The notes under the pieces were generated by a model that worked only from the letters and a program-made list of their open reading frames with translations, searched no databases and was not told the DNA's origin. DNA of 64,000 bases, taken from assembly GCF_040938485.1 (NCBI RefSeq), contig NW_027271682.1, positions 3,906,001 to 3,970,000 of the forward strand. The letters run 5' to 3'. Below are positions 1 to 64,000 of the stretch, in pieces. Numbering within the stretch: position 1 is the stretch's first letter; each line of letters starts with the position of its first letter. Made by a program: the position numbers and the translations under genes. The stretch is from Diadema antillarum (Eukaryota).

Positions 1-292
1 AGGCTGCCCCTTCCTTGGAGCTATCGGTGGCAAGGGATTAGTCTTCTGGCCTGGCCTTCTGGCTGAAGAGGAGATCGGCTGCTTGTTGGCACTACTGCGG
101 GACTCTCTCTGCGGTTTGGCTTCCTGCTCCTCGTTCTCTATTCTCTTCAGTTCAGCTTTCAGTCTCTTGTTGAGCTCTAGAGCTTCTTCCAGCAGGCTCT
201 CTGTTTCATCCTCATCCAGTTCAATATTCTCGAGTCTCTGGCAAATGTCACCAGGTAGTTGGATTCCTGCAGTAGCCTCTTCTTCTTGACAC
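1..292 (-). CDS. Coding exon of an unidentified gene, divergent from the FATP array; truncated by the window edge
   Basis: Minus-strand frame is open from 292 to 1: CQEEEATAGIQLPGDICQRLENIELDEDETESLLEEALELNKRLKAELKRIENEEQEAKPQRESRSSANKQPISSSARRPGQKTNPLPPIAPRKGQP. A pyrimidine tract and AG precede it (ttttggctttgtctgaattttaacttcttc...aacaag|) and an in-frame TAA lies just upstream. It has no ATG, so it is absent from the ORF track. Confidence 0.6.
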
Positions 293-2395
293 CTTGTTTA
301 TATCGGTATAGAAGAAGTTAAAATTCAGACAAAGCCAAAAGGTTATCACTTGCCATCCATATTAAAATGTGTAGGCTATACATACATATTCATGTATGCA
401 TATCAAGTGTTGAATATCATTATATCATGACTAATTAGAGTTGACAACAAATCAAATGACAACAATAAGTATACAAATAGTGAATGGTCACAAGTGCGAT
501 GGTACAAGATTTCGCATGAGATGAAAGATAGAGATGCTCTATTCAACAAGGTGAAGCCAAGTTTGTATAGTGTGCCTCATCTTTCACCGGGAGCAAAATC
601 TTGTTCATTGCCTTGGAATTGCACAAGACTAATTTACACTAGCTAGACCTATTTGTTTTATAATATCCTTGGACGTCATGGACATTAACAGATGTGGTCC
701 ACACAGGTTTTTGAATTTAGCAGAGAAATGGCATCTATCTTCCTTGAAAGACAACTGAGTAGCAGTCACAGTCAACCCTGTATGGTAGCTGTACTTCACA
801 TCGACCACCCTTTTTTAAACCGATCGCGTAGTTTTTGTGCACAGAACGCTTAGTACGCACTGCACTGAGCACAGAGCACATAAAAATGTATTGGCTTTGA
901 CCGTTGATGAGGATGTGTGGGAAAACACAAAAATTCACTGTTCATTAATGGTGTTAATCCAGGACAAAATTTCGAATGAATATTTTTACCGAATCGTAAT
1001 GTAATGTCAATGCATTTTCTAAAAAGTTTCGTACAACACGGTGTTCAATACAACTCAATTTATGTGCATTGTCAATGCAAAAACAGCGGTCAATCTAAAA
1101 AAGGAGTGGCAAAACGGGGAGCTGAAAAGAGGCCACTCAAGTTTGACGGCGATATTTTTGCCCTGAAAGTAAAACTTCGAATTGAAAAGGGAACAGCATT
1201 TGATAGTCCTGGATTTTCTCAATCATGTAGGTCAAGTTTTTACGTGAATTTCAGTGTTAGATATTCTTATCAAGCAAATGGAAATTAGGCGGTCGACGAG
1301 TAGTAGGTCCAACCATACATGTCGTACCGGTAGGCGCCGGTACATAACATTGTAGATCTAAAAATTTACAGTACACCAGATATGCCAACCTTCAAAAAGC
1401 AAAAACAACAGTATTTTGACCCCCCAAAAAAAGTATTTTGTAAGAAATAATGAAGGCGAAGGGAGCGAAGCGACCGAGCCGGGGGCGGGGGGAGGGAGGG
1501 TGTAGGACTAGGAGGGCCGAGGGGGGTCTCCCCCTCCCACGCCACAGTAAGGAGATTTTTCAATTTGAGGGTTCAGAATCATACAAGCTGGTGGCACTGG
1601 TGCATTCTCTGGTAAGATGATCCCATATCTAACATAACACATAAATCAAACCAGAAAAAAAAAGCAGAAACCCGCACAAGCGCATATAATTTACATGTCT
1701 TAAAAAGATGCAACACTGAGCCTCTGTGCCCTGAGATGAGGGGATGGATGAGCTGACAAATGGATACCGAAGATGAACTAACACAAACATAAACGTGTGG
1801 GACTACGCTCAGTGTCAGTCAGAGCAGCAATTTTCAAAGACAATCTGAGGACACAAAATTCATAATTAAAATTTCTAAAACGCTAAAACTCACTGTTCCG
1901 CCATTCTGGCCAAGTTATAATTTGCTTTTAGAGTGAAATGTACGTGGTACGTGCAAATTCACGACTCCAATCATGATCGCATCACTACGACCAAGCTTCC
2001 TTAGTAACTTTATTTCATCCTCGCTCATTATTATCATGTTTGATAAAAGTATTTGGGGGTTAAAAATAAATTTAAGGGAATTTTTCAAAATAACAAAACT
2101 ACAACAGATTTATTTTTATTTTGAAAAAAATGAAAATGAAATTACTTTGAATTAAACGCTTTTTATCTTTGCAAAGTAAGTGTCGGTCATATTGGTATTA
2201 TGTGAATGGTTACATTCCAAGGCAGACTGTACTAGTATGTTTCTGTTTTCGGGGTATTTTTTTATAAGTCTCTCATATCTTCCCTCGCATCCGCTATAGT
2301 TTTTGAATTTTTGTAATGCTCCAGCATTTTGAAGTAATGAACAATTGCATACAAATGATTGAACTTATGTATCTTGATTGATGATGTTTATGAAT

Positions 2396-2397
<2 letters not shown>

Positions 2398-2436
<39 letters not shown>
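2398..2436. repeat. Poly-T tract
   Basis: About 39 consecutive t. Confidence 0.95.
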
Positions 2437-2438
<2 letters not shown>

Positions 2439-3672
2439 GCGGACTCCCGCTTTCCCTTTCACTCCCACCCTCATTTCTGCCTCTATAATCCATATCAGTA
2501 CCTCTGTCCTTCTTCCCTTCCTCACTTCCTCTCGAGTCCATAATCTAGCTATCCTGGCTAAATATGATGTGTTCATAATGGAAATGCTTTTTGTAATCTT
2601 ATGATTATTTTATCTGTATTGTGTATGTGTTATATTTTTTGTAACATCGTGCAATTCAGTCTCTGACTGCAATATGCGATTGAAATAAAACCATTATCGA
2701 ATTGAATTGAGTGTTGGTTAGCTGACCTTGACATCCCCCACTCCACAGAAATAAACATTATTTTATAAACAAATATAGTTCTGTGCCCTACCCCCGGGAA
2801 TGTCAAGGTCGATGGGGGACGGGAGGGTGGCAAGATACCTCTCCCATGTTAGAGGGAGGGTTTTTTCTTTTTCTTTTTCTTTTTTTGCATTTTTAGAATT
2901 GAAATTCAACAATCTGGCGCACACTTCTGTCATGTCTGTTGGAATATCTGAAAATTTGTCAAGCAAAGAAGTGAAAGTCTGTGGAAGGAGACATAGCAGG
3001 ATGATGTGGGAGGGGATAAGCCCTATTCTCCCTCCTACATGAGGGAGCTGAGATTCTGTATTTTCTTATTGCAGTTAAACGTTTTTGTGTACACATTTTG
3101 TGGCATATATTTCGAAAACTCGAAAAGGGTTGATTATAAGGGGATATTCCCCTTGTACATGAGGGAACTTTCGATTTTTCGGAAAGTAAGTGATAAGCCT
3201 AAGTCTTGTGCACTCTGAATTATTCAGAATCTTCAGGGGGCGACTGCCCCCATCCCCCCCCCCCCCACCTGCTTTTGCTATACGCCGGTGCTTATAGACG
3301 GGAACTTTATGTAAAGGCGGAATCTTTGGATATTCAAATTCATGAGTGTTTTGATTTCCCCCCCCCCCCGATTTTTTTCTTTTTTTTTTTGTTGTTCCGC
3401 GGCCCCTGACATATTCCTCAGAAACCCCATCAGTTGCAGAGACTCCAGCCCTGCCGTCTTTACAGGGTGGGGGGCACATCCCAATGACAATGCCCTCGCC
3501 AAATCTGCTGACAGAAAAAAAAGTCTCCATATTTTGATATTTTTGGCCACGAATTTGTTCTAGCGACAAATCAAAGGCTTGGCTTCTTTTTCTTTTTTTT
3601 TGCTACGAACATCACATTTTCATTTGCCAGTCCGGGGAGGGGATAAAACCTCCGTGAACCGGCCCCCTAACC

Positions 3673-3974
3673 CAGAGACTCCAACTCTCCCGCTTTCAAC
3701 GGGAGATTTCCCGCCGAAAGCCAATTTTTGCAAAATCTCCTGTTCTCCCGCTTGAGATTTAATTTCTGCCGCTTGAAATGATTTCTTACTCTGTGTCATC
3801 GTATGTTGTAAAATAAGCCTTAGATAGCACGAGATAACATCTAGGACCCTAGAGTTGGATCCCGGCAGCAAGGAACTTCTCGCTTCGCGCACATCAAGTT
3901 GGAGTCTCCCGTTTGCTAGGGGTTTCAGGCGGGAGAATCTCCAGATCAGAAGGTGCTTGGGGTTGGCGTCTCTG
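3673..3974. mobile_element. Short non-autonomous TIR element (MITE)
   Basis: Termini CAGAGACTCCAAC ... GTTGGCGTCTCTG (1 mismatch); no clear TSD. Confidence 0.5.
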
Positions 3975-3980
3975 TCACCC

Positions 3981-4205
3981 CGCGTGTTTTTTTTAGACGG
4001 CGCAGATTGGGGACCCTAAAAATCTACTGGGGATCCTATCCCTAAACCTAACCCTAATCCTAATCCTAATCCTAACCCTAACCATCAAACCCTAACCCCA
4101 ACCCTAACCCTAACCCTAACCCTAACCAAAAACCCTAACCCAACGTTTTTCCCATAGGTTTAACACGCGCCATGCCCCAATCTGTGCCGTCTTAAAAAAA
4201 ACGCG
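3981..4205. mobile_element. MITE with internal telomere-like (CCCTAA)n array
   Basis: About 30-bp inverted ends (cgcgtgttttttttagacggcgcagattgggg / ccccaatctgtgccgtcttaaaaaaaacgcg) enclose degenerate CCCTAA/CCTAAT repeats at about 4040-4141. Confidence 0.7.
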
Positions 4206-4615
4206 CCCCGCACAAGCAAAGTGAAGACTTGCCTGAAAGGTGGGATGGGGGCGTTGTTCGGTCGGAGGCTCGCTCGCTCGCGCCGCGCGCTAGACTTTCC
4301 CACACATGCATGCGGCCACACATAATGCCATCGATACAGACGCCCAGCGCCTACACGCATCTTATGCACAAAGCATTTATGACACCACTCAAATGTGTTG
4401 ATCGTAGACAGACTTCGGGCTACAGCGACAACCCGGGAAACGTACAACCAGACAATTTCGACAGAAAGTTAATCGTGTTTAGCTTCTTTGATTTGCATTG
4501 GACAAGGAGCGTCAAACACTGACTGACTGCTCAACCACACCAACCAACAAATATCCAATAATCAAAACCGGTGATTGTCCGACAGCAGTGCGGTAAGTAC
4601 CGGTACCACTCAACT

Positions 4616-5111
4616 ATGCCGCAATCACCGGGGATCGCTCGGCCAGCCGCGCTGGTCGCTGCCTCTGCGGTTCCTGCCTCGTACTTCTGGCTACGTTGGC
4701 GCTACCCACAGTTCTGGAAAGATGTCAAATTTCTGTCACATCTTGCGAAACTCAAGTCCACTCTCAGGCATGACCTAAGTTCCGATATTACGGTTGTGGA
4801 TCATTTTGAGCGTCACACACAGGCTAATCCTTCGCACCCCTGCATTCTGTTCGAGAAACAGGCTTACTCTTACGGAGATGTACAAACCAATGCTAACCGT
4901 GTAGCTCGATGGGTAACTACGGCAGACCCAAACCTGCGTAAAGGGGATGCGGTTTGCATACTCATGCAGAACAGTCCTGTTTTGGTCTGGACATGGCTTG
5001 GTTTCTTAAAGAAGGGCATTATCACCAGCATGCTCAACTTCAACTTGAAAAGCACAGCTCTCCTACACTGTATTAAAGTTAGTGAAGCCAAGAAGCTTGT
5101 ATTTGGAACAG
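4616..5111 (+). CDS. FATP paralogue 1 exon 1
   Basis: [10 protein letters not shown]...[11 protein letters not shown]...HPCILFE...KKLVFGT; donor G|GTGAG. Confidence 0.9.
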
Positions 5112-8100
5112 GTGAGATGCCTTCTGTTGTTCTTCACTCCTTCGTGTTAGTGACATTTAAATTTATTTAAATTTGTTTATCAGTATCACTGTAACACTAA
5201 CAGTTGTGATGTTTTCATTAACTTACCTGTAAAGTAGAGTTGTATTATGAAACCTAGTCTGATATCTGGCATATACAGTCAGATATTAAACACTTTACAC
5301 AGTTATCACAGTAATGCTGCCAAGAGGGGTCAGTGACAGTAGTGCATTCAAGACAATAATGAAAGCAGTCAATGGTCAATTCAATTTGAATTTCAAGATG
5401 TCTGTGGTTGCAGTACAATTTACCAAGATTGAAGACTCCTCCCTGTTTTGTCTGTCACATTTGGTTTGATGTTTTTTGTTCCAGTTTTGCTTTAGTTTAT
5501 TTCTCTTTCCAAGATTCAACTTGTTCAGTGTTGTAGATCATTGTTATCTCAATTTTGTTTTTTGATTTATTTACATATATCAATGATATATTCTTGTTTG
5601 CAGATATGTCCACCTTTCTCCTGTTCCCCTTTTTTATTTCCAGTTCTATGTTGCTTTCACTTTTCAGCTACGGTAGTTTTAATCGTCTTAGACACTCTCA
5701 TTCATATTCTCTTTTAGGTTCAGGATATGCTCTACATTCATCTTTATTTACATGTGCATGTATCCTTCACAGGTTGCCCATCCATGATCTTCTAATAAAA
5801 GGGATAATCACTGACCCTTTCAGGAACCTTCCTTTGTCTCTGCTCACTCCTTTGCTTTCACCCCCTTTCATACCAGATTGGCTCCCTTCTATCAAGACTG
5901 ATCTGCCCCTTGTGTTCCTCTAAGTTTACCTCATGTTTATAGTCCCCACATCTTGGACTTTCCTCTCCAAAACCATATTGTAGACAATCACTGGGACTTG
6001 TTCCCAAAGTAGGGACCCTAGATCAATTGTTTTGGAAGTACATGTATTGCCTGTTTGTTTAATAGTGAGAAATTACCCTTACCCTGTAGTACATGTAATT
6101 TGAAGAGCAAAATCATTGAGTGCTCCATTTGAAAGATACTGCTTGTCAAGGGTCATGGAGTACATGCAAGTCTGTCTCATCTCTTAGAGACGATGTGATT
6201 TCACCCTTGCAGAGTTTCTTGGCCTGGTGCAAGAACTGCTGCCAGAGCTCCGGGCGCTCAACATCGAGCTGTGGATGGTGAACGATTTCCAGGTGTACGG
6301 GGTGGCCCCACCCGTGGGCGTCGTCCCCATGGATCTGTCAACGATGTCCGGTGAACCGTTTCCAAGCGAGCCTATGAGACTGGAGGAGACTGCTGCATAC
6401 ATCTTCACTTCTGGCACCACAGGTATTTAAAACTGACAAAATGTCTCAGTTTCTATTTTTTAAAGCAGTTGGAGATTTGTAGAATATGGCATGCATGATT
6501 TTAGTTACAGCTTTGGTTGTTAAAAAAAGAATGAGTTCTTTGCATTGTGCTCCCCAAATATGCATGTGGTTTAAGTGAATGCTGCAATATCAGTAGAACA
6601 CATCAGTGAAAGTGAGAAAAATTGGACAATCCGTTGAAAAGTTTTGAACTTTTAAAGTTTTGGTGCCACCAAGCTGGATGAGAAGACTTTAACTGTCTGT
6701 TATGTCACAGCTGAACAAAGATATTTAAAAAAATGCAAAGAGAATTTTAAAAGATTAGCATAATGAAAGAACAAGTGGTGACCTTCTTTCAGAATGCAGA
6801 AGAAATTACATTACCCTTACCTGTTGAGGATGAGCCGTGAGTATACTCGTGCAAGTGTCTACACTTGTATGGGATAAAAACAATGTGTACTTTTCATTAA
6901 AAAAAGACATTTTTTGGAATTTTCATCATATTTCTTTTATATTGTTGTTTTGCAGTAATAAGAAGAACTGTTGTAGTCTTCTCGTCCTGCATTGTGTTGT
7001 TGTCACACAACATTCTGAGCATAACATTTTACTCATGTATACATGGGGAGCTATCATCCTTTAGAACATGTTTCTGTGATACCAAGCTGATAAATCAATT
7101 GGGGGTGGGGGGGGGGGGGAGGTGAAGTGCCCTCACTTGCGCATAGACAATTTTCTCTTTAAATTCATGTTTGTACGACAATGACAAAGATTTACATTGT
7201 ATCTAAGGTATGGCCATTGCAGATTTGATTAGAAAGTTTTGTTATCTTTCAATGCCCAGGGTTGCCAAAACCAGCTACAGTTCCACACAGGAAGATCATC
7301 CGAGGGGTTGCCATGCATTTCTTCTCTGGGCTGACCCCAGATGATGTGTACTATGTTACCCTGCCACTCTACCACTCAGCTGGACTGGTTCTAGGTTTGT
7401 CCAGCATGTGGTACTATGGTAAGCATGTCTGATGCTTTATGCATTTGATTTATTTCTACAGGTATCTGCATGCTGTAGCCATTTGTTGTGGTACACAGGT
7501 GACTCCAGTTACACCAAAGTCATCAGGACCAGCAGTTTTCTTTCATTATATCAAAGTTTCATTATAGCTGAGCAAACAAAGCATTTAGAGATAAGTAGAT
7601 TATTTATTTTTGGGATGTTAAGATTGACTTTGTAGTAACAAAATTTTGTTATAACCATGTTCGTTATATGGAGAGTGCACTGTAATTATCTCAAGTCTTA
7701 ATATCTTTTATGTGGTGATTATTAAAGTTACCTACTGTACTACCCCAAGAAAACTTATACTCTTAAGTCCTGTCTAGATGCAACTCAGCTCAATGAAAAC
7801 CCAACCACAAACATGGGCAATGATATGGAATGAAAAATAAAAATAAATCCAAGAGCTATAGAACAGAAGGGTGGGGTTGGAGGGGGGGGGGGGGGGGGAG
7901 GGGTTGAACAAGAACAACTCTGAACTATCAACCTTTTTCAATCAATATTGCCAAGTACCAGGCTTGCTGTCAGGTGAATGTGCTACCTGTAGCAAGCAAC
8001 ATTCATAGGAATTACGTGATTTTTCATTTACACCACAATTGCTTATCTTATTGACTTTATGATTGTACAAATGACCTTTTTCTTCCCATAACACATAATA

Positions 8101-11100
8101 TGCAAAGCAAAAGTGCAAACTGGCTTAACAGAAAAAATGAAAATTGAAACTAATGTAAGAGTACTTCTTATGCTGCATATAGGTGCTACCGTCGCTCTTG
8201 CCAAGAAGTTTTCTGCCAGCCACTTTTGGGATGATATTCGGAGGCACAACGTGACAGGCTTCCAGTACATCGGCGAGCTGTGCAGATACCTGTTGGCACA
8301 ACCAAGGGTTAGTACATGTTTTTTTTTTTTTCATTGTGTTGATACTTATAATGATTTTACGTCAATATTACCAGTAAGTTATTCATGTAATGTCGTATAG
8401 TGACCACCCAGCTCAAAACCGACAAAAAGTTGCAGGTTTGGATGCACTCGGCTGTGCCTCATGCATGCCACACAATTGTAAATACCATTAAGTGCGTTGC
8501 ATCTCCACTAATGCTCTTGCACAACTGTGCACTACATGTATTTGTATATTAATTCAAGAAAACAGAGGATTTCAATTCCTCTGACCACTCTCTGAAGCCA
8601 TCATTTTCTGCGGAAAAATTTGAATGAACACTGGTATCATTCAATAGAATAGTTTCTGCACAACGCTTTTTTGAATGTAATATACTTTGTCAATATTGTG
8701 TGCAGATCTCATTTCCAAATTCATATTATCATTGTCAATCCCAGTGCACATTGAAGAAGACAGGAGCTGCAAGAGCACAAAACATTGTTCTTTCAAATCT
8801 TGAGCACTACATTTGTAATCCACGTTCTATGGTAGTTGAGTGTGTAACGTGATGAGCAAAATTTCAAAGACCTGTGCAATGTATGTCAACTTTTCATTGT
8901 AGGCTCAGCTGTAGTTTGGAAAGATAAAACTGCTTTCTCTTGTGTAAAGAGATTACTGTAAATCATGATATACTCGCGGCATGAAATTTTCGTGAATTGG
9001 AGCCGACAGCCTTTTTCGCAGCATGAAATTTTCGCGAATTGCCTTTGGCATTCAATGCACATATATACAATGTAGTGTAGGTACACATGTAAGAACTTTC
9101 ATGTGCATTTGAATTTCACGAATCTTGGCTCTCGCGAAATTCGCGAAATTAAGATGCATGCAGACATTCGCGCAATTAAAATGCATGCAGACATTCCTCG
9201 TTTTACAGTATGTGTGTATCTCATCAAGGGTCAAAGCAACCACAATGCTGTTATTGAAAGAATATTGTTTGACTTGTCAGAGAGCTTCAGAATTAGGCAA
9301 GAAAATTTTATGTGTGACTCTCTAGGTAGATTATGGGATAGATTTAAACCTTTTGCATTTCTTTCAAGCAAAGTAGTTCAGTCGTTCAAAATGTCAGCTA
9401 AATATGATAATGAAATAAGACTGCCTTCATACCGGGGTTGTTTAGAACCCTGTGTATATGGATTTTACACATGTATGTGTGTGTATTCACATGGACAGTG
9501 TGAAAAAGCTTAGGTCAATATTGAAGCGTAAGTCAATGAGACACTTGTGTGGATAATGATCAGATTACAGGCCTAGCGAATAAAGTGCTTGAAAAGTTCA
9601 AAAACCCTCTTCAGCGTTTTGTCGATTCTAATTCTTTTAAAATACTTCAAATACATACGTAGTGTAAGTGGTATTGCACGCTTTCTTTTGTAGCTTAAAG
9701 TTTGGAATTTGTATGTCTCTGTCAATTGCACAGTTACACTTCATGTGGTTGTTTTGAATTGTTATTTCACTAGCTCTGTGCCTTGAAAAATATATCAAAT
9801 GTGTGTGCTGAGGGTAGATACATTGTTACGCATTGATGCATCATGCATGTGGTACTAGTGCTCTGTGGCCCTGACCAAGAGATGTATATCAGCTTTACAT
9901 GCAGACAAGAATCAGAGTGAAGGTCGAGAAGGGGTCGTTTGACTCCAGTGTCACATTTGGGTTATCTCTAGAGTCAACAAGGTGGTCCATGCCCAATATC
10001 AGACCAGGAGCAAAGTCTGTGTGATACACCAATTAATTAGCTGGTTTTTACTAATGGGGATGAGGCTTTAGAGTAACTGCAGTGCACTTGTTGCAAGATA
10101 AGATACTTTGATATTTCAGTCCTTTGCTTTCTTTAGTACCATATTTCTAAAATGTCTTATGAAGTGATTTTTTTTCTTTTGTCAGTTGTTTTGTTAATTA
10201 AACAAACATTAATGAGGGATGCAGTCTGGTAATAGTCAAAAGAAAATCCTGGATATTGAAGACTAACTTTTAGGTGATTATAACACAAGAAGATGATACT
10301 TGTGAATGAACAGCTGTGTTATATGTTGAACATTTTTTACCATCATGGGTATGCTGTCATAATTGCTTTGTGTGTGTGTCTATGTGTGTGTGAAATTGTC
10401 TTCTATTAGCACTCCTCTTGTCTTTTAATTTTGATTGTTTGACGAAAGATATTTACTTTAGAAATTATTTGAGACTTTTGACTGTACAGAGGTCTTGCTT
10501 TCTGACTCCATGTACTGTACTCCATCTGAGAAAACTGAATACAGTACACTCCCTTTATAATGAACCAGTTATAAAGACCCACTTGGGACTGAGGTCTGGG
10601 GACATGTTATATCTGGAGTTGACCATAATAGTTCCAGCAGATCTTGACATTAGGTTGTCTTTCAAATCATCCTCAAACTATATTCAATCATGAATGCAGA
10701 TCACAAATCTATGATCCTATTTGCTTTATTAGCTCACCTGAGTCAAAGGCTCAAGTGAGCTATTGCGATTGCTCTTTGTCTGGCGTCCGTCGTCCAGCGT
10801 CCTGCGTCGTCCTTCGTGCGTAAACTTTTTACATTTTTATCTTCTTCTTGAGAACCCCATGACCGATTTTCACCAAACTTGGCAGGTAGCATCCCTAGGG
10901 GGATAGGATCTCAATTTGTTCAAATGGGCACCATGGCCCACCTGGGGGGCCCCAGGGGGGGGGGGGGGGCAAACCCCATAAAATTAAGGAATATTTAAAA
11001 ATCTTCCTCTCTAGAACCAGAAGTGATAGGAGTTAGTAAATACTATGAGTTAGTACATTGTTGACTGTAGTTTCAAGTTTGTTCATGGGGGAATCAGGGG

Positions 11101-14100
11101 TGCCCCCCTTGGGACCCAGGGGACGGGGGTGGGGAGGGGTTCTAATGAGGCCTAAATTGTACATTTTCATCTTCACTTTGAGATCCCCATGTCTGATTTT
11201 CACCAAACTTGGTAGGTAGCATCCCTAGGGGGATAGATCTCAATGTGTTCAAATGGGAACCATGGCCCACCTGGGGGGCCCCCAGGGGGGCCCAAACCCC
11301 CTAAAATTAAGGAATCTTTAAAAATCTTCTCTAGAACTAGAAGTGATAGGGCTTAGATAATACTATGAGTTAGTACATTGATGACTGTAGATTCAAGTTT
11401 GTTCATGGGATTTGGGGAATCAGTGGTGCCCCCCCCCCCCCCCCCCCTTGGGACCCAGGAGAGGGGATGGAGATGGGTCCTGATGGGGCCTGAATTGTAC
11501 ATGTTCATCTTTTTCTTGAAAACCTCATGATGAATTTTGACCAAACTTAGCAGGTAGCATCCCTAGAATCTCAATTCCTTCAAATGGGCACCATGTCCCT
11601 TTTGGGGGGGCCCCCTAGCCCCCCCCCCCCCCCCCACACACATTAAGGAATATTTAAAATCTTCTACTCTAGAACCAGAAATGATAAAGCAAAGTTAATA
11701 CCATGAGTTTGTACATTGATGACTTTAGTTCCAAGTTTGTTCATTGCAGAGCCCCCCCCCCGAGAGTTGAGGGGGAGGGGGATCCATATGAAGACCTAAG
11801 TTTTCAATGTTCTCAGGTAAGAGTGTGCAAGAATGCATGGAAGGTGAAATTGCGATACTCAGGTGAGCGCGTGACCCCCGGGTCTCTTGTCTTTGCATTT
11901 ACAATCTTCCACAAAGATCAGGTCAGTAGGTCAGGATTTAATTTTATCTGCATTTCATCAATTGTAGCTATATGCTTCAAACTTGGTATGGTGGCTAGCC
12001 ATGATAAGACAGTTTTACATGTTTAGGTGCTAAATAGCTGCTGTAGAAGTGCAAGATTGAAGGTCAATGAGTTTTAGCTTCAGAAAATTTAATGCCTGTC
12101 CTAAGAGATTTAAGTGGTGAAATTTTGTAAGAATAGATCCTTTTCCATTATTCCGTAAGAGCATTTCACAAGTATGATTTTTTTTAGAAGGATTTATAAA
12201 ATCAGGAGACACATTTGCAGTCATAGTTTTAAGTCAGTTCATGAGACAATGTCAAAGACTGGTGCCGTGCTTGTAACTGGCACTGAGTGCACAGCAGGGG
12301 TTACAGTACAATGCAGTGACAGTATTCGACAAGCGGCAGTATTGACCTCATTGTCGGTCAATATCAATTAAACAAACAACACGTGAAGGGATATTTTACT
12401 TGTATTTTGTTTTATTTCCTTATCAATTTCCTTTGTAAGTATGAAACATGACAATGCCATACGGTACATATAATGATGATGTTAGTAAATTGGTTATAAC
12501 TGTGTATATCCCTAGAAAGTGCTGTATTTGAGCATATCTCTCTTATCCGGCCAAACCGATTATCCAAACTCCCACTGGTTCCGACCTGGCCCGATAATCA
12601 AGGTTTTACTGTACCTTGATTTGATCACAGTGTGGCAGTCAGTGGCATAATGATTATCACTTGACACTTTGATGTCCATGGTTGTATTCTGATCATCCAC
12701 ATAAATTTTGCCCCCTCTCTTCTGTTCAGCGCATGGATGATGGCAAGTACCCGCAGAGATTGAAGGTTGCCTGTGGAAACGGACTGCGTCCAGAAATCTG
12801 GGAGGAGTTTCAGAAACGCTTCAACATCGATAAGATCATCGAGGTGTATGCGGCCACGGAGGGAAACTTTGGCTTCATTAACTTTGAAGGGAAGGTGGGG
12901 TCCATCGGGAGGTACCCCTGGATAATGAGGGTAGGTGCTTCTCATTATTTCTTCTCCCACTATGTCTGTAGACAGAAACAGAATGATGAAAACAAACAAA
13001 CAAACAACCCTAGACCCTTTCCCTGACCCTAATCTTAACCTACATCCTGGACCTTATCCTGAGCCTCACCCCCTAACCCTTGCCCTAATTTACTATTACC
13101 TATCACTATCAGTATTTTTATTTATTTTTTATTTTTTATTTTCTTTTGGGGGAGGGGTAATTTTCCTCAGGGGATAATTGTCCTGATACACTTGTGATGA
13201 GTAGTGGTACATACACTGTATACAAATAGCAATATACAGGGTTAATCTTGCTGGTAGGTCTTATGATACTGTATACACTCTTAATAGCAAGTCTAATTTT
13301 TTTGCAAATCAAGACTTTTACACAGTTTCATGTGTGGTGAAATTCATAATCATGGAGTACAGAAATGAATGCAAAAGTGTACTCGTGCGCATTACATCCA
13401 TTTCCCCTTGAGAGTTTATATTTTTACAACGTGTTGCAAAACTTGAGATTAGCGCCTGACTTTTGAAATTTGAGGAAATAAAAACCTCACAGTATATACG
13501 GCATATCTGTATACGGTATTGTATATTTGTAGATTTCTCGAAGGTCAGTGACTAGCTGTAACTGTGTGCATTTCATATGGTTGCTCCATCTCAGAAACTT
13601 CTGGACAACATAGAGCTTGTGGAGTACGACTACGCGTCTGGAGAACCAAGACGGGGCAAGAATGGATTCTGTGTCCCTGTACCAATGGGTTTGTGACGTT
13701 TCCTCACGTACCTTTGATATCTGTTTCTAATCGGTCCTATTGTCAGTTGTCTGCATTGGAATAATTATCGGATTATTAAAGTGCACTAGACATATTCATT
13801 TTCTTCACTGAATGTAAGGAAACTATATGCTAAACTTATGGACATGCCAGCATGTTTATATGTGTTTTAATGGACATGTGAGCTGTAGCAAGAGATTTTT
13901 TTTTTTAATTAAAAAAAAAATTTTTTTTGGGGGGGAATATGACATGGTTTTTACATTCCGTGACTTTCACCACTTTGGAGTCGCAGATTTGCATTAAAGT
14001 TGCCTATTCAGGTAATGTGAAATGCTTTCATATCAGGATATAGAGAGTATGCCAAGAAGATAAAGACTGTTTTTGAGCAGATTCTTAAAGTGAATCACCA

Positions 14101-17100
14101 CTCTGTGTGTATTTTGAGACTTGTTGTCATGTATTTTTCTCTTCTTCCTTTCAGTTGTTAGTCCCATAGATCCCTAGACTTTAGAGTATATGGCACAAAG
14201 TCTCCTATGTGTGAATGTTTCTGTGTTTGAGATTCTTGACATGCCATGCATTTGTTGGTGTTTTATTCCTTTTAACTGTTTTTTTTTCTTTTAATTTCTT
14301 GTGACTGCAGGTCAGACAGGCCTGGCCCTGTTCAAAGTGGACAAAGAGAACCCCTTCACTGGCTACAAAGGTCTGAGGAAGATGAATGAGCGGAAGATTG
14401 AGAGAGGTGTGAAGGTCAAAGGTGACGTCTACTTCAACACGGGGGACCTCTTGAGGATGGACGAAGAGGACTACGTCTATTTCATGGACCGAGTTGGAGA
14501 CACATTCAGGTACGCCTTGGAAGACAGCAGAGAAAGAGTAAAAATGATAGTGAAGTGGAGAGAGAATAACAGTTTGCATTTTCAAGGTTAAAGGGGATGG
14601 CTATTAAACTGATCAGTGGGAATCAGTGGGAATGCTGGAGGATGATTGTTCCAATCCTTGTGGGATTCATTTAAGAGTACATTATATATCTATTGTTGTG
14701 TGAACATTATTTGCTTCAGAATGGTCTCATATTCAAGTAATGTGCAGTTTAATGTTTCCAGGTTAGCATGCCTGGTCAGTGACGGGGCATTAAACTGCAC
14801 GTTACTTGACCATGAGACCGTTCTGAAGCAAATAATTTTCACACAACAGTAGATATATAATGTACTCTTAAATGAATCCCACAAGGATTGGAACAATCAT
14901 CCCTCAGCATTCCCACTGATTCCCACTGATCGGTTACTAGCCATCCCCTTTAATGCTACAAGTCATACTTTTGTTTTGCTTTTTTAAAGGTATCTTATAG
15001 AAAATGGGTTATGTCACGGACCGAGTCTGGATATAGTTGGGTCCAGTCTAGAAGAGAGGAGAGAAAAAGTATGGAGTGAAGTAGGAGAAGTGACAGAGAA
15101 GTGTGAAACATTTTCCCTTTTCTTAGTCCACGCCCTAGCTGTAGCAAGATTCACATATTTGTGGCTTGTAGCAATATCAAACAAAAGTACGGTAGTCCCA
15201 GTCCAGTTTATGTGTCATATTTTCTTAGTTATGAAAATATTATATGTTACTACCCTTATTATACATTTATTCATTTGTTTATTTATTTGTTTATTTATTT
15301 ATTCACATNNNNNNNNNNNNNNNNNNNNNNNNNNNNNNNNNNNNNNNNNNNNNNNNNNNNNNNNNNNNNNNNNNNNNNNNNNNNNNNNNNNNNNNNNNNN
15401 NNNNNNNNNNNNNNNNNNNNNNNNNNNNNNNNNNNNNNNNNNNNNNNNNNNNNNNNNNNNNNNNNNNNNNNNNNNNNNNNNNNNNNNNNNNNNNNNNNNN
15501 NNNNNNNNNNNNNNNNNNNNNNNNNNNNNNNNNNNNNNNNNNNNNNNNNNNNTGTAACACCTCTCATGTAGGGTGACAGGTTTGGGAGTAGTGTCTTCCG
15601 AGCTGTCTGGAAGAATTGGTCAATGAAGATGACATCGTAGAGAATTGTATGATGAGCATATTTGAGTCCCTGATTTAGGATGCCTCAGCTGTGTCAGAGT
15701 TGTGAAGTTTGAGCAGATCAAAGAAGGATATCCACACCGGGGATGGCCTGTTCATTTCATGTTGATAGGATCATATTTCCTCAGTATTTATGTGATTGTG
15801 CTATCCCTCTATGGATCCTTCAGGGCGATCATGACTTTTGCTGCTCAGAAAAGGTAGAAACAGTTTTGTTTCTGTTTTTTATGCCTCCGCCAACGAAGTG
15901 GCCGGAGGCATTATGTTTTCGGGTCGTCCGTCCGTCCGTCCGTACGTCCCTCCCGTTCTGTTTTTGTCGATATCTCAAGAACCGTGTGGTGGTTTTACAT
16001 CAAACTTGGTATGAGGGTATATCCTGGGGGGATAATACTTTGTTAGGATTTTAGGGTCACGGGGTCAAAGGTCAAAGGTCACAGGTTATTTTGTGAAAAA
16101 AAAAGGTTGAAAATTCATGTTTTTCTCCATATCTCACAAATGGTTCAAGGTATCTTCATGGAACTTAGTATATATGCTTGTTCCAATGGGCAGTGATTAT
16201 CTAGGGAAGTTGGGGGTCATGGTTCAAAGGTCAGGAGGTCAAAGGTCAAGGTCAACTCCTCAAAATATCACTACTTTCCTTATATTTATGCAATGCCTGA
16301 AGGTTTTTGTTTTGTTTTTAACTTGATGTATGCATGTATTACCCAATATATATTCTGTGGGAAGTTTCTTGCCAAAAGGTCAAAGGTCAAGTGAAAGTGC
16401 TGAATTGCACTTTTTCCTCCATATCTCAAAAGTAATTCAAGGTATCATCATGAAACTTACATATTTATGCATGTTCAACCTAACAGTGATTCTCTTTGGA
16501 ACTGTGAGGTCACAGGTCAAAGGCCAGGTTTAGATAATGCTATTTTCCCATTTGATACTGAAGTTATACTTTTTCTCAATACCTTGAAAATTACTCAATG
16601 CATAAACTTATAAAAGGGTCAAAAGTCAAGTAAAAATCATCAGTTCCCCAAATACCTGCACTCTGACATTTTAATCATTCATCCAATTGAACCTAGTTCT
16701 AGGAAAGTGAACATTCAGCACATTTGTGGCAAACCTGTCATTTTAATATTTTGCCAATTGTGTGAAACTGTCATCACACATTGTCAAGACATTGTACTAT
16801 AGACCTATTAGGAGAACCATGCATTATGGCGGAGGCATATCAGTCGCCGTAGCGATATATCTAGTTTTTTTTTAATTCATGTGATTGACTGGAAAAAGAT
16901 CTCAAATTGTTCAGGCTTCAGAAGTTTCTTGGTGGTCCTTAAATAGTATTTTTTGCAGTTATGTTTGTTCTTTTCTCTCTTTGCAGGTGGAAGGGTGAAA
17001 ATGTGTCCACGATGGAAGTCTCTCAAGTTCTCAGTTCTTTTCCGGCTATCATGGAATCCAATGTGTATGGTGTTCAAATACCAGGTAGGCTATATATTCA

Positions 17101-18186
17101 AGGGAAACTCCACCCGTATGTTGACTTCAGCATGTACACACGTCACTTTTGAAGAGATGCAATTTTTAACAGTTTTGATCTTATGCAACAGAATTCTTTT
17201 GCCACTACTGTAATATTGCCGTCTTTTCCATTGAAAATGTGCACGCAAGTGTATTTCTCTTGAAGTTGCAATCACAACAATATCATCCTTTGTCCTGTTC
17301 ACAAATTGAAGATCCTCCCTTTAACCTGTTGAGGACAGTTTGATTTTGCTACAACACGCATTTCCCATTGAAGCTTGCGCGAGTATACTCGGGACTCGTC
17401 CTCAATGGGTTAAAACTCAGCAAACCCCTCTAATCACAGTGCTTGTGTTTGCTAATAAGATGCTTTACACCCCCAACAACACAATGCAAGTGACTCCCGT
17501 TATATCGAAGTCCTCAGGACCGATAGTGTTCTGTTGTTGTATCAAAATTTTGTTATAACTGAAGGGAATTAGGCACCATAGACCATAATAATGGTAAGAT
17601 TGGGATCGTAGATTTTTGCTCCATTGTAACAAAATTTCTTTACAACAGTGTGCCCTGTATGTTTATCACAAAGTGATTGCATTTGCTGCAGAAGTTGATC
17701 ATCTTTGATGTACTGATTTTGAAGTGACCAAGTGGTTGCCCTTGATGTGACAGCTTGGTAGATATTGCATGAAAAGTGTGGCCTTTGTATTGTTTTCAAA
17801 CTTTCGTAGACTGTCGAGAAGTACCCATTATTATCCTCAAGAATAAGGCTTTCCAACTGTCCATTATGCACAATGTAGGCAAGGATGGCCGCGCAGGCAT
17901 GGCTGCTATTGTACCACATGAGGGCATGGAGGTGAACATGCGAGACCTGTATGCTCACGTCACCGCCCAGCTGCCGGACTACGCCTGCCCCAAGTTCCTT
18001 CGCGTCATGGCCCAGCTGGAGATCACGGGCACGTTCAAACACAAGAAGACAGAACTTGTCAAGCAGGGCTTCGACATGCACTCCATCAACGACGAGCTTT
18101 TTGTCATCGACCCTGTGGAGAAGGCCTACACCCCACTGACCAGCAGGCACATTCAGGTCATCATGAGTGGACAATCAAAACTTTAA
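4616..18186 (+). CDS. SLC27A2: FATP / very-long-chain acyl-CoA synthetase, paralogue 1 (SLC27A2/5/6-like), 629 aa, 9 exons
   Basis: join(4616-5111,6213-6422,7260-7418,8183-8307,12730-12930,13595-13688,14311-14509,16987-17084,17879-18186) = 1890 nt. All introns are GT-AG and phases are consistent (1,1,1,0,0,1,2,1). Motifs: AMP-binding [14 protein letters not shown]; PLYHSAG; [12 protein letters not shown]; GNGLR; YAATEGN; FATP signature [38 protein letters not shown]; TGTFKHKK; C-terminal SKL. Exact vertebrate orthologue not resolved. Confidence 0.93.
6213..6422 (+). CDS. FATP paralogue 1 exon 2
   Basis: acceptor cttgcag|; [13 protein letters not shown]...[10 protein letters not shown]; donor G|GTATT. 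Confidence 0.92.
7260..7418 (+). CDS. FATP paralogue 1 exon 3
   Basis: acceptor gcccag|; [12 protein letters not shown]...[15 protein letters not shown]; donor G|GTAAG; not in ORF track. Confidence 0.92.
8183..8307 (+). CDS. FATP paralogue 1 exon 4
   Basis: [42 protein letters not shown]; donor |GTTAG. Confidence 0.92.
8954..9210. mobile_element. Tc1/mariner-type MITE (TA TSD)
   Basis: ta-ctgtaaa ... tttacag-ta; internal cgcgaa motifs and a 27-bp tandem duplication. Confidence 0.65.
10727..11890 (+). mobile_element. Helentron-associated non-autonomous element (HINE/Pearl-like) with three internal repeats of about 330 bp
   Basis: Subterminal inverted repeat ctcacctgag (10733) / ctcaggtgag (11858); (CGTC)-rich tract after the 5' end; 3' hairpin gacccccgggtc; T-rich flanks; repeat marker ccaaacttggcaggtagcatccctag at about 10872, 11202 and 11541. 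Confidence 0.8.
12730..12930 (+). CDS. FATP paralogue 1 exon 5
   Basis: acceptor tgttcag|; RMDDGKY...GNGLRPEIW...YAATEGN...YPWIMR; donor |GTAGG. Confidence 0.92.
13595..13688 (+). CDS. FATP paralogue 1 exon 6
   Basis: acceptor atctcag|; [31 protein letters not shown]; donor G|GTTTG. Confidence 0.9.
14311..14509 (+). CDS. FATP paralogue 1 exon 7
   Basis: acceptor ctgcag|; GQTGLAL...FTGYKG...[11 protein letters not shown]...DRVGDTF; donor AG|GTACG. Confidence 0.93.
14588..14953. mobile_element. Near-perfect foldback MITE with TTAA TSD (Kolobok-like AG...CT ends)
   Basis: ttaa-aggggatggcta ... tagccatcccct-ttaa; arms of about 170 bp; explains the mirror ORFs [12 protein letters not shown] on both strands. 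Confidence 0.85.
15011..15578. mobile_element. Probable solo LTR spanning an assembly gap
   Basis: TGTCAC...GTGACA termini; flanks ggtta / ggttt (4 of 5 match as a TSD); interior partly N. Confidence 0.4.
15309..15552. other. Assembly gap (N run)
   Basis: Run of n. Confidence 0.99.
15877..16866 (+). mobile_element. Helentron-associated non-autonomous element (HINE)
   Basis: Subterminal inverted repeat atgcctccgc (15881) / gcggaggcat (16829); (GTCC)n after the 5' end; 3' hairpin gtcgccgtagcga then ctagtt; internal ggtcaaaggtca repeats. Confidence 0.8.
16987..17084 (+). CDS. FATP paralogue 1 exon 8
   Basis: acceptor ttgcag|; [15 protein letters not shown]...NVYGVQIP; donor G|GTAGG. Confidence 0.93.
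17321..17413. mobile_element. 93-bp piggyBac-type MITE
   Basis: ttaa-cctgttgaggac ... gtcctcaatggg-ttaa; internal palindrome cgagtatactcg; second copy at 19325. Confidence 0.75.
17879..18186 (+). CDS. FATP paralogue 1 exon 9 (terminal)
   Basis: acceptor atgtag|; [11 protein letters not shown]...[11 protein letters not shown]...TGTFKHKK...SGQSKL*. Confidence 0.93.
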
Positions 18187-18824
18187 ACTTTGGTCAAACA
18201 ATGAAACTTTCTACATGCATCATTAACTCGCTCCATCAGAGCATGTGATGCCAGGAATGCTCGACTGCTTTATGCAAGGTACACAGTAACTCAATTAGTC
18301 AGAATGGCTGCCACTTTTTTTTTGCCCTTGTACCAATGCATACAGTATTACATTGTAGAGAAAGTTGGGAGTCCATGTTCCTAGATTTCCAGTGATATAA
18401 TGTCTAAACAGTTTTCTTGTTTGAAATATCACTTTCACAGGGAAAGTCACAATTTTGAAATGATTCTGAATTGTGCTCTTTCACGAAAATCTTTACAATC
18501 TGAAGGGCATATGGGGTAGCAAGATAGCTTAGGTAATGAGATTTACAAACATGAGAACACATTGGGTAAAGATATATCTAAACCTAATCCCATGCTTTAT
18601 CAGAGCAAAAGGGTACATACAATAGTGCCAGACTTCAGCCGTGATCTGGTGTGTCAGTGTTTGAAATGTCATAGTGAAAGACAACAGATTTGAAGTTTGC
18701 AACTTCTCTGTGCTGTTGTTTGTGTATCTGTACAATGACAAGCATGCACTGAATGTATTTATGCATCAGCAATTGTGCCAGAAGCTACAGCTGGGGAGTA
18801 GATTGAACATGTGGGAAGTTACGT

Positions 18825-19072
18825 GGGGGTGCTGTGGTATAGTGAACGAGACTACTGACGTTCAAACACCGGTCCCGAGTTCAAATCCCACCAAGTGCTT
18901 ACATCCGTGGACAAGTTTTTCCAGGATGTCCCTCTCTACCCGGGTTCATATCAAATAGGTACCTGGTAATGCTAGGGTGACGGTTAATTGCAGGGCCCTC
19001 TGGCAAAGCAGCGGCAATGCTGAAGAGACTACCCTGGGTAGATAAGGCCATGTTATTGTATCATAATTATTA
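18825..19072 (+). mobile_element. tRNA-derived SINE
   Basis: A-box-like tggtatagtga; B-box gagttcaaatcc (18878); central ctctacccgggt...aataggtacctgg; LINE-like tail gctgaagagactaccctggg followed by an AT-rich end. Confidence 0.75.
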
Positions 19073-19324
19073 CCCTTGGTGAGCTTAAGAGTAATAGGAA
19101 ATATTGTGCCAACATGTGGATGAGTAAATCCATGCAATATATAAGTGTGTGAAAGTAGAAATGGATATCATTGGTTTCAGAAGGGGAAAAAACCCGACAA
19201 GAATCATATGTTTTCTCAACTCAGCACTTTTCATGGGCAATATCGCACGACTGATTACGGAATCAGACTATACTCTCAATGACATGCAAATCAAAATAAT
19301 GGTATGTGCTGGGTTTTTCCTTAA

Positions 19325-19417
19325 TTAACCCGTTGAGGACGGACTGATTTTGTAATAACACTCATTTCCCATAGACAATTGCCCGAGTATACTCGGGACT
19401 CGTCCTCAACGGGTTAA
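19325..19417. mobile_element. 93-bp piggyBac-type MITE
   Basis: ttaa-cccgttgaggac ... gtcctcaacggg-ttaa; internal palindrome cccgagtatactcggg. Confidence 0.8.
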
Positions 19418-20584
19418 TGTTTAAATTTCATGGCCATTTTTGTGGTTTTTGATTGTTCATCTCTTATTCTCTTCATTATACAATAATTATAAAGCAACTG
19501 CATTGAAAAAGTAATAGCTTGTGTAGTAATGTTTGTGTCTGTTGTAAAATTATCAATTCTGTTGTACTGTCTTCAAGTACTTACAAGTATTCTTTCGTGG
19601 AGTTGCGCCATATTGGCAAGAAGACATAGTAATTGGCAATAAGCTTGTGATGTTTTTAATATGCATATATGTGTAGTTATATCACCTAGCCGGAAGACCC
19701 AATGATGTACAATGTATAATGTTGCCAAGCTGTCGTGGTATATAAAGGCTAGTGGTTGAAAAAATTCAATTAAAAAATTTCTAAAACTAGGTGTGGTTGC
19801 AAAACTGCCCTTCATTTTGAACAGTATTCCTGAACAAGCACAGACAAAAACAGGGAAGAACTTGATCGAACATTTATTGACTATTTTTAATACTGTAATA
19901 GTGTACATATACAAGATGTCATTTCTATTTTACAAAATGAGATACAAAAACTAGAATTGCAAAGAACTTGTATGTAAGAATTGCTTCATGTAATTTTGTC
20001 ACATGTGTAGTGCAAGCTGTATTCCTTAGATCGTACCGTTATGATGGTAGTGACAAATCTTCTTCATATAATGTGAACTGTTTAAGTGAAATTTGTTTTT
20101 CTGTACACAGTTGACTTGTGAAACATGAAGTACATTGTCTATAATATTACAAACTCTCTGTGTAGGAAACTGCATTCTCCAGCACAAAGTAATAATACAT
20201 GTATATTATATTTTCTCTCTATTCGATTATTTTGAAATCTGAGTTCAGTTCACAAGATTGCAGATAACTTTGTGCCAATCGAGGCTCTCTTTGGACTTGG
20301 GTCTTGAGAAACTTGTTGCACACGATATACAGTAGGAGTCCAGTGGGCACATGTCTGAAAGAGGTGATCTGTATATTCGCTGGGTTAGATATTTATGCTC
20401 CAGACACAAGACTGTGACTGAAACAAGCTAAGAAGCTGTAATGATCCGGAGATTGTACCCTCGTGAGCCTGAGGAAAGATGTACCATAAGCAACTGCTGG
20501 AAAATGTTAAACATTGAAGAAATACACTAATGTATGCCCGGAAAGATATTTGACATGGAAGGACAAATAGCCCAAAGTTTTAGA

Positions 20585-21140
20585 TTGTTTGTTCGTCCAT
20601 AGTTTCATATGTCGCATCTATCCACATATTCATCTGTTCATATGTTCACACGCTCATCTGTTTTTCTGTTCATAAATATGTCACATACACGAATGTTCAT
20701 CTGTTTATATGTTCATATGCTCATCTGATTTTCTGTTCATCTGCCCATATGTCGCGTCTGTCCATTTGTTCATCTGTTCATATTTTCATTTGTTTATGCT
20801 CCTCTGTTCCTCTGTTCATCTGTCCATATGTCGCATCTGTCCATGGTATGTTTATTTGTTCATATGATCATCTGTTTTTCTGTTCATCTGTCCATATGTC
20901 ACATCTGTCCATGTGTTCATCTGTTCATTTGTTCATACGCTCATATGCTCATCTGTTTTTCTGTTCGTCTGTCCATATATCGCATCTGTCCATATGTTCA
21001 TTTGTTCATATGCTCATGATATGTTCATATGCTCATGTTCATTTATGTCCATATGTCACATCTGTCCATATGTTCACTTGTTCATATGCTCATCTGTTTT
21101 TCTGTTCATACGTTAATCATATTATGTTCATATGTCCATG
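20585..21140. repeat. Degenerate minisatellite (units of about 65-80 bp built from TTCATATG and CATCTGT subunits)
   Basis: Repeated ttcatatgctcatctgtttttctgttcatctgtccatatgtcgcatctgtccat; produces the spurious S/C/H-rich ORFs. Confidence 0.85.
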
Positions 21141-23786
21141 ATAGGACCACTTTGGGTAACCCAAACAACTTTGGGATGATGCAATGTTGACTAGTATGGG
21201 GATGGGTGTACAGAGAAGAACCAAGGCCACAAAGTCACGAGTCACTCATGGTTGAATAAGAATTCAAGTTTTGAATTTTGCACAGCTGCCGCGTAATGTA
21301 ATTTAAGTTAGCTTCAATCAAAGTTGGTCGAAGGAAAACAAGAAATCTGTTACAGCCGACAGTTTTTGAGATCAGGTTTTGAAATCAGGTAAGGTCATTG
21401 TAATGCTGAAACTCTGAGCTAGATACATATAAGGTCAGGGGTCAGAGACCAAGGCCAAATTTGAACTCTGAGATGTCACCGTGCTATAGAGAAACGTCAG
21501 ACACGAACACTATTCAACTAATGGACGTAACCGTATACTGCGACGTGACTATGAATTAGCATGAACGTACTACTAAGTAGATGTTGCAACTTCCAAAAGG
21601 ACAGAGGTCAAAAGGGAAAAACGAGGCATTTGGCAAACATGTCTATTAAAGTCAGCTTTTATGGAGGCAATCACTCACCATTACAGAGGACTCGTATGTC
21701 AAACCTGTCCCTTGCAATATCATGTCGATCTATGTCTCTGTTTCTGAATATATTTGCTTGTTTGTTTTGTGTTTTGAGGAAATATACCGAGACTGGATTA
21801 CGGTGTTATTGTGAAATATGCATCTGTTGTCTTACAAGCCATTGCTGGGGTTTTCGTTTTTAATGTATGCGCTCACTGAGACTATGAACAAAGGAAGCAG
21901 TCTGAAATTTTGTGAAGAATCAAGGCCTGTGAATACAGCGTCAAGGTTCGAGAAGTTTTACTTCATTTTTACGAGAATGTATTGTGTTCATCTTCAGTTC
22001 ACATTATATATCTGCAACATTGTACATAATATATTATGATAACTACTGAGAAGAAACCACCAGACTACGCGAGTAGACTGCGAATGTTGTACATGTATCC
22101 CGCAGGTAATTTGCATACTCTCCCAAATTAAAGATATCATTCCTTCGAAATAAAGATTTTAATGAAACTGAAACCATCCCTTGCTGTACATTACTTTCTG
22201 ATAATCTATTCTGGTCAAATAACTTTTGTCCTCATGATTAGTGAGTGGTTAGAGTCATAATACAAAGCCAGTGAGCGATAAATGGATGAATGAAAGATTA
22301 TTTAGGAATGTATTACCGACATTACATATCATTCTTGATGAGTTTGCGGACTTTTTTTTTCCGGAAGAGCAAGATAATAATTTACTTTGATGGGGGTTGG
22401 GTGTATGACAGAAGGAGAAAGACTTTTTTTTTCTTGTCTGAGTTTAAAGACTATAGTAGTATTCTTTTATCCTGTTATAGTCTGGATGCCAAAGTCAGAT
22501 TTTGAGCCTCGCCTTGTTTTACTGTCTGCCCGATTTTTGTTTTGTTTTTTGTTTTTTGATGGTTTTTACTCTATTTCGAGGGTACTGAATCCGAATCTAG
22601 ATGATGCAACTCTTGCATCATTGAGGGTTTTGAAATATTCAAAATGGCCACCAAAGTGGCCGCCATTAATCTGAAATTTGTATATTTTTTCTTATATGAA
22701 TAGTGGAAAATGTAAACAAAAATAAAGTTTTACCTTATTTGGAGGATGGCGAATCCGACATTGGATCATGCAACTTTTGTATTCTTGAGCATTTTGAGAT
22801 ACACGTACATATTCAAAACAAGGTTCAGCCTCTGACACCCGCACTATCAGCATAGATATTTGATTGGTGTTGCGTGGTGTTTAACTTTAACTTTGAAAAC
22901 TGATCGAGGGACCGCTTATCTTGGTGAACTTCAGCACCAATTGCGATGTTCTTGGTGTGTCTGTGGGTGCGTTTTTGTTTTGTTTGTTTGTTTGTGGGGG
23001 CGTACCCAGTGCAAGTGCGTATACCTGTTTCTAGCAGTGGTATGAGGTAAAGTGATGCAGACTAGTATAGTATGTATATGATAAAAGTTTATCTGCTCAT
23101 ACCTTTCATTCATGTTAAACTGCAGTTCTCTTTTTTTATAGAGCATTCCTCTAGTATCCATCAATGTCTCCGACCGTAGAAATCATTCAATGCTATATTT
23201 TTTTGTGTGTGATCATGTCCCCTGAGCTGACAGTACATTTCCATCTATGTATTATATATCTCTCTTTTTTACTTGTTTGCGTACGAGAATAGTACTACTT
23301 GAAGTGTTTACTGTGCGCTTACACCATGAAGACCGTTCAAAGTACAGACCCTTTTAGCTGAAGGAGACTAGATGAGAGTATGTGTACACTGTACGTGACA
23401 ATGACAAAACCGGTGCACTAGTCCTATAGAGGAGTTTGGAGGAATTTATAAGAACAAGGATTTAGCTGGAGTCGAATTTTACGCTTTTACATTGAGCTAG
23501 TTGTCAAGTGACTGCCAACAGTCACAAGAGCGTTTATCGATATCGTAATCGTGTAAACGAAATACAAGAGTGACCTTTAGAATCTCATCTTTAGGCAGTC
23601 AGGGTTTCTGTTATTATTGACCCCGCTTCAGCCGATGGTAAAACACTGGTACCCCAGTGGTGCAAACGCGCAATTTGACTTCCATTGGTGGAGACGTACC
23701 TGATGTATTGTGTTGAGGAAGCTTGAACAGGAGTTTTATCTTTCAAGCACGTGTAGATCGCTAAAAACTAAGGACAGAACTCTAAC

Positions 23787-24282
23787 ATGGCGTCATCTTG
23801 GAGTGCCGGCCAGAGGGCCGCAGCCATCGCAGCCGTGTCCATCCCATCTGGATATGCCTGGCTTCGATGGAAGTACCCGACCTTATTGTCTGACGTGGAA
23901 CAAATGCGCCGCATTATGAAGTTCTTTAAAACGCTTGAAAACCTTGATAAGGAGAGAATTTCCGTCCCTGAATTCTTCGAGAAGTACGCGAAGGAGACTC
24001 CCAACCATCCCTGCATCCTGTACCGAGAGGAATCGTACAGTTATGCCGACGTGTCCCGCAAGGCAAGCATGACGGCGCGGTGGATCAGCGGTTCGGACCC
24101 CAGCTTGAAGAAAGGTGACGCGGTGTGCGTCCTGCTACACAACGGGCCGACGTTTTTGTGGACGTGGTTGGGACTGTTGAAGCTGGGCGTCATTTCGAGC
24201 CTTATGAATTACAACCTCCGTGGAGCTACACTTCTGCACTGTATACGAACGAGCGAAGCCAAGAAACTCATCTTTGGTTCAG
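23787..24282 (+). CDS. FATP paralogue 2 exon 1
   Basis: [10 protein letters not shown]...KKLIFGS; donor G|GTTTG; 496 nt. Confidence 0.9.
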
Positions 24283-27200
24283 GTTTGCTGTTTTGAAAGT
24301 ACTGTAATACTTGTAGCTCAGTCAAGTGATATGAGGCCAGTACCCATATCATAACCCTCCCCTTTCCAACAAAGAATGGCCAAACGTCACCAAAAACATT
24401 ACATCTGCAACAAGACTGTTTAGCTACAGATCATCAGCTTTGATCATTTCGTTTGTTTGTTCACTCGTACAGTATGTTTTGCTAATTAGCAGCAATTTTT
24501 ATAACTTAGTGCTGCTGTAAATGATCTGTCAGAGCCCAGATCTTGTAAGCCAAGAATCTATTGTGAGAGCCGAAGTTGCCGAAACATCAAACACAGACAT
24601 GACATAGAGAAAAGCCAGTGTGTAAATGTTCAAACACACACTTCAGATATGGTAGTTTCTTGTTTACGTATCGCATCGATCCCCCGCTACCCCCCCCCCC
24701 CCCCCCCATCCACGAAGATGGACTTGCTATTCACACTTCTGCGTTTTCATTGATTGGATTTTTAGATATGTCTTTAACTTGAACTTACAGAAAGAAGTTC
24801 AGGGAGTGAATAATGTGAAAAGCTACCACCACAGAGGTTTCATTCTAGTCTTCGGCTACAGGACGCTCTACTCTGCCACAGTGTGGATTCGAAAAGTGCA
24901 CACATGTACATGACTATTGTGTAGACACATTCACATTTACACACGAATCAGTAGACTGAGATCATAGCAATTCTGTGTCCCATCGTAATATTTCCATACT
25001 CTGATTTGTGTCGACCACAGAGTTTCTTTCCGCCGTGTGCGACATCTTACCCGATCTCCGCGACCTGGGCATCGACCTCTGGATGGTCAACGACACGGGC
25101 ATAGAGGACATGTCGCCGCCGAACGATTTGGTAACCATGGATATCGACACCGTATCCGACGATCATTACCCTTCGGTCCGTATTGAGAATCTCACAGACG
25201 TGGCTTCGTACATCTTTACATCTGGAACAACGGGTACGAGGAGGAAATCAAGCTTAGAGGAGTTTGTCGACAGGAGCTCCTTTTGTTCCTTACAAAAAAA
25301 GTGAAACGATGTTAAGTGCATGCCAGGGTTAGTCAGAGGGAACTTTGATAACCACCATTGCTTGCCATTTGAGTCAACAATGACATTCAGGAAATTAAGT
25401 GATTCGACCGAGGGGCCTACTAGCTTGCAAGACTTTGTACCTTTCCTTTTTATCTTTAACTGAAGAATCATAGAACGTAGGTCGAGATCGTTTGGCAAAA
25501 GACGCTCAGAAGTGCACTATATAATACAGCTGGCAGGACGCTGGATTTATATCTAACAACCAATCCTGAATTTGGACATGTTGGCGTTGTTTCAGTTTGA
25601 GTCTTATATCCACTCACCTGGTGACACTTCGTTCATCCTAGGCTAAATTCAGCGGCAACCTTGCAAGTGCACTTGCTCTTATGGAGGACATATCAAGTTT
25701 TTCAACGTCATGTTAGGCCTACCTAATAAATAGTACTACTAACTACTGTTCACCAAATTCTTAATTAAATAATGAAAATGATGTATTCATTAATTTTTGT
25801 ATTCAGTATTCATCATTAGTATTGTAAGAAATGTAATTTAATTTCATGTTTATTGTTCAAATCATTTTTATTATCATCATCACCATTGGTGTTGAATCTT
25901 TATCATAATGTTAACCTACTGAGGTATAACAATCGTGTGTTTGATTCAACCCCTCCCCCACAATACCAGGGATGCCAAAACCGGCTGTCATACCTCACTC
26001 GAAACTTGTGGGTGCGGGAATCTTTTACCATTTGTACAGCCATCTTTCAGCAGAGGATGTGTACTACATTTCACTCCCATTGTATCACTCCGCGGCGCTC
26101 CTCGTCGCTGTATGTGGCAGCTGGATGAAAGGTAACTTCCTTATCCTGTTCAACCTTTATTTAAAAAAAAAATAGAAAAAAAATGTATTTTCCCCTCCAT
26201 CAAGCTGTCCATACTTGGCAGTATTACAGTGCTGTCTTTTTGACGGAAGAACCATACGTCCAAAAACAGTTTATGTAAGAACATTCATAGTGAAGATTTA
26301 GTATTTTATAGAATTGTTTGTATCTTTACACTTCATCGCATCTAAGCTACTCAGGTACCATCTCATATATCTAACGATGTAGGATATAGAATCTACTAAT
26401 GTATATAGGGAATGGATAACATGAAGCTACAACTGTAACTCCATGGTTATAGATTTGATCCAAAGGGTTAACGAAGATCCTCACCTGTCATGAGGAGTGT
26501 TTTATACCTTCTGCTCCAAACAAAGATTTTCATGTAATAGTTTTGATTATAATTTCTCCCTCCTTTACTAAATGCACGATTCAGGTTCCACAATAGCTGT
26601 ATCCCGGAAGTTTTCTGCCAGCCGATTCTGGGACGACGTACGGAAGTACAGGGTTACTATCTTCCAGTACATCGGCGAAATATGCCGCTACCTGCTGGCT
26701 CAACCACCGGTACGTTGCTATTGTATACGACAGCGGTAGATTTCTGTCTTAAGCTTCTGAAGACAACCCTGTTTACATTATTCTATAATTGTACAGCGAG
26801 TTGTTGAAATGGTCCGGGGGAAAAAGAAGGTGGGGAAGATGTCGAAGAAAATCATAAGAACAATGAAGTAATAGGGTATAATGAGAAGGAAAAATGAAGA
26901 AGGGGATAATGCATCAATATGAAATGCGGGAAATGGAATAGAGAAGACTGGTCGGTAGAAGAATGGAGTTGAAACAGATTTGACGAAGAATATTAAATCA
27001 TTATCATCATTATTATTAAAGAATAATGTGAACTCAGGAATGATAAAGAATCAAACCCTATTTTGTGACCGATAATTGAAAATTTCTTTATCGTAACGCT
27101 TATGAAAAAAAAAAATGCATTAATGTTTTTCTACCCGCAGAAAGACAACGACGGGAAGTATGACAGACCGTTACGTGCAGCCGTCGGGAATGGTCTCCGC

Positions 27201-30200
27201 GTCGAGATCTGGAAAGAGTTTCAGACGAGATTTAAAATCGGCCAGATTTTTGAGTTCTACGGAGCTACGGAAGGCATATTCACTTTCGTCAACTTCGACG
27301 GACGTTTTGGGACCGTGGGAAAATATTCATGGATAATGAGGGTAAATCCTCGCACGGAATCGCACAGACGGATTTTCATAAGAATCATAAATTCGGGAAA
27401 ACATGTCTTGTGAACGAAACTACTTAATTAGGAAGTTGGAAATTGAAAGTTCACTTTATCATTGTTCTCAAAAAAAAGAAAGAAAAAAAGATTTCGAGAT
27501 TGCATTAATTGTCATTGTCATGTCAGGTATACAACAGTCACTGTTTCAACGATTGCGTTGAAGTCTGAAACTGATACTGCAAGAGCATTCACAAAAAAAA
27601 AAAAATAATAATAAGATCGATAATGGCTTGATATACTGGTCTTCTAAAGTCATCCAGAACGTTGATGCCACAAGAAAAGTATCATTTGAGTGGAGTTGTC
27701 ATCCAATCACGCATGACTTCTTCTTCTTCCAGGTTAGCAACCGCAATTAACAAAGATAATTATTCTGTCACTTTTGTAGAGAGATTGGCGTGCACTTTGC
27801 AGAAATTTTGATAATTAGCTTTGGTTTTAATTGATAATTGCAAATAAGGGACTCAATTTCAATAAACTTAAAGAAAGTAATTAAAGAATACTATTATTTT
27901 TTTCATACTGGTATTTATTCTATTTACACAGTACTGTTACTTTGATAACACTGCTCTCCTGCAACTCTCATACCACATCGATATCCAATGAGGTTTCTTG
28001 AAATAACCATATAAATCAGATTAAATGATTCGGTTTTTTTCCTCCTGCATGTAGGCCTACGTTATCTTGACCTCAATTCAAATAAAGAATTCATTCATCT
28101 CAACAGAAAGGCTGTTTGGTATACTACTGTTTGCTTATTACCTCAGTGAAAGATTGTTCTTTTTCATGTCTTTATGTTTTTATCTGTTACATGGCAATGT
28201 TATGTATTAGATAACGTCGACGTGATAACATGTTGCCTTCCGTATTAATTACTCTCTGCACTGACACATGTGTTTTTATATTAACTATAGAGATTCTTCG
28301 ACAACATTGAAATCGTCGAGTATGACTTTGCCAGCGGAGAACCAAAGCGAGACAAACATGGAATGTGTATTCGTGTACCCACAGGTATGTCATAATCCAC
28401 GTAGCATTTTAACAAGGCATTCAGGCCAAGCGTTCGTTTAAACAACCAAAGGCAAATATGAAAAGATAGGCGGGTTTAAAGACTGACCAGACGACCGTTC
28501 TCATTCGTTGTTTTTTTATGCAATGCTCAGCCTTGAATCTAATAGGTCACTGCTACAAGACACTGGAGAAGAGAGCTTCCTTTTTTTGTATCATAAGCCC
28601 TCTAAGATCTGAATAGACAGTTGATAGAGATCATAATAACAGACTAAAGAGGAAAACTATAACTAGTCTGAAGGCACTAAATTGCCTAATATGTTGCACA
28701 CTAACTCCAAACGGAACCAACCAATTCTTGATCTTGCGGCCAATCGGGAGCGATGCCCAAGTGTGGATTGAGTAAATGCAGCCATTTAATAGAACTCATC
28801 AGTTCAGTTCGAGGAAAATCAAGCAATCCGTTCGAAAGTTATGAATATATCACGTTTCGGTGCCGCCATCTGTGGATGAAAAAAGCGACAAAAAGTTCGT
28901 GACGTCACCGCGGGAGAACGATCTGAATGAAAATTTAAAGTGAATTAAACGTTTTTTCATCTCTCTAGCATAATTAAAGATCACTTGACTTATCACTTTC
29001 AGAAGACAGAGGGAATTATCATTTATCTTAACATTTTTGTCAGTGACTTTAACTTAAGTCAGGGCAAATGTACTTTTCATAAAATAATGAAACTGCATGG
29101 GAAACTATCTACATAATTTCTTTATCCTTGTCCGGCAGTGACGTCACGAACTGTTGTAGCAGGGATGGCGGCTCAGAAGTTTTAAAGATTCATAACTTTT
29201 GAATTACTTATCAGTTTTTCTGATGTGTGCTACTAATATTGCTGCATTCATTCAACCCACATGTCATTACCTCCGCCAAGGAAGGAGGTTATGTTTTCGT
29301 TACCGTTTGTTTGTTTGTTTGTCCTTGTGCAAAATAACTCAAAAAGTAGTTAACGGATTAGAATGAAACTTGCAGGAAAGGTTGAGAATGACACAAGTAA
29401 CAAACGATTAATTTTTGGTAGTGATCCGAGAATTTTGGGGGAATTTATGAAGGATTTTTGATATTTTGGCAGGTAGTCGAGTCAATGAACTTGAGGGTTT
29501 ATGAAGTTACAAAGGCTTCTAGATTGGGAAATCTGGCGACTTTCAGCACACAATGCTATATAAGTATGTATGGGTGGAAATCACTGATATCTCTATGATG
29601 GAAGCACAAGATCAGTGGTGGAAATGGGCTCCATACTTGGCGGAGGTGTGCGCTCTCAGAGTGCTTTTCTAGTTATATTGTGTATATCATTCCCCTTTAA
29701 CTGAAGAAAAAACAAATCTTGTGCGTGGTCGTTCCAACTACAGTAGAGGAGACATTAGTCGAAACTCCTTCCACCTTATTCGAGCAAACTGTCAGATGGG
29801 AACTACTTCGTTTCGCGTAAGCCACGAAGAGGGGCCTTATGTCAAACAGAAAACGGATAAATCCTTTTGAGAACTTAGTCGCTCTGATAACCGACCTGTT
29901 CAGATTCCGAGCAGAAATCTAAAGGCAGGCCGCCATAATCCAAAAAAGCGCATTGTTAACTCATCCGTCCTTCATTGGAATAAAACTTCTTTATACAATA
30001 ATTTATTAGGCCTATGTAATAATGGATCGTGGTCTCCCAATTGTTTTACATAACGAATAAAGGGGAGCCTGGACTGCTGCTGATGAAGATGCTTGGCAAG
30101 ATACAGTTCGCCGGCTACAAGGGCAAGCGTGAGATGTCCGAGAAAAAGATCGTAAGAAACGTAAAGGTGCCAGATGACATGTATTTCAACTCTGGTGACG

Positions 30201-32430
30201 TCATGCGAATCGACAGTGAAGGTTACGTCTACTTCCTCGACAGAGTCGGAGACACTTTCAGGTGGGAAGATAAGATTTTCGCGACGCGGACGTTCAGAGG
30301 AAAACAACAACAACAACAAAACTTCTGCGCTTGCGCAAAATCGCTTATCAAAATCGATCTGTTTATTAGTAAGTCCTAAATCTCGCTCTATCCGAGTTTT
30401 TACTCCGCGTTCTGGGCTATGTTTTCTTTCGCTCAATATTCACGGCGGAGAGAGCTATTTACTGCACTGATCATAAATTATGGAGGCGTCATTTATTTCA
30501 TAGGTTGGGCCCTTGCGCGATCTGAATCTTCTTTGCAACACGACGCAGGGAGAGAATGGCCAACGCAATCGTCGTCTTAAACGCCCGCGTCGCAGATCTA
30601 GTACTCCATTCCATAGACATTAAGATTTTTATCTCATAGGTCACTCATCATAAGCAGTAAGCAGAGATTGTTGCTTCAGACTACCCGCCGAAATGTATCT
30701 GATCGCAGTCTGATGAAGCCGACTTGGTTGGTCGAGCCTCAGATGGGTGTCGGACATAATATCGCGCGTGATCTTCGTCGGTCGATCTGTCTTATCGGAT
30801 CTACGCTCGACATGTCTGACGCTGGCCTGGTTGTCGACCAACACGAGTCAGATTCATAGGACTGCGATCCGATACACTCCGGTGGGTGGCCGGAAGCGAT
30901 AAACTTAGCCCCCGATGAGTGGCCGATGAGAGATAATCTCTGTGGAATGGAGGTATAAAGCTCCCAATGGAATTGACGGGTTTGTAAATATGTAAATAAG
31001 TTAGATGATGATGTCATGGGGGGGGGGGGTGGGTTCATGTTTAATTATGCCCCAGTCTCAAATCGTAGAATATCTGACTGATCACTATTTTGAAGCTATT
31101 TAGGCAGGTATAGCATTAAGTTTTATACTCTTGAAGCAGATCTATGGCAAGATGTGAGGTGATAGCATCGTCAACTCGAACGTTTACATATTCATATTAA
31201 CTATTGTTGATTGTTGATGCAAATTGTTTTGCAGATACTAGTAGAACTTCGCAATTAAAAAAAATATAATCCCTAAGTTTCATGCGGTATTGATCAAATT
31301 TTCTCTGTTGTGCTTACAAAATTATATGCTTTCTTTTTCCTCCTTACTCTTTCTTATTGACTCCATCTTTCTTTTTCCAACTAATTTCAGCTGGTCCGAA
31401 ATCAAGTATCTCACGCTTTCCTCGTCTTCATTTTTTTAAAAACATAACGGCTTCCTGCTGTAATGTCGAATGACACGTTTATATAAAAAAAAAAAAAACT
31501 TTCATTCTCCTGTGTGTGTGTTTCTGTCTTTATGTCCTAGATGGAAGGGAGAAAATGTGTCCACTTTTGAGGTATCGCACGTTCTTAGTTGTTTTCCTGT
31601 CATCGAGGAAGCTAACGTGTATGGCGTACATGTGCCAGGTATGTAGAAGGAAATAAGTATACAATCAACACACGAATCAACATCACGTTGTATTCTCAAA
31701 CTTGCGATGAACATGGTGAAGGTACGAGTGTATTACGCTTTAAGTAGGGAGGAATGTGTGAAGTGGCTGGTTGAGCGTTGGAAATAATTATGTATCTTTA
31801 GTGTCTCGAATGCCGTAATGTGAAGTTTAGAGCTATAGGCTAACATGTAATCGCATGAACATGCGCAGTATCATACCTCAAACCGAGAGCACTCTTTCAT
31901 TGCATGAGAAGGTTGACGAGGGCATACAACGCATTACCGAGCCAGCATAATGGGAACCTACAATGTTGGTTTTTGAAGACCTTTTTTTTTTAAATCCCTT
32001 TTTCATGTTTGTGACTGGGTAACTGACATCATGACGTGTAATTATCGTAGAGGGCAGTATGTAATGTCTGATATGATCTGCTGCAAATATCGAATCTGTC
32101 GTACTTTCAATATCTGCTTGTACAACAGGACACGATGGGAGAGCGGGTATGGCGGCGATTGTCGTTCGAGAGGGCGCCACCATTGACTACGGGGATCTCT
32201 ATCGTCACGTGACTTCCTCGTTGCCGACCTACGCGCAGCCCAAGTTCCTGCGCATGGTGGGTGCGACGGATCTAACGTCCACATTCAAACACAAGAAGTC
32301 GGATCTCGTCAAGCGAGGATTCAACCCCGACTTCGAAGAGGTATTCATCGTCGAACCTTCCCAGGAGACGTACGTGCCCATCACACAGCGACACATTCAG
32401 GCACTGACAAGTGGCCAGTCAAAACTGTGA
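23787..32430 (+). CDS. SLC27A2: FATP / very-long-chain acyl-CoA synthetase, paralogue 2, 629 aa, 9 exons
   Basis: join(23787-24282,25021-25233,25970-26131,26585-26709,27141-27341,28291-28384,30063-30261,31541-31638,32129-32430) = 1890 nt. Intron positions and phases match paralogue 1. Motifs: [14 protein letters not shown]; FYGATEG; [11 protein letters not shown]...[16 protein letters not shown]; ends SKL. Confidence 0.93.
25021..25233 (+). CDS. FATP paralogue 2 exon 2
   Basis: acceptor ccacag|; [10 protein letters not shown]...[10 protein letters not shown]; donor G|GTACG. Confidence 0.92.
25970..26131 (+). CDS. FATP paralogue 2 exon 3
   Basis: [12 protein letters not shown]...PLYHSAA...WMK; donor G|GTAAC. 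Confidence 0.92.
26585..26709 (+). CDS. FATP paralogue 2 exon 4
   Basis: [42 protein letters not shown]; donor |GTACG; not in ORF track. Confidence 0.92.
27141..27341 (+). CDS. FATP paralogue 2 exon 5
   Basis: KDNDGKY...GNGLR...FYGATEGIF...WIMR; donor |GTAAA. Confidence 0.92.
28291..28384 (+). CDS. FATP paralogue 2 exon 6
   Basis: acceptor ctatag|; [31 protein letters not shown]; donor G|GTATG. Confidence 0.9.
28760..29700. mobile_element. TTAA-type (Kolobok-like) foldback MITE interrupted by a HINE; left end eroded
   Basis: Left arm aatgcagc...aatccgttcgaaagttatgaat is the reverse complement of right arm attcataact...ctactaatattgctgcattcattcaacccac. The right end ...cattcccct-ttaa resumes after the insert. 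A related arm fragment lies at about 6570-6660. Confidence 0.6.
29266..29674 (+). mobile_element. Helentron-associated non-autonomous element (HINE), nested
   Basis: Subterminal inverted repeat acctccgccaag (29269) / cttggcggaggt (29636); (GTTT)n; 3' hairpin gcgctctcagagtgc; ends ctagtt. Confidence 0.8.
30063..30261 (+). CDS. FATP paralogue 2 exon 7
   Basis: acceptor aataaag| (AAG); GEPGLLL...YFNSGDVM...DRVGDTF; donor AG|GTGGG; 199 nt as in the paralogues. Confidence 0.9.
30600..30950. mobile_element. Degenerate foldback element in paralogue 2 intron 7
   Basis: gcttcagactacccgccgaaatgtatctgatcgcagtc... is an imperfect reverse complement of ...gactgcgatccgatacactccggtgggtggccggaagc; outer arms ctccattcca / tggaatggag. 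Confidence 0.55.
31541..31638 (+). CDS. FATP paralogue 2 exon 8
   Basis: acceptor gtcctag|; [15 protein letters not shown]...NVYGVHVP; donor G|GTATG. Confidence 0.92.
32129..32430 (+). CDS. FATP paralogue 2 exon 9 (terminal)
   Basis: acceptor caacag|; [11 protein letters not shown]...TSTFKHKK...SGQSKL*. Confidence 0.93.
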
Positions 32431-34175
32431 AGCGCGCCAGGAACACTACTGAAATGTTGTCAATCTCATGTGAACTTGAAACCACGTGGGCACCAACTGG
32501 ATAATATTCCACGTAATGAACGTACTCTTTCTGAACTCTTTGCGATTTTATGTTATCAATATCACAAACTATCTACTGTATACGCTTGTGAGGAAACCTG
32601 TTACTACCTGAGAGGAGTATGCGTATCGCATCCGACAATGATGAAACCCTCAGAATACATCAACCTTAACAAGTTGAAATACTTGCCTAGCTTGTACAAG
32701 TTTAAATTGGGTATTGTTATCAAACAACTTACAGGATTTTTTGCTCAGTTGATTTGCTCCTTGACAGGAGTGGCGTATTCTTCATGAGCCTCATTCTCTG
32801 CTAGACACGGTTAGATAGAAGAAAACAACAACACATACGTCATTGTTTAGATACACCCTCGAAGTATTGAAAGTTACATTCCTCGCGCGAAATTTATGTG
32901 CAAAGATGTCATCATTGCAGGCAATGCTGTAATACGTAATTTTTATGCCACAGAACTTGATATCGTTATCAAAACTAGTCGCGAGAAGGTTGGAGCATTT
33001 ACTTACATACAAAAGGACAATACATGTATCAGACCAATATTTTTTTAAAATTTCTTTCTTCATTTCACTGGAATGAAAAAAAAAAGTAAACTAGTATAAA
33101 CCAAGAAGTGGAAAACATGAAAACAATCGAATAAACAAAAGCAAATTTATAGAATTTTGAAGTTTTTCATAATTTGTGTAAAACTATATTCCTGAACAGT
33201 ATATATGAATATGCAAATGAGCGAGTTGATGATTTCGTAGTCTAGGTATTGCGGGGCATAATTTTTACATAAAAGTATTATCTTGACTTTCATTTTATCG
33301 TTGTTGTTATTGTTTTTACCTCAAATGTTTTGATATCTGAATGATCATCAGGGTAACGTTATTCAGCCAGGTGTTATTCAGACGAAAAATTAATTTTCAG
33401 TGTGTGTGGGTTTTTTTTTTTCTTTTGTACACGATCCTTTAAGAAAATGTGAGGGGATAACATAATGAACTCTGCTGAGCTACAGACATGAGAGAAGTAT
33501 TCCCACCTCACATCTAGCTGGATGATTAAACCAAAAAAAAAAAAATACTCATATCATTGTTCGAACATTGTTTTGCAAAAAAGTGTCCTATCTTTCGTAG
33601 ATTTCTAGATTTCTAGATTTCGTAACTTCCTTAACTTTCTTTTCATCCGAATTTGATTGAACAATCGATGCTGTGGTTGTAAGTTTTATCGACAGTCGTT
33701 TTTTGAATTAAGAAACTTTTGTCCAGAATTGTCCTTTTATCTTTAGCTGCGAATGCGAATTTGGATGATTTGTTCAAAGTTCTTAAGAGTCGTATATCTC
33801 AATAAGCTGGTAAGGTTAACAAAAACGATGGACTCGATACCGTAATAATGCCTGCATGACAAAGCGTCTTCTTATCTTCGATAATTAAAGTAGGATGTTA
33901 GCATCTGCAGACATGTCAGCAAATAACACTTAATTGTTATCGTATTCTGTGTAGCATGTTATCAACTCGTATTGCTTTATTCAGAATCATGAATATCACG
34001 CCAACTAAAACTGAAATTGAATCCAAACAGGGGTACGTGCTTTTTGTGGCCGTACTATCGCCCTCTTGGTCTACGTTCCCTTCCTTAATGTCTTATACTA
34101 TATTATACTGCTTCAGTTGTGTCGTTGTCATGTTATTGTATCTTACAGGATTTGGGAGATCTGCAGAGAGAATGG

Positions 34176-34300
34176 TAGCCTTTTGCAAAGGCAACTCGCA
34201 ATAATTTGTTGGCTTGCACACAGCGAGCGGAGCAAGCAACTCGCTGGGACTGTGCACGTCCACAAATTACTGTATTGCGAGCTGCCTTTGCAAAAGGCTA
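34176..34300. mobile_element. 125-bp MITE with 9-bp TSD (MULE- or AcademH-type)
   Basis: TIR TAGCCTTTTGCAAAGGCA.CTCGCAATA and its reverse complement; direct repeat agagaatgg at 34167-34175 and 34301-34309. Confidence 0.85.
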
Positions 34301-34834
34301 AGAGAATGGGGGCAACCATTCTGAAGGGAGTCCAAAGTGCCCTAAAGTTGTGCACCAATTTATCTTATGTTAATCATTGTAAACAATATACCATCCGTAT
34401 ATTTGCATTGTTCCATATTCTTCGGGAGGTTTCAGAAGGATAGTTCTATGATTAATAAATAACATGTAATACCAACTGACATATTGTACGATTGTATATA
34501 AGTTTCATTCCATCTTGAATTATATGACCAATATTGTAGTTTCCGTTTTCATTGAATTTGTTGCCTAAAGATTAAAAAGGAAATACAATGTAATATTACG
34601 CTTCCATCCAAACTGCTTCGTTATCGCTTTACTTGAGCATTTCATATAAACTTTTTTCTTCGTTCCTTTTTTTTTATTTTGCTTCCCTGTTTTATTCTAG
34701 CATTTCATTAATTTCTGTAATTTGTGATATTACGGTGCAATTTACAGAATGAAAATGTGCATAATAAATTCCATGCGTCTACAACATGCTGTTTCTGCTT
34801 TTCAGCTGGATGTGTACTTCCTCTATCATCATTA

Positions 34835-34905
34835 TTACTACCAAGATACTACTACATACACTATACTATACTGCTGCTACTACAACTACTACTATACTAC
34901 TACTT

Positions 34906-34938
<33 letters not shown>
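34835..34938. repeat. (TAC)n microsatellite
   Basis: tactactac... imperfect run. Confidence 0.95.
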
Positions 34939-37228
34939 TACTTCTACAGCTAGTGCCGTTACTATGGTGTGCACTATCTTCACCCGAGATGCCCCTTACT
35001 CATTGCTATCATTACGTAACAGGCTAAGGGAAAATTTTACGCATGAGTGAACACATTGATATATATGTCCTCCAAGACACAAAAGCAAAAATTCCAAAAA
35101 TTGGCATATTTTCATTCATTTCCAAATGCCCTTCAAGAGAGAAATGATTACTAAAGACCTTTTTAACACAATGAGAGTCATGAAATAGCAAAAATAAATT
35201 TTCGTCCCCTTATATTTGTTTGAAATAAGAAAATAACGAATCAAACTTCAAATGACACAGGGGGTTAGTCCCAAAGATGATTAAATGGACATAATTTCTT
35301 TATTTTATTCTTTTGATTTATAAATTTAAGAATTCATGAGAAAAAAATCAAGAATAAAATATCATTTTCAATTTTCTTAATTTGAAATAACACTTGGAAT
35401 TTCTACCATTTTTGTTAATGTTGCCCCATTAATGGCATTTGAATATGGAATGAACAGAAGATTTTTCCTTTTTCTCCATTTTATTCGCCACTTTTATCTT
35501 TATTCATTGTAGGAATCATAGGATGATTTCTGCAAATTAATTTGCATCGTTATCGTGTGAAATGCCTTTTTTTCTCATTGTTATGGAAAGCACATTCGAA
35601 TCACAACTTGTCCAATTTTGCAATTTTTTCTTTTGTACTTTGGAAGAGAAAAACGTTAGTGTTCACTCTTGTATAAGATCTTGCCTCTTTTTTGATCTAC
35701 CAGGTTGATAGCCAATTAAATTACCTTCAACCTGGTATATAAAACATTAATATTTAGACAAATTTTGTGAGAAAAATGAACCTGAAAAAATGTTTACTTT
35801 CTTTTTTTACTGAGTGCATATAGCATTCTTAGACTAATGGATTTGAACGCTCTCGACGTGCACTCTAGTTTGAAAGATGCAATTTACACTGCAAATGCTA
35901 AACTCCTTCACCGAAGTGTGACATTGAATGATCAAAAAAACGAAGATGAGTGACTATCTCCACGGCGCTATCTTTTTGCGCGATATGAATGACCCGATTA
36001 TGTTTGCCTTGTTTACTTTAAAGGTAAAAACAAAGTTTCAATATGAATATACAACCCGCCCATTGTTCCTCTAACGATTGCAGACTTATACATAAGAAAT
36101 GGTTGAAATAACGCTGCTATGACACGATTTCAGATGGGTAACGATAGAAATGCTCGACCTTACCCCTCCCCCCCCCCCCTCCAAAAAAAAAAAAAAAAAG
36201 ACTCGCCGGAAGCAATCCAAGCGATCGTGGATGTTATGTGATGATTTATGTTGGATTACATCAACTACAAAATATCGGGCCACAGCAGTAGTACCCATCG
36301 CACAAGCGTGATTTTCATGCAGCTTCTTAGCTGCATTCCATTCAGTACATGCTAGGGGGTGATTCAATCATCACAATTCCCCATATTCATGACATTGGAT
36401 ACTAGTAGCTTTCTACATACCCGTTACTAAACAGGGATAGCGCTTCAGGAATAGAAGTCTTCTACATCCACTTTAAAAATTACACGCTTTTAATCTGAAA
36501 GTCTCCAGAATAACTCATCACCTAAAACTTCATCACGGAAAACGTCAGCCAGGTAAGTTTCTAGGTAGATATATTGTATTGCAAGTATATTCCACATGGT
36601 TGAAGATGAATGTTTCTGAAAATTATGTTTTAGCCTTTAAGGGATTTGTACTTTGAACGGTCATGACAGTCTTGGCGTAAGGTAGTGTCGTATGACATGA
36701 AGCAAACACAATGAGAATACTAAACACTTCATTACTCTCGAACACACACACTCACACAAAAGGAGAAGTATATCGTGCCAGCTCATAAAAGGTACTGTAA
36801 ACAATAGCACATTTTGTTTTTGTTTTTGTTGGTTTTCAGTTGTTTTGCTCCCTCACACACCGTATCCTTCTAGTCTATAGAAGTCAGACGTCACGTGGGC
36901 GCGTCGAGAAGTGATCGGACGAACTTCGCTGCTTTCGAAGAAACGCGAGACATTCTCTATATTGTCGGGACCTGATGTTCAAGTTTCACGAAGTTTGCGT
37001 CGCACACGTCTTGAGTAGGTCTTGTGCATATGACGAAGCTCTTAATAAGTTTTTAAGAACAAATCACCAGCAAGTCAAAGACCACGATTCCGGAAACGTT
37101 CTCGACATTGGGGCGATCTTTTGCAGACTAGAATACACATTTTGGACGTTGCGATTTTCAGATATTCTCATCTTTCGCAAATCCGTTTACTTGCTCAGTG
37201 AAAACAGTCCTGAGGACGAAAATCTGGC

Positions 37229-37724
37229 ATGTCTTTATCTTGGAGTACTGGTCAGAAGGCCGCAGCCATCGCAGCCGTGTCCATCCCATCCGGATACGCC
37301 TGGCTTCGATGGAAGTACCCGACCTTACTTTCTGACGTGGAACAACTGCGCCGCATTGTGAATGTCATTAAAACCCTTGAAAGTCTTGATAAGACGAAAA
37401 TTTCCTTCGCGGATTTCTTCGAGAAGTACGCGAAGGAGACTCCCAACCATACCTGCATCCTGTACCAGGAAGAATCATACAGCTATGTCGACGTGAACCG
37501 CAAGGCAAGCATGACGGCCCGATGGATCAGCGGTTCGGACCCCAGCTTGAAGAAAGGTGACGCGGTGTGCGTCCTCCTACACAACGGGCCGACATTTCTG
37601 TGGACGTGGTTGGGACTGTTAAAGCTGGGCGTCATTTCGAGCCTGATAAATTACAACCTCCGTGGAGCTACACTTCTGCACTGCATACGAACAAGCGAAG
37701 CCAAGAAACTCATCTTTGGTTCAG
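37229..37724 (+). CDS. FATP paralogue 3 exon 1
   Basis: [10 protein letters not shown]...KKLIFGS; donor G|GTTTG. Confidence 0.9.
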
Positions 37725-40700
37725 GTTTGCTGTTTTAAAAGTAACACTTGTAGCTCAGTGAAATGAAATGAGGTCAGTACCTCCAGCAATAAGACCCTTA
37801 AAAAAAAAAACTTTCAAAATGTCCAAATGTAAACAAAAACATTGCATCTGCAACAAGACTGTTTAGCTACAGATCGTCAGCTCTGATCATTTCGTTTGTT
37901 TGTTCGCTTGTTTTTGCTAAGTAGCGGCAAGTTTTATAAATTAGTGCTGCTGTAGAGCCCAGATCTAGTAAGCCTACAAAATATTGTGAGATGCTGAAGA
38001 GAAAAAATCCAATGTCACCGAATGTGGAAATCTTCAAAACATACTTCAGATATGGCAGTTTCTTGTTACATATTGCATCAGTCACGAAGATGAACTTGGT
38101 ATTCACACTCGTGCGTTTATATTGATTGTTTGTTTGTTTGTTTTTTAGATATGTCTTTATCTCGAACCTACAGAAAAATGTTCAGCGAGTGACGAACGTG
38201 AACAGCTATAACGGTGAGATTTCATTCGAGTCTTCGGCTACAGGAAACTTAATTCTACCGCAGGGTTGATTCGAAAAATGCACACGAATACAAATGTACA
38301 CGTGCAAAAAAAAAAAAAAAAAGCACATCCACATCCACGCACACAATAGCAGACAGATCACAGCGATTTTCTGTCCCATTCTAATATTTCCATACTCCGA
38401 TTTGTGTCGACCACAGAGTTTCTTTCCGCCGTGTGCGACATCCTGCCCGATCTTCGCGAGCTAGGCATCGACCTCTGGATGGTCAACGACACGGGCATTG
38501 AGGACCTGTCGCCGCCGAACGATGTGGTAACCATGGATATCGTCACGGTATCCGATGATCATTACCCTTCGGTCCGTATTGAAAGTCTCAATGACGTAGC
38601 TTCGTACATCTTCACATCTGGAACAACGGGTAAGAGGGAATCAAGTTTAGAGAAGTTTGTCGTCAGGACTTCCTTCTTTTCCCCATTAAAAAAAAAATCT
38701 GAAACAACGCGCTCATGCGAAAAGACAGAAATGTCACGTAAGCTTAAGTACGTGCAATCATGATGCGTGTATCATGTAAACAAGTCGAAGAGTTTTGTTG
38801 CTATCAATAGGGGTTTGCATGCCGAGCTATTACCCCATGCAATCTGTAGACCCATATACGAGTAGGTCAGCATAATATAATGATTGTGAAACGATCCGCT
38901 TTGACGAAAATTCCTCTCCACTCTCGTAAGCGGCACTATACAGTCTACCCAAGTTTAGGATGACTAATTAGTTACTGTCTCATTCAATTAATTAGAGAAG
39001 AAAGAAACGCTCACAAATTAAGGATAAAAAATGATAGATCATCATAGTGATATAGAGTGATCTAGACGCCATTGAAGCTTTCTAAAAATAACTGTCATTT
39101 TGAAAATTCACTAATAAGATTGTTAACATAGATTATATCGGTTGTGACAAACTCAATCAGTCTTACAGGTAAGTTTAGACTGACATAATAATGCAAGATT
39201 TTAGTGTCTGCATGGTATATTTTTTCAAACCCAATAATAATGGTCATTGGCGCCAAATGCCATCACCACCCAATCGCATATTCATACAACCAAAGAGATT
39301 ATTTTTAAGAGTAGTGTGGGTATAAGTTCTTTGCATAAAATCTGCTAAAATAACAAATTATGTATTTTATCCACCCTCCACCCCCCCCCCCACCCTTTAT
39401 ACCAGGGATGCCCAAACCGGCTGTAATACCCAATTCAAAACTTGTGGCTGCGGGACTCTATTACCATTTGTACAGCCAACTTACAGCAGACGATGTGTAC
39501 TACATTTCACTCCCATTGTATCACTCCGCCGGGCTCCTTCTCGCTGTGTGTGGCAGCTTGATAAAAGGTAACATATTGTCTTGTTTATCCTTTATTGAAA
39601 ACATTACTTACATTTTGTCTTCCACAAATACTTGGCAGCTACATAGCTGTCTTTCTGATAGACGAACCTACGCCAGAGAGCATTTTATGTATAAACATAC
39701 ACAGTAAAGATTAATCATTAAGTGTTTTCCCTTACTCGCACCTATTAAGCTATTCGCATACCTCCCTGCTTCAGCAATGTTCAAGTTGTCGATATTAGTT
39801 TCATTGTTATACGTCAGGACAGGCAAGAACCGACCGCACTCCTCTACAAATACTCTGTATAAAGTTACTTTTACTTAATTTGAAGTGTGTATAAGGTTCA
39901 CTGTAGCTCGGTAAGGAGAATGCTCTTTTTCAACCACGTTCAAGTTAACAGGCCCTCTCCATTAACCCTTTGATTACGAGTATCAGATGTGTCATGTAGG
40001 GCCTACATTAAATGTTTTTACAAAAAACAAAAGCGTGCTGTAAAGTTTTTTTTTTCATCCTGGTCATCGGAAGGAAGAGTAATCGCTCTGCTTCCTGCTA
40101 CTGGAGGAAAGACAATCAAACGGGTCATCAACTCGGAAAGTGACCTGATCGTAACTTTTCCCTGTAATGTGCTGACGCCTATTCAACCCATACATAATGA
40201 GAATCCAACTTTGGTCAAATCTACAAACTACAGCAATATTAGTGTATATGGTTATAATGATGCATTCTCTTTATATATACTGAAGTGGCTTTCATTATTA
40301 AGTCCTATCTTCTGTCGGTAAGTTTTACTTGACACAGGTGATTTGATTTGATTTTCTTTTCATTCATTATTGCATTGATTCATGATAAAAGTTGTTTGAC
40401 ATTTTCATGACTCTAAAATACCCCTGTGTATCATGTGCCAAATCAGTAAAAAAAAAACCAAACAAACAATCAGAGAAGACTACAATGTAGGGCCTACTTC
40501 ATGCTTTGCCTGGATGCACATTACTTGTGTGGGAATAAAAAAAAGAACATGATGATATTCATTACTCATTTATCAATTGGAGATGCCCAAAATGCATTTT
40601 TCAGTACTTACCTTTTCCTTCGTCCTAATTTACTGTATCCAAGAAGAAATGTACTAATAAAGTATTTACTGAACGAAATGTGGATATTACTGAAAGCAAT

Positions 40701-43700
40701 TCTGCCAAATCTATTAAGTATGACTAATTTGACAATAAGGATTTCAAATGCATTCATCTGAATGTTCGTAGTTTATATCGAAACATTGAAGAAATCAAAC
40801 TATTATATTATGACAATGATATTCATATTTTAGCCTTAAATGAGACTGTATTGGATAAAACCATTAGTTACAACGAGTTAAAGATTGAAGATTAGGACTT
40901 GATTCGTAAAGATCGAAACCGCAATGGGGGTGGTGTTGCCATTTACATTTTTCGGAGCTCGGTCAGTTATGAATTGATAAACTCTGAAGTGTTTGATTCT
41001 CCTGAACTGATTTTAATTAGAGTACGATCGAGATCTTCTATACCATTTCTCTTCATGTCATGGTACGCAATTATATTCCCAATGTTTGACTGTGGAGACA
41101 TATTATACGGAACAGCAGCTGCTATAAGTATATAACCCCTTAGGTACAAAAATTACAAAATCGAGCTATTCGCACTATACTTGGCGTGAGCCCCTATGAA
41201 CATGTTTCAATTACAGAGCTTCATACCCGTATAAGGTATAACTCTTTGGAATCTAGACCTTATTGTCATCTAAACACCATGGTATATAAAGCAATTAATG
41301 AATTGCCCCCTCCTTATTTACAAAATTTGTTCAAATACAACCAACATTACTATTTGCTAAGGTCCCACGGAAAATTATTTTTACCAAAACCCGATACGGA
41401 TTATTACAAAAGAACTCTTCTTATAGAGGTGCTTGACAATTCAACTGTCTTCCTTTTGAATTAAAGTTGTCTGACAGTTTATCAATTGTTCAGAAATGGA
41501 TTGAAAAGTTTTTGTCCTCACTTTTTATAATTGTTCATTTTAGATACAATGTATTTCGTACTGAATTTTTACGAGTCATTCTATACATGTATTTTATTGA
41601 ATTAGTTGATTATTCATATGAACATTTTTCGTCGCATTAATACTCTCGTTACCCCACGGAAGAACAACGGAGTCCTCGCCGACACAGCTGAATGGGCAAT
41701 TTCCCTCCGTATCCATGTATACCTCGGGGTGTTTCATGAAGCTGTTCGTAAAGTTACGAACGACTTACGAGCGACTGGTGATCAGATCTTGTGCTGAATT
41801 ATGGGAACTCTGATAGGTATAGTACATCAGAACTGATCACCAGTCGTTCGTAAGTTGTTCGTAACTTTACGAACAGCTTTATGAAACAGGGCCCTGATCT
41901 CTTTAATGTTACTGTCTCTGTATGTGCTATAACATTTATCTTAAGATCTTAAGATCAGGGCTCTGATAGGTATAGTACATCAGAACTGATCACCAGTCGT
42001 TCGTAAGTTGTTCGTAACTTTACGAACAGCTTTATGAAACAGGGCCCTGATCTCTTTAATGTACTGTCTCTGTATGTGCTATAACATTTATCTTAAGATC
42101 TTAAGATCAGGGCTCTGATAGGTATAGTACATCAGAACTGATCACCAGTCGTTCGTAAGTTGTTCGTAACTTTACGAACAGCTTTATGAAACAGGGCCCT
42201 GATCTCTTTAATGTACTGTCTCTGTATGTGCTATAACATTTATCTTAAAATGTGTTTGTTTGTTAGTTAGTTCTCACTCTGCTCTTTGTGTTCCTCTGTG
42301 GATTCTTTAAATGCATGAATACGTAAGTAAATAAATACAAATGTATTGGAAATATCATACTTTTGGATACGAAGAGATAATCAAGACCATCAGCTGTCTT
42401 GAGGAGCGTATTACACGTTCTCCAAACAAAGGTTTTCATACAATATTTTGATTACAACTCCTCCCTCCTTTATTAAATGTGACCCTGCATCACAAAACGA
42501 ACACAAAGTCGCCAGACATGAAATTTTAGTTAAGAGCGTATTCTGAAAGAGCAGACTTTAAGCTTTAAAATGATGTATAAGTGAAATGGACTCTCCTAAC
42601 CTATCTAAATATTGGAAAGAAAGCACACAGTCGGGAAAAGTGCGAACTGAGAAAAGAGGCTCTGAATGCAGTGTCTATATTCAAGAGCTAAATCTTTACC
42701 AAGCCGTGCTGGCTGTGCGATGAATGGGACAAAAAAAAAAAAAACAGGAAGTAAACCACCAGAGTAACAACAATGAAGGAATTATCAGATTTAACTGAAA
42801 TCAAGCATGCCTTATTAACACATTCTGTCCATAGGTAATGCCAACTTTTAAGGCAGTAGCATTATCTTTTCGAAGGTTATTAGAGTTGAAAGTGAAGAGT
42901 GTGCACAAGGTTTTTAAGAAATTAAAGGGGGACTCAAAAAGACACACCTAATCACACTATTCTACCAAAAAACTGTTCGAGATAAGCTGCTAAAAACGCA
43001 CTTTCCTGCCCGTTTTATGATCCCAAATTTTAGCATAATGTAGGAGAAGACTTGCTCTTTCAGAAAATATGAAAAAGTAAAGATCGGCAAGGTTGACCCA
43101 TTTCACCTATTTTCAGTTCTTACACAAAATCAGTGTGTGCGAATTTTTGTTCGTTTTGTGATGCACGGTCACAAATGTACTATTCAGGCTCCACAATAGC
43201 TGTATCCCGGACGTTTTCTGCGAGTCGATTCTGGGACGACGTACGGAAGTACAGGGCTACTGTCTTCCTGTACATTGGAGAAATATGCCGCTACCTGCTG
43301 GCCCAACCAGCGGTACGTTGCAACTATAATTATTATGAAGCAATAGTTTTCTGCCTTGTATACTTTACTTATGACAAGCCCTGCTTATACGTTTATAATT
43401 TTACAGCGATTTTCGAAATGGATTTGGTGAGAAGAAGATGGTAAGAAGTCGGATAGAATAAAAAAAGAACGATTGAGCAGGGGAGAATATTGAGAAGTAG
43501 AAAAAATAAAGAAAGGAAAATGAAACTTACAGAAATTGCGAGGAAAGGTAGATAAGAGTATTCGGTAGAAGAATTAAATTGAATTAAGTGTGACGAAGGA
43601 GAGGAGGTAGAAGAAAATAGAAGATGTAAACACAAGAATGATTTATAATCACATTCTGCGTAATCGGCAATCGAGAACTACTTTATCAGCATGCTTTTGA

Positions 43701-46700
43701 AAAGAGTGCGTTAATGTTTTTCTACCCCGCAGAAAGACAATGACGGCAAGTATGAGAGACCGTTACGGGCAGCCGTCGGGAATGGTCTCCGCGTTGAGAT
43801 CTGGAAAGAGTTTCAGACGAGATTTAAAATCGGCCAAATTTTCGAGGTGTACGGAGCTACGGAATCCGTATTCTCGTTCGTCAACTTCGACGGACGTGTT
43901 GGCACCGTCGGAAAATATTCATGGATAATGAGGGTAATCCCTTTACGGTATTAATCGGACAGATAATCATATAAATTTCGGTAATGATTGTGTCGTATAT
44001 ATCCCATTTGGAAACGTAACCAAATTTTGCATATTAAATAATAATGCCTCCCAAAACTCATGGTGATACGCATAAGAATTAACAAAAATGAAAAAAAAAA
44101 AAAAACAACCAACAGCCACTATCCGCATGTTGTATCTAGAACAATGGCTGGAATTTGTTCGGGTCCGAAAAATTAACCGGAAATCTATAGTGTCTACTCC
44201 CCCTCCATCATAAAGAAGTTTTCCGTCTTATAATTCCAGGAAAGGACTCAATTGATTACCTCTACTATATACCAACTGGTGAAAATGATTGAAATAATTT
44301 CGTGGTTTGCATAAACTGATAATGGACACACGAACTTTAAGATCAAGACGATATGTTTTCAGGAAGTCGGCTGTCACCACTTTATATCTTTTCACCATTT
44401 TCTCATCTTACTTGAAAAGTTCCTTTTTATCACTGTTTAGTTAAAAGGAGATTTCGAGAATTAACTCTTGGGTGTATGTCATGCCAGGTTTGATGATCAC
44501 TATTCAAAAAAAAAACCGCTTAAGACAGAATTTATTTCAAAAGCATCTTTCTTTTTCTCAAACATTATCTTGCTCTACCACTTATCAAAATTTAATTCGT
44601 CATGACTTTTAAGAATGTCTAAACCTGTTTGCTACCAGAATTAACTTCTCTCAATGAAAAATTTTTTTTTCTGTTCTTAACTCCTATATCATGATAATTG
44701 TATAGGACCTACATTAGATGACGTTGACATTGACATCAATTTAACACACTTGATTTTGTTTAACTAGAAATGTGTCGACAACATTGAAATCGTAGAGTAT
44801 GACTTTGCCAGCGGGGAACCAAAGCGAGACAAACATGGAATGTGTATTCGTGTACCCACAGGTATGTCATAAGCAATGTAGCCTTTTGACAGGCTTTGAG
44901 ACCTAGAGTTTGTTTAAAAACCAATTCAAAGGATTGACTGGCTTAAAGACTAACAGACAATCTTTCTTAATCCGTCGAAAAAACCCTAATTCAATCAGCC
45001 TTTTCTTTATTCAGTGCTTGGTCTAGAATTGATTTTTTTCTCAAATACTACAGGACACTAGATAATGCTGGAAAAGAGACAATCTGTGTCTTTTGCATTA
45101 AGAACCATAAATTTTGAAAACATATTATGTTACTGATTCAAAGGAATATGTGACAAGAAGTACAGACTTAAATTAAACTGGATCTGCTTTCATTTCATTT
45201 CGTTTTGATTCACGTGCACGACGTCAGCGGAATGAGGTATAAAGTTGGCTATTGCGAAATATACACTGTAGGCTGTTATCATTATTGTAGACCGTAAGTG
45301 AGGTACAGGGTTTATGAGTGATATACATGTATTTTCATAGATATAGGTATATTTTCATTGGCTGAAAATATACCGTAATCGACTGCGCATTTGATCTTTG
45401 ATATTCGCTGTTTGTATGAGGGGATGATATCTGATAACGTGGGTAAAATTCACGTGCCCTTCAAAAGACAGCAAAGTAATTTCCCAGCATACAGAATCAC
45501 TGTGTCCCTTTGCCCTCCTCAGAGCGATCCTTCCATTTTTCTCTATCTTGTAGGAATTCCATACCAGTCAAGAAGACACCAACATCTGAACATATTGATG
45601 TGTTTTTCAGTTAAATTTAAAAGAAAATGCGCAGTCGTTTGAACTGTTGTGAAGAGATTTTTATTCTAAACTCCTTCCAGTCTTAGTCAGACTGGAACTA
45701 TTTCCTGTCACGTTGATTTTCAGATACCGAGAGGGGCCTTGTTTCAAACAGACGCTGACGGAAAACAGATATAAAAGTTTTTTTTTTTTGTGAACTTATT
45801 CACGTTTAGATCCGATCTCTTTGGATTCGAGCAGAATTTTGAAGAGAAATGATAATGGTGATGGTGATGGCTTCTTGTATAGCGCCAATATCCGCTTTTG
45901 AAGGGAACTCGTGGTGCTTGATCTGGAATGTCTCCAACTCCAACTGTACAGTCAATAATACAATGTTGGGATATTTGATTTCTGAGTATCACGAGTCAAC
46001 GATTAAGTATTATTGTTGGCAAATGCCATGTTCCAGTATGGGGAAGGAAACACAATGTAAACGTTCCCATCATTCATTGGAATGGAAAATTGTTGATGTT
46101 GTGTTTACAAAAATGAAATAAAATTGAACCGTATTAAAAATCAATAAATGGGACCCTATCAAAAATCAATGAATAAAAAATTCTCAATACAATTTAAAGA
46201 TTTTCATGAATTGATCACAATACATGATCCTGTGTTAACTCGATTATTGCACACGATGAATGACAATGAAGGGGAACCAGGACTTCTGTTGATGAAGATC
46301 CTCAATAAGACACGTTTCGCCGGCTACAAGGGCAAGCGTGAGGTAACGGAGAGGAAGATCGCAAGGAACGTGAAAGTCCGGGGAGACGAGTACTACAACT
46401 CTGGTGATGTCCTTAGAATCGACAGTGAAGGTTACGTCTTTTTCATCGACAGAGTCGGAGACACTTTCAGGTGAGAACAATGGGATGGACGGGACCCTTC
46501 CTGTAGCCACGGGTGGCAGTACTCATTTACTGGGTAAGGGCGACGGACCTTGCTTTTTTGGGCGTGAATGAGTGAGTCTCACAAATTGCAAGTTAGTTTG
46601 TATTTATGCTACTTGAAGAATATTCAGGCAGGTAAAACATTAAGTTTTTCACTTTTGTAGCTGAAAAGGAGTTGATATTCGTCTTTTTTTTTTTGCACGC

Positions 46701-48608
46701 GATTGACGGCAAACTCTAAGGTGATTACATCCTCAGTTCACTATTTGCATATTCACATTAACTTTTCTGTTTTGCAGAAATTGGCAAGAAGTTTCAAAGT
46801 CAAATAAATTCCCTATTTTTCTTCAGAGTTTGATCAATATTTCCAGCTTGAGCTTACAAAATCTTATTCTCTCTTTTCTGACAACTGGTCCGGAATTCCC
46901 ATTCGAGTGCGTCATATATCTGAACCATTCCTCGTTTCTGTCCACTTTGGTAAAACAGATTCATGCTGTAATTTTGCTTATCACATTGTTATGAGCCTTT
47001 TATTCTGATGTGTGTGTTTCTGTTTTTATGTCATATCCTAGATGGAAGGGAGAAAATGTGTCCACCTTCGAGGTATCTCACGTCCTCAGTTGTTTTAATG
47101 ACATCGAGGAAGCCAACGTGTATGGCGTACATGTGCCAGGTATGTAGATGGAAATAGGCATACAATCAACACTCAAATCAACATCACGTTGCATCCACAA
47201 ACTTACGATTAACATTTTATGGAAAAGACATTTTCTTTTATTAGGGAAGGAGGCGTGATGGCAATCTTTGAACGAGCGTTGGGAATTAAAGCTACGGTCA
47301 CAAAGGTTCGTACGAACGATGCGTTCGTACGAATGTCACTGTTCGTACGAATTCTGGAGTTCGTAGAGATTCGTAGATGGGGCATAGATTCTTACGGCCT
47401 CCTTGCTAATTTCGTATGAACGCTGTTTAATACGCAAGAACAACTTAAGACCTTTTAGAGAAACGAAATGGTTTTCAGTTATACAATAGTCCTAGAATTC
47501 GTACGTTTTTCGTAAGAATGCCTTGAGGTATTCTCTCGTCAGACTTACGGCCATCTTACGATTTCTTTTTGTCGTAAGATGGTCGTACGTGCAACTGACG
47601 GCACTCTCAAGTCATTCGTAAGAAGATTTAACGCTTTTAAAAAAATATTTTGTCGGGTTGCTAAAAAGACGCTGCCGTGTCCTGTCGAAGATTCTGTAAC
47701 AGCAGAAAGCTTTATACTTCAAGACGGAAGTGGTGCCAAGGTGATTACAACTGCAGCTGCATCTGCAAGTAGAGGAGGAGGAGGTTGTTGCTCCAACTCT
47801 CCCTCTCTCGCTCCTTCCTCCTCATCACCCTCTTTTCTTTTCTTCCCCTTCCCCCTTTGATTGCCTTCCCTTTTGGTCCCATATCTAACGGAGATGCTTT
47901 CTGCGTGGTCGAACACCTAGAACAGAGTGAGGATTAGAACTTCGCGCGTTTGGCTTTATACCCCCTAAAATTCAACAGTTGCACAAATTGTGTACCTACG
48001 CCTTAAGAGTCCCTTACGAACGTATAGGACATTCTAACGAAAGACGTAAGAGCCCTCTATGAACGACTCAAGGCGTTCTTACAATCATCGTAAGAATTGA
48101 AGGCTTCTGGAATTGTCTCTCGACCCTACAAAATCTTGCGTAGTTCTTACGATGTTTGCACGACGTTCGTACGGCCACCTTACGAAGAGAGGGTTTCGTA
48201 CGAAGTTAAAATAAATATTGGACTAGACCATCGACCAGGCTATGAACTTACGAACGGTCTAAGAACGGTGTACGAACCGAGCCAGCAAACTCTGAAGAAA
48301 TGAACATTATATGATACAATACAATACAATACACTACATAACAATACAATACAATACAATACAATACAATACAATACAATACAATATGTTTAGAACGTTC
48401 TTCCGATGAATCTCAGAGCGCTTACAAAAATGATAATTACAAAAATTGAAGACAAAAAAAAATTATTTAGCAAAATACAGAATGGTTAATAAAGATAAAA
48501 CATTTCAGTCAATCTTAAATCTATCATTTGGACGCCATGCAATAAGTTAACAAAGGCATATACGTATCTTGTACACAAATCATATACGCACATACAAATT
48601 TTGTATCC

Positions 48609-48649
<41 letters not shown>

Positions 48650-49357
48650 GCCTAGACCTGTGCAGAGCTGAAAATTGGTTTTAGAAAACTCGTAGATAAT
48701 GTTCTCAGAGTTTTTTTTTTTTTTTTTGAAGGAATTTGTGGATACAGACTGCCTGGTAATCAAGGAGAGATTATTCCACAGCAGTAACCGTGAAGGTCCT
48801 GTCACCAGCTAGATTTCAAGTAATTGGGTACATGATGTAACTGAGTTGAAAGCTGTGACTTGAGCAAAGAGATTTTTAAATCCCTTTGGATTTTAGCATC
48901 CATTTGTTTTTTTGAAGACTTATTATTTTCCGACTTTCATATTTGTGACTATCTGACATTTTTTTTTTTTTTTGCAAATATTGTGGGGCAAAGTATGTCT
49001 ATGGTATGTCATCAGTACCCATCTGACGTGCATTCAATATCTGCTTGTACAACAGGACACGAAGGGAGGGCGGGTATGGCGGCGATTGTCGTTCGAGAGG
49101 GCGCCACCATTGACTACGGGGATCTCTATCGTCACGTGACTTCCTCGTTGCCCACCTACGCGCAGCCCAAGTTCCTGCGCATGGTGGCGGAGACGGATCT
49201 GACGTCCACATTCAAACACAAGAAGTCGGATCTGGTCAAGCGGGGATTCAACCCCGACTTCGAAGAGGTATTCATCGTCGAACCTTCCCAGGGGACGTAC
49301 GTGCCCATCACACAGCGACACATTCAGGCACTGACAAGTGGCCAGTCAAAACTGTGA
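37229..49357 (+). CDS. SLC27A2: FATP / very-long-chain acyl-CoA synthetase, paralogue 3, 629 aa, 9 exons; recent sister of paralogue 2
   Basis: join(37229-37724,38417-38629,39406-39567,43188-43312,43733-43933,44768-44861,46272-46470,47042-47139,49056-49357) = 1890 nt. Exon lengths are identical to paralogue 2 and parts of the introns still align with it. Ends SKL. Confidence 0.93.
38417..38629 (+). CDS. FATP paralogue 3 exon 2
   Basis: acceptor ccacag|; [10 protein letters not shown]...YIFTSGTT; donor G|GTAAG. Confidence 0.92.
39406..39567 (+). CDS. FATP paralogue 3 exon 3
   Basis: [12 protein letters not shown]...PLYHSAG...LIK; donor G|GTAAC. Confidence 0.92.
40740..41520 (+). mobile_element. 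Internally deleted CR1/L2-clade LINE relic (AP-endonuclease start joined to post-RT C-terminus)
   Basis: [12 protein letters not shown]...[10 protein letters not shown]...[18 protein letters not shown] (EEP endonuclease motifs, TAG at 40893), then ...MSWY|[11 protein letters not shown]... and, after frameshifts, NRAIRTIL...[14 protein letters not shown]...YLLRS..KLFLPKP.TDYYKR, typical of the CR1/L2 ORF2 tail. Confidence 0.85.
41728..42249. repeat. Hairpin MITE whose right arm plus flank is tandemly triplicated (152-153 bp units)
   Basis: Units start at 41808, 41961 and 42113 and are near-identical. 41731-41795 is the reverse complement of the first part of each unit. Confidence 0.9.
42479..43172. 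mobile_element. 694-bp MITE with 4-bp AAAT TSD (Sola1-like)
   Basis: TIR gtgaccctgcatcacaaaacgaac / gttcgttttgtgatgcacggtcac; aaat at 42475-42478 and 43173-43176; the empty site is visible in paralogue 2 intron 3. Confidence 0.85.
43188..43312 (+). CDS. FATP paralogue 3 exon 4
   Basis: acceptor attcag|; [16 protein letters not shown]...[16 protein letters not shown]; donor |GTACG. Confidence 0.92.
43733..43933 (+). CDS. FATP paralogue 3 exon 5
   Basis: [20 protein letters not shown]...VYGATESVF...WIMR; donor |GTAAT. Confidence 0.92.
44768..44861 (+). CDS. FATP paralogue 3 exon 6
   Basis: acceptor aactag|; [31 protein letters not shown]; donor G|GTATG. Confidence 0.9.
46272..46470 (+). CDS. 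FATP paralogue 3 exon 7
   Basis: acceptor atgaag| (AAG); GEPGLLL...YYNSGDVL...DRVGDTF; donor AG|GTGAG. Confidence 0.9.
47042..47139 (+). CDS. FATP paralogue 3 exon 8
   Basis: acceptor atcctag|; [15 protein letters not shown]...VHVP; donor G|GTATG. Confidence 0.92.
47291..48280. mobile_element. TACG/CGTA-rich transposon derivative (possibly PIF/Harbinger), one terminus recognisable
   Basis: Begins taa-agctacggtcaca where intron-8 homology to paralogue 2 stops; dense cgtacga/tcgtaag motifs at both ends around a purine/pyrimidine-rich core. Confidence 0.45.
48314..48386. repeat. (AATAC)n microsatellite
   Basis: aatacaatac... Confidence 0.95.
48609..48646. repeat. (CA)n microsatellite
   Basis: cacaca... 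Confidence 0.95.
49056..49357 (+). CDS. FATP paralogue 3 exon 9 (terminal)
   Basis: acceptor caacag|; [11 protein letters not shown]...TSTFKHKK...SGQSKL*. Confidence 0.93.
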
Positions 49358-49436
49358 AGCGCGCCAGCTACACGTGTATAGCGAGGACACTGAAAAGTTG
49401 CCGATTTAATGATAATACTGAAATGTACTTGAAATA

Positions 49437-49887
49437 AGCCAGTTCGGAGTTAGCTCATGGGCACATTGGTCCGAATGACCTTTCTTTTTTCTCAGTCGGT
49501 TAAGGGGCTCTTCACTCGTTTTCAGAGCGACATAATGCATAAGCTTTACGCAACGATTTATGGTATTCATCAATAATGTTTAAACAAAGAATGAACTCGC
49601 ATAGACCAGATGGCCAGAATAATCCGTCAATTAACACTTGGGAAAGCATCCATTTCATTATCTTACATTGAATGTAAAAACAACTTCTTTCTATCGATAT
49701 TGTCAAATACCACTTTTGCTGTCAGGTGGATGTGCTGGCAAGTAGCATTTATGAGGGTTACATGAATAATCATTATACATAATAATACATCACAGACGCT
49801 TATCCCAGTGACTTTAAAAACCAACGTGCCTGTTGGTCCGAATGACCTTTGTTCTGCTCATGCGCAGAGTGGAACTCCGAACTGGCT
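49437..49887. mobile_element. MITE with TA TSD 80 nt downstream of the paralogue 3 stop codon
   Basis: ta-agccagttcggagtt ... aactccgaactggct-ta; internal direct repeat ttggtccgaatgacc; absent from the paralogue 2 3' flank. Confidence 0.8.
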
Positions 49888-51769
49888 TATACTCCTGACC
49901 TCTTTTCCTATTTCAGATAGATATGATATCGTTATAAAAAGCTTATTGTAATATAGCATTATGCTTGTGTAGAAAATTGTGGCTACTTTGGGGATAATTA
50001 ATGCCTATCCGACAATGACTGAATCCATTGAATACATCACCCTGAACAAGTTGATGTAATTGCACAACTTGTTCATGTTCAAATAGGGTCTTGTTATCCA
50101 ACTAGACGCTGTGCAAGTAAAATCTGAAAATAAAATCTAAAAAAAGAAATCTCTGAACGTAAAATCTAACAAGTAGACAGAAAAGCATTCATAATGCCGT
50201 ATTATCATTTTAACGGTAAATTTCACGCGATGTACATTGCTCGTTCGTTGATTACTCAGGAACATACCTGCAGATTAACGAACATACATGTATTTTATGC
50301 TACTTACTTTTGTCAAAGTGCGTGTATTCAGCTACGTTCCTGCATAAATAATTGTATCACAAAATTCATGATATGCATATAAACATAGATTCTGGCCATA
50401 TTAGATCTCTTGCGGTTCTGTTTATTTCATTGTTTCAATTTGAAGTGAAATTTAAACAAGATATTCGCATCGGTTGTTATACTACAAGAAACAGTTGCTG
50501 ATATGATGAGAAGTTCAAACGAAGCATTTGTTGCATGCTAGTTAATTTTGATGCTTGTGTCTTTTGTTGCTGATTTAGAGTTCTTACAACACTCTTATTT
50601 ACTCTCTATCTCCCCTCGCCTTTTCTAACCTCTCCCTCTTCACTTATGTACTATCTCCTCTTCCAACAGTCCCTTTCAGGACTTACCACATGGTGAACCG
50701 TAAAACTCAATCTTTTACACCACCATGTAAACCTCTACCTTCAATGATCTTCTCGGCAGGTGTATTACTTCATTCTTTAGAAGATTTTATAGGCGAACAA
50801 TTCTATGATTAATGAATAACATGAATCACCAACAGCGTTTCTGTTGAACAGATTTCATTCAAAGTTACAACGATGTTACTAAATAATGGCAGTAGGCCTA
50901 TCTGTTCTCATTGAAATTTGCTGATTCAATAAAACAATCAAATGCGGTTAAATTCCACCTGTTTTTTTGTCGATTTTCCTGGAACATTTTGCATCAACAT
51001 TTGTTCCCTTTACGTCCTTATTGTGTTTCGCTGTTTTATTTGACATTTTGCTATTTTGTGATGCACTGGGATGAATTTTGCTGTTTGTGATTTTCCTGTA
51101 TGAGTTATTCATTATTTTGGGACCTCTTTAGATCTTCTATGTAATGGATTTTGTTTCGTTGTTATTTTGCGCTTACAACATGTTAAAACTTTATTGTTTT
51201 CATTATCGTTTTATTGCTCAATTCCTTACGTACCAAGGTACACTTCTGTAGTGAAATTATTGTATTTGAAATACTGGTAGGTGATAGATAAATGCATATA
51301 TACAATAGAGTTAGATGTCTCCAAAGGGCATGTTTGCATAATGGCAATCTGTTCCTTTCGCTAACCGAGCGTTAAGTTACACAGTTACAAGAGGGGGAGG
51401 CGCTGAGGTATTCCGTATGTTGATATGTATAATCATATACATGGATATAAAGTACACTTTAAACGGTGCGACGTGGCGAATATAGATACCTTGACTGCAT
51501 GACTACTCATTTTAGGAGTTTGTGTGCATGGCAGTTTGATTTCCCCTCGACATAATCATGACACTCTGAAGGACACTCTGCCGAAATCTTCCTTTTACCG
51601 GAAAAAGTCCTATTGTGCCTTTACAGCCATAACCCCGATAACCACACACAGTCACGTCAAGCTGACAAAATAGTAATACAGCTTGCACGATCTTATCGAG
51701 CCGTATAGTGTACATTCTAAAAATCCCATTAGACTATCAACTCCGTATTAACTATTACGAATCGAATCG

Positions 51770-51837
51770 AATCAAATCAAATCAAATCAAATCAAATCAA
51801 ATCAAATCAAATCAAATCAAATCAAATCAAATCAAAT
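51770..51837. repeat. (AAATC)n microsatellite
   Basis: aaatcaaatc... Confidence 0.95.
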
Positions 51838-51906
51838 GTTCTGTTGTAAAGCACAGAGAGCAGACGTGCAGACGTTGCCACTCAAAAGGAGCAGACTTCA
51901 CACATT

Positions 51907-52636
51907 GGGTGATTTCAAGTTCGGTGCTAGTGCTAGTGCTAGTGCTAGCCCCCGAATAACAGCGTTAAATCGAGCTCCAACACCGACGGTCAGATTAACG
52001 AGGCAATACCGATCAAAATTATCGATCACCAGCACTAGGTGTTGGAATCACAGCACCGCGAGCTCCGCGGGAATTGCGCGACGAAAAAAGTGATTGCGCG
52101 TGATTACAGTCAAATAATTATTAAAAGATGTAGCCAAAATTGCTTAGTTTTAGGGACATAGTGGGGAAGAAATATTAAAATGCCACAAATTTCATCCACT
52201 CCCCAAAATACAACTATCTTAATTTTGCTCCCAGGCTCAGATTTATGAAGCCATGTCGAGAGTGTTCGTGTACGTTACGTGGGCGACCACTGCATTAGCA
52301 TAGACTTTGCACGTAAAACGTGCATCTATTATGGACGTGAATTTGAGTCTCGCACGGCAACGCTAACACCAGCACCGAACTTGAAATGACGAAAATGTTA
52401 ATCCCTAGGGGCTAGTGTTAGTCAATGGCGAAAAAGCACGTAAATCGCTAACACAATCGGCGGAGCTCGGTTCAGCAGACGACATTCAACACCAAGCCCA
52501 GCACCAGCAACCGGAAATACGTCATAATTTTGAGGTCAACTCCCAACACCGACGTGATTTCAAGTTCGGTTTTATTGCCGGTGCTAGTGCTGAGATAGCA
52601 CTAGCACTAGCACTAGCACCGAACTTGAAATCACCC
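51907..52636. mobile_element. 730-bp MITE with 3-bp ATT TSD (PIF/Harbinger-like)
   Basis: TIR gggtgatttcaagttcggtgctagtgctagtgcta / tagcactagcactagcaccgaacttgaaatcaccc; att on both sides; internal extra TIR copies at about 52370 and 52553. Confidence 0.8.
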
Positions 52637-53570
52637 ATTGGGTCATTCTCTACTTATTGTATAATTGGTGGTCATGAAGACATCACTGACTTGACCTTTG
52701 TGACGTATTGTGACATCATTCTGTCAATCTCGCCCCACCCCGATGTTACAGGCCTTGTGAATATTGGGCGTTTGATTCTAATTCAATTCGATTCAATTAA
52801 AATCAATTCAATTCAATTCAAATCAATTCAATTTATAATTTCTCTGAGAATATCCAACAAAGGTTGAATAAAAATACAAAGCAAACATTACACAAATCAT
52901 TGTTGTATCATTTGGTAAGAAATACACAATGCAAGGATCATAAAGTATATAGGCTTATATATGCTATTACGTAAAATAAGCAAAAATAGAAATGCACACT
53001 TTGCAAGGTTGACAAAAAAGTAAGTAGGTTTCATACACCATTTTTAACTCTTAATCGACACTGAAATACAACAGGCAAATAATAATGTATATTTACCAGC
53101 CAGGCTACTTGCAGGTTATACACCTTGTGCTAACATAGATTTATTTTCATAAAAAAATAAACGAATTTAACTCAACAAAACAAACAAAATGACCTGCAGC
53201 TCACATCGACATTGTACTTTGAACTTTTGAGTGTTTATCTGGTGAGAGCAAAGGGGATTTTTTTTTTTTTGCTCATTTTATTATCCTGTGAGTTTCAAAG
53301 CCAGCATTAACGGGTCATATACTCTATTGTATAGTGTGTGTGTGTGTGTGCATTCAGCGGGGCCTATGTCTTTTAGCGATTCGACAAACAGTTCCGCAGA
53401 AAAAACACCCCCAAAACATACGGTATACGGTGTGTTCAAGTGGAGTTATTTATACAAAATATCAAGAGAGAGGAAGAGAGAACACTATTTTCACAAAGCC
53501 AGCGAGTGATACTATTCTGCATGTTCTGGAATAAAGCAAAGCGACGAGAGAATAGCACAAAACCCGCAAC

Positions 53571-54066
53571 ATGTCTGCTGATTGGAATTCCAGACAGGGA
53601 GCCGCAGCTCTTGCTGCCGTGTCCATTCCAGCGGGATACGCCTGGTTTCGCTGGAAGTACCCTACCCTAATTGGCGACCTGCAACAACTGGGCAGCATTC
53701 TCTTCCTTTATAGGAGTATGGTCGAGCTGGACCGATCCCGGACATCCATGGTGGACGTCTTCGAAAAGACTGCTCAGGAACGTCCCGATCACCCATGCAT
53801 CCTGTTCGAGGAAGATTCGTACTGCTATGCCGACGTGTCCCGCAGGGTAAGCATGACGGCGCGGTGGATCAGCGGTTCGGACCCCAGCTTAAAGAAAGGT
53901 GACGCGGTGTGCGTCCTGCTACACAACGGGCCGACGTTTTTGTGGACGTGGTTGGGACTGCTGAAGCTAGGCGTAATTTCGAGCCTGATAAATTACAACC
54001 TTCGTGGAACTACACTTCTGCACTGCATACGAACAAGCGAAGCCAAGAAACTCATCTTTGGTTCAG
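53571..54066 (+). CDS. FATP paralogue 4 exon 1
   Basis: [10 protein letters not shown]...KKLIFGS; donor G|GTTGG; 496 nt. Confidence 0.9.
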
Positions 54067-55843
54067 GTTGGCTGTATAGATGATGCCCTATAGTAGCGTA
54101 TCTCGACTCTTTTTTTGACTGAAAAATTTGCCAAATATGCCACCCAACAAGTTGATGGAATGTATACTTTTCATGAAAAATTAAATTTTGTTGAATTCTC
54201 CCAATATTTTCTTTGTGCTGTTGTCCCTAATGACGTCTTGAACTGTACTAGTCTTCTTTAAATCCAGTGATGACGGCACCGAAATTTAAGCTTAAAAATT
54301 AATAACTTTTCAATCGATTGTGTTCCGTTCTTAAACTTTTACTGTTGTGTTCTACTAATATTGCTACTTTTATGTAATACAATTCTTAACTGAAGTTTGA
54401 TTTCCTATGACTCTATGGGAGGTAACTGTTTTTCTTTCCCAATCATAAATTTACATGACAATGTTCTTGAAGCTGTATATCTGTTGTTGTCAAATCCGTT
54501 TTCTATTAATTTTGGAAATGTCGTAGTTACTACAATAAACCTTTGAACATTGCATTTATTTCTCGATCAAATGTTGGGATCATGCTGAAATTCTCAAAAA
54601 TTGGAAAATTTGAATTTCGAATGAATTCAGGCCATTTTCCAGTTCTGCATCTCAAGTCTACCGGAAGATGGTTTGGTCTCCTTTGCAATACTATATAGTG
54701 GTTCGATTGCCGAATATTTCAACTTTTTTTTTTGAGTGGGGGGGGGGGGGGGCTTTATTTCTCTGTATTTTGTTAATACAAAATAGATTAATTTAATTGC
54801 ATCAATTAACAAAATTGTTGTTAGTAACAAACAAAATAGATGAAATAGAGATATCATGCTCTAATTAATGAAAAATGTACGACGAAAAACAAGGATGTTA
54901 AAATGTGCTCATCTTCTTTCATCTCTGTGTGTCATAAACACAAACACACACAGGCTCCCATACACACTCCCTGTATCTTTATCTCAGAAACAATATTGGT
55001 ACGAACGCGCTTGAATTTTTGAAGGCCCATAAACGTGATAAGTCCGTCATATCAATTTTCAATTTCAATTTCAATTCATTTATTTTTCATTCTTCTTTTT
55101 CCAACAATTGAAATTGAAATATCATAAATAAACGGCCAGTTGATGCCAGGCTATCTTGGATATAAAAATGACGGTCAAAGTTGAAATTTTAAAAACTTGA
55201 TTTGAAGGTGAAGATGGCCTTTAAAACATTCAGTGTCATTTTTTAATGTTGTTAAATCTACAGTTTTTCACGCCTATATAACACTGAGACACACCCACAC
55301 GAAAACTCAAAAAAAAATCTTTTCTTTTTTGTATCCCAGGAATTGTTTGTCCAAATTTATACTCAAATTTGGGCGCATATAACACTTAACCTGACAACAC
55401 ATTAAAAAAACAAACTGTCGAGTGAAGACGGCTTCAAGGCAGTAACTTAAGGTCTATATGTCACACCCTATGCAAATGAGAGTCAAAATTGGTGCATTAA
55501 AGGCTCCCATTATGTTTATTCTGACAACAGCATATCTTTTGTAGATATAATTTTTGGATTTGTGATTCCCCAGGTTCAGAGATGAAGATCATCAGCAGAC
55601 AATTTTTTTATACTGCTTATCAATTAACTCGTCTTGGTGACGAGTTCAAGACTGGTTGAAAGTTGAGACTTCAACTCTGTGTAACCAAATGAAAACTTGA
55701 AATTTTGGTACAGGTATACTGACGGAGAGATGCAAGTAACTTATTTTGGCCCAAGTTTGTTTTTTGGAAGCGGAATTCTACATTTCAGGTAAATTAAAAT
55801 GAATGCTCCCTTTTTAAGCGTCTTAATCATTTAACAGGTGTTT

Positions 55844-55879
<36 letters not shown>

Positions 55880-58800
55880 TTTTTTTTTTGGGGGGGGGGG
55901 GGAGGGGGGATAGAGGGCCGGAGTGTTGTATCTGGGCTATTTTCCTGTGGCCTGATAAATAAGTTCACGTAGATGTCTTCAATTTGCAATGAAAATCCTA
56001 GTGACATTCTCTCTGATCAATACCCACTCTCTATACAGAGTTTCTACCCATTGTTTGCGACATCCTGCCCGACCTCCGCCAGTTGGGCATCGACCTCTTG
56101 ATGGTCAACGATACGGGCGAGAGCATCGAGTCACCGCCGAACGATGTGGTTACCATGGACATCGACACGGTGACCGAGGAATACTTCCCGTCAGTCCCCA
56201 TTAGCAGTCTGGACGATGTCGTTTCTTATATATTTACGTCGGGCACAACAGGTCAGATATCGATACGAAAACATTGGTGATTGTTAAATAATTATGATTG
56301 CATATTTACATATATGTGTATATATATATATCTTTTGATGTCACCTTAGGGAGACATTACATGGTTATTATCATTTTTATAGTATACAAAGGAGAAACCT
56401 TCAGAATACAAATTTGTGTCTCCTTACCTTAAAGGCACTGTTTGCCATTGGGAGCAGTGATTTGAAAAAAATGTTCGAGATATCACATTTGATGCATATG
56501 TGTAGGTCAGTTATATCACAAAACATCCTACCATGTAAAAATTTTGCAATAAAGCAAAGCCTAAGATATAAGGAGATATCACTATTTTTCTCAATAAACC
56601 ATAACTGTAGACGGTTTAGTCTAGAAACAGTTTTATTACAACTATTGTTCACATTTTGTATATTTAACGGTACTTAACATTAATTATACTGATTCAAATT
56701 TATACATTGTTTGTTTCAATCATAACTCACATTTCAGAACTATTTGAAAGCACTAAAGCTGGGTTTTTGTTTCATCTGCAAATGGTGAATAACGCCTTTA
56801 ACGTTTTCTACTATAATCCCACTTAATCCATGCTTTGCTGCTGACAACACTTACAATGTAGTACACATTTTTTCATACAGCATGTACACTGCCTCACTTA
56901 AGCTGGATCCAGAGTTATATAAAAGCAATGAAAAAGCATCTTTGGAAAGTGGACGCCACGTTTCTAGTGCGCAATTAATCTTTCATGAAATTTTAGTTGT
57001 TAAAACTACCTTATGTAGAGCCAGCAGCAACGGTCGCCGTCACTGACTGTACTACATACAACGACAACACGAAAAAAAAACAAACGAACAAATAAGTGAC
57101 TCCCCCTCATCACAATGACCGAACTTTGTAACGAAAAGGTTCTGAGCAAAGCAATTTGGCATAGATATACTTGTTTAAAAACAAAAACAAAAAAAGTTCA
57201 GCCCAACAGCAGTGCCAATACTACTCGCGAACTCATGTTTAATAAAAACACCACACAACCCAAACCAATAAAGCTGGAAGCCCAAATCAGCAACCAAGAA
57301 AGGACAAAAAAATTGTATCACTTTGGTTTATGGCAACTTTTTCTTTTCTTTTCTTTTCTTTGTGATGATGGAAATAAATAAACTATTGAATTGAATTGAA
57401 TTGAAAAAAATTGAATTGAAACCTTTAATAATCATTATTCATCTCATGAATAGGCCTACTTGAATGTCATCTGATTTATGATCATCACTTCTATCACTAC
57501 TCAAGGGGTAATCATAACCACATCAGAGGGGCAGAGATTTGTATTCGTTTGTCTGTGTGTTTGTTAATTTGCTGGTACTGTTTGTCTTTCGTGTATACTA
57601 GGGATGCCTAAACCGGCGGTCGTCACACATAAGAAAGCTGTCGGTGGTGGGATGGTTCTGAAGAAGACTTACAACGCCAAACTTCACCCAGACGACGTGT
57701 ATTACGTACCGCTTCCTCTCTATCACTCCTCAGCACTCCTAATAGTGGTGTGTGGGAGCTTTACTGCAGGTGAGCTGTATACAGTATATTTTAAAAAAAT
57801 ACTATCGGATTTTTGCGTTGATAACACCCAATATGATTAAACCGTCTAAATGCTACTTGAGATATTATGTCTTAGCTCTATTTTGCAGAAAACCTCATTC
57901 AGTTTGGTTAAGCGGTCACAGAGCAATGTGGATTGTTGTAAAGCATGTCATGAGTCTGATTCTTCCTAGTTTAGCACTTGGATGCTCTTGGAACTGCGTA
58001 TTAATATGTAAACACAATAGACAGAACTTGCAGGGAAGGGATTCCTGGCATGCTGTACAAAAATCCTCATTTCTCTTTGACCACTGAAGCAATTTGAATG
58101 GGGTTTTCTGTAAATTGTGGGCAATGAGTTATAGTTAATTTCATATCCTGAAATTGTGTTTGGANNNNNNNNNNNNNNNNNNNNNNNNNNNNNNNNNNNN
58201 NNNNNNNNNNNNNNNNNNNNNNNNNNNNNNNNNNNNNNNNNNNNNNNNNNNNNNNNNNNNNNNNNNNNNNNNNNNNNNNNNNNNNNNNNNNNNNNNNNNN
58301 NNNNNNNNNNNNNNNNNNNNNNNNNNNNNNNNNNNNNNNNNNNNNNNNTCCATTCGGAGCCATACAAATCAACAAGAAGATACAACATTATACATGTAAT
58401 GGTCATACCCAGTAGTTGCGAAAACAGAAATACATTTAAAAAAAATGTATATCTGTTTTAAATGAGAACAAGATAATTTCATTTCCTGGTTGATAAAGTG
58501 CATTTGGTTTTAGCGTAGATTTAGAAACCACGCACAATATGAATTTCTTGAAAGCGAATGAATATCAGTGAAAAATGGGAGAAAGTTATGCATGTTGTGC
58601 AGCTTTAAAAAAAAGATTATCTGTTTACTATTTTGACAAGACAAATTGTGATGTCATGGAAAAAATACCCATAACCTGCAGGGATGAACTTTACTTTCTC
58701 ACTCCTCGGCCGGATTAATACTTGTATAGGGAGCAGCTCTTACATGTCAGCTGCTTCCCATGAGCGTACACTCCTGTCTACTCGAGAGCCTTCTGTCCCC

Positions 58801-61800
58801 TATTTTTTTTTTCAGTCATAATCCCCATGAAACCTATGCTGCCTCATTTCTTTTAGCTCACGCCACCTTTTAAGTTTGATTTAAAAGTTAAAAAGTGGAT
58901 TTTTTTTTCCGTCACAATTATAAACTGTTCGATTTTTATTTGACTGTTTGTTTGTTTCTTTCTTTCTTTCTTTCTTTTTTCTAGGCTGTACCATTGCTAT
59001 AGCGCGGAAGTTTTCTGCGAGTCGTTTCTGGGATGACATACGGAAGTACAAAGTTACTATCTTTCAGTACATCGGGGAACTATGCCGCTACCTGCTGGCC
59101 CAGCCAGCGGTACGTTTACGCTGCGGTGTCTGATACTATTGTAACACTTTTTGCCTTTCGAAGAAGTGATATGCTTTTCCTCACCTAAGTTAAAGCGATT
59201 AGATTTCGTTTTATACATGCGTACCTGCGCATTTTGCTTGCTTTTTTTTTAATCATCTGCTTTGAGGCATTTTTAACAATGTACCGCCTTTCGTATTCAT
59301 TGTGTATATCAAACCGCCTTTTAAGTGAGTGACGTGAATATTTCAACATCTATCTATCTATCTAGCTGATTATATTATGTTCCCTGCCAGGTGTGAATAT
59401 GGAAATAAACTGCCATTCCACGATCACGTTGACTTCAAAAAAATAGAACGAAATCAAAAAGCAAAAGGGGCGAGAGTTTATTCAGATGGAACGTAAGATG
59501 ACAAATTTGTTACATGTTAAAGGAAATCAGTGATGTAGGTCACAGCCATTAAGGCAAGTTGTGTGAGGAGTTTCACATTAACCCGCACAAACCTTTGATA
59601 AATTTCTTTTCTTAGAATAAATCATTAATGTACTATTACAGATTTGTCATAACTTAACAGGAGAAGTGTTACAGTGCTAAGTTATCGACCAAAAAAGGAT
59701 TTTCATCTTTTATGGAAGCCAATGACAGAGTTGTGAGGTTGTGTGCGAAAACACTGTTTGATGAGAACAAGTGAAACTTAAAACGTTCATATATTTTCTG
59801 TCAATACCATGAATATGTCGAAATCTAATCAGAATTCTCCCTTATGGGTTGTAAGAGTTTACTACGTTGATCCAAGTCAACTTATGCATGAATTAGCTTT
59901 GATTTTAAAAGTGTTTGGTTCAAGAAGAAGGAGGCTGGGAAGTTAAGATGGAGAGAACGAAGAAAACTTAGGACTAAATAGGAGAATAAAAACAAAATGA
60001 AAAAGATATGTTCAGAAGTGACAGAAGGACAAAACAAATAAGAATGACTCTTCCGACAGTACGCTTTTCATACCGGGGTCGTCTCACGAGACCGACACCC
60101 ACGAGTTACACGGCCAACGACTTCGACACTTCATAAAGGTCTGTGAATCATACAACCCACGAATCATACAGCCCATGAATTCGACACTAGGCAAACTAGG
60201 ACCACAAGTTCGACACTAAGCAAAAAAGGCCCATGAGTTCAACACTGGCTAGGTAAAATTGGACCCACGAGTTCGACTCTGCATCATGATCTCGTGGGCC
60301 TAGTTTTTGTAGTGTCGAACTCGTGGGCCTTGTTTGCTTTTGTGTCGGACTCATAGGCCTTATTTGCTTAGTGTCGATTTCATGGACTGTATGGCTCGTG
60401 GACTGTATAAACCGTGGGCTGTATGCTTCGTGGGTGTCGAACTCTTGACGTGCACCTTTCCTACTCACAGAAAGAGAACGACGGAGTGTACGAGGTACCG
60501 TTACGAGCAGCCGTCGGGAACGGACTGCGCGTTGAGATCTGGAAAGAATTTCAGACGAGATTCAATATCGGCCGGATCATCGAGTTCTATGGAGCTACGG
60601 AAGCCATAACCTCTTTCATCAACGTGGAGGGACGCGTGGGTTCGGTCGGCAAATATCCATGGACAGTGCGGGTATAAGCCTCACATAAGAATAATATGTC
60701 AAGTGCCTATAGACTTTATGTTTCATTAGGAAGCATGGTTGACAAGTTCAGACGTGAATACCAAATTACAATAGTCCCCAAGTAATTTTTATCGTGCCCT
60801 CAGATACACCAAAGAGGTAATGGAAGAGCAATGCAGCACTGCTCTGAAGTTAGAATATAGAATAGAATCAAACTAGCAGGATTGTAGAGATTACCTCAAA
60901 GTGGAATGCAAGTAACAAGTAAGTTCTGAAATTTTCATTCTTTTATTTTTCACAAGTTATATCGTATATTATACACATAAAGTAATGATCACATGGCCTA
61001 GTCGGTCCCCCTTTGACCTATTGACACAAAATCTTTACTGGATTGTTTTTCTTGCCAAGGAATCGAAATCTGTATCCTTCGATTCAATTTTTGCCTGTGC
61101 TGCAAACGGTGTACAGTAAAATTTCATTTTCTTGTTCGTTTCTCATGTTGTACATTATTTTGTGTAAAACTTGCCCCGTTCAATGGTTGAGTAAAAATGT
61201 ATGTGTGACTACAGTTTGATCACTTAGTTTTATATTTATCATCACATAAACGTGAACTTATTTGCAGAAGACTGGAAAGTAATGCGAATCTACTGAAATA
61301 TCGTCACACAATCAAATGTATTTCTCAGGTAATCATATCTACCTTTTTATTTCTATCTGTTTTGTCTTTGCTTCGACAGAAATTTTTCGATAACATCGAG
61401 GTAGTAGCGTACGACTTTGCCACCGGCCAACCAAAGCGAGACGGCAGCGGCATGTGCATTCGTCTACCCGCAGGTACCTCAAGAACCCTAGAAACTATCC
61501 ACAGTAGTCATTTGTATACAGTAACGTATTTTCTTTTATCTAATTTGGTGAAGAAAAAAAAAAAACATTAAAAATCCCTGCTCCTATGCAAGTAATTCTG
61601 TAAAGTTGCGAAGAAAAGAAAAACAATAATCATTGTAAAACGTGTTTATTAAAGAATTTTGTCGTGCATAGATACATTAGTGACTTTTTAAAGCAAAAAG
61701 TTGAACTGTTTGTTTCTTTTTTTTTTCTTGTTACACGGTTTGTCTATGTCATGGCATGGTGAGTTGGCTCAGTCGGTAGCGCGTCTGGCTCACAATCCTG

Positions 61801-62236
61801 AGGACTCGGGTTCGAACCCAAGTCTGGACTGAGCAATGTTGTGTGTAATCTCGCTTCATTCATTCGTCGCAAAGAGCAGGGTGTTCACCCGGTGAAGTGC
61901 TTCCACCTCACATCCAACTGGACCCTAAGGAATACCAGCTTTAATAGTGTAGCTGAATATGGGCTGTCAAGCCATCTTCTCTGATGTGAATGAACCAACA
62001 AACAAACAGTGGCATGCGCATGCAGAGGACGATGTTGTAGAGTAGATTGGAGTTATTTTCAGTGATCTGATCGTGATTGTAATTCGCATTAACGTATCGG
62101 CAACTCTACGCGCCATCTTCCACTTCCTCCTCTTGAATGCTTTCCTGTGCTTTTTGCTGTTGTGCCTTTTCGTCTGCCTCTTCTTGACCCTACTTCCCCT
62201 ATTTCCTCATCTTCTTCTTTTCCTTCCTCTATGTCT

Positions 62237-62271
<35 letters not shown>

Positions 62272-62707
62272 ATTTTTCCTGAATCATCATCGTCTTCGTC
62301 ATAATCTGTCTCATCTACAGGTATCATTATCTAATTTCCATGTCTACCTATCCCTAATTGCTTTTCGCAGTACAAGTATCAGTATCTTTAACAGAAGAGG
62401 GAGCACTTTATCAGCATTTACTGAGTTAAACTCAACGTTATAATCATGTATGAGCACGTAGCATACCCTACAGCATATTTAAATAAGTTAATATTTTCTT
62501 CAACGAAGGAGAGCCCGGACTGCTGTTGATGAAGATGATGGACAGGAGACAGTTCGCCGGCTACAAGGGCAAGCGTGAGATGTCCGAGAAAAAGATCGTA
62601 AGGAACGTAAAGGTGCCAGATGACATGTATTTCAACTCTGGTGACGTCATGCGAATCGACAGTGAAGGTTACGTGTACTTCATCGATCGAGTGGGAGACA
62701 CCTACAG
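53571..62707 (+). CDS. SLC27A2: FATP / very-long-chain acyl-CoA synthetase, paralogue 4 (exons 1-7; exons 8-9 beyond the window)
   Basis: join(53571-54066,56039-56251,57602-57769,58985-59109,60471-60671,61380-61473,62509-62707,...). Phases match the other copies and there are no stops or frameshifts in exons 1-7. Confidence 0.9.
56039..56251 (+). CDS. FATP paralogue 4 exon 2
   Basis: acceptor atacag|; [10 protein letters not shown]...[10 protein letters not shown]; donor G|GTCAG. Confidence 0.92.
57602..57769 (+). CDS. FATP paralogue 4 exon 3
   Basis: [12 protein letters not shown]...PLYHSSA...FTA; donor G|GTGAG; 168 nt. Confidence 0.92.
58165..58348. other. Assembly gap (N run)
   Basis: Run of n. 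Confidence 0.99.
58985..59109 (+). CDS. FATP paralogue 4 exon 4
   Basis: [16 protein letters not shown]...[16 protein letters not shown]; donor |GTACG. Confidence 0.92.
60075..60456. mobile_element. Foldback MITE built of cccacgagttcgacact subrepeats (copy 1)
   Basis: Left arm cacgagaccgacacccacgag, right arm ctcgtgggtgtcga...gacgtgcacc; same family at 63004. Confidence 0.75.
60471..60671 (+). CDS. FATP paralogue 4 exon 5
   Basis: acceptor tcacag|; KENDGVY...GNGLR...FYGATEAIT...WTVR; donor |GTATA. Confidence 0.92.
61380..61473 (+). CDS. FATP paralogue 4 exon 6
   Basis: acceptor cgacag|; [31 protein letters not shown]; donor G|GTACC. Confidence 0.9.
61758..62008 (+). mobile_element. tRNA-derived SINE
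   Basis: A-box tggctcagtcgg (61765), B-box ggttcgaaccc (61809), no acceptor stem, about 170 nt of non-tRNA body, (AAAC)n tail. Confidence 0.8.
62233..62270. repeat. (TCT)n microsatellite
   Basis: tcttcttct...; source of the poly-Ser and poly-Leu ORFs. Confidence 0.9.
62509..62707 (+). CDS. FATP paralogue 4 exon 7
   Basis: acceptor acgaag| (AAG); GEPGLLL...YFNSGDVM...DRVGDTY; donor AG|GTCAG. Confidence 0.9.
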
Positions 62708-63003
62708 GTCAGTGTCAGAACCACCGCCTGGAAAATGCGTCTTGTTGTTGTTTTTGACAGCATTATACTTGTACATGGAAGTGACGGTGTATAAAAGTCA
62801 GCTGAAGGAATTGCACTTTTTTGTTCGAGTGAAATGCCACAAGATGTTCAAAATGACCTTGAACGTCTATGAAACGGAAAAATCATGAAACAGGAAATAG
62901 GACAGAACCAACCGGACATAAAAAGATATAGAAACAATTTTCGGTGTTTTTATGAAACAGTGCTGTCGGTCCCACTCGCACAAATTAGATGATGTGATAA
63001 TGT

Positions 63004-63336
63004 GGAGTCATCCCACGAGGCCGACACCCACGAGTCATACAGCCCACGAGTTCAACATTGAAAACAGGTTCATGAGTCATGCCGCTCACGAGTCATACAG
63101 CCCATGAGTTCGACACTATATGCAAATAAAGCCCATGAGTTCGACACTAGGTAGAAACAGCCCACAAGTTCGACATATACAACACGAGGCTTAATCTCTC
63201 ATGGGCCTTGTTTGCTTAGTGTCGAACTCATGGGCTGTATGACTCATGAGCTGTATCACTCGTGGGCTGCATAACTCATGGGCTGTATGACTCTTGGGCT
63301 GTATGACTCGTGGGTGTCGGTCTCGTGACGTGCACC
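63004..63336. mobile_element. Foldback MITE built of cccacgagttcgacact subrepeats (copy 2)
   Basis: ccgacacccacgagtcatacagccc ... gggctgtatgactcgtgggtgtcggtctcgtgacgtgcacc. Confidence 0.75.
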
Positions 63337-63383
63337 CGATAATGTCTGCGCCTAACATGTCTCTATAACCGACACTCAATGTT

Positions 63384-63570
63384 TTTTATGTCTCCGCCAC
63401 GAAGTGTCGCCGGAAGCATTATGTCCTGAAGGTATTTTCACGAAATTTTGTGTATTCATGTATGTATCACCATGTATCACCAGGTAAGTATTCTCTAGGG
63501 AAAGCTTTAATCCATGTGGTCAAAGGTCAAGTGAAAATGCTAAAATGTCACTATCATATATCATAGAATA
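63384..63570 (+). mobile_element. Truncated HINE of the 15877-16866 family
   Basis: ttttatgtctccgccacgaagtgtcgccggaagcattatg matches the 5' end at 15877; ggtcaaaggtcaagtgaaaatgc matches the interior. Confidence 0.55.
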
Positions 63571-64000
63571 ACCGAGAAGCTTTTTTCGGTTGCAACTACC
63601 ATGATAATCAGTTCACAAAACGAACAGCTGATTAGCTGTTATGAAAATAAATATGTGTTTCTCCAACATTCGTCGAAATTCACAATGGCACTCTCGATCC
63701 ATTCTAATGGTTAAAATTTCGTCCATGGACTAACAGAAGCGCGAAATAGGTACACCCTGCACATCCTCGTGACAGCATGTGTTTATCACTGGATGTCTAT
63801 TGGCGAATACAATGAGTCATATGCATGATTACGCAATTTAAATTTGCATAATCCATGGACTAGATTTAAGCTATGTTTGTGAACTCCGGTCATTAAAGTT
63901 GCTATCACATTGATGTGGTATTAATGCTTTATTCAACTCGATAATGTCTTTCTGAATGGTTTCCAATTTCTATGTTGTTGTTTTTGTTGTTGTTGAGTCT

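Follow-up and report, generated by a model that had tools for sequence, protein, structure and literature searches.

Tandem-duplicated FATP2-like acyl-CoA synthetase genes in the sea urchin Diadema antillarum and their predicted role in peroxisomal fatty-acid activation

Does a row of same-strand FATP/SLC27A-like genes on Diadema antillarum scaffold JBFRCO010000794.1 form an undescribed specialised-metabolite module, as a preliminary description had proposed, or does it reflect ordinary growth of a gene family? The 64,000-nucleotide stretch analysed here (the window) encodes four plus-strand FATP2-like paralogues (P1-P4), and their sequences make it highly probable that these are tandem-duplicated, constrained acyl-CoA synthetases with a predicted function in peroxisomal fatty-acid activation. 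RefSeq already lists the genes under the names that the preliminary description proposed, and the tandem layout is common to other urchins, which argues for ordinary gene-family growth.

Gene models and assembly gaps

P1 (4616..18186; XP_071506154.1, named long-chain fatty acid transport protein 6-like by NCBI), P2 (23787..32430; XP_071506155.1) and P3 (37229..49357; XP_071506156.1) are complete, with nine coding exons and 629 aa each. Their exons, all on the plus strand, lie at 4616-5111, 6213-6422, 7260-7418, 8183-8307, 12730-12930, 13595-13688, 14311-14509, 16987-17084 and 17879-18186 (P1), at 23787-24282, 25021-25233, 25970-26131, 26585-26709, 27141-27341, 28291-28384, 30063-30261, 31541-31638 and 32129-32430 (P2), and at 37229-37724, 38417-38629, 39406-39567, 43188-43312, 43733-43933, 44768-44861, 46272-46470, 47042-47139 and 49056-49357 (P3). 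P4 (53571..62707, plus strand; XP_071506157.1) is represented by exons 1-7 of a 631-aa gene (53571-54066, 56039-56251, 57602-57769, 58985-59109, 60471-60671, 61380-61473 and 62509-62707). It is truncated by the window end and not broken: a GT donor follows position 62707 directly, and exons 8 and 9 are located past base 64000, at window-equivalent positions ~64290-65427 (L002 2146-3283). All introns are GT-AG, intron positions are identical in the four genes and the phases are 1,1,1,0,0,1,2,1 in each. Spliced coding sequences of P1, P2 and P3 are exactly 1890 nt long with a single terminal stop, some exon lengths compensating for one another (210/159/308 in P1 vs 213/162/302 in P2 and P3). These three translations match RefSeq proteins (P0336, P0167 and P0169) at 100% identity with no mismatch, and the 498 in-window residues of P4 equal the first 498 residues of its model (P0334), also with no mismatch; the genes were therefore already annotated (XP_071506154 to XP_071506157). 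The models bear out the earlier account of four intact same-strand paralogues with common intron positions and phases, of three copies of 1890 nt with compensating exon lengths, and of a span running from 4616, the P1 ATG, to 62707, the final base of P4 exon 7. Outside the window, in the rightward direction in which that account had suggested extending it, a fifth copy (P5) lies 6.7 kb downstream.

Two N gaps fall within the array, and both leave the coding sequence untouched. One (15309..15552) lies in P1 intron 7 (14510-16986), where P2 and P3 are gap-free and have no exon; the P1 exon 7/exon 8 junction (...GDTFR/WKGENV...) matches that of P2 and P3. The other (58165..58348) lies in P4 intron 3 (57770-58984), where P2 and P3 also have no exon; here the phase-1 junction has the same place in the protein as its P2 and P3 counterparts, and an allelic haplotig is collinear with the window on either side of the gap. 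No protein residues are missing across either junction.

Family membership and predicted peroxisomal role

Pfam matches uphold the original assignment to the FATP/SLC27A family. Exon 1 of P1-P4 matches PF00501 (AMP-binding; E 1e-15 to 1e-16), P1 exon 9 matches PF13193 (AMP-binding_C) above cut-off, and precomputed annotation of the identical RefSeq proteins shows both domains, placing the proteins in the ANL superfamily; the closest PDB relative is human FATP2. The P-loop TSGTTGxPK and a 16-residue FATP/VLACS signature are found in P1-P4. Because the signature straddles the exon 7/exon 8 junction, its second half in P4 was taken from the RefSeq model. Copies 2-4 had been regarded as derived, but the P-loop Met variant (TSGTTGMPK) also occurs in the camarodont orthologues and in two further types of urchin paralogue. 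The AMP, Mg and catalytic residues listed for human FATP2a (T225, S226, T228, T229, K233, H268, S269, N339, E360, T365, E366, D465, R480 and K572; PMC13562550), whose numbering was verified on 620-aa mammalian FATP2, are identical in P1-P5 (14/14). Many of the matches in a profile search of representatives with exon 1 were NRPS megasynthases or fragments of exon size, and the ~15 usable full-length relatives led to a word search with full-length proteins. The top database relatives are all named FATP2, 5 or 6, or VLACS; as the trees lacked FATP1/3/4 sequences, they show the position of the array only among the FATP2/5/6-like members.

The C-termini of P1, P2 and P3 (SKL, in the window) and of P4 and P5 (AKL and SKL, respectively, in the RefSeq models) match the PTS1 pattern (S/A/C)(K/R/H)(L/M). 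A strongly hydrophobic N-terminal membrane-anchoring segment was not found in P1-P4, where, on the Kyte-Doolittle scale, a simple measure and not a topology predictor, the highest-scoring 19-residue stretch among the first ~88 residues reaches 0.8-1.1; mammalian FATP2 reaches 2.1-2.3 and the dispersed urchin paralogues 1.7-2.5. This lowers the claim of a membrane-anchored transporter and leaves that of an acyl-CoA synthetase unaffected. PTS1 and a weak N-terminus co-occur in about six of six phylogenetically independent pairs. Since SKL and AKL are peroxisomal signals, the array proteins likely activate fatty acids in peroxisomes, and the combination of these ends with the lack of a strongly hydrophobic N-terminus makes import by PEX5 most likely. 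Each protein would use ATP to convert a fatty acid to acyl-AMP and would then transfer the acyl group to CoA; following the predicted PEX5 import, very-long-chain and branched fatty acids would be activated in peroxisomes for oxidation.

Human SLC27A2 (FATP2, ACSVL1; PDB 9vzp, 20zn; PMC13562550) shares with the urchin copies the two-domain ANL fold family (620 vs 629 aa), the full set of 14 AMP, Mg and catalytic residues and the FATP signature motif, at about 40-44% identity. SLC27A2 faces the peroxisomal lumen with its catalytic domain (PMC10822792), and a peroxisomal role is predicted for the urchin copies. The human protein ends in LKL, whereas the urchin copies carry a canonical SKL or AKL end and have no strongly hydrophobic N-terminal helix. 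Most acyl-tunnel and entry-pocket residues differ between the two, and human FATP2 is encoded by a single gene outside any tandem row, in contrast to the urchin array.

Duplication history and arrays in other species

P2, P3 and P4 form a clade in the protein tree (support 100), as the preliminary description had held. Its view of P1 as ancestral was rejected: P1 belongs to one of two old, separate paralogue lineages, both of which have orthologues in other urchins. For P1 these are 1:1 in D. setosum, S. purpuratus, L. variegatus and L. pictus. Support is 99-100 both for the P1 clade and for the Diadema P2/P3/P4 clade as sister to camarodont a2+a3. Purifying selection acts on all copies, none of which has lost a catalytic residue, and dN/dS is 0.12-0.25 for every paralogue pair. 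P2 and P3 differ by a dS of 0.244 (dN/dS 0.24), whereas P2 and its D. setosum orthologue (P0331) differ by a dS of 0.115, and 13 codon changes are common to the two P2 orthologues. These values and the shared substitutions date the P2/P3 split before the species split, so that an origin of P3 as a D. antillarum-only duplicate was rejected. Exon 7 of P2 (30060..30263, plus strand) likely shares a short gene-conversion tract with exon 7 of P4 (62506-62709), as suggested by P2-P4 nucleotide identity of 92% in the tract vs 75-86% in other exons, and P2-P3 identity that falls to 81% there vs 88-97% elsewhere.

In D. setosum, four same-strand tandem genes (XP_072167567, XP_072167273, XP_072167096 and XP_072167126) occur in the order P1-P2-P4-P5, and no P3 counterpart or remnant was found in that array, which shows that a close relative can do without at least one of the copies. 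The camarodonts S. purpuratus (XP_030832716.1, P0168 and P0173), L. variegatus (XP_041464866 to XP_041464868) and L. pictus each have three tandem same-strand genes, giving rows of five copies in D. antillarum, four in D. setosum and three in camarodonts. These arrays share strand, order (P1-type first, then P2-type), nine coding exons and SKL ends with that of D. antillarum and differ in copy number, the extra copies being independent in Diadema and camarodonts. Brittle stars, sea stars, acorn worms and amphioxus likewise have several FATP2-like genes on a single scaffold. The same family is listed as expanded in the sea star A. planci, an expansion that the authors of that listing link to xenobiotic tolerance; seven A. 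planci copies recovered in the searches lie on contigs that are all 278,818 bp long and are presumably one contig, and this expansion is independent of that in urchins. No published description of the urchin array was found in the literature searched, the coverage of which was limited. The proposal of a lineage-specific expansion holds for the P2/P3/P4 triplication, which is found only in Diadema, and fails for the array itself, which also occurs in D. setosum, S. purpuratus, L. variegatus and L. pictus. The preliminary description had said that such arrays in related taxa would speak against its reading, and they are present in these four urchins, with multi-gene scaffolds in the other groups named above.

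The row was built by repeated tandem duplication of the unequal-crossover type. An old split between P1 and a P2-like lineage preceded the divergence of diadematoid and camarodont urchins; the P2-like gene then triplicated in the Diadema lineage (P4 first, then P2/P3) before the D. antillarum/D. setosum split, with an independent, parallel duplication in camarodonts. Present-day D. setosum is without P3.

Alternative explanations and significance

Haplotypes or reads mislaid in tandem could mimic such a row, and the region does contain two N gaps in an assembly that is heavily uncollapsed (1.73 Gb where the haploid estimate is 0.70 Gb, and 84% of BUSCOs are duplicated; bioRxiv 10.64898/2026.05.24.727502). 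The assembly also contains a second array, which is an allelic haplotig and not an additional duplication and carries the same gene row. The two haplotypes are ~99% identical, whereas the paralogue proteins are only 53-89% identical, with dS from 0.24 to saturated. Because this divergence lies far beyond haplotype difference and orthologues stand in the same order in the chromosome-level D. setosum assembly, an artefact was rejected and has a negligible probability. One or more of the young copies, above all P3, might instead be silent or decaying and intact only through youth. An XP_ model in RefSeq may be based solely on homology, a search for sequencing runs with P3 exons 4-9 (43180-49179) listed no RNA run, and P3 has neither counterpart nor remnant in the D. 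setosum array. Yet P3 retains an intact 629-aa ORF, canonical splice sites, 14/14 catalytic residues and SKL, and its dN/dS against P2 is 0.24 at a dS of 0.24, where values near 1 are expected without constraint. With P4 as outgroup, 18 changes fall on the P3 side and 20 on the P2 side, so P3 is not accelerated, and we consider silence or decay improbable.

Tandem duplication of constrained synthetases also accounts better for the locus than a lineage-specific, undescribed specialised-metabolite module for unusual lipids, steroid side chains or polyketide starters, which we regard as very improbable. That proposal draws on the Diadema-specific P2/P3/P4 triplication and on tunnel and entry-pocket residues that distinguish P1 from P2-P4: at human position 244, for instance, the P1 clade has R where P2-P4 have G/A, with further differences at positions 369, 392 and 434. 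Acyl-tunnel residues vary throughout the family, however, so that variation by itself is not a sign of unusual chemistry, and same-order arrays occur in four other urchins, with multi-gene scaffolds across ambulacrarians and amphioxus. A specialised-metabolite cluster would combine several co-located enzyme classes; the window holds paralogues of one enzyme only, which speaks against the metabolite or polyketide module first proposed. Ten non-FATP ORFs have no match to other Pfam domains, an Rfam search of the window found nothing, and no further genes were called in the ~10 kb after P5 or the ~8 kb before P1 (haplotig). No enzyme of another class was seen in the window or up to 10 kb from the array ends covered. 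The L. variegatus array has a MAM-domain gene as its neighbour. Substrate partitioning among the copies is possible, and the acyl-tunnel differences may divide the substrate range between them.

We tentatively raise a broader idea, which we think doubtful: that the copies may belong to a distinct targeting class of FATP2-like synthetases, soluble or peripheral in the peroxisomal matrix, which carry a canonical PTS1 and lack an N-terminal membrane anchor. The class would have been gained or lost repeatedly across deuterostomes, and changes in the acyl tunnel might let Diadema P2, P3 and P4 divide substrates such as phytol-derived branched or algal very-long-chain fatty acids, this urchin being an algal grazer. 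The array has little significance beyond cataloguing. Its copy number, which shifts between close species (5/4/3), is a tidy example of birth and death for a predicted peroxisomal lipid enzyme, and the coupling of an SKL/AKL end with a lost hydrophobic N-terminus could guide work on how FATP2-type proteins are sorted between the ER and peroxisomes.

Structure and identity of the array

Self-comparison of all open frames of the window identified nine blocks of coding similarity, each repeated four times on the forward strand. Gene models were built on splice sites with GT-AG ends that kept the frame and fell at an identical junction across copies. The resulting FATP2-like (SLC27A) acyl-CoA synthetase paralogues, all on the + strand, are P1 (4616-18186), P2 (23787-32430) and P3 (37229-49357), each complete with nine coding exons, and P4 (53571-62707), of which the first seven exons lie within the window. 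Intron phases are identical across P1-P4 (1,1,1,0,0,1,2,1). The preliminary description had reported that three copies splice to exactly 1890 nt despite exon-length changes; the spliced models bear this out for P1, P2 and P3, each with a single, terminal stop and with compensating exon lengths (210/159/308 in P1 versus 213/162/302 in P2 and P3). Its coordinates were also exact, with 4616 at the P1 start codon and 62707 at the final base of P4 exon 7. Assembly gaps are present inside P1 intron 7 (15309-15552) and P4 intron 3 (58165-58348). P2 and P3 have neither a gap nor an exon between the exons matching these two introns, the P1 and P4 proteins are continuous across the gapped-intron junctions with nothing missing, and an allelic contig aligns collinearly with both flanks of the gap at 58165-58348.

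Domains and relatives were searched one exon at a time. Exon 1 of each of P1-P4 matched Pfam AMP-binding, P1 exon 9 matched AMP-binding_C above the cut-off, and human FATP2 was the best solved structure relative of P1 exon 1. Searching a representative library with a profile of the four exon 1 peptides recovered full-length D. setosum and D. antillarum proteins, which then seeded word searches for urchin family members. The P1, P2 and P3 models are identical at every residue to the D. antillarum RefSeq proteins XP_071506154.1 (named FATP6-like), XP_071506155.1 and XP_071506156.1 (both FATP2-like), and the P4 window model equals residues 1-498 of XP_071506157.1 (FATP2-like) with no difference. 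The tandem array is real, intact and was rightly described at the outset; its genes are already annotated and the family is well known.

Several repeats accompany the genes. An interstitial telomeric repeat, a telomere-like (CCCTAA)n tract of ~17 units with variants (4035-4141), precedes the P1 start codon by 475 bp; the scaffold around it measures 4.2 Mb. P1 intron 4 contains a 338-bp unit repeated 1.9 times (11103-11744), and the P1-P2 spacer contains a degenerate 8/16-bp minisatellite of ~55 units (20604-21139) that imitates long ORFs in all three frames. Intron 3 is 3.6 kb in P3 versus only 453 bp in P2, and in P3 it carries a 152-bp unit repeated 2.9 times at 99% identity (41808-42248); an insertion of recent date, itself carrying the tandem repeat, is the probable explanation.

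Extent of the array and the second haplotype

Rightward extension of the window, proposed in the preliminary description, both completed P4 and yielded a fifth copy, P5. The final 1856 window bases match, at 100% identity, the first bases of a downstream locus, L002, on scaffold JBFRCO010000794.1 (4.22 Mb), which puts the window at roughly 3,906,001-3,970,000 of this scaffold. P4 exons 8 and 9 were found 0.3-1.4 kb beyond the window end; P4 is not a broken gene. P5 (XP_071506123.1, 624 aa) starts 6.7 kb past P4 and has the same nine-exon structure as P1-P4, but its intron 7 spans 36 kb (L002 20028-56029). The annotated P5 models of the haplotig and of D. setosum end at exon 7 (490 aa), the final two exons having probably been missed across this long intron. 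P5 sits on a long branch in the tree, and in its A7 motif the G of the conserved GD is replaced by A. A second row of genes, ~99% identical, is found on the 188,633-bp contig JBFRCO010001981.1. This contig is an uncollapsed haplotype rather than a further duplication, because the D. antillarum assembly measures 1.73 Gb against an estimated haploid genome of 0.70 Gb and 84% of its BUSCOs are duplicated (bioRxiv 10.64898/2026.05.24.727502).

Array evolution in sea urchins

Related arrays occur in other urchins. D. setosum chromosome OZ188192.1 carries P1, P2, P4 and P5 in that order on one strand, and no P3 gene or remnant was found in its 8.7-kb P2-P4 spacer (19924-28682 of array locus L006). 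S. purpuratus has three tandem copies. In L. variegatus a MAM-domain gene lies upstream of the P1 orthologue and a second copy follows that orthologue, and consecutive accessions indicate three copies in L. variegatus and L. pictus alike. Both S. purpuratus and L. variegatus place their exon boundaries at the residues where the array copies have theirs. Quick (87 rows) and careful (36 rows) maximum-likelihood trees were concordant, placing all urchin FATP2-like genes in one clade. The P1 genes of the five urchins are 1:1 orthologues and group together (100/99). P2, P3 and P4 group with their D. setosum orthologues (100/100), upholding the subclade first proposed, and this clade is sister to a camarodont clade (100/99) whose second and third copies (a2 and a3) arose by an independent duplication. 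Hemichordates, sea stars, brittle stars, crinoids and amphioxus have each expanded the family separately, and several copies frequently share one scaffold. Of the suggested lineage-specific expansion, one step stands, the Diadema-only P2/P3/P4 triplication; the array itself is shared with D. setosum, S. purpuratus, L. variegatus and L. pictus. It is conserved across sea urchins, with ordinary birth-and-death change in copy number. Copy number is unequal between the congeners D. antillarum and D. setosum.

Sequence divergence places the P2/P3 split before the D. antillarum/D. setosum split, because dS is 0.244 for P2 versus P3 and 0.257 for P3 versus D. setosum P2, compared with 0.115 between the P2 orthologues, and because these orthologues share 13 codon changes (P4 as outgroup). 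P3 is not accelerated (18 changes versus 20, same outgroup). P3 has therefore been lost in D. setosum or is missing from its assembly. P4 is older (dS ~0.7), and synonymous distance to P1 is saturated. Exon 7 DNA is 92% identical between P2 (30060-30263) and P4 (62506-62709), versus 75-86% in their other exons, while P2-P3 identity in exon 7 is only 81%; a short tract of gene conversion between these non-neighbouring copies is the probable cause. The event would be old, since exon 7 of D. setosum P2 also has the P2 form (5 differences/199 nt).

Predicted catalysis and targeting

Pairwise dN/dS among the paralogues (0.12-0.25) indicates purifying selection, and the P-loop, A5 TE motif, FATP signature and A10 lysine are all intact. 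Structures of human FATP2a define 14 AMP-, phosphate- and Mg-binding residues (PMC13562550), and P1-P5 are identical to it at 14/14; the array proteins are thus most likely active acyl-CoA synthetases. Acyl-tunnel and entry-pocket residues, variable family-wide, differ between P1 and P2-P4 and also among P2-P4, which would allow substrate partitioning among copies. The proposed specialised-metabolite or polyketide module left no sign: the window holds one enzyme family only, ten other ORFs yielded no Pfam domains and an Rfam search found nothing.

P1-P3 and P5 end in SKL and P4 in AKL; in the dispersed urchin paralogues the C-terminus is LKL, LTL, YKL or IQF. The array copies lack a strongly hydrophobic N-terminus (best 19-residue Kyte-Doolittle window 0.8-1.1, versus 2.1-2.3 in mammalian FATP2). 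Among 87 FATP2-like deuterostome proteins, a canonical PTS1 (SKL, AKL or ARL) was paired with a weakly hydrophobic N-terminus and non-PTS1 ends with a hydrophobic one, an agreement seen in ~6/6 phylogenetically independent pairs (sign test, p ~0.03). This pattern suggests two alternative targeting modes, switched several times. Human SLC27A2 is oriented to the peroxisomal lumen (PMC10822792). Judged from their sequences, the array products would be imported into peroxisomes by PEX5, where they would activate very-long-chain and branched fatty acids.
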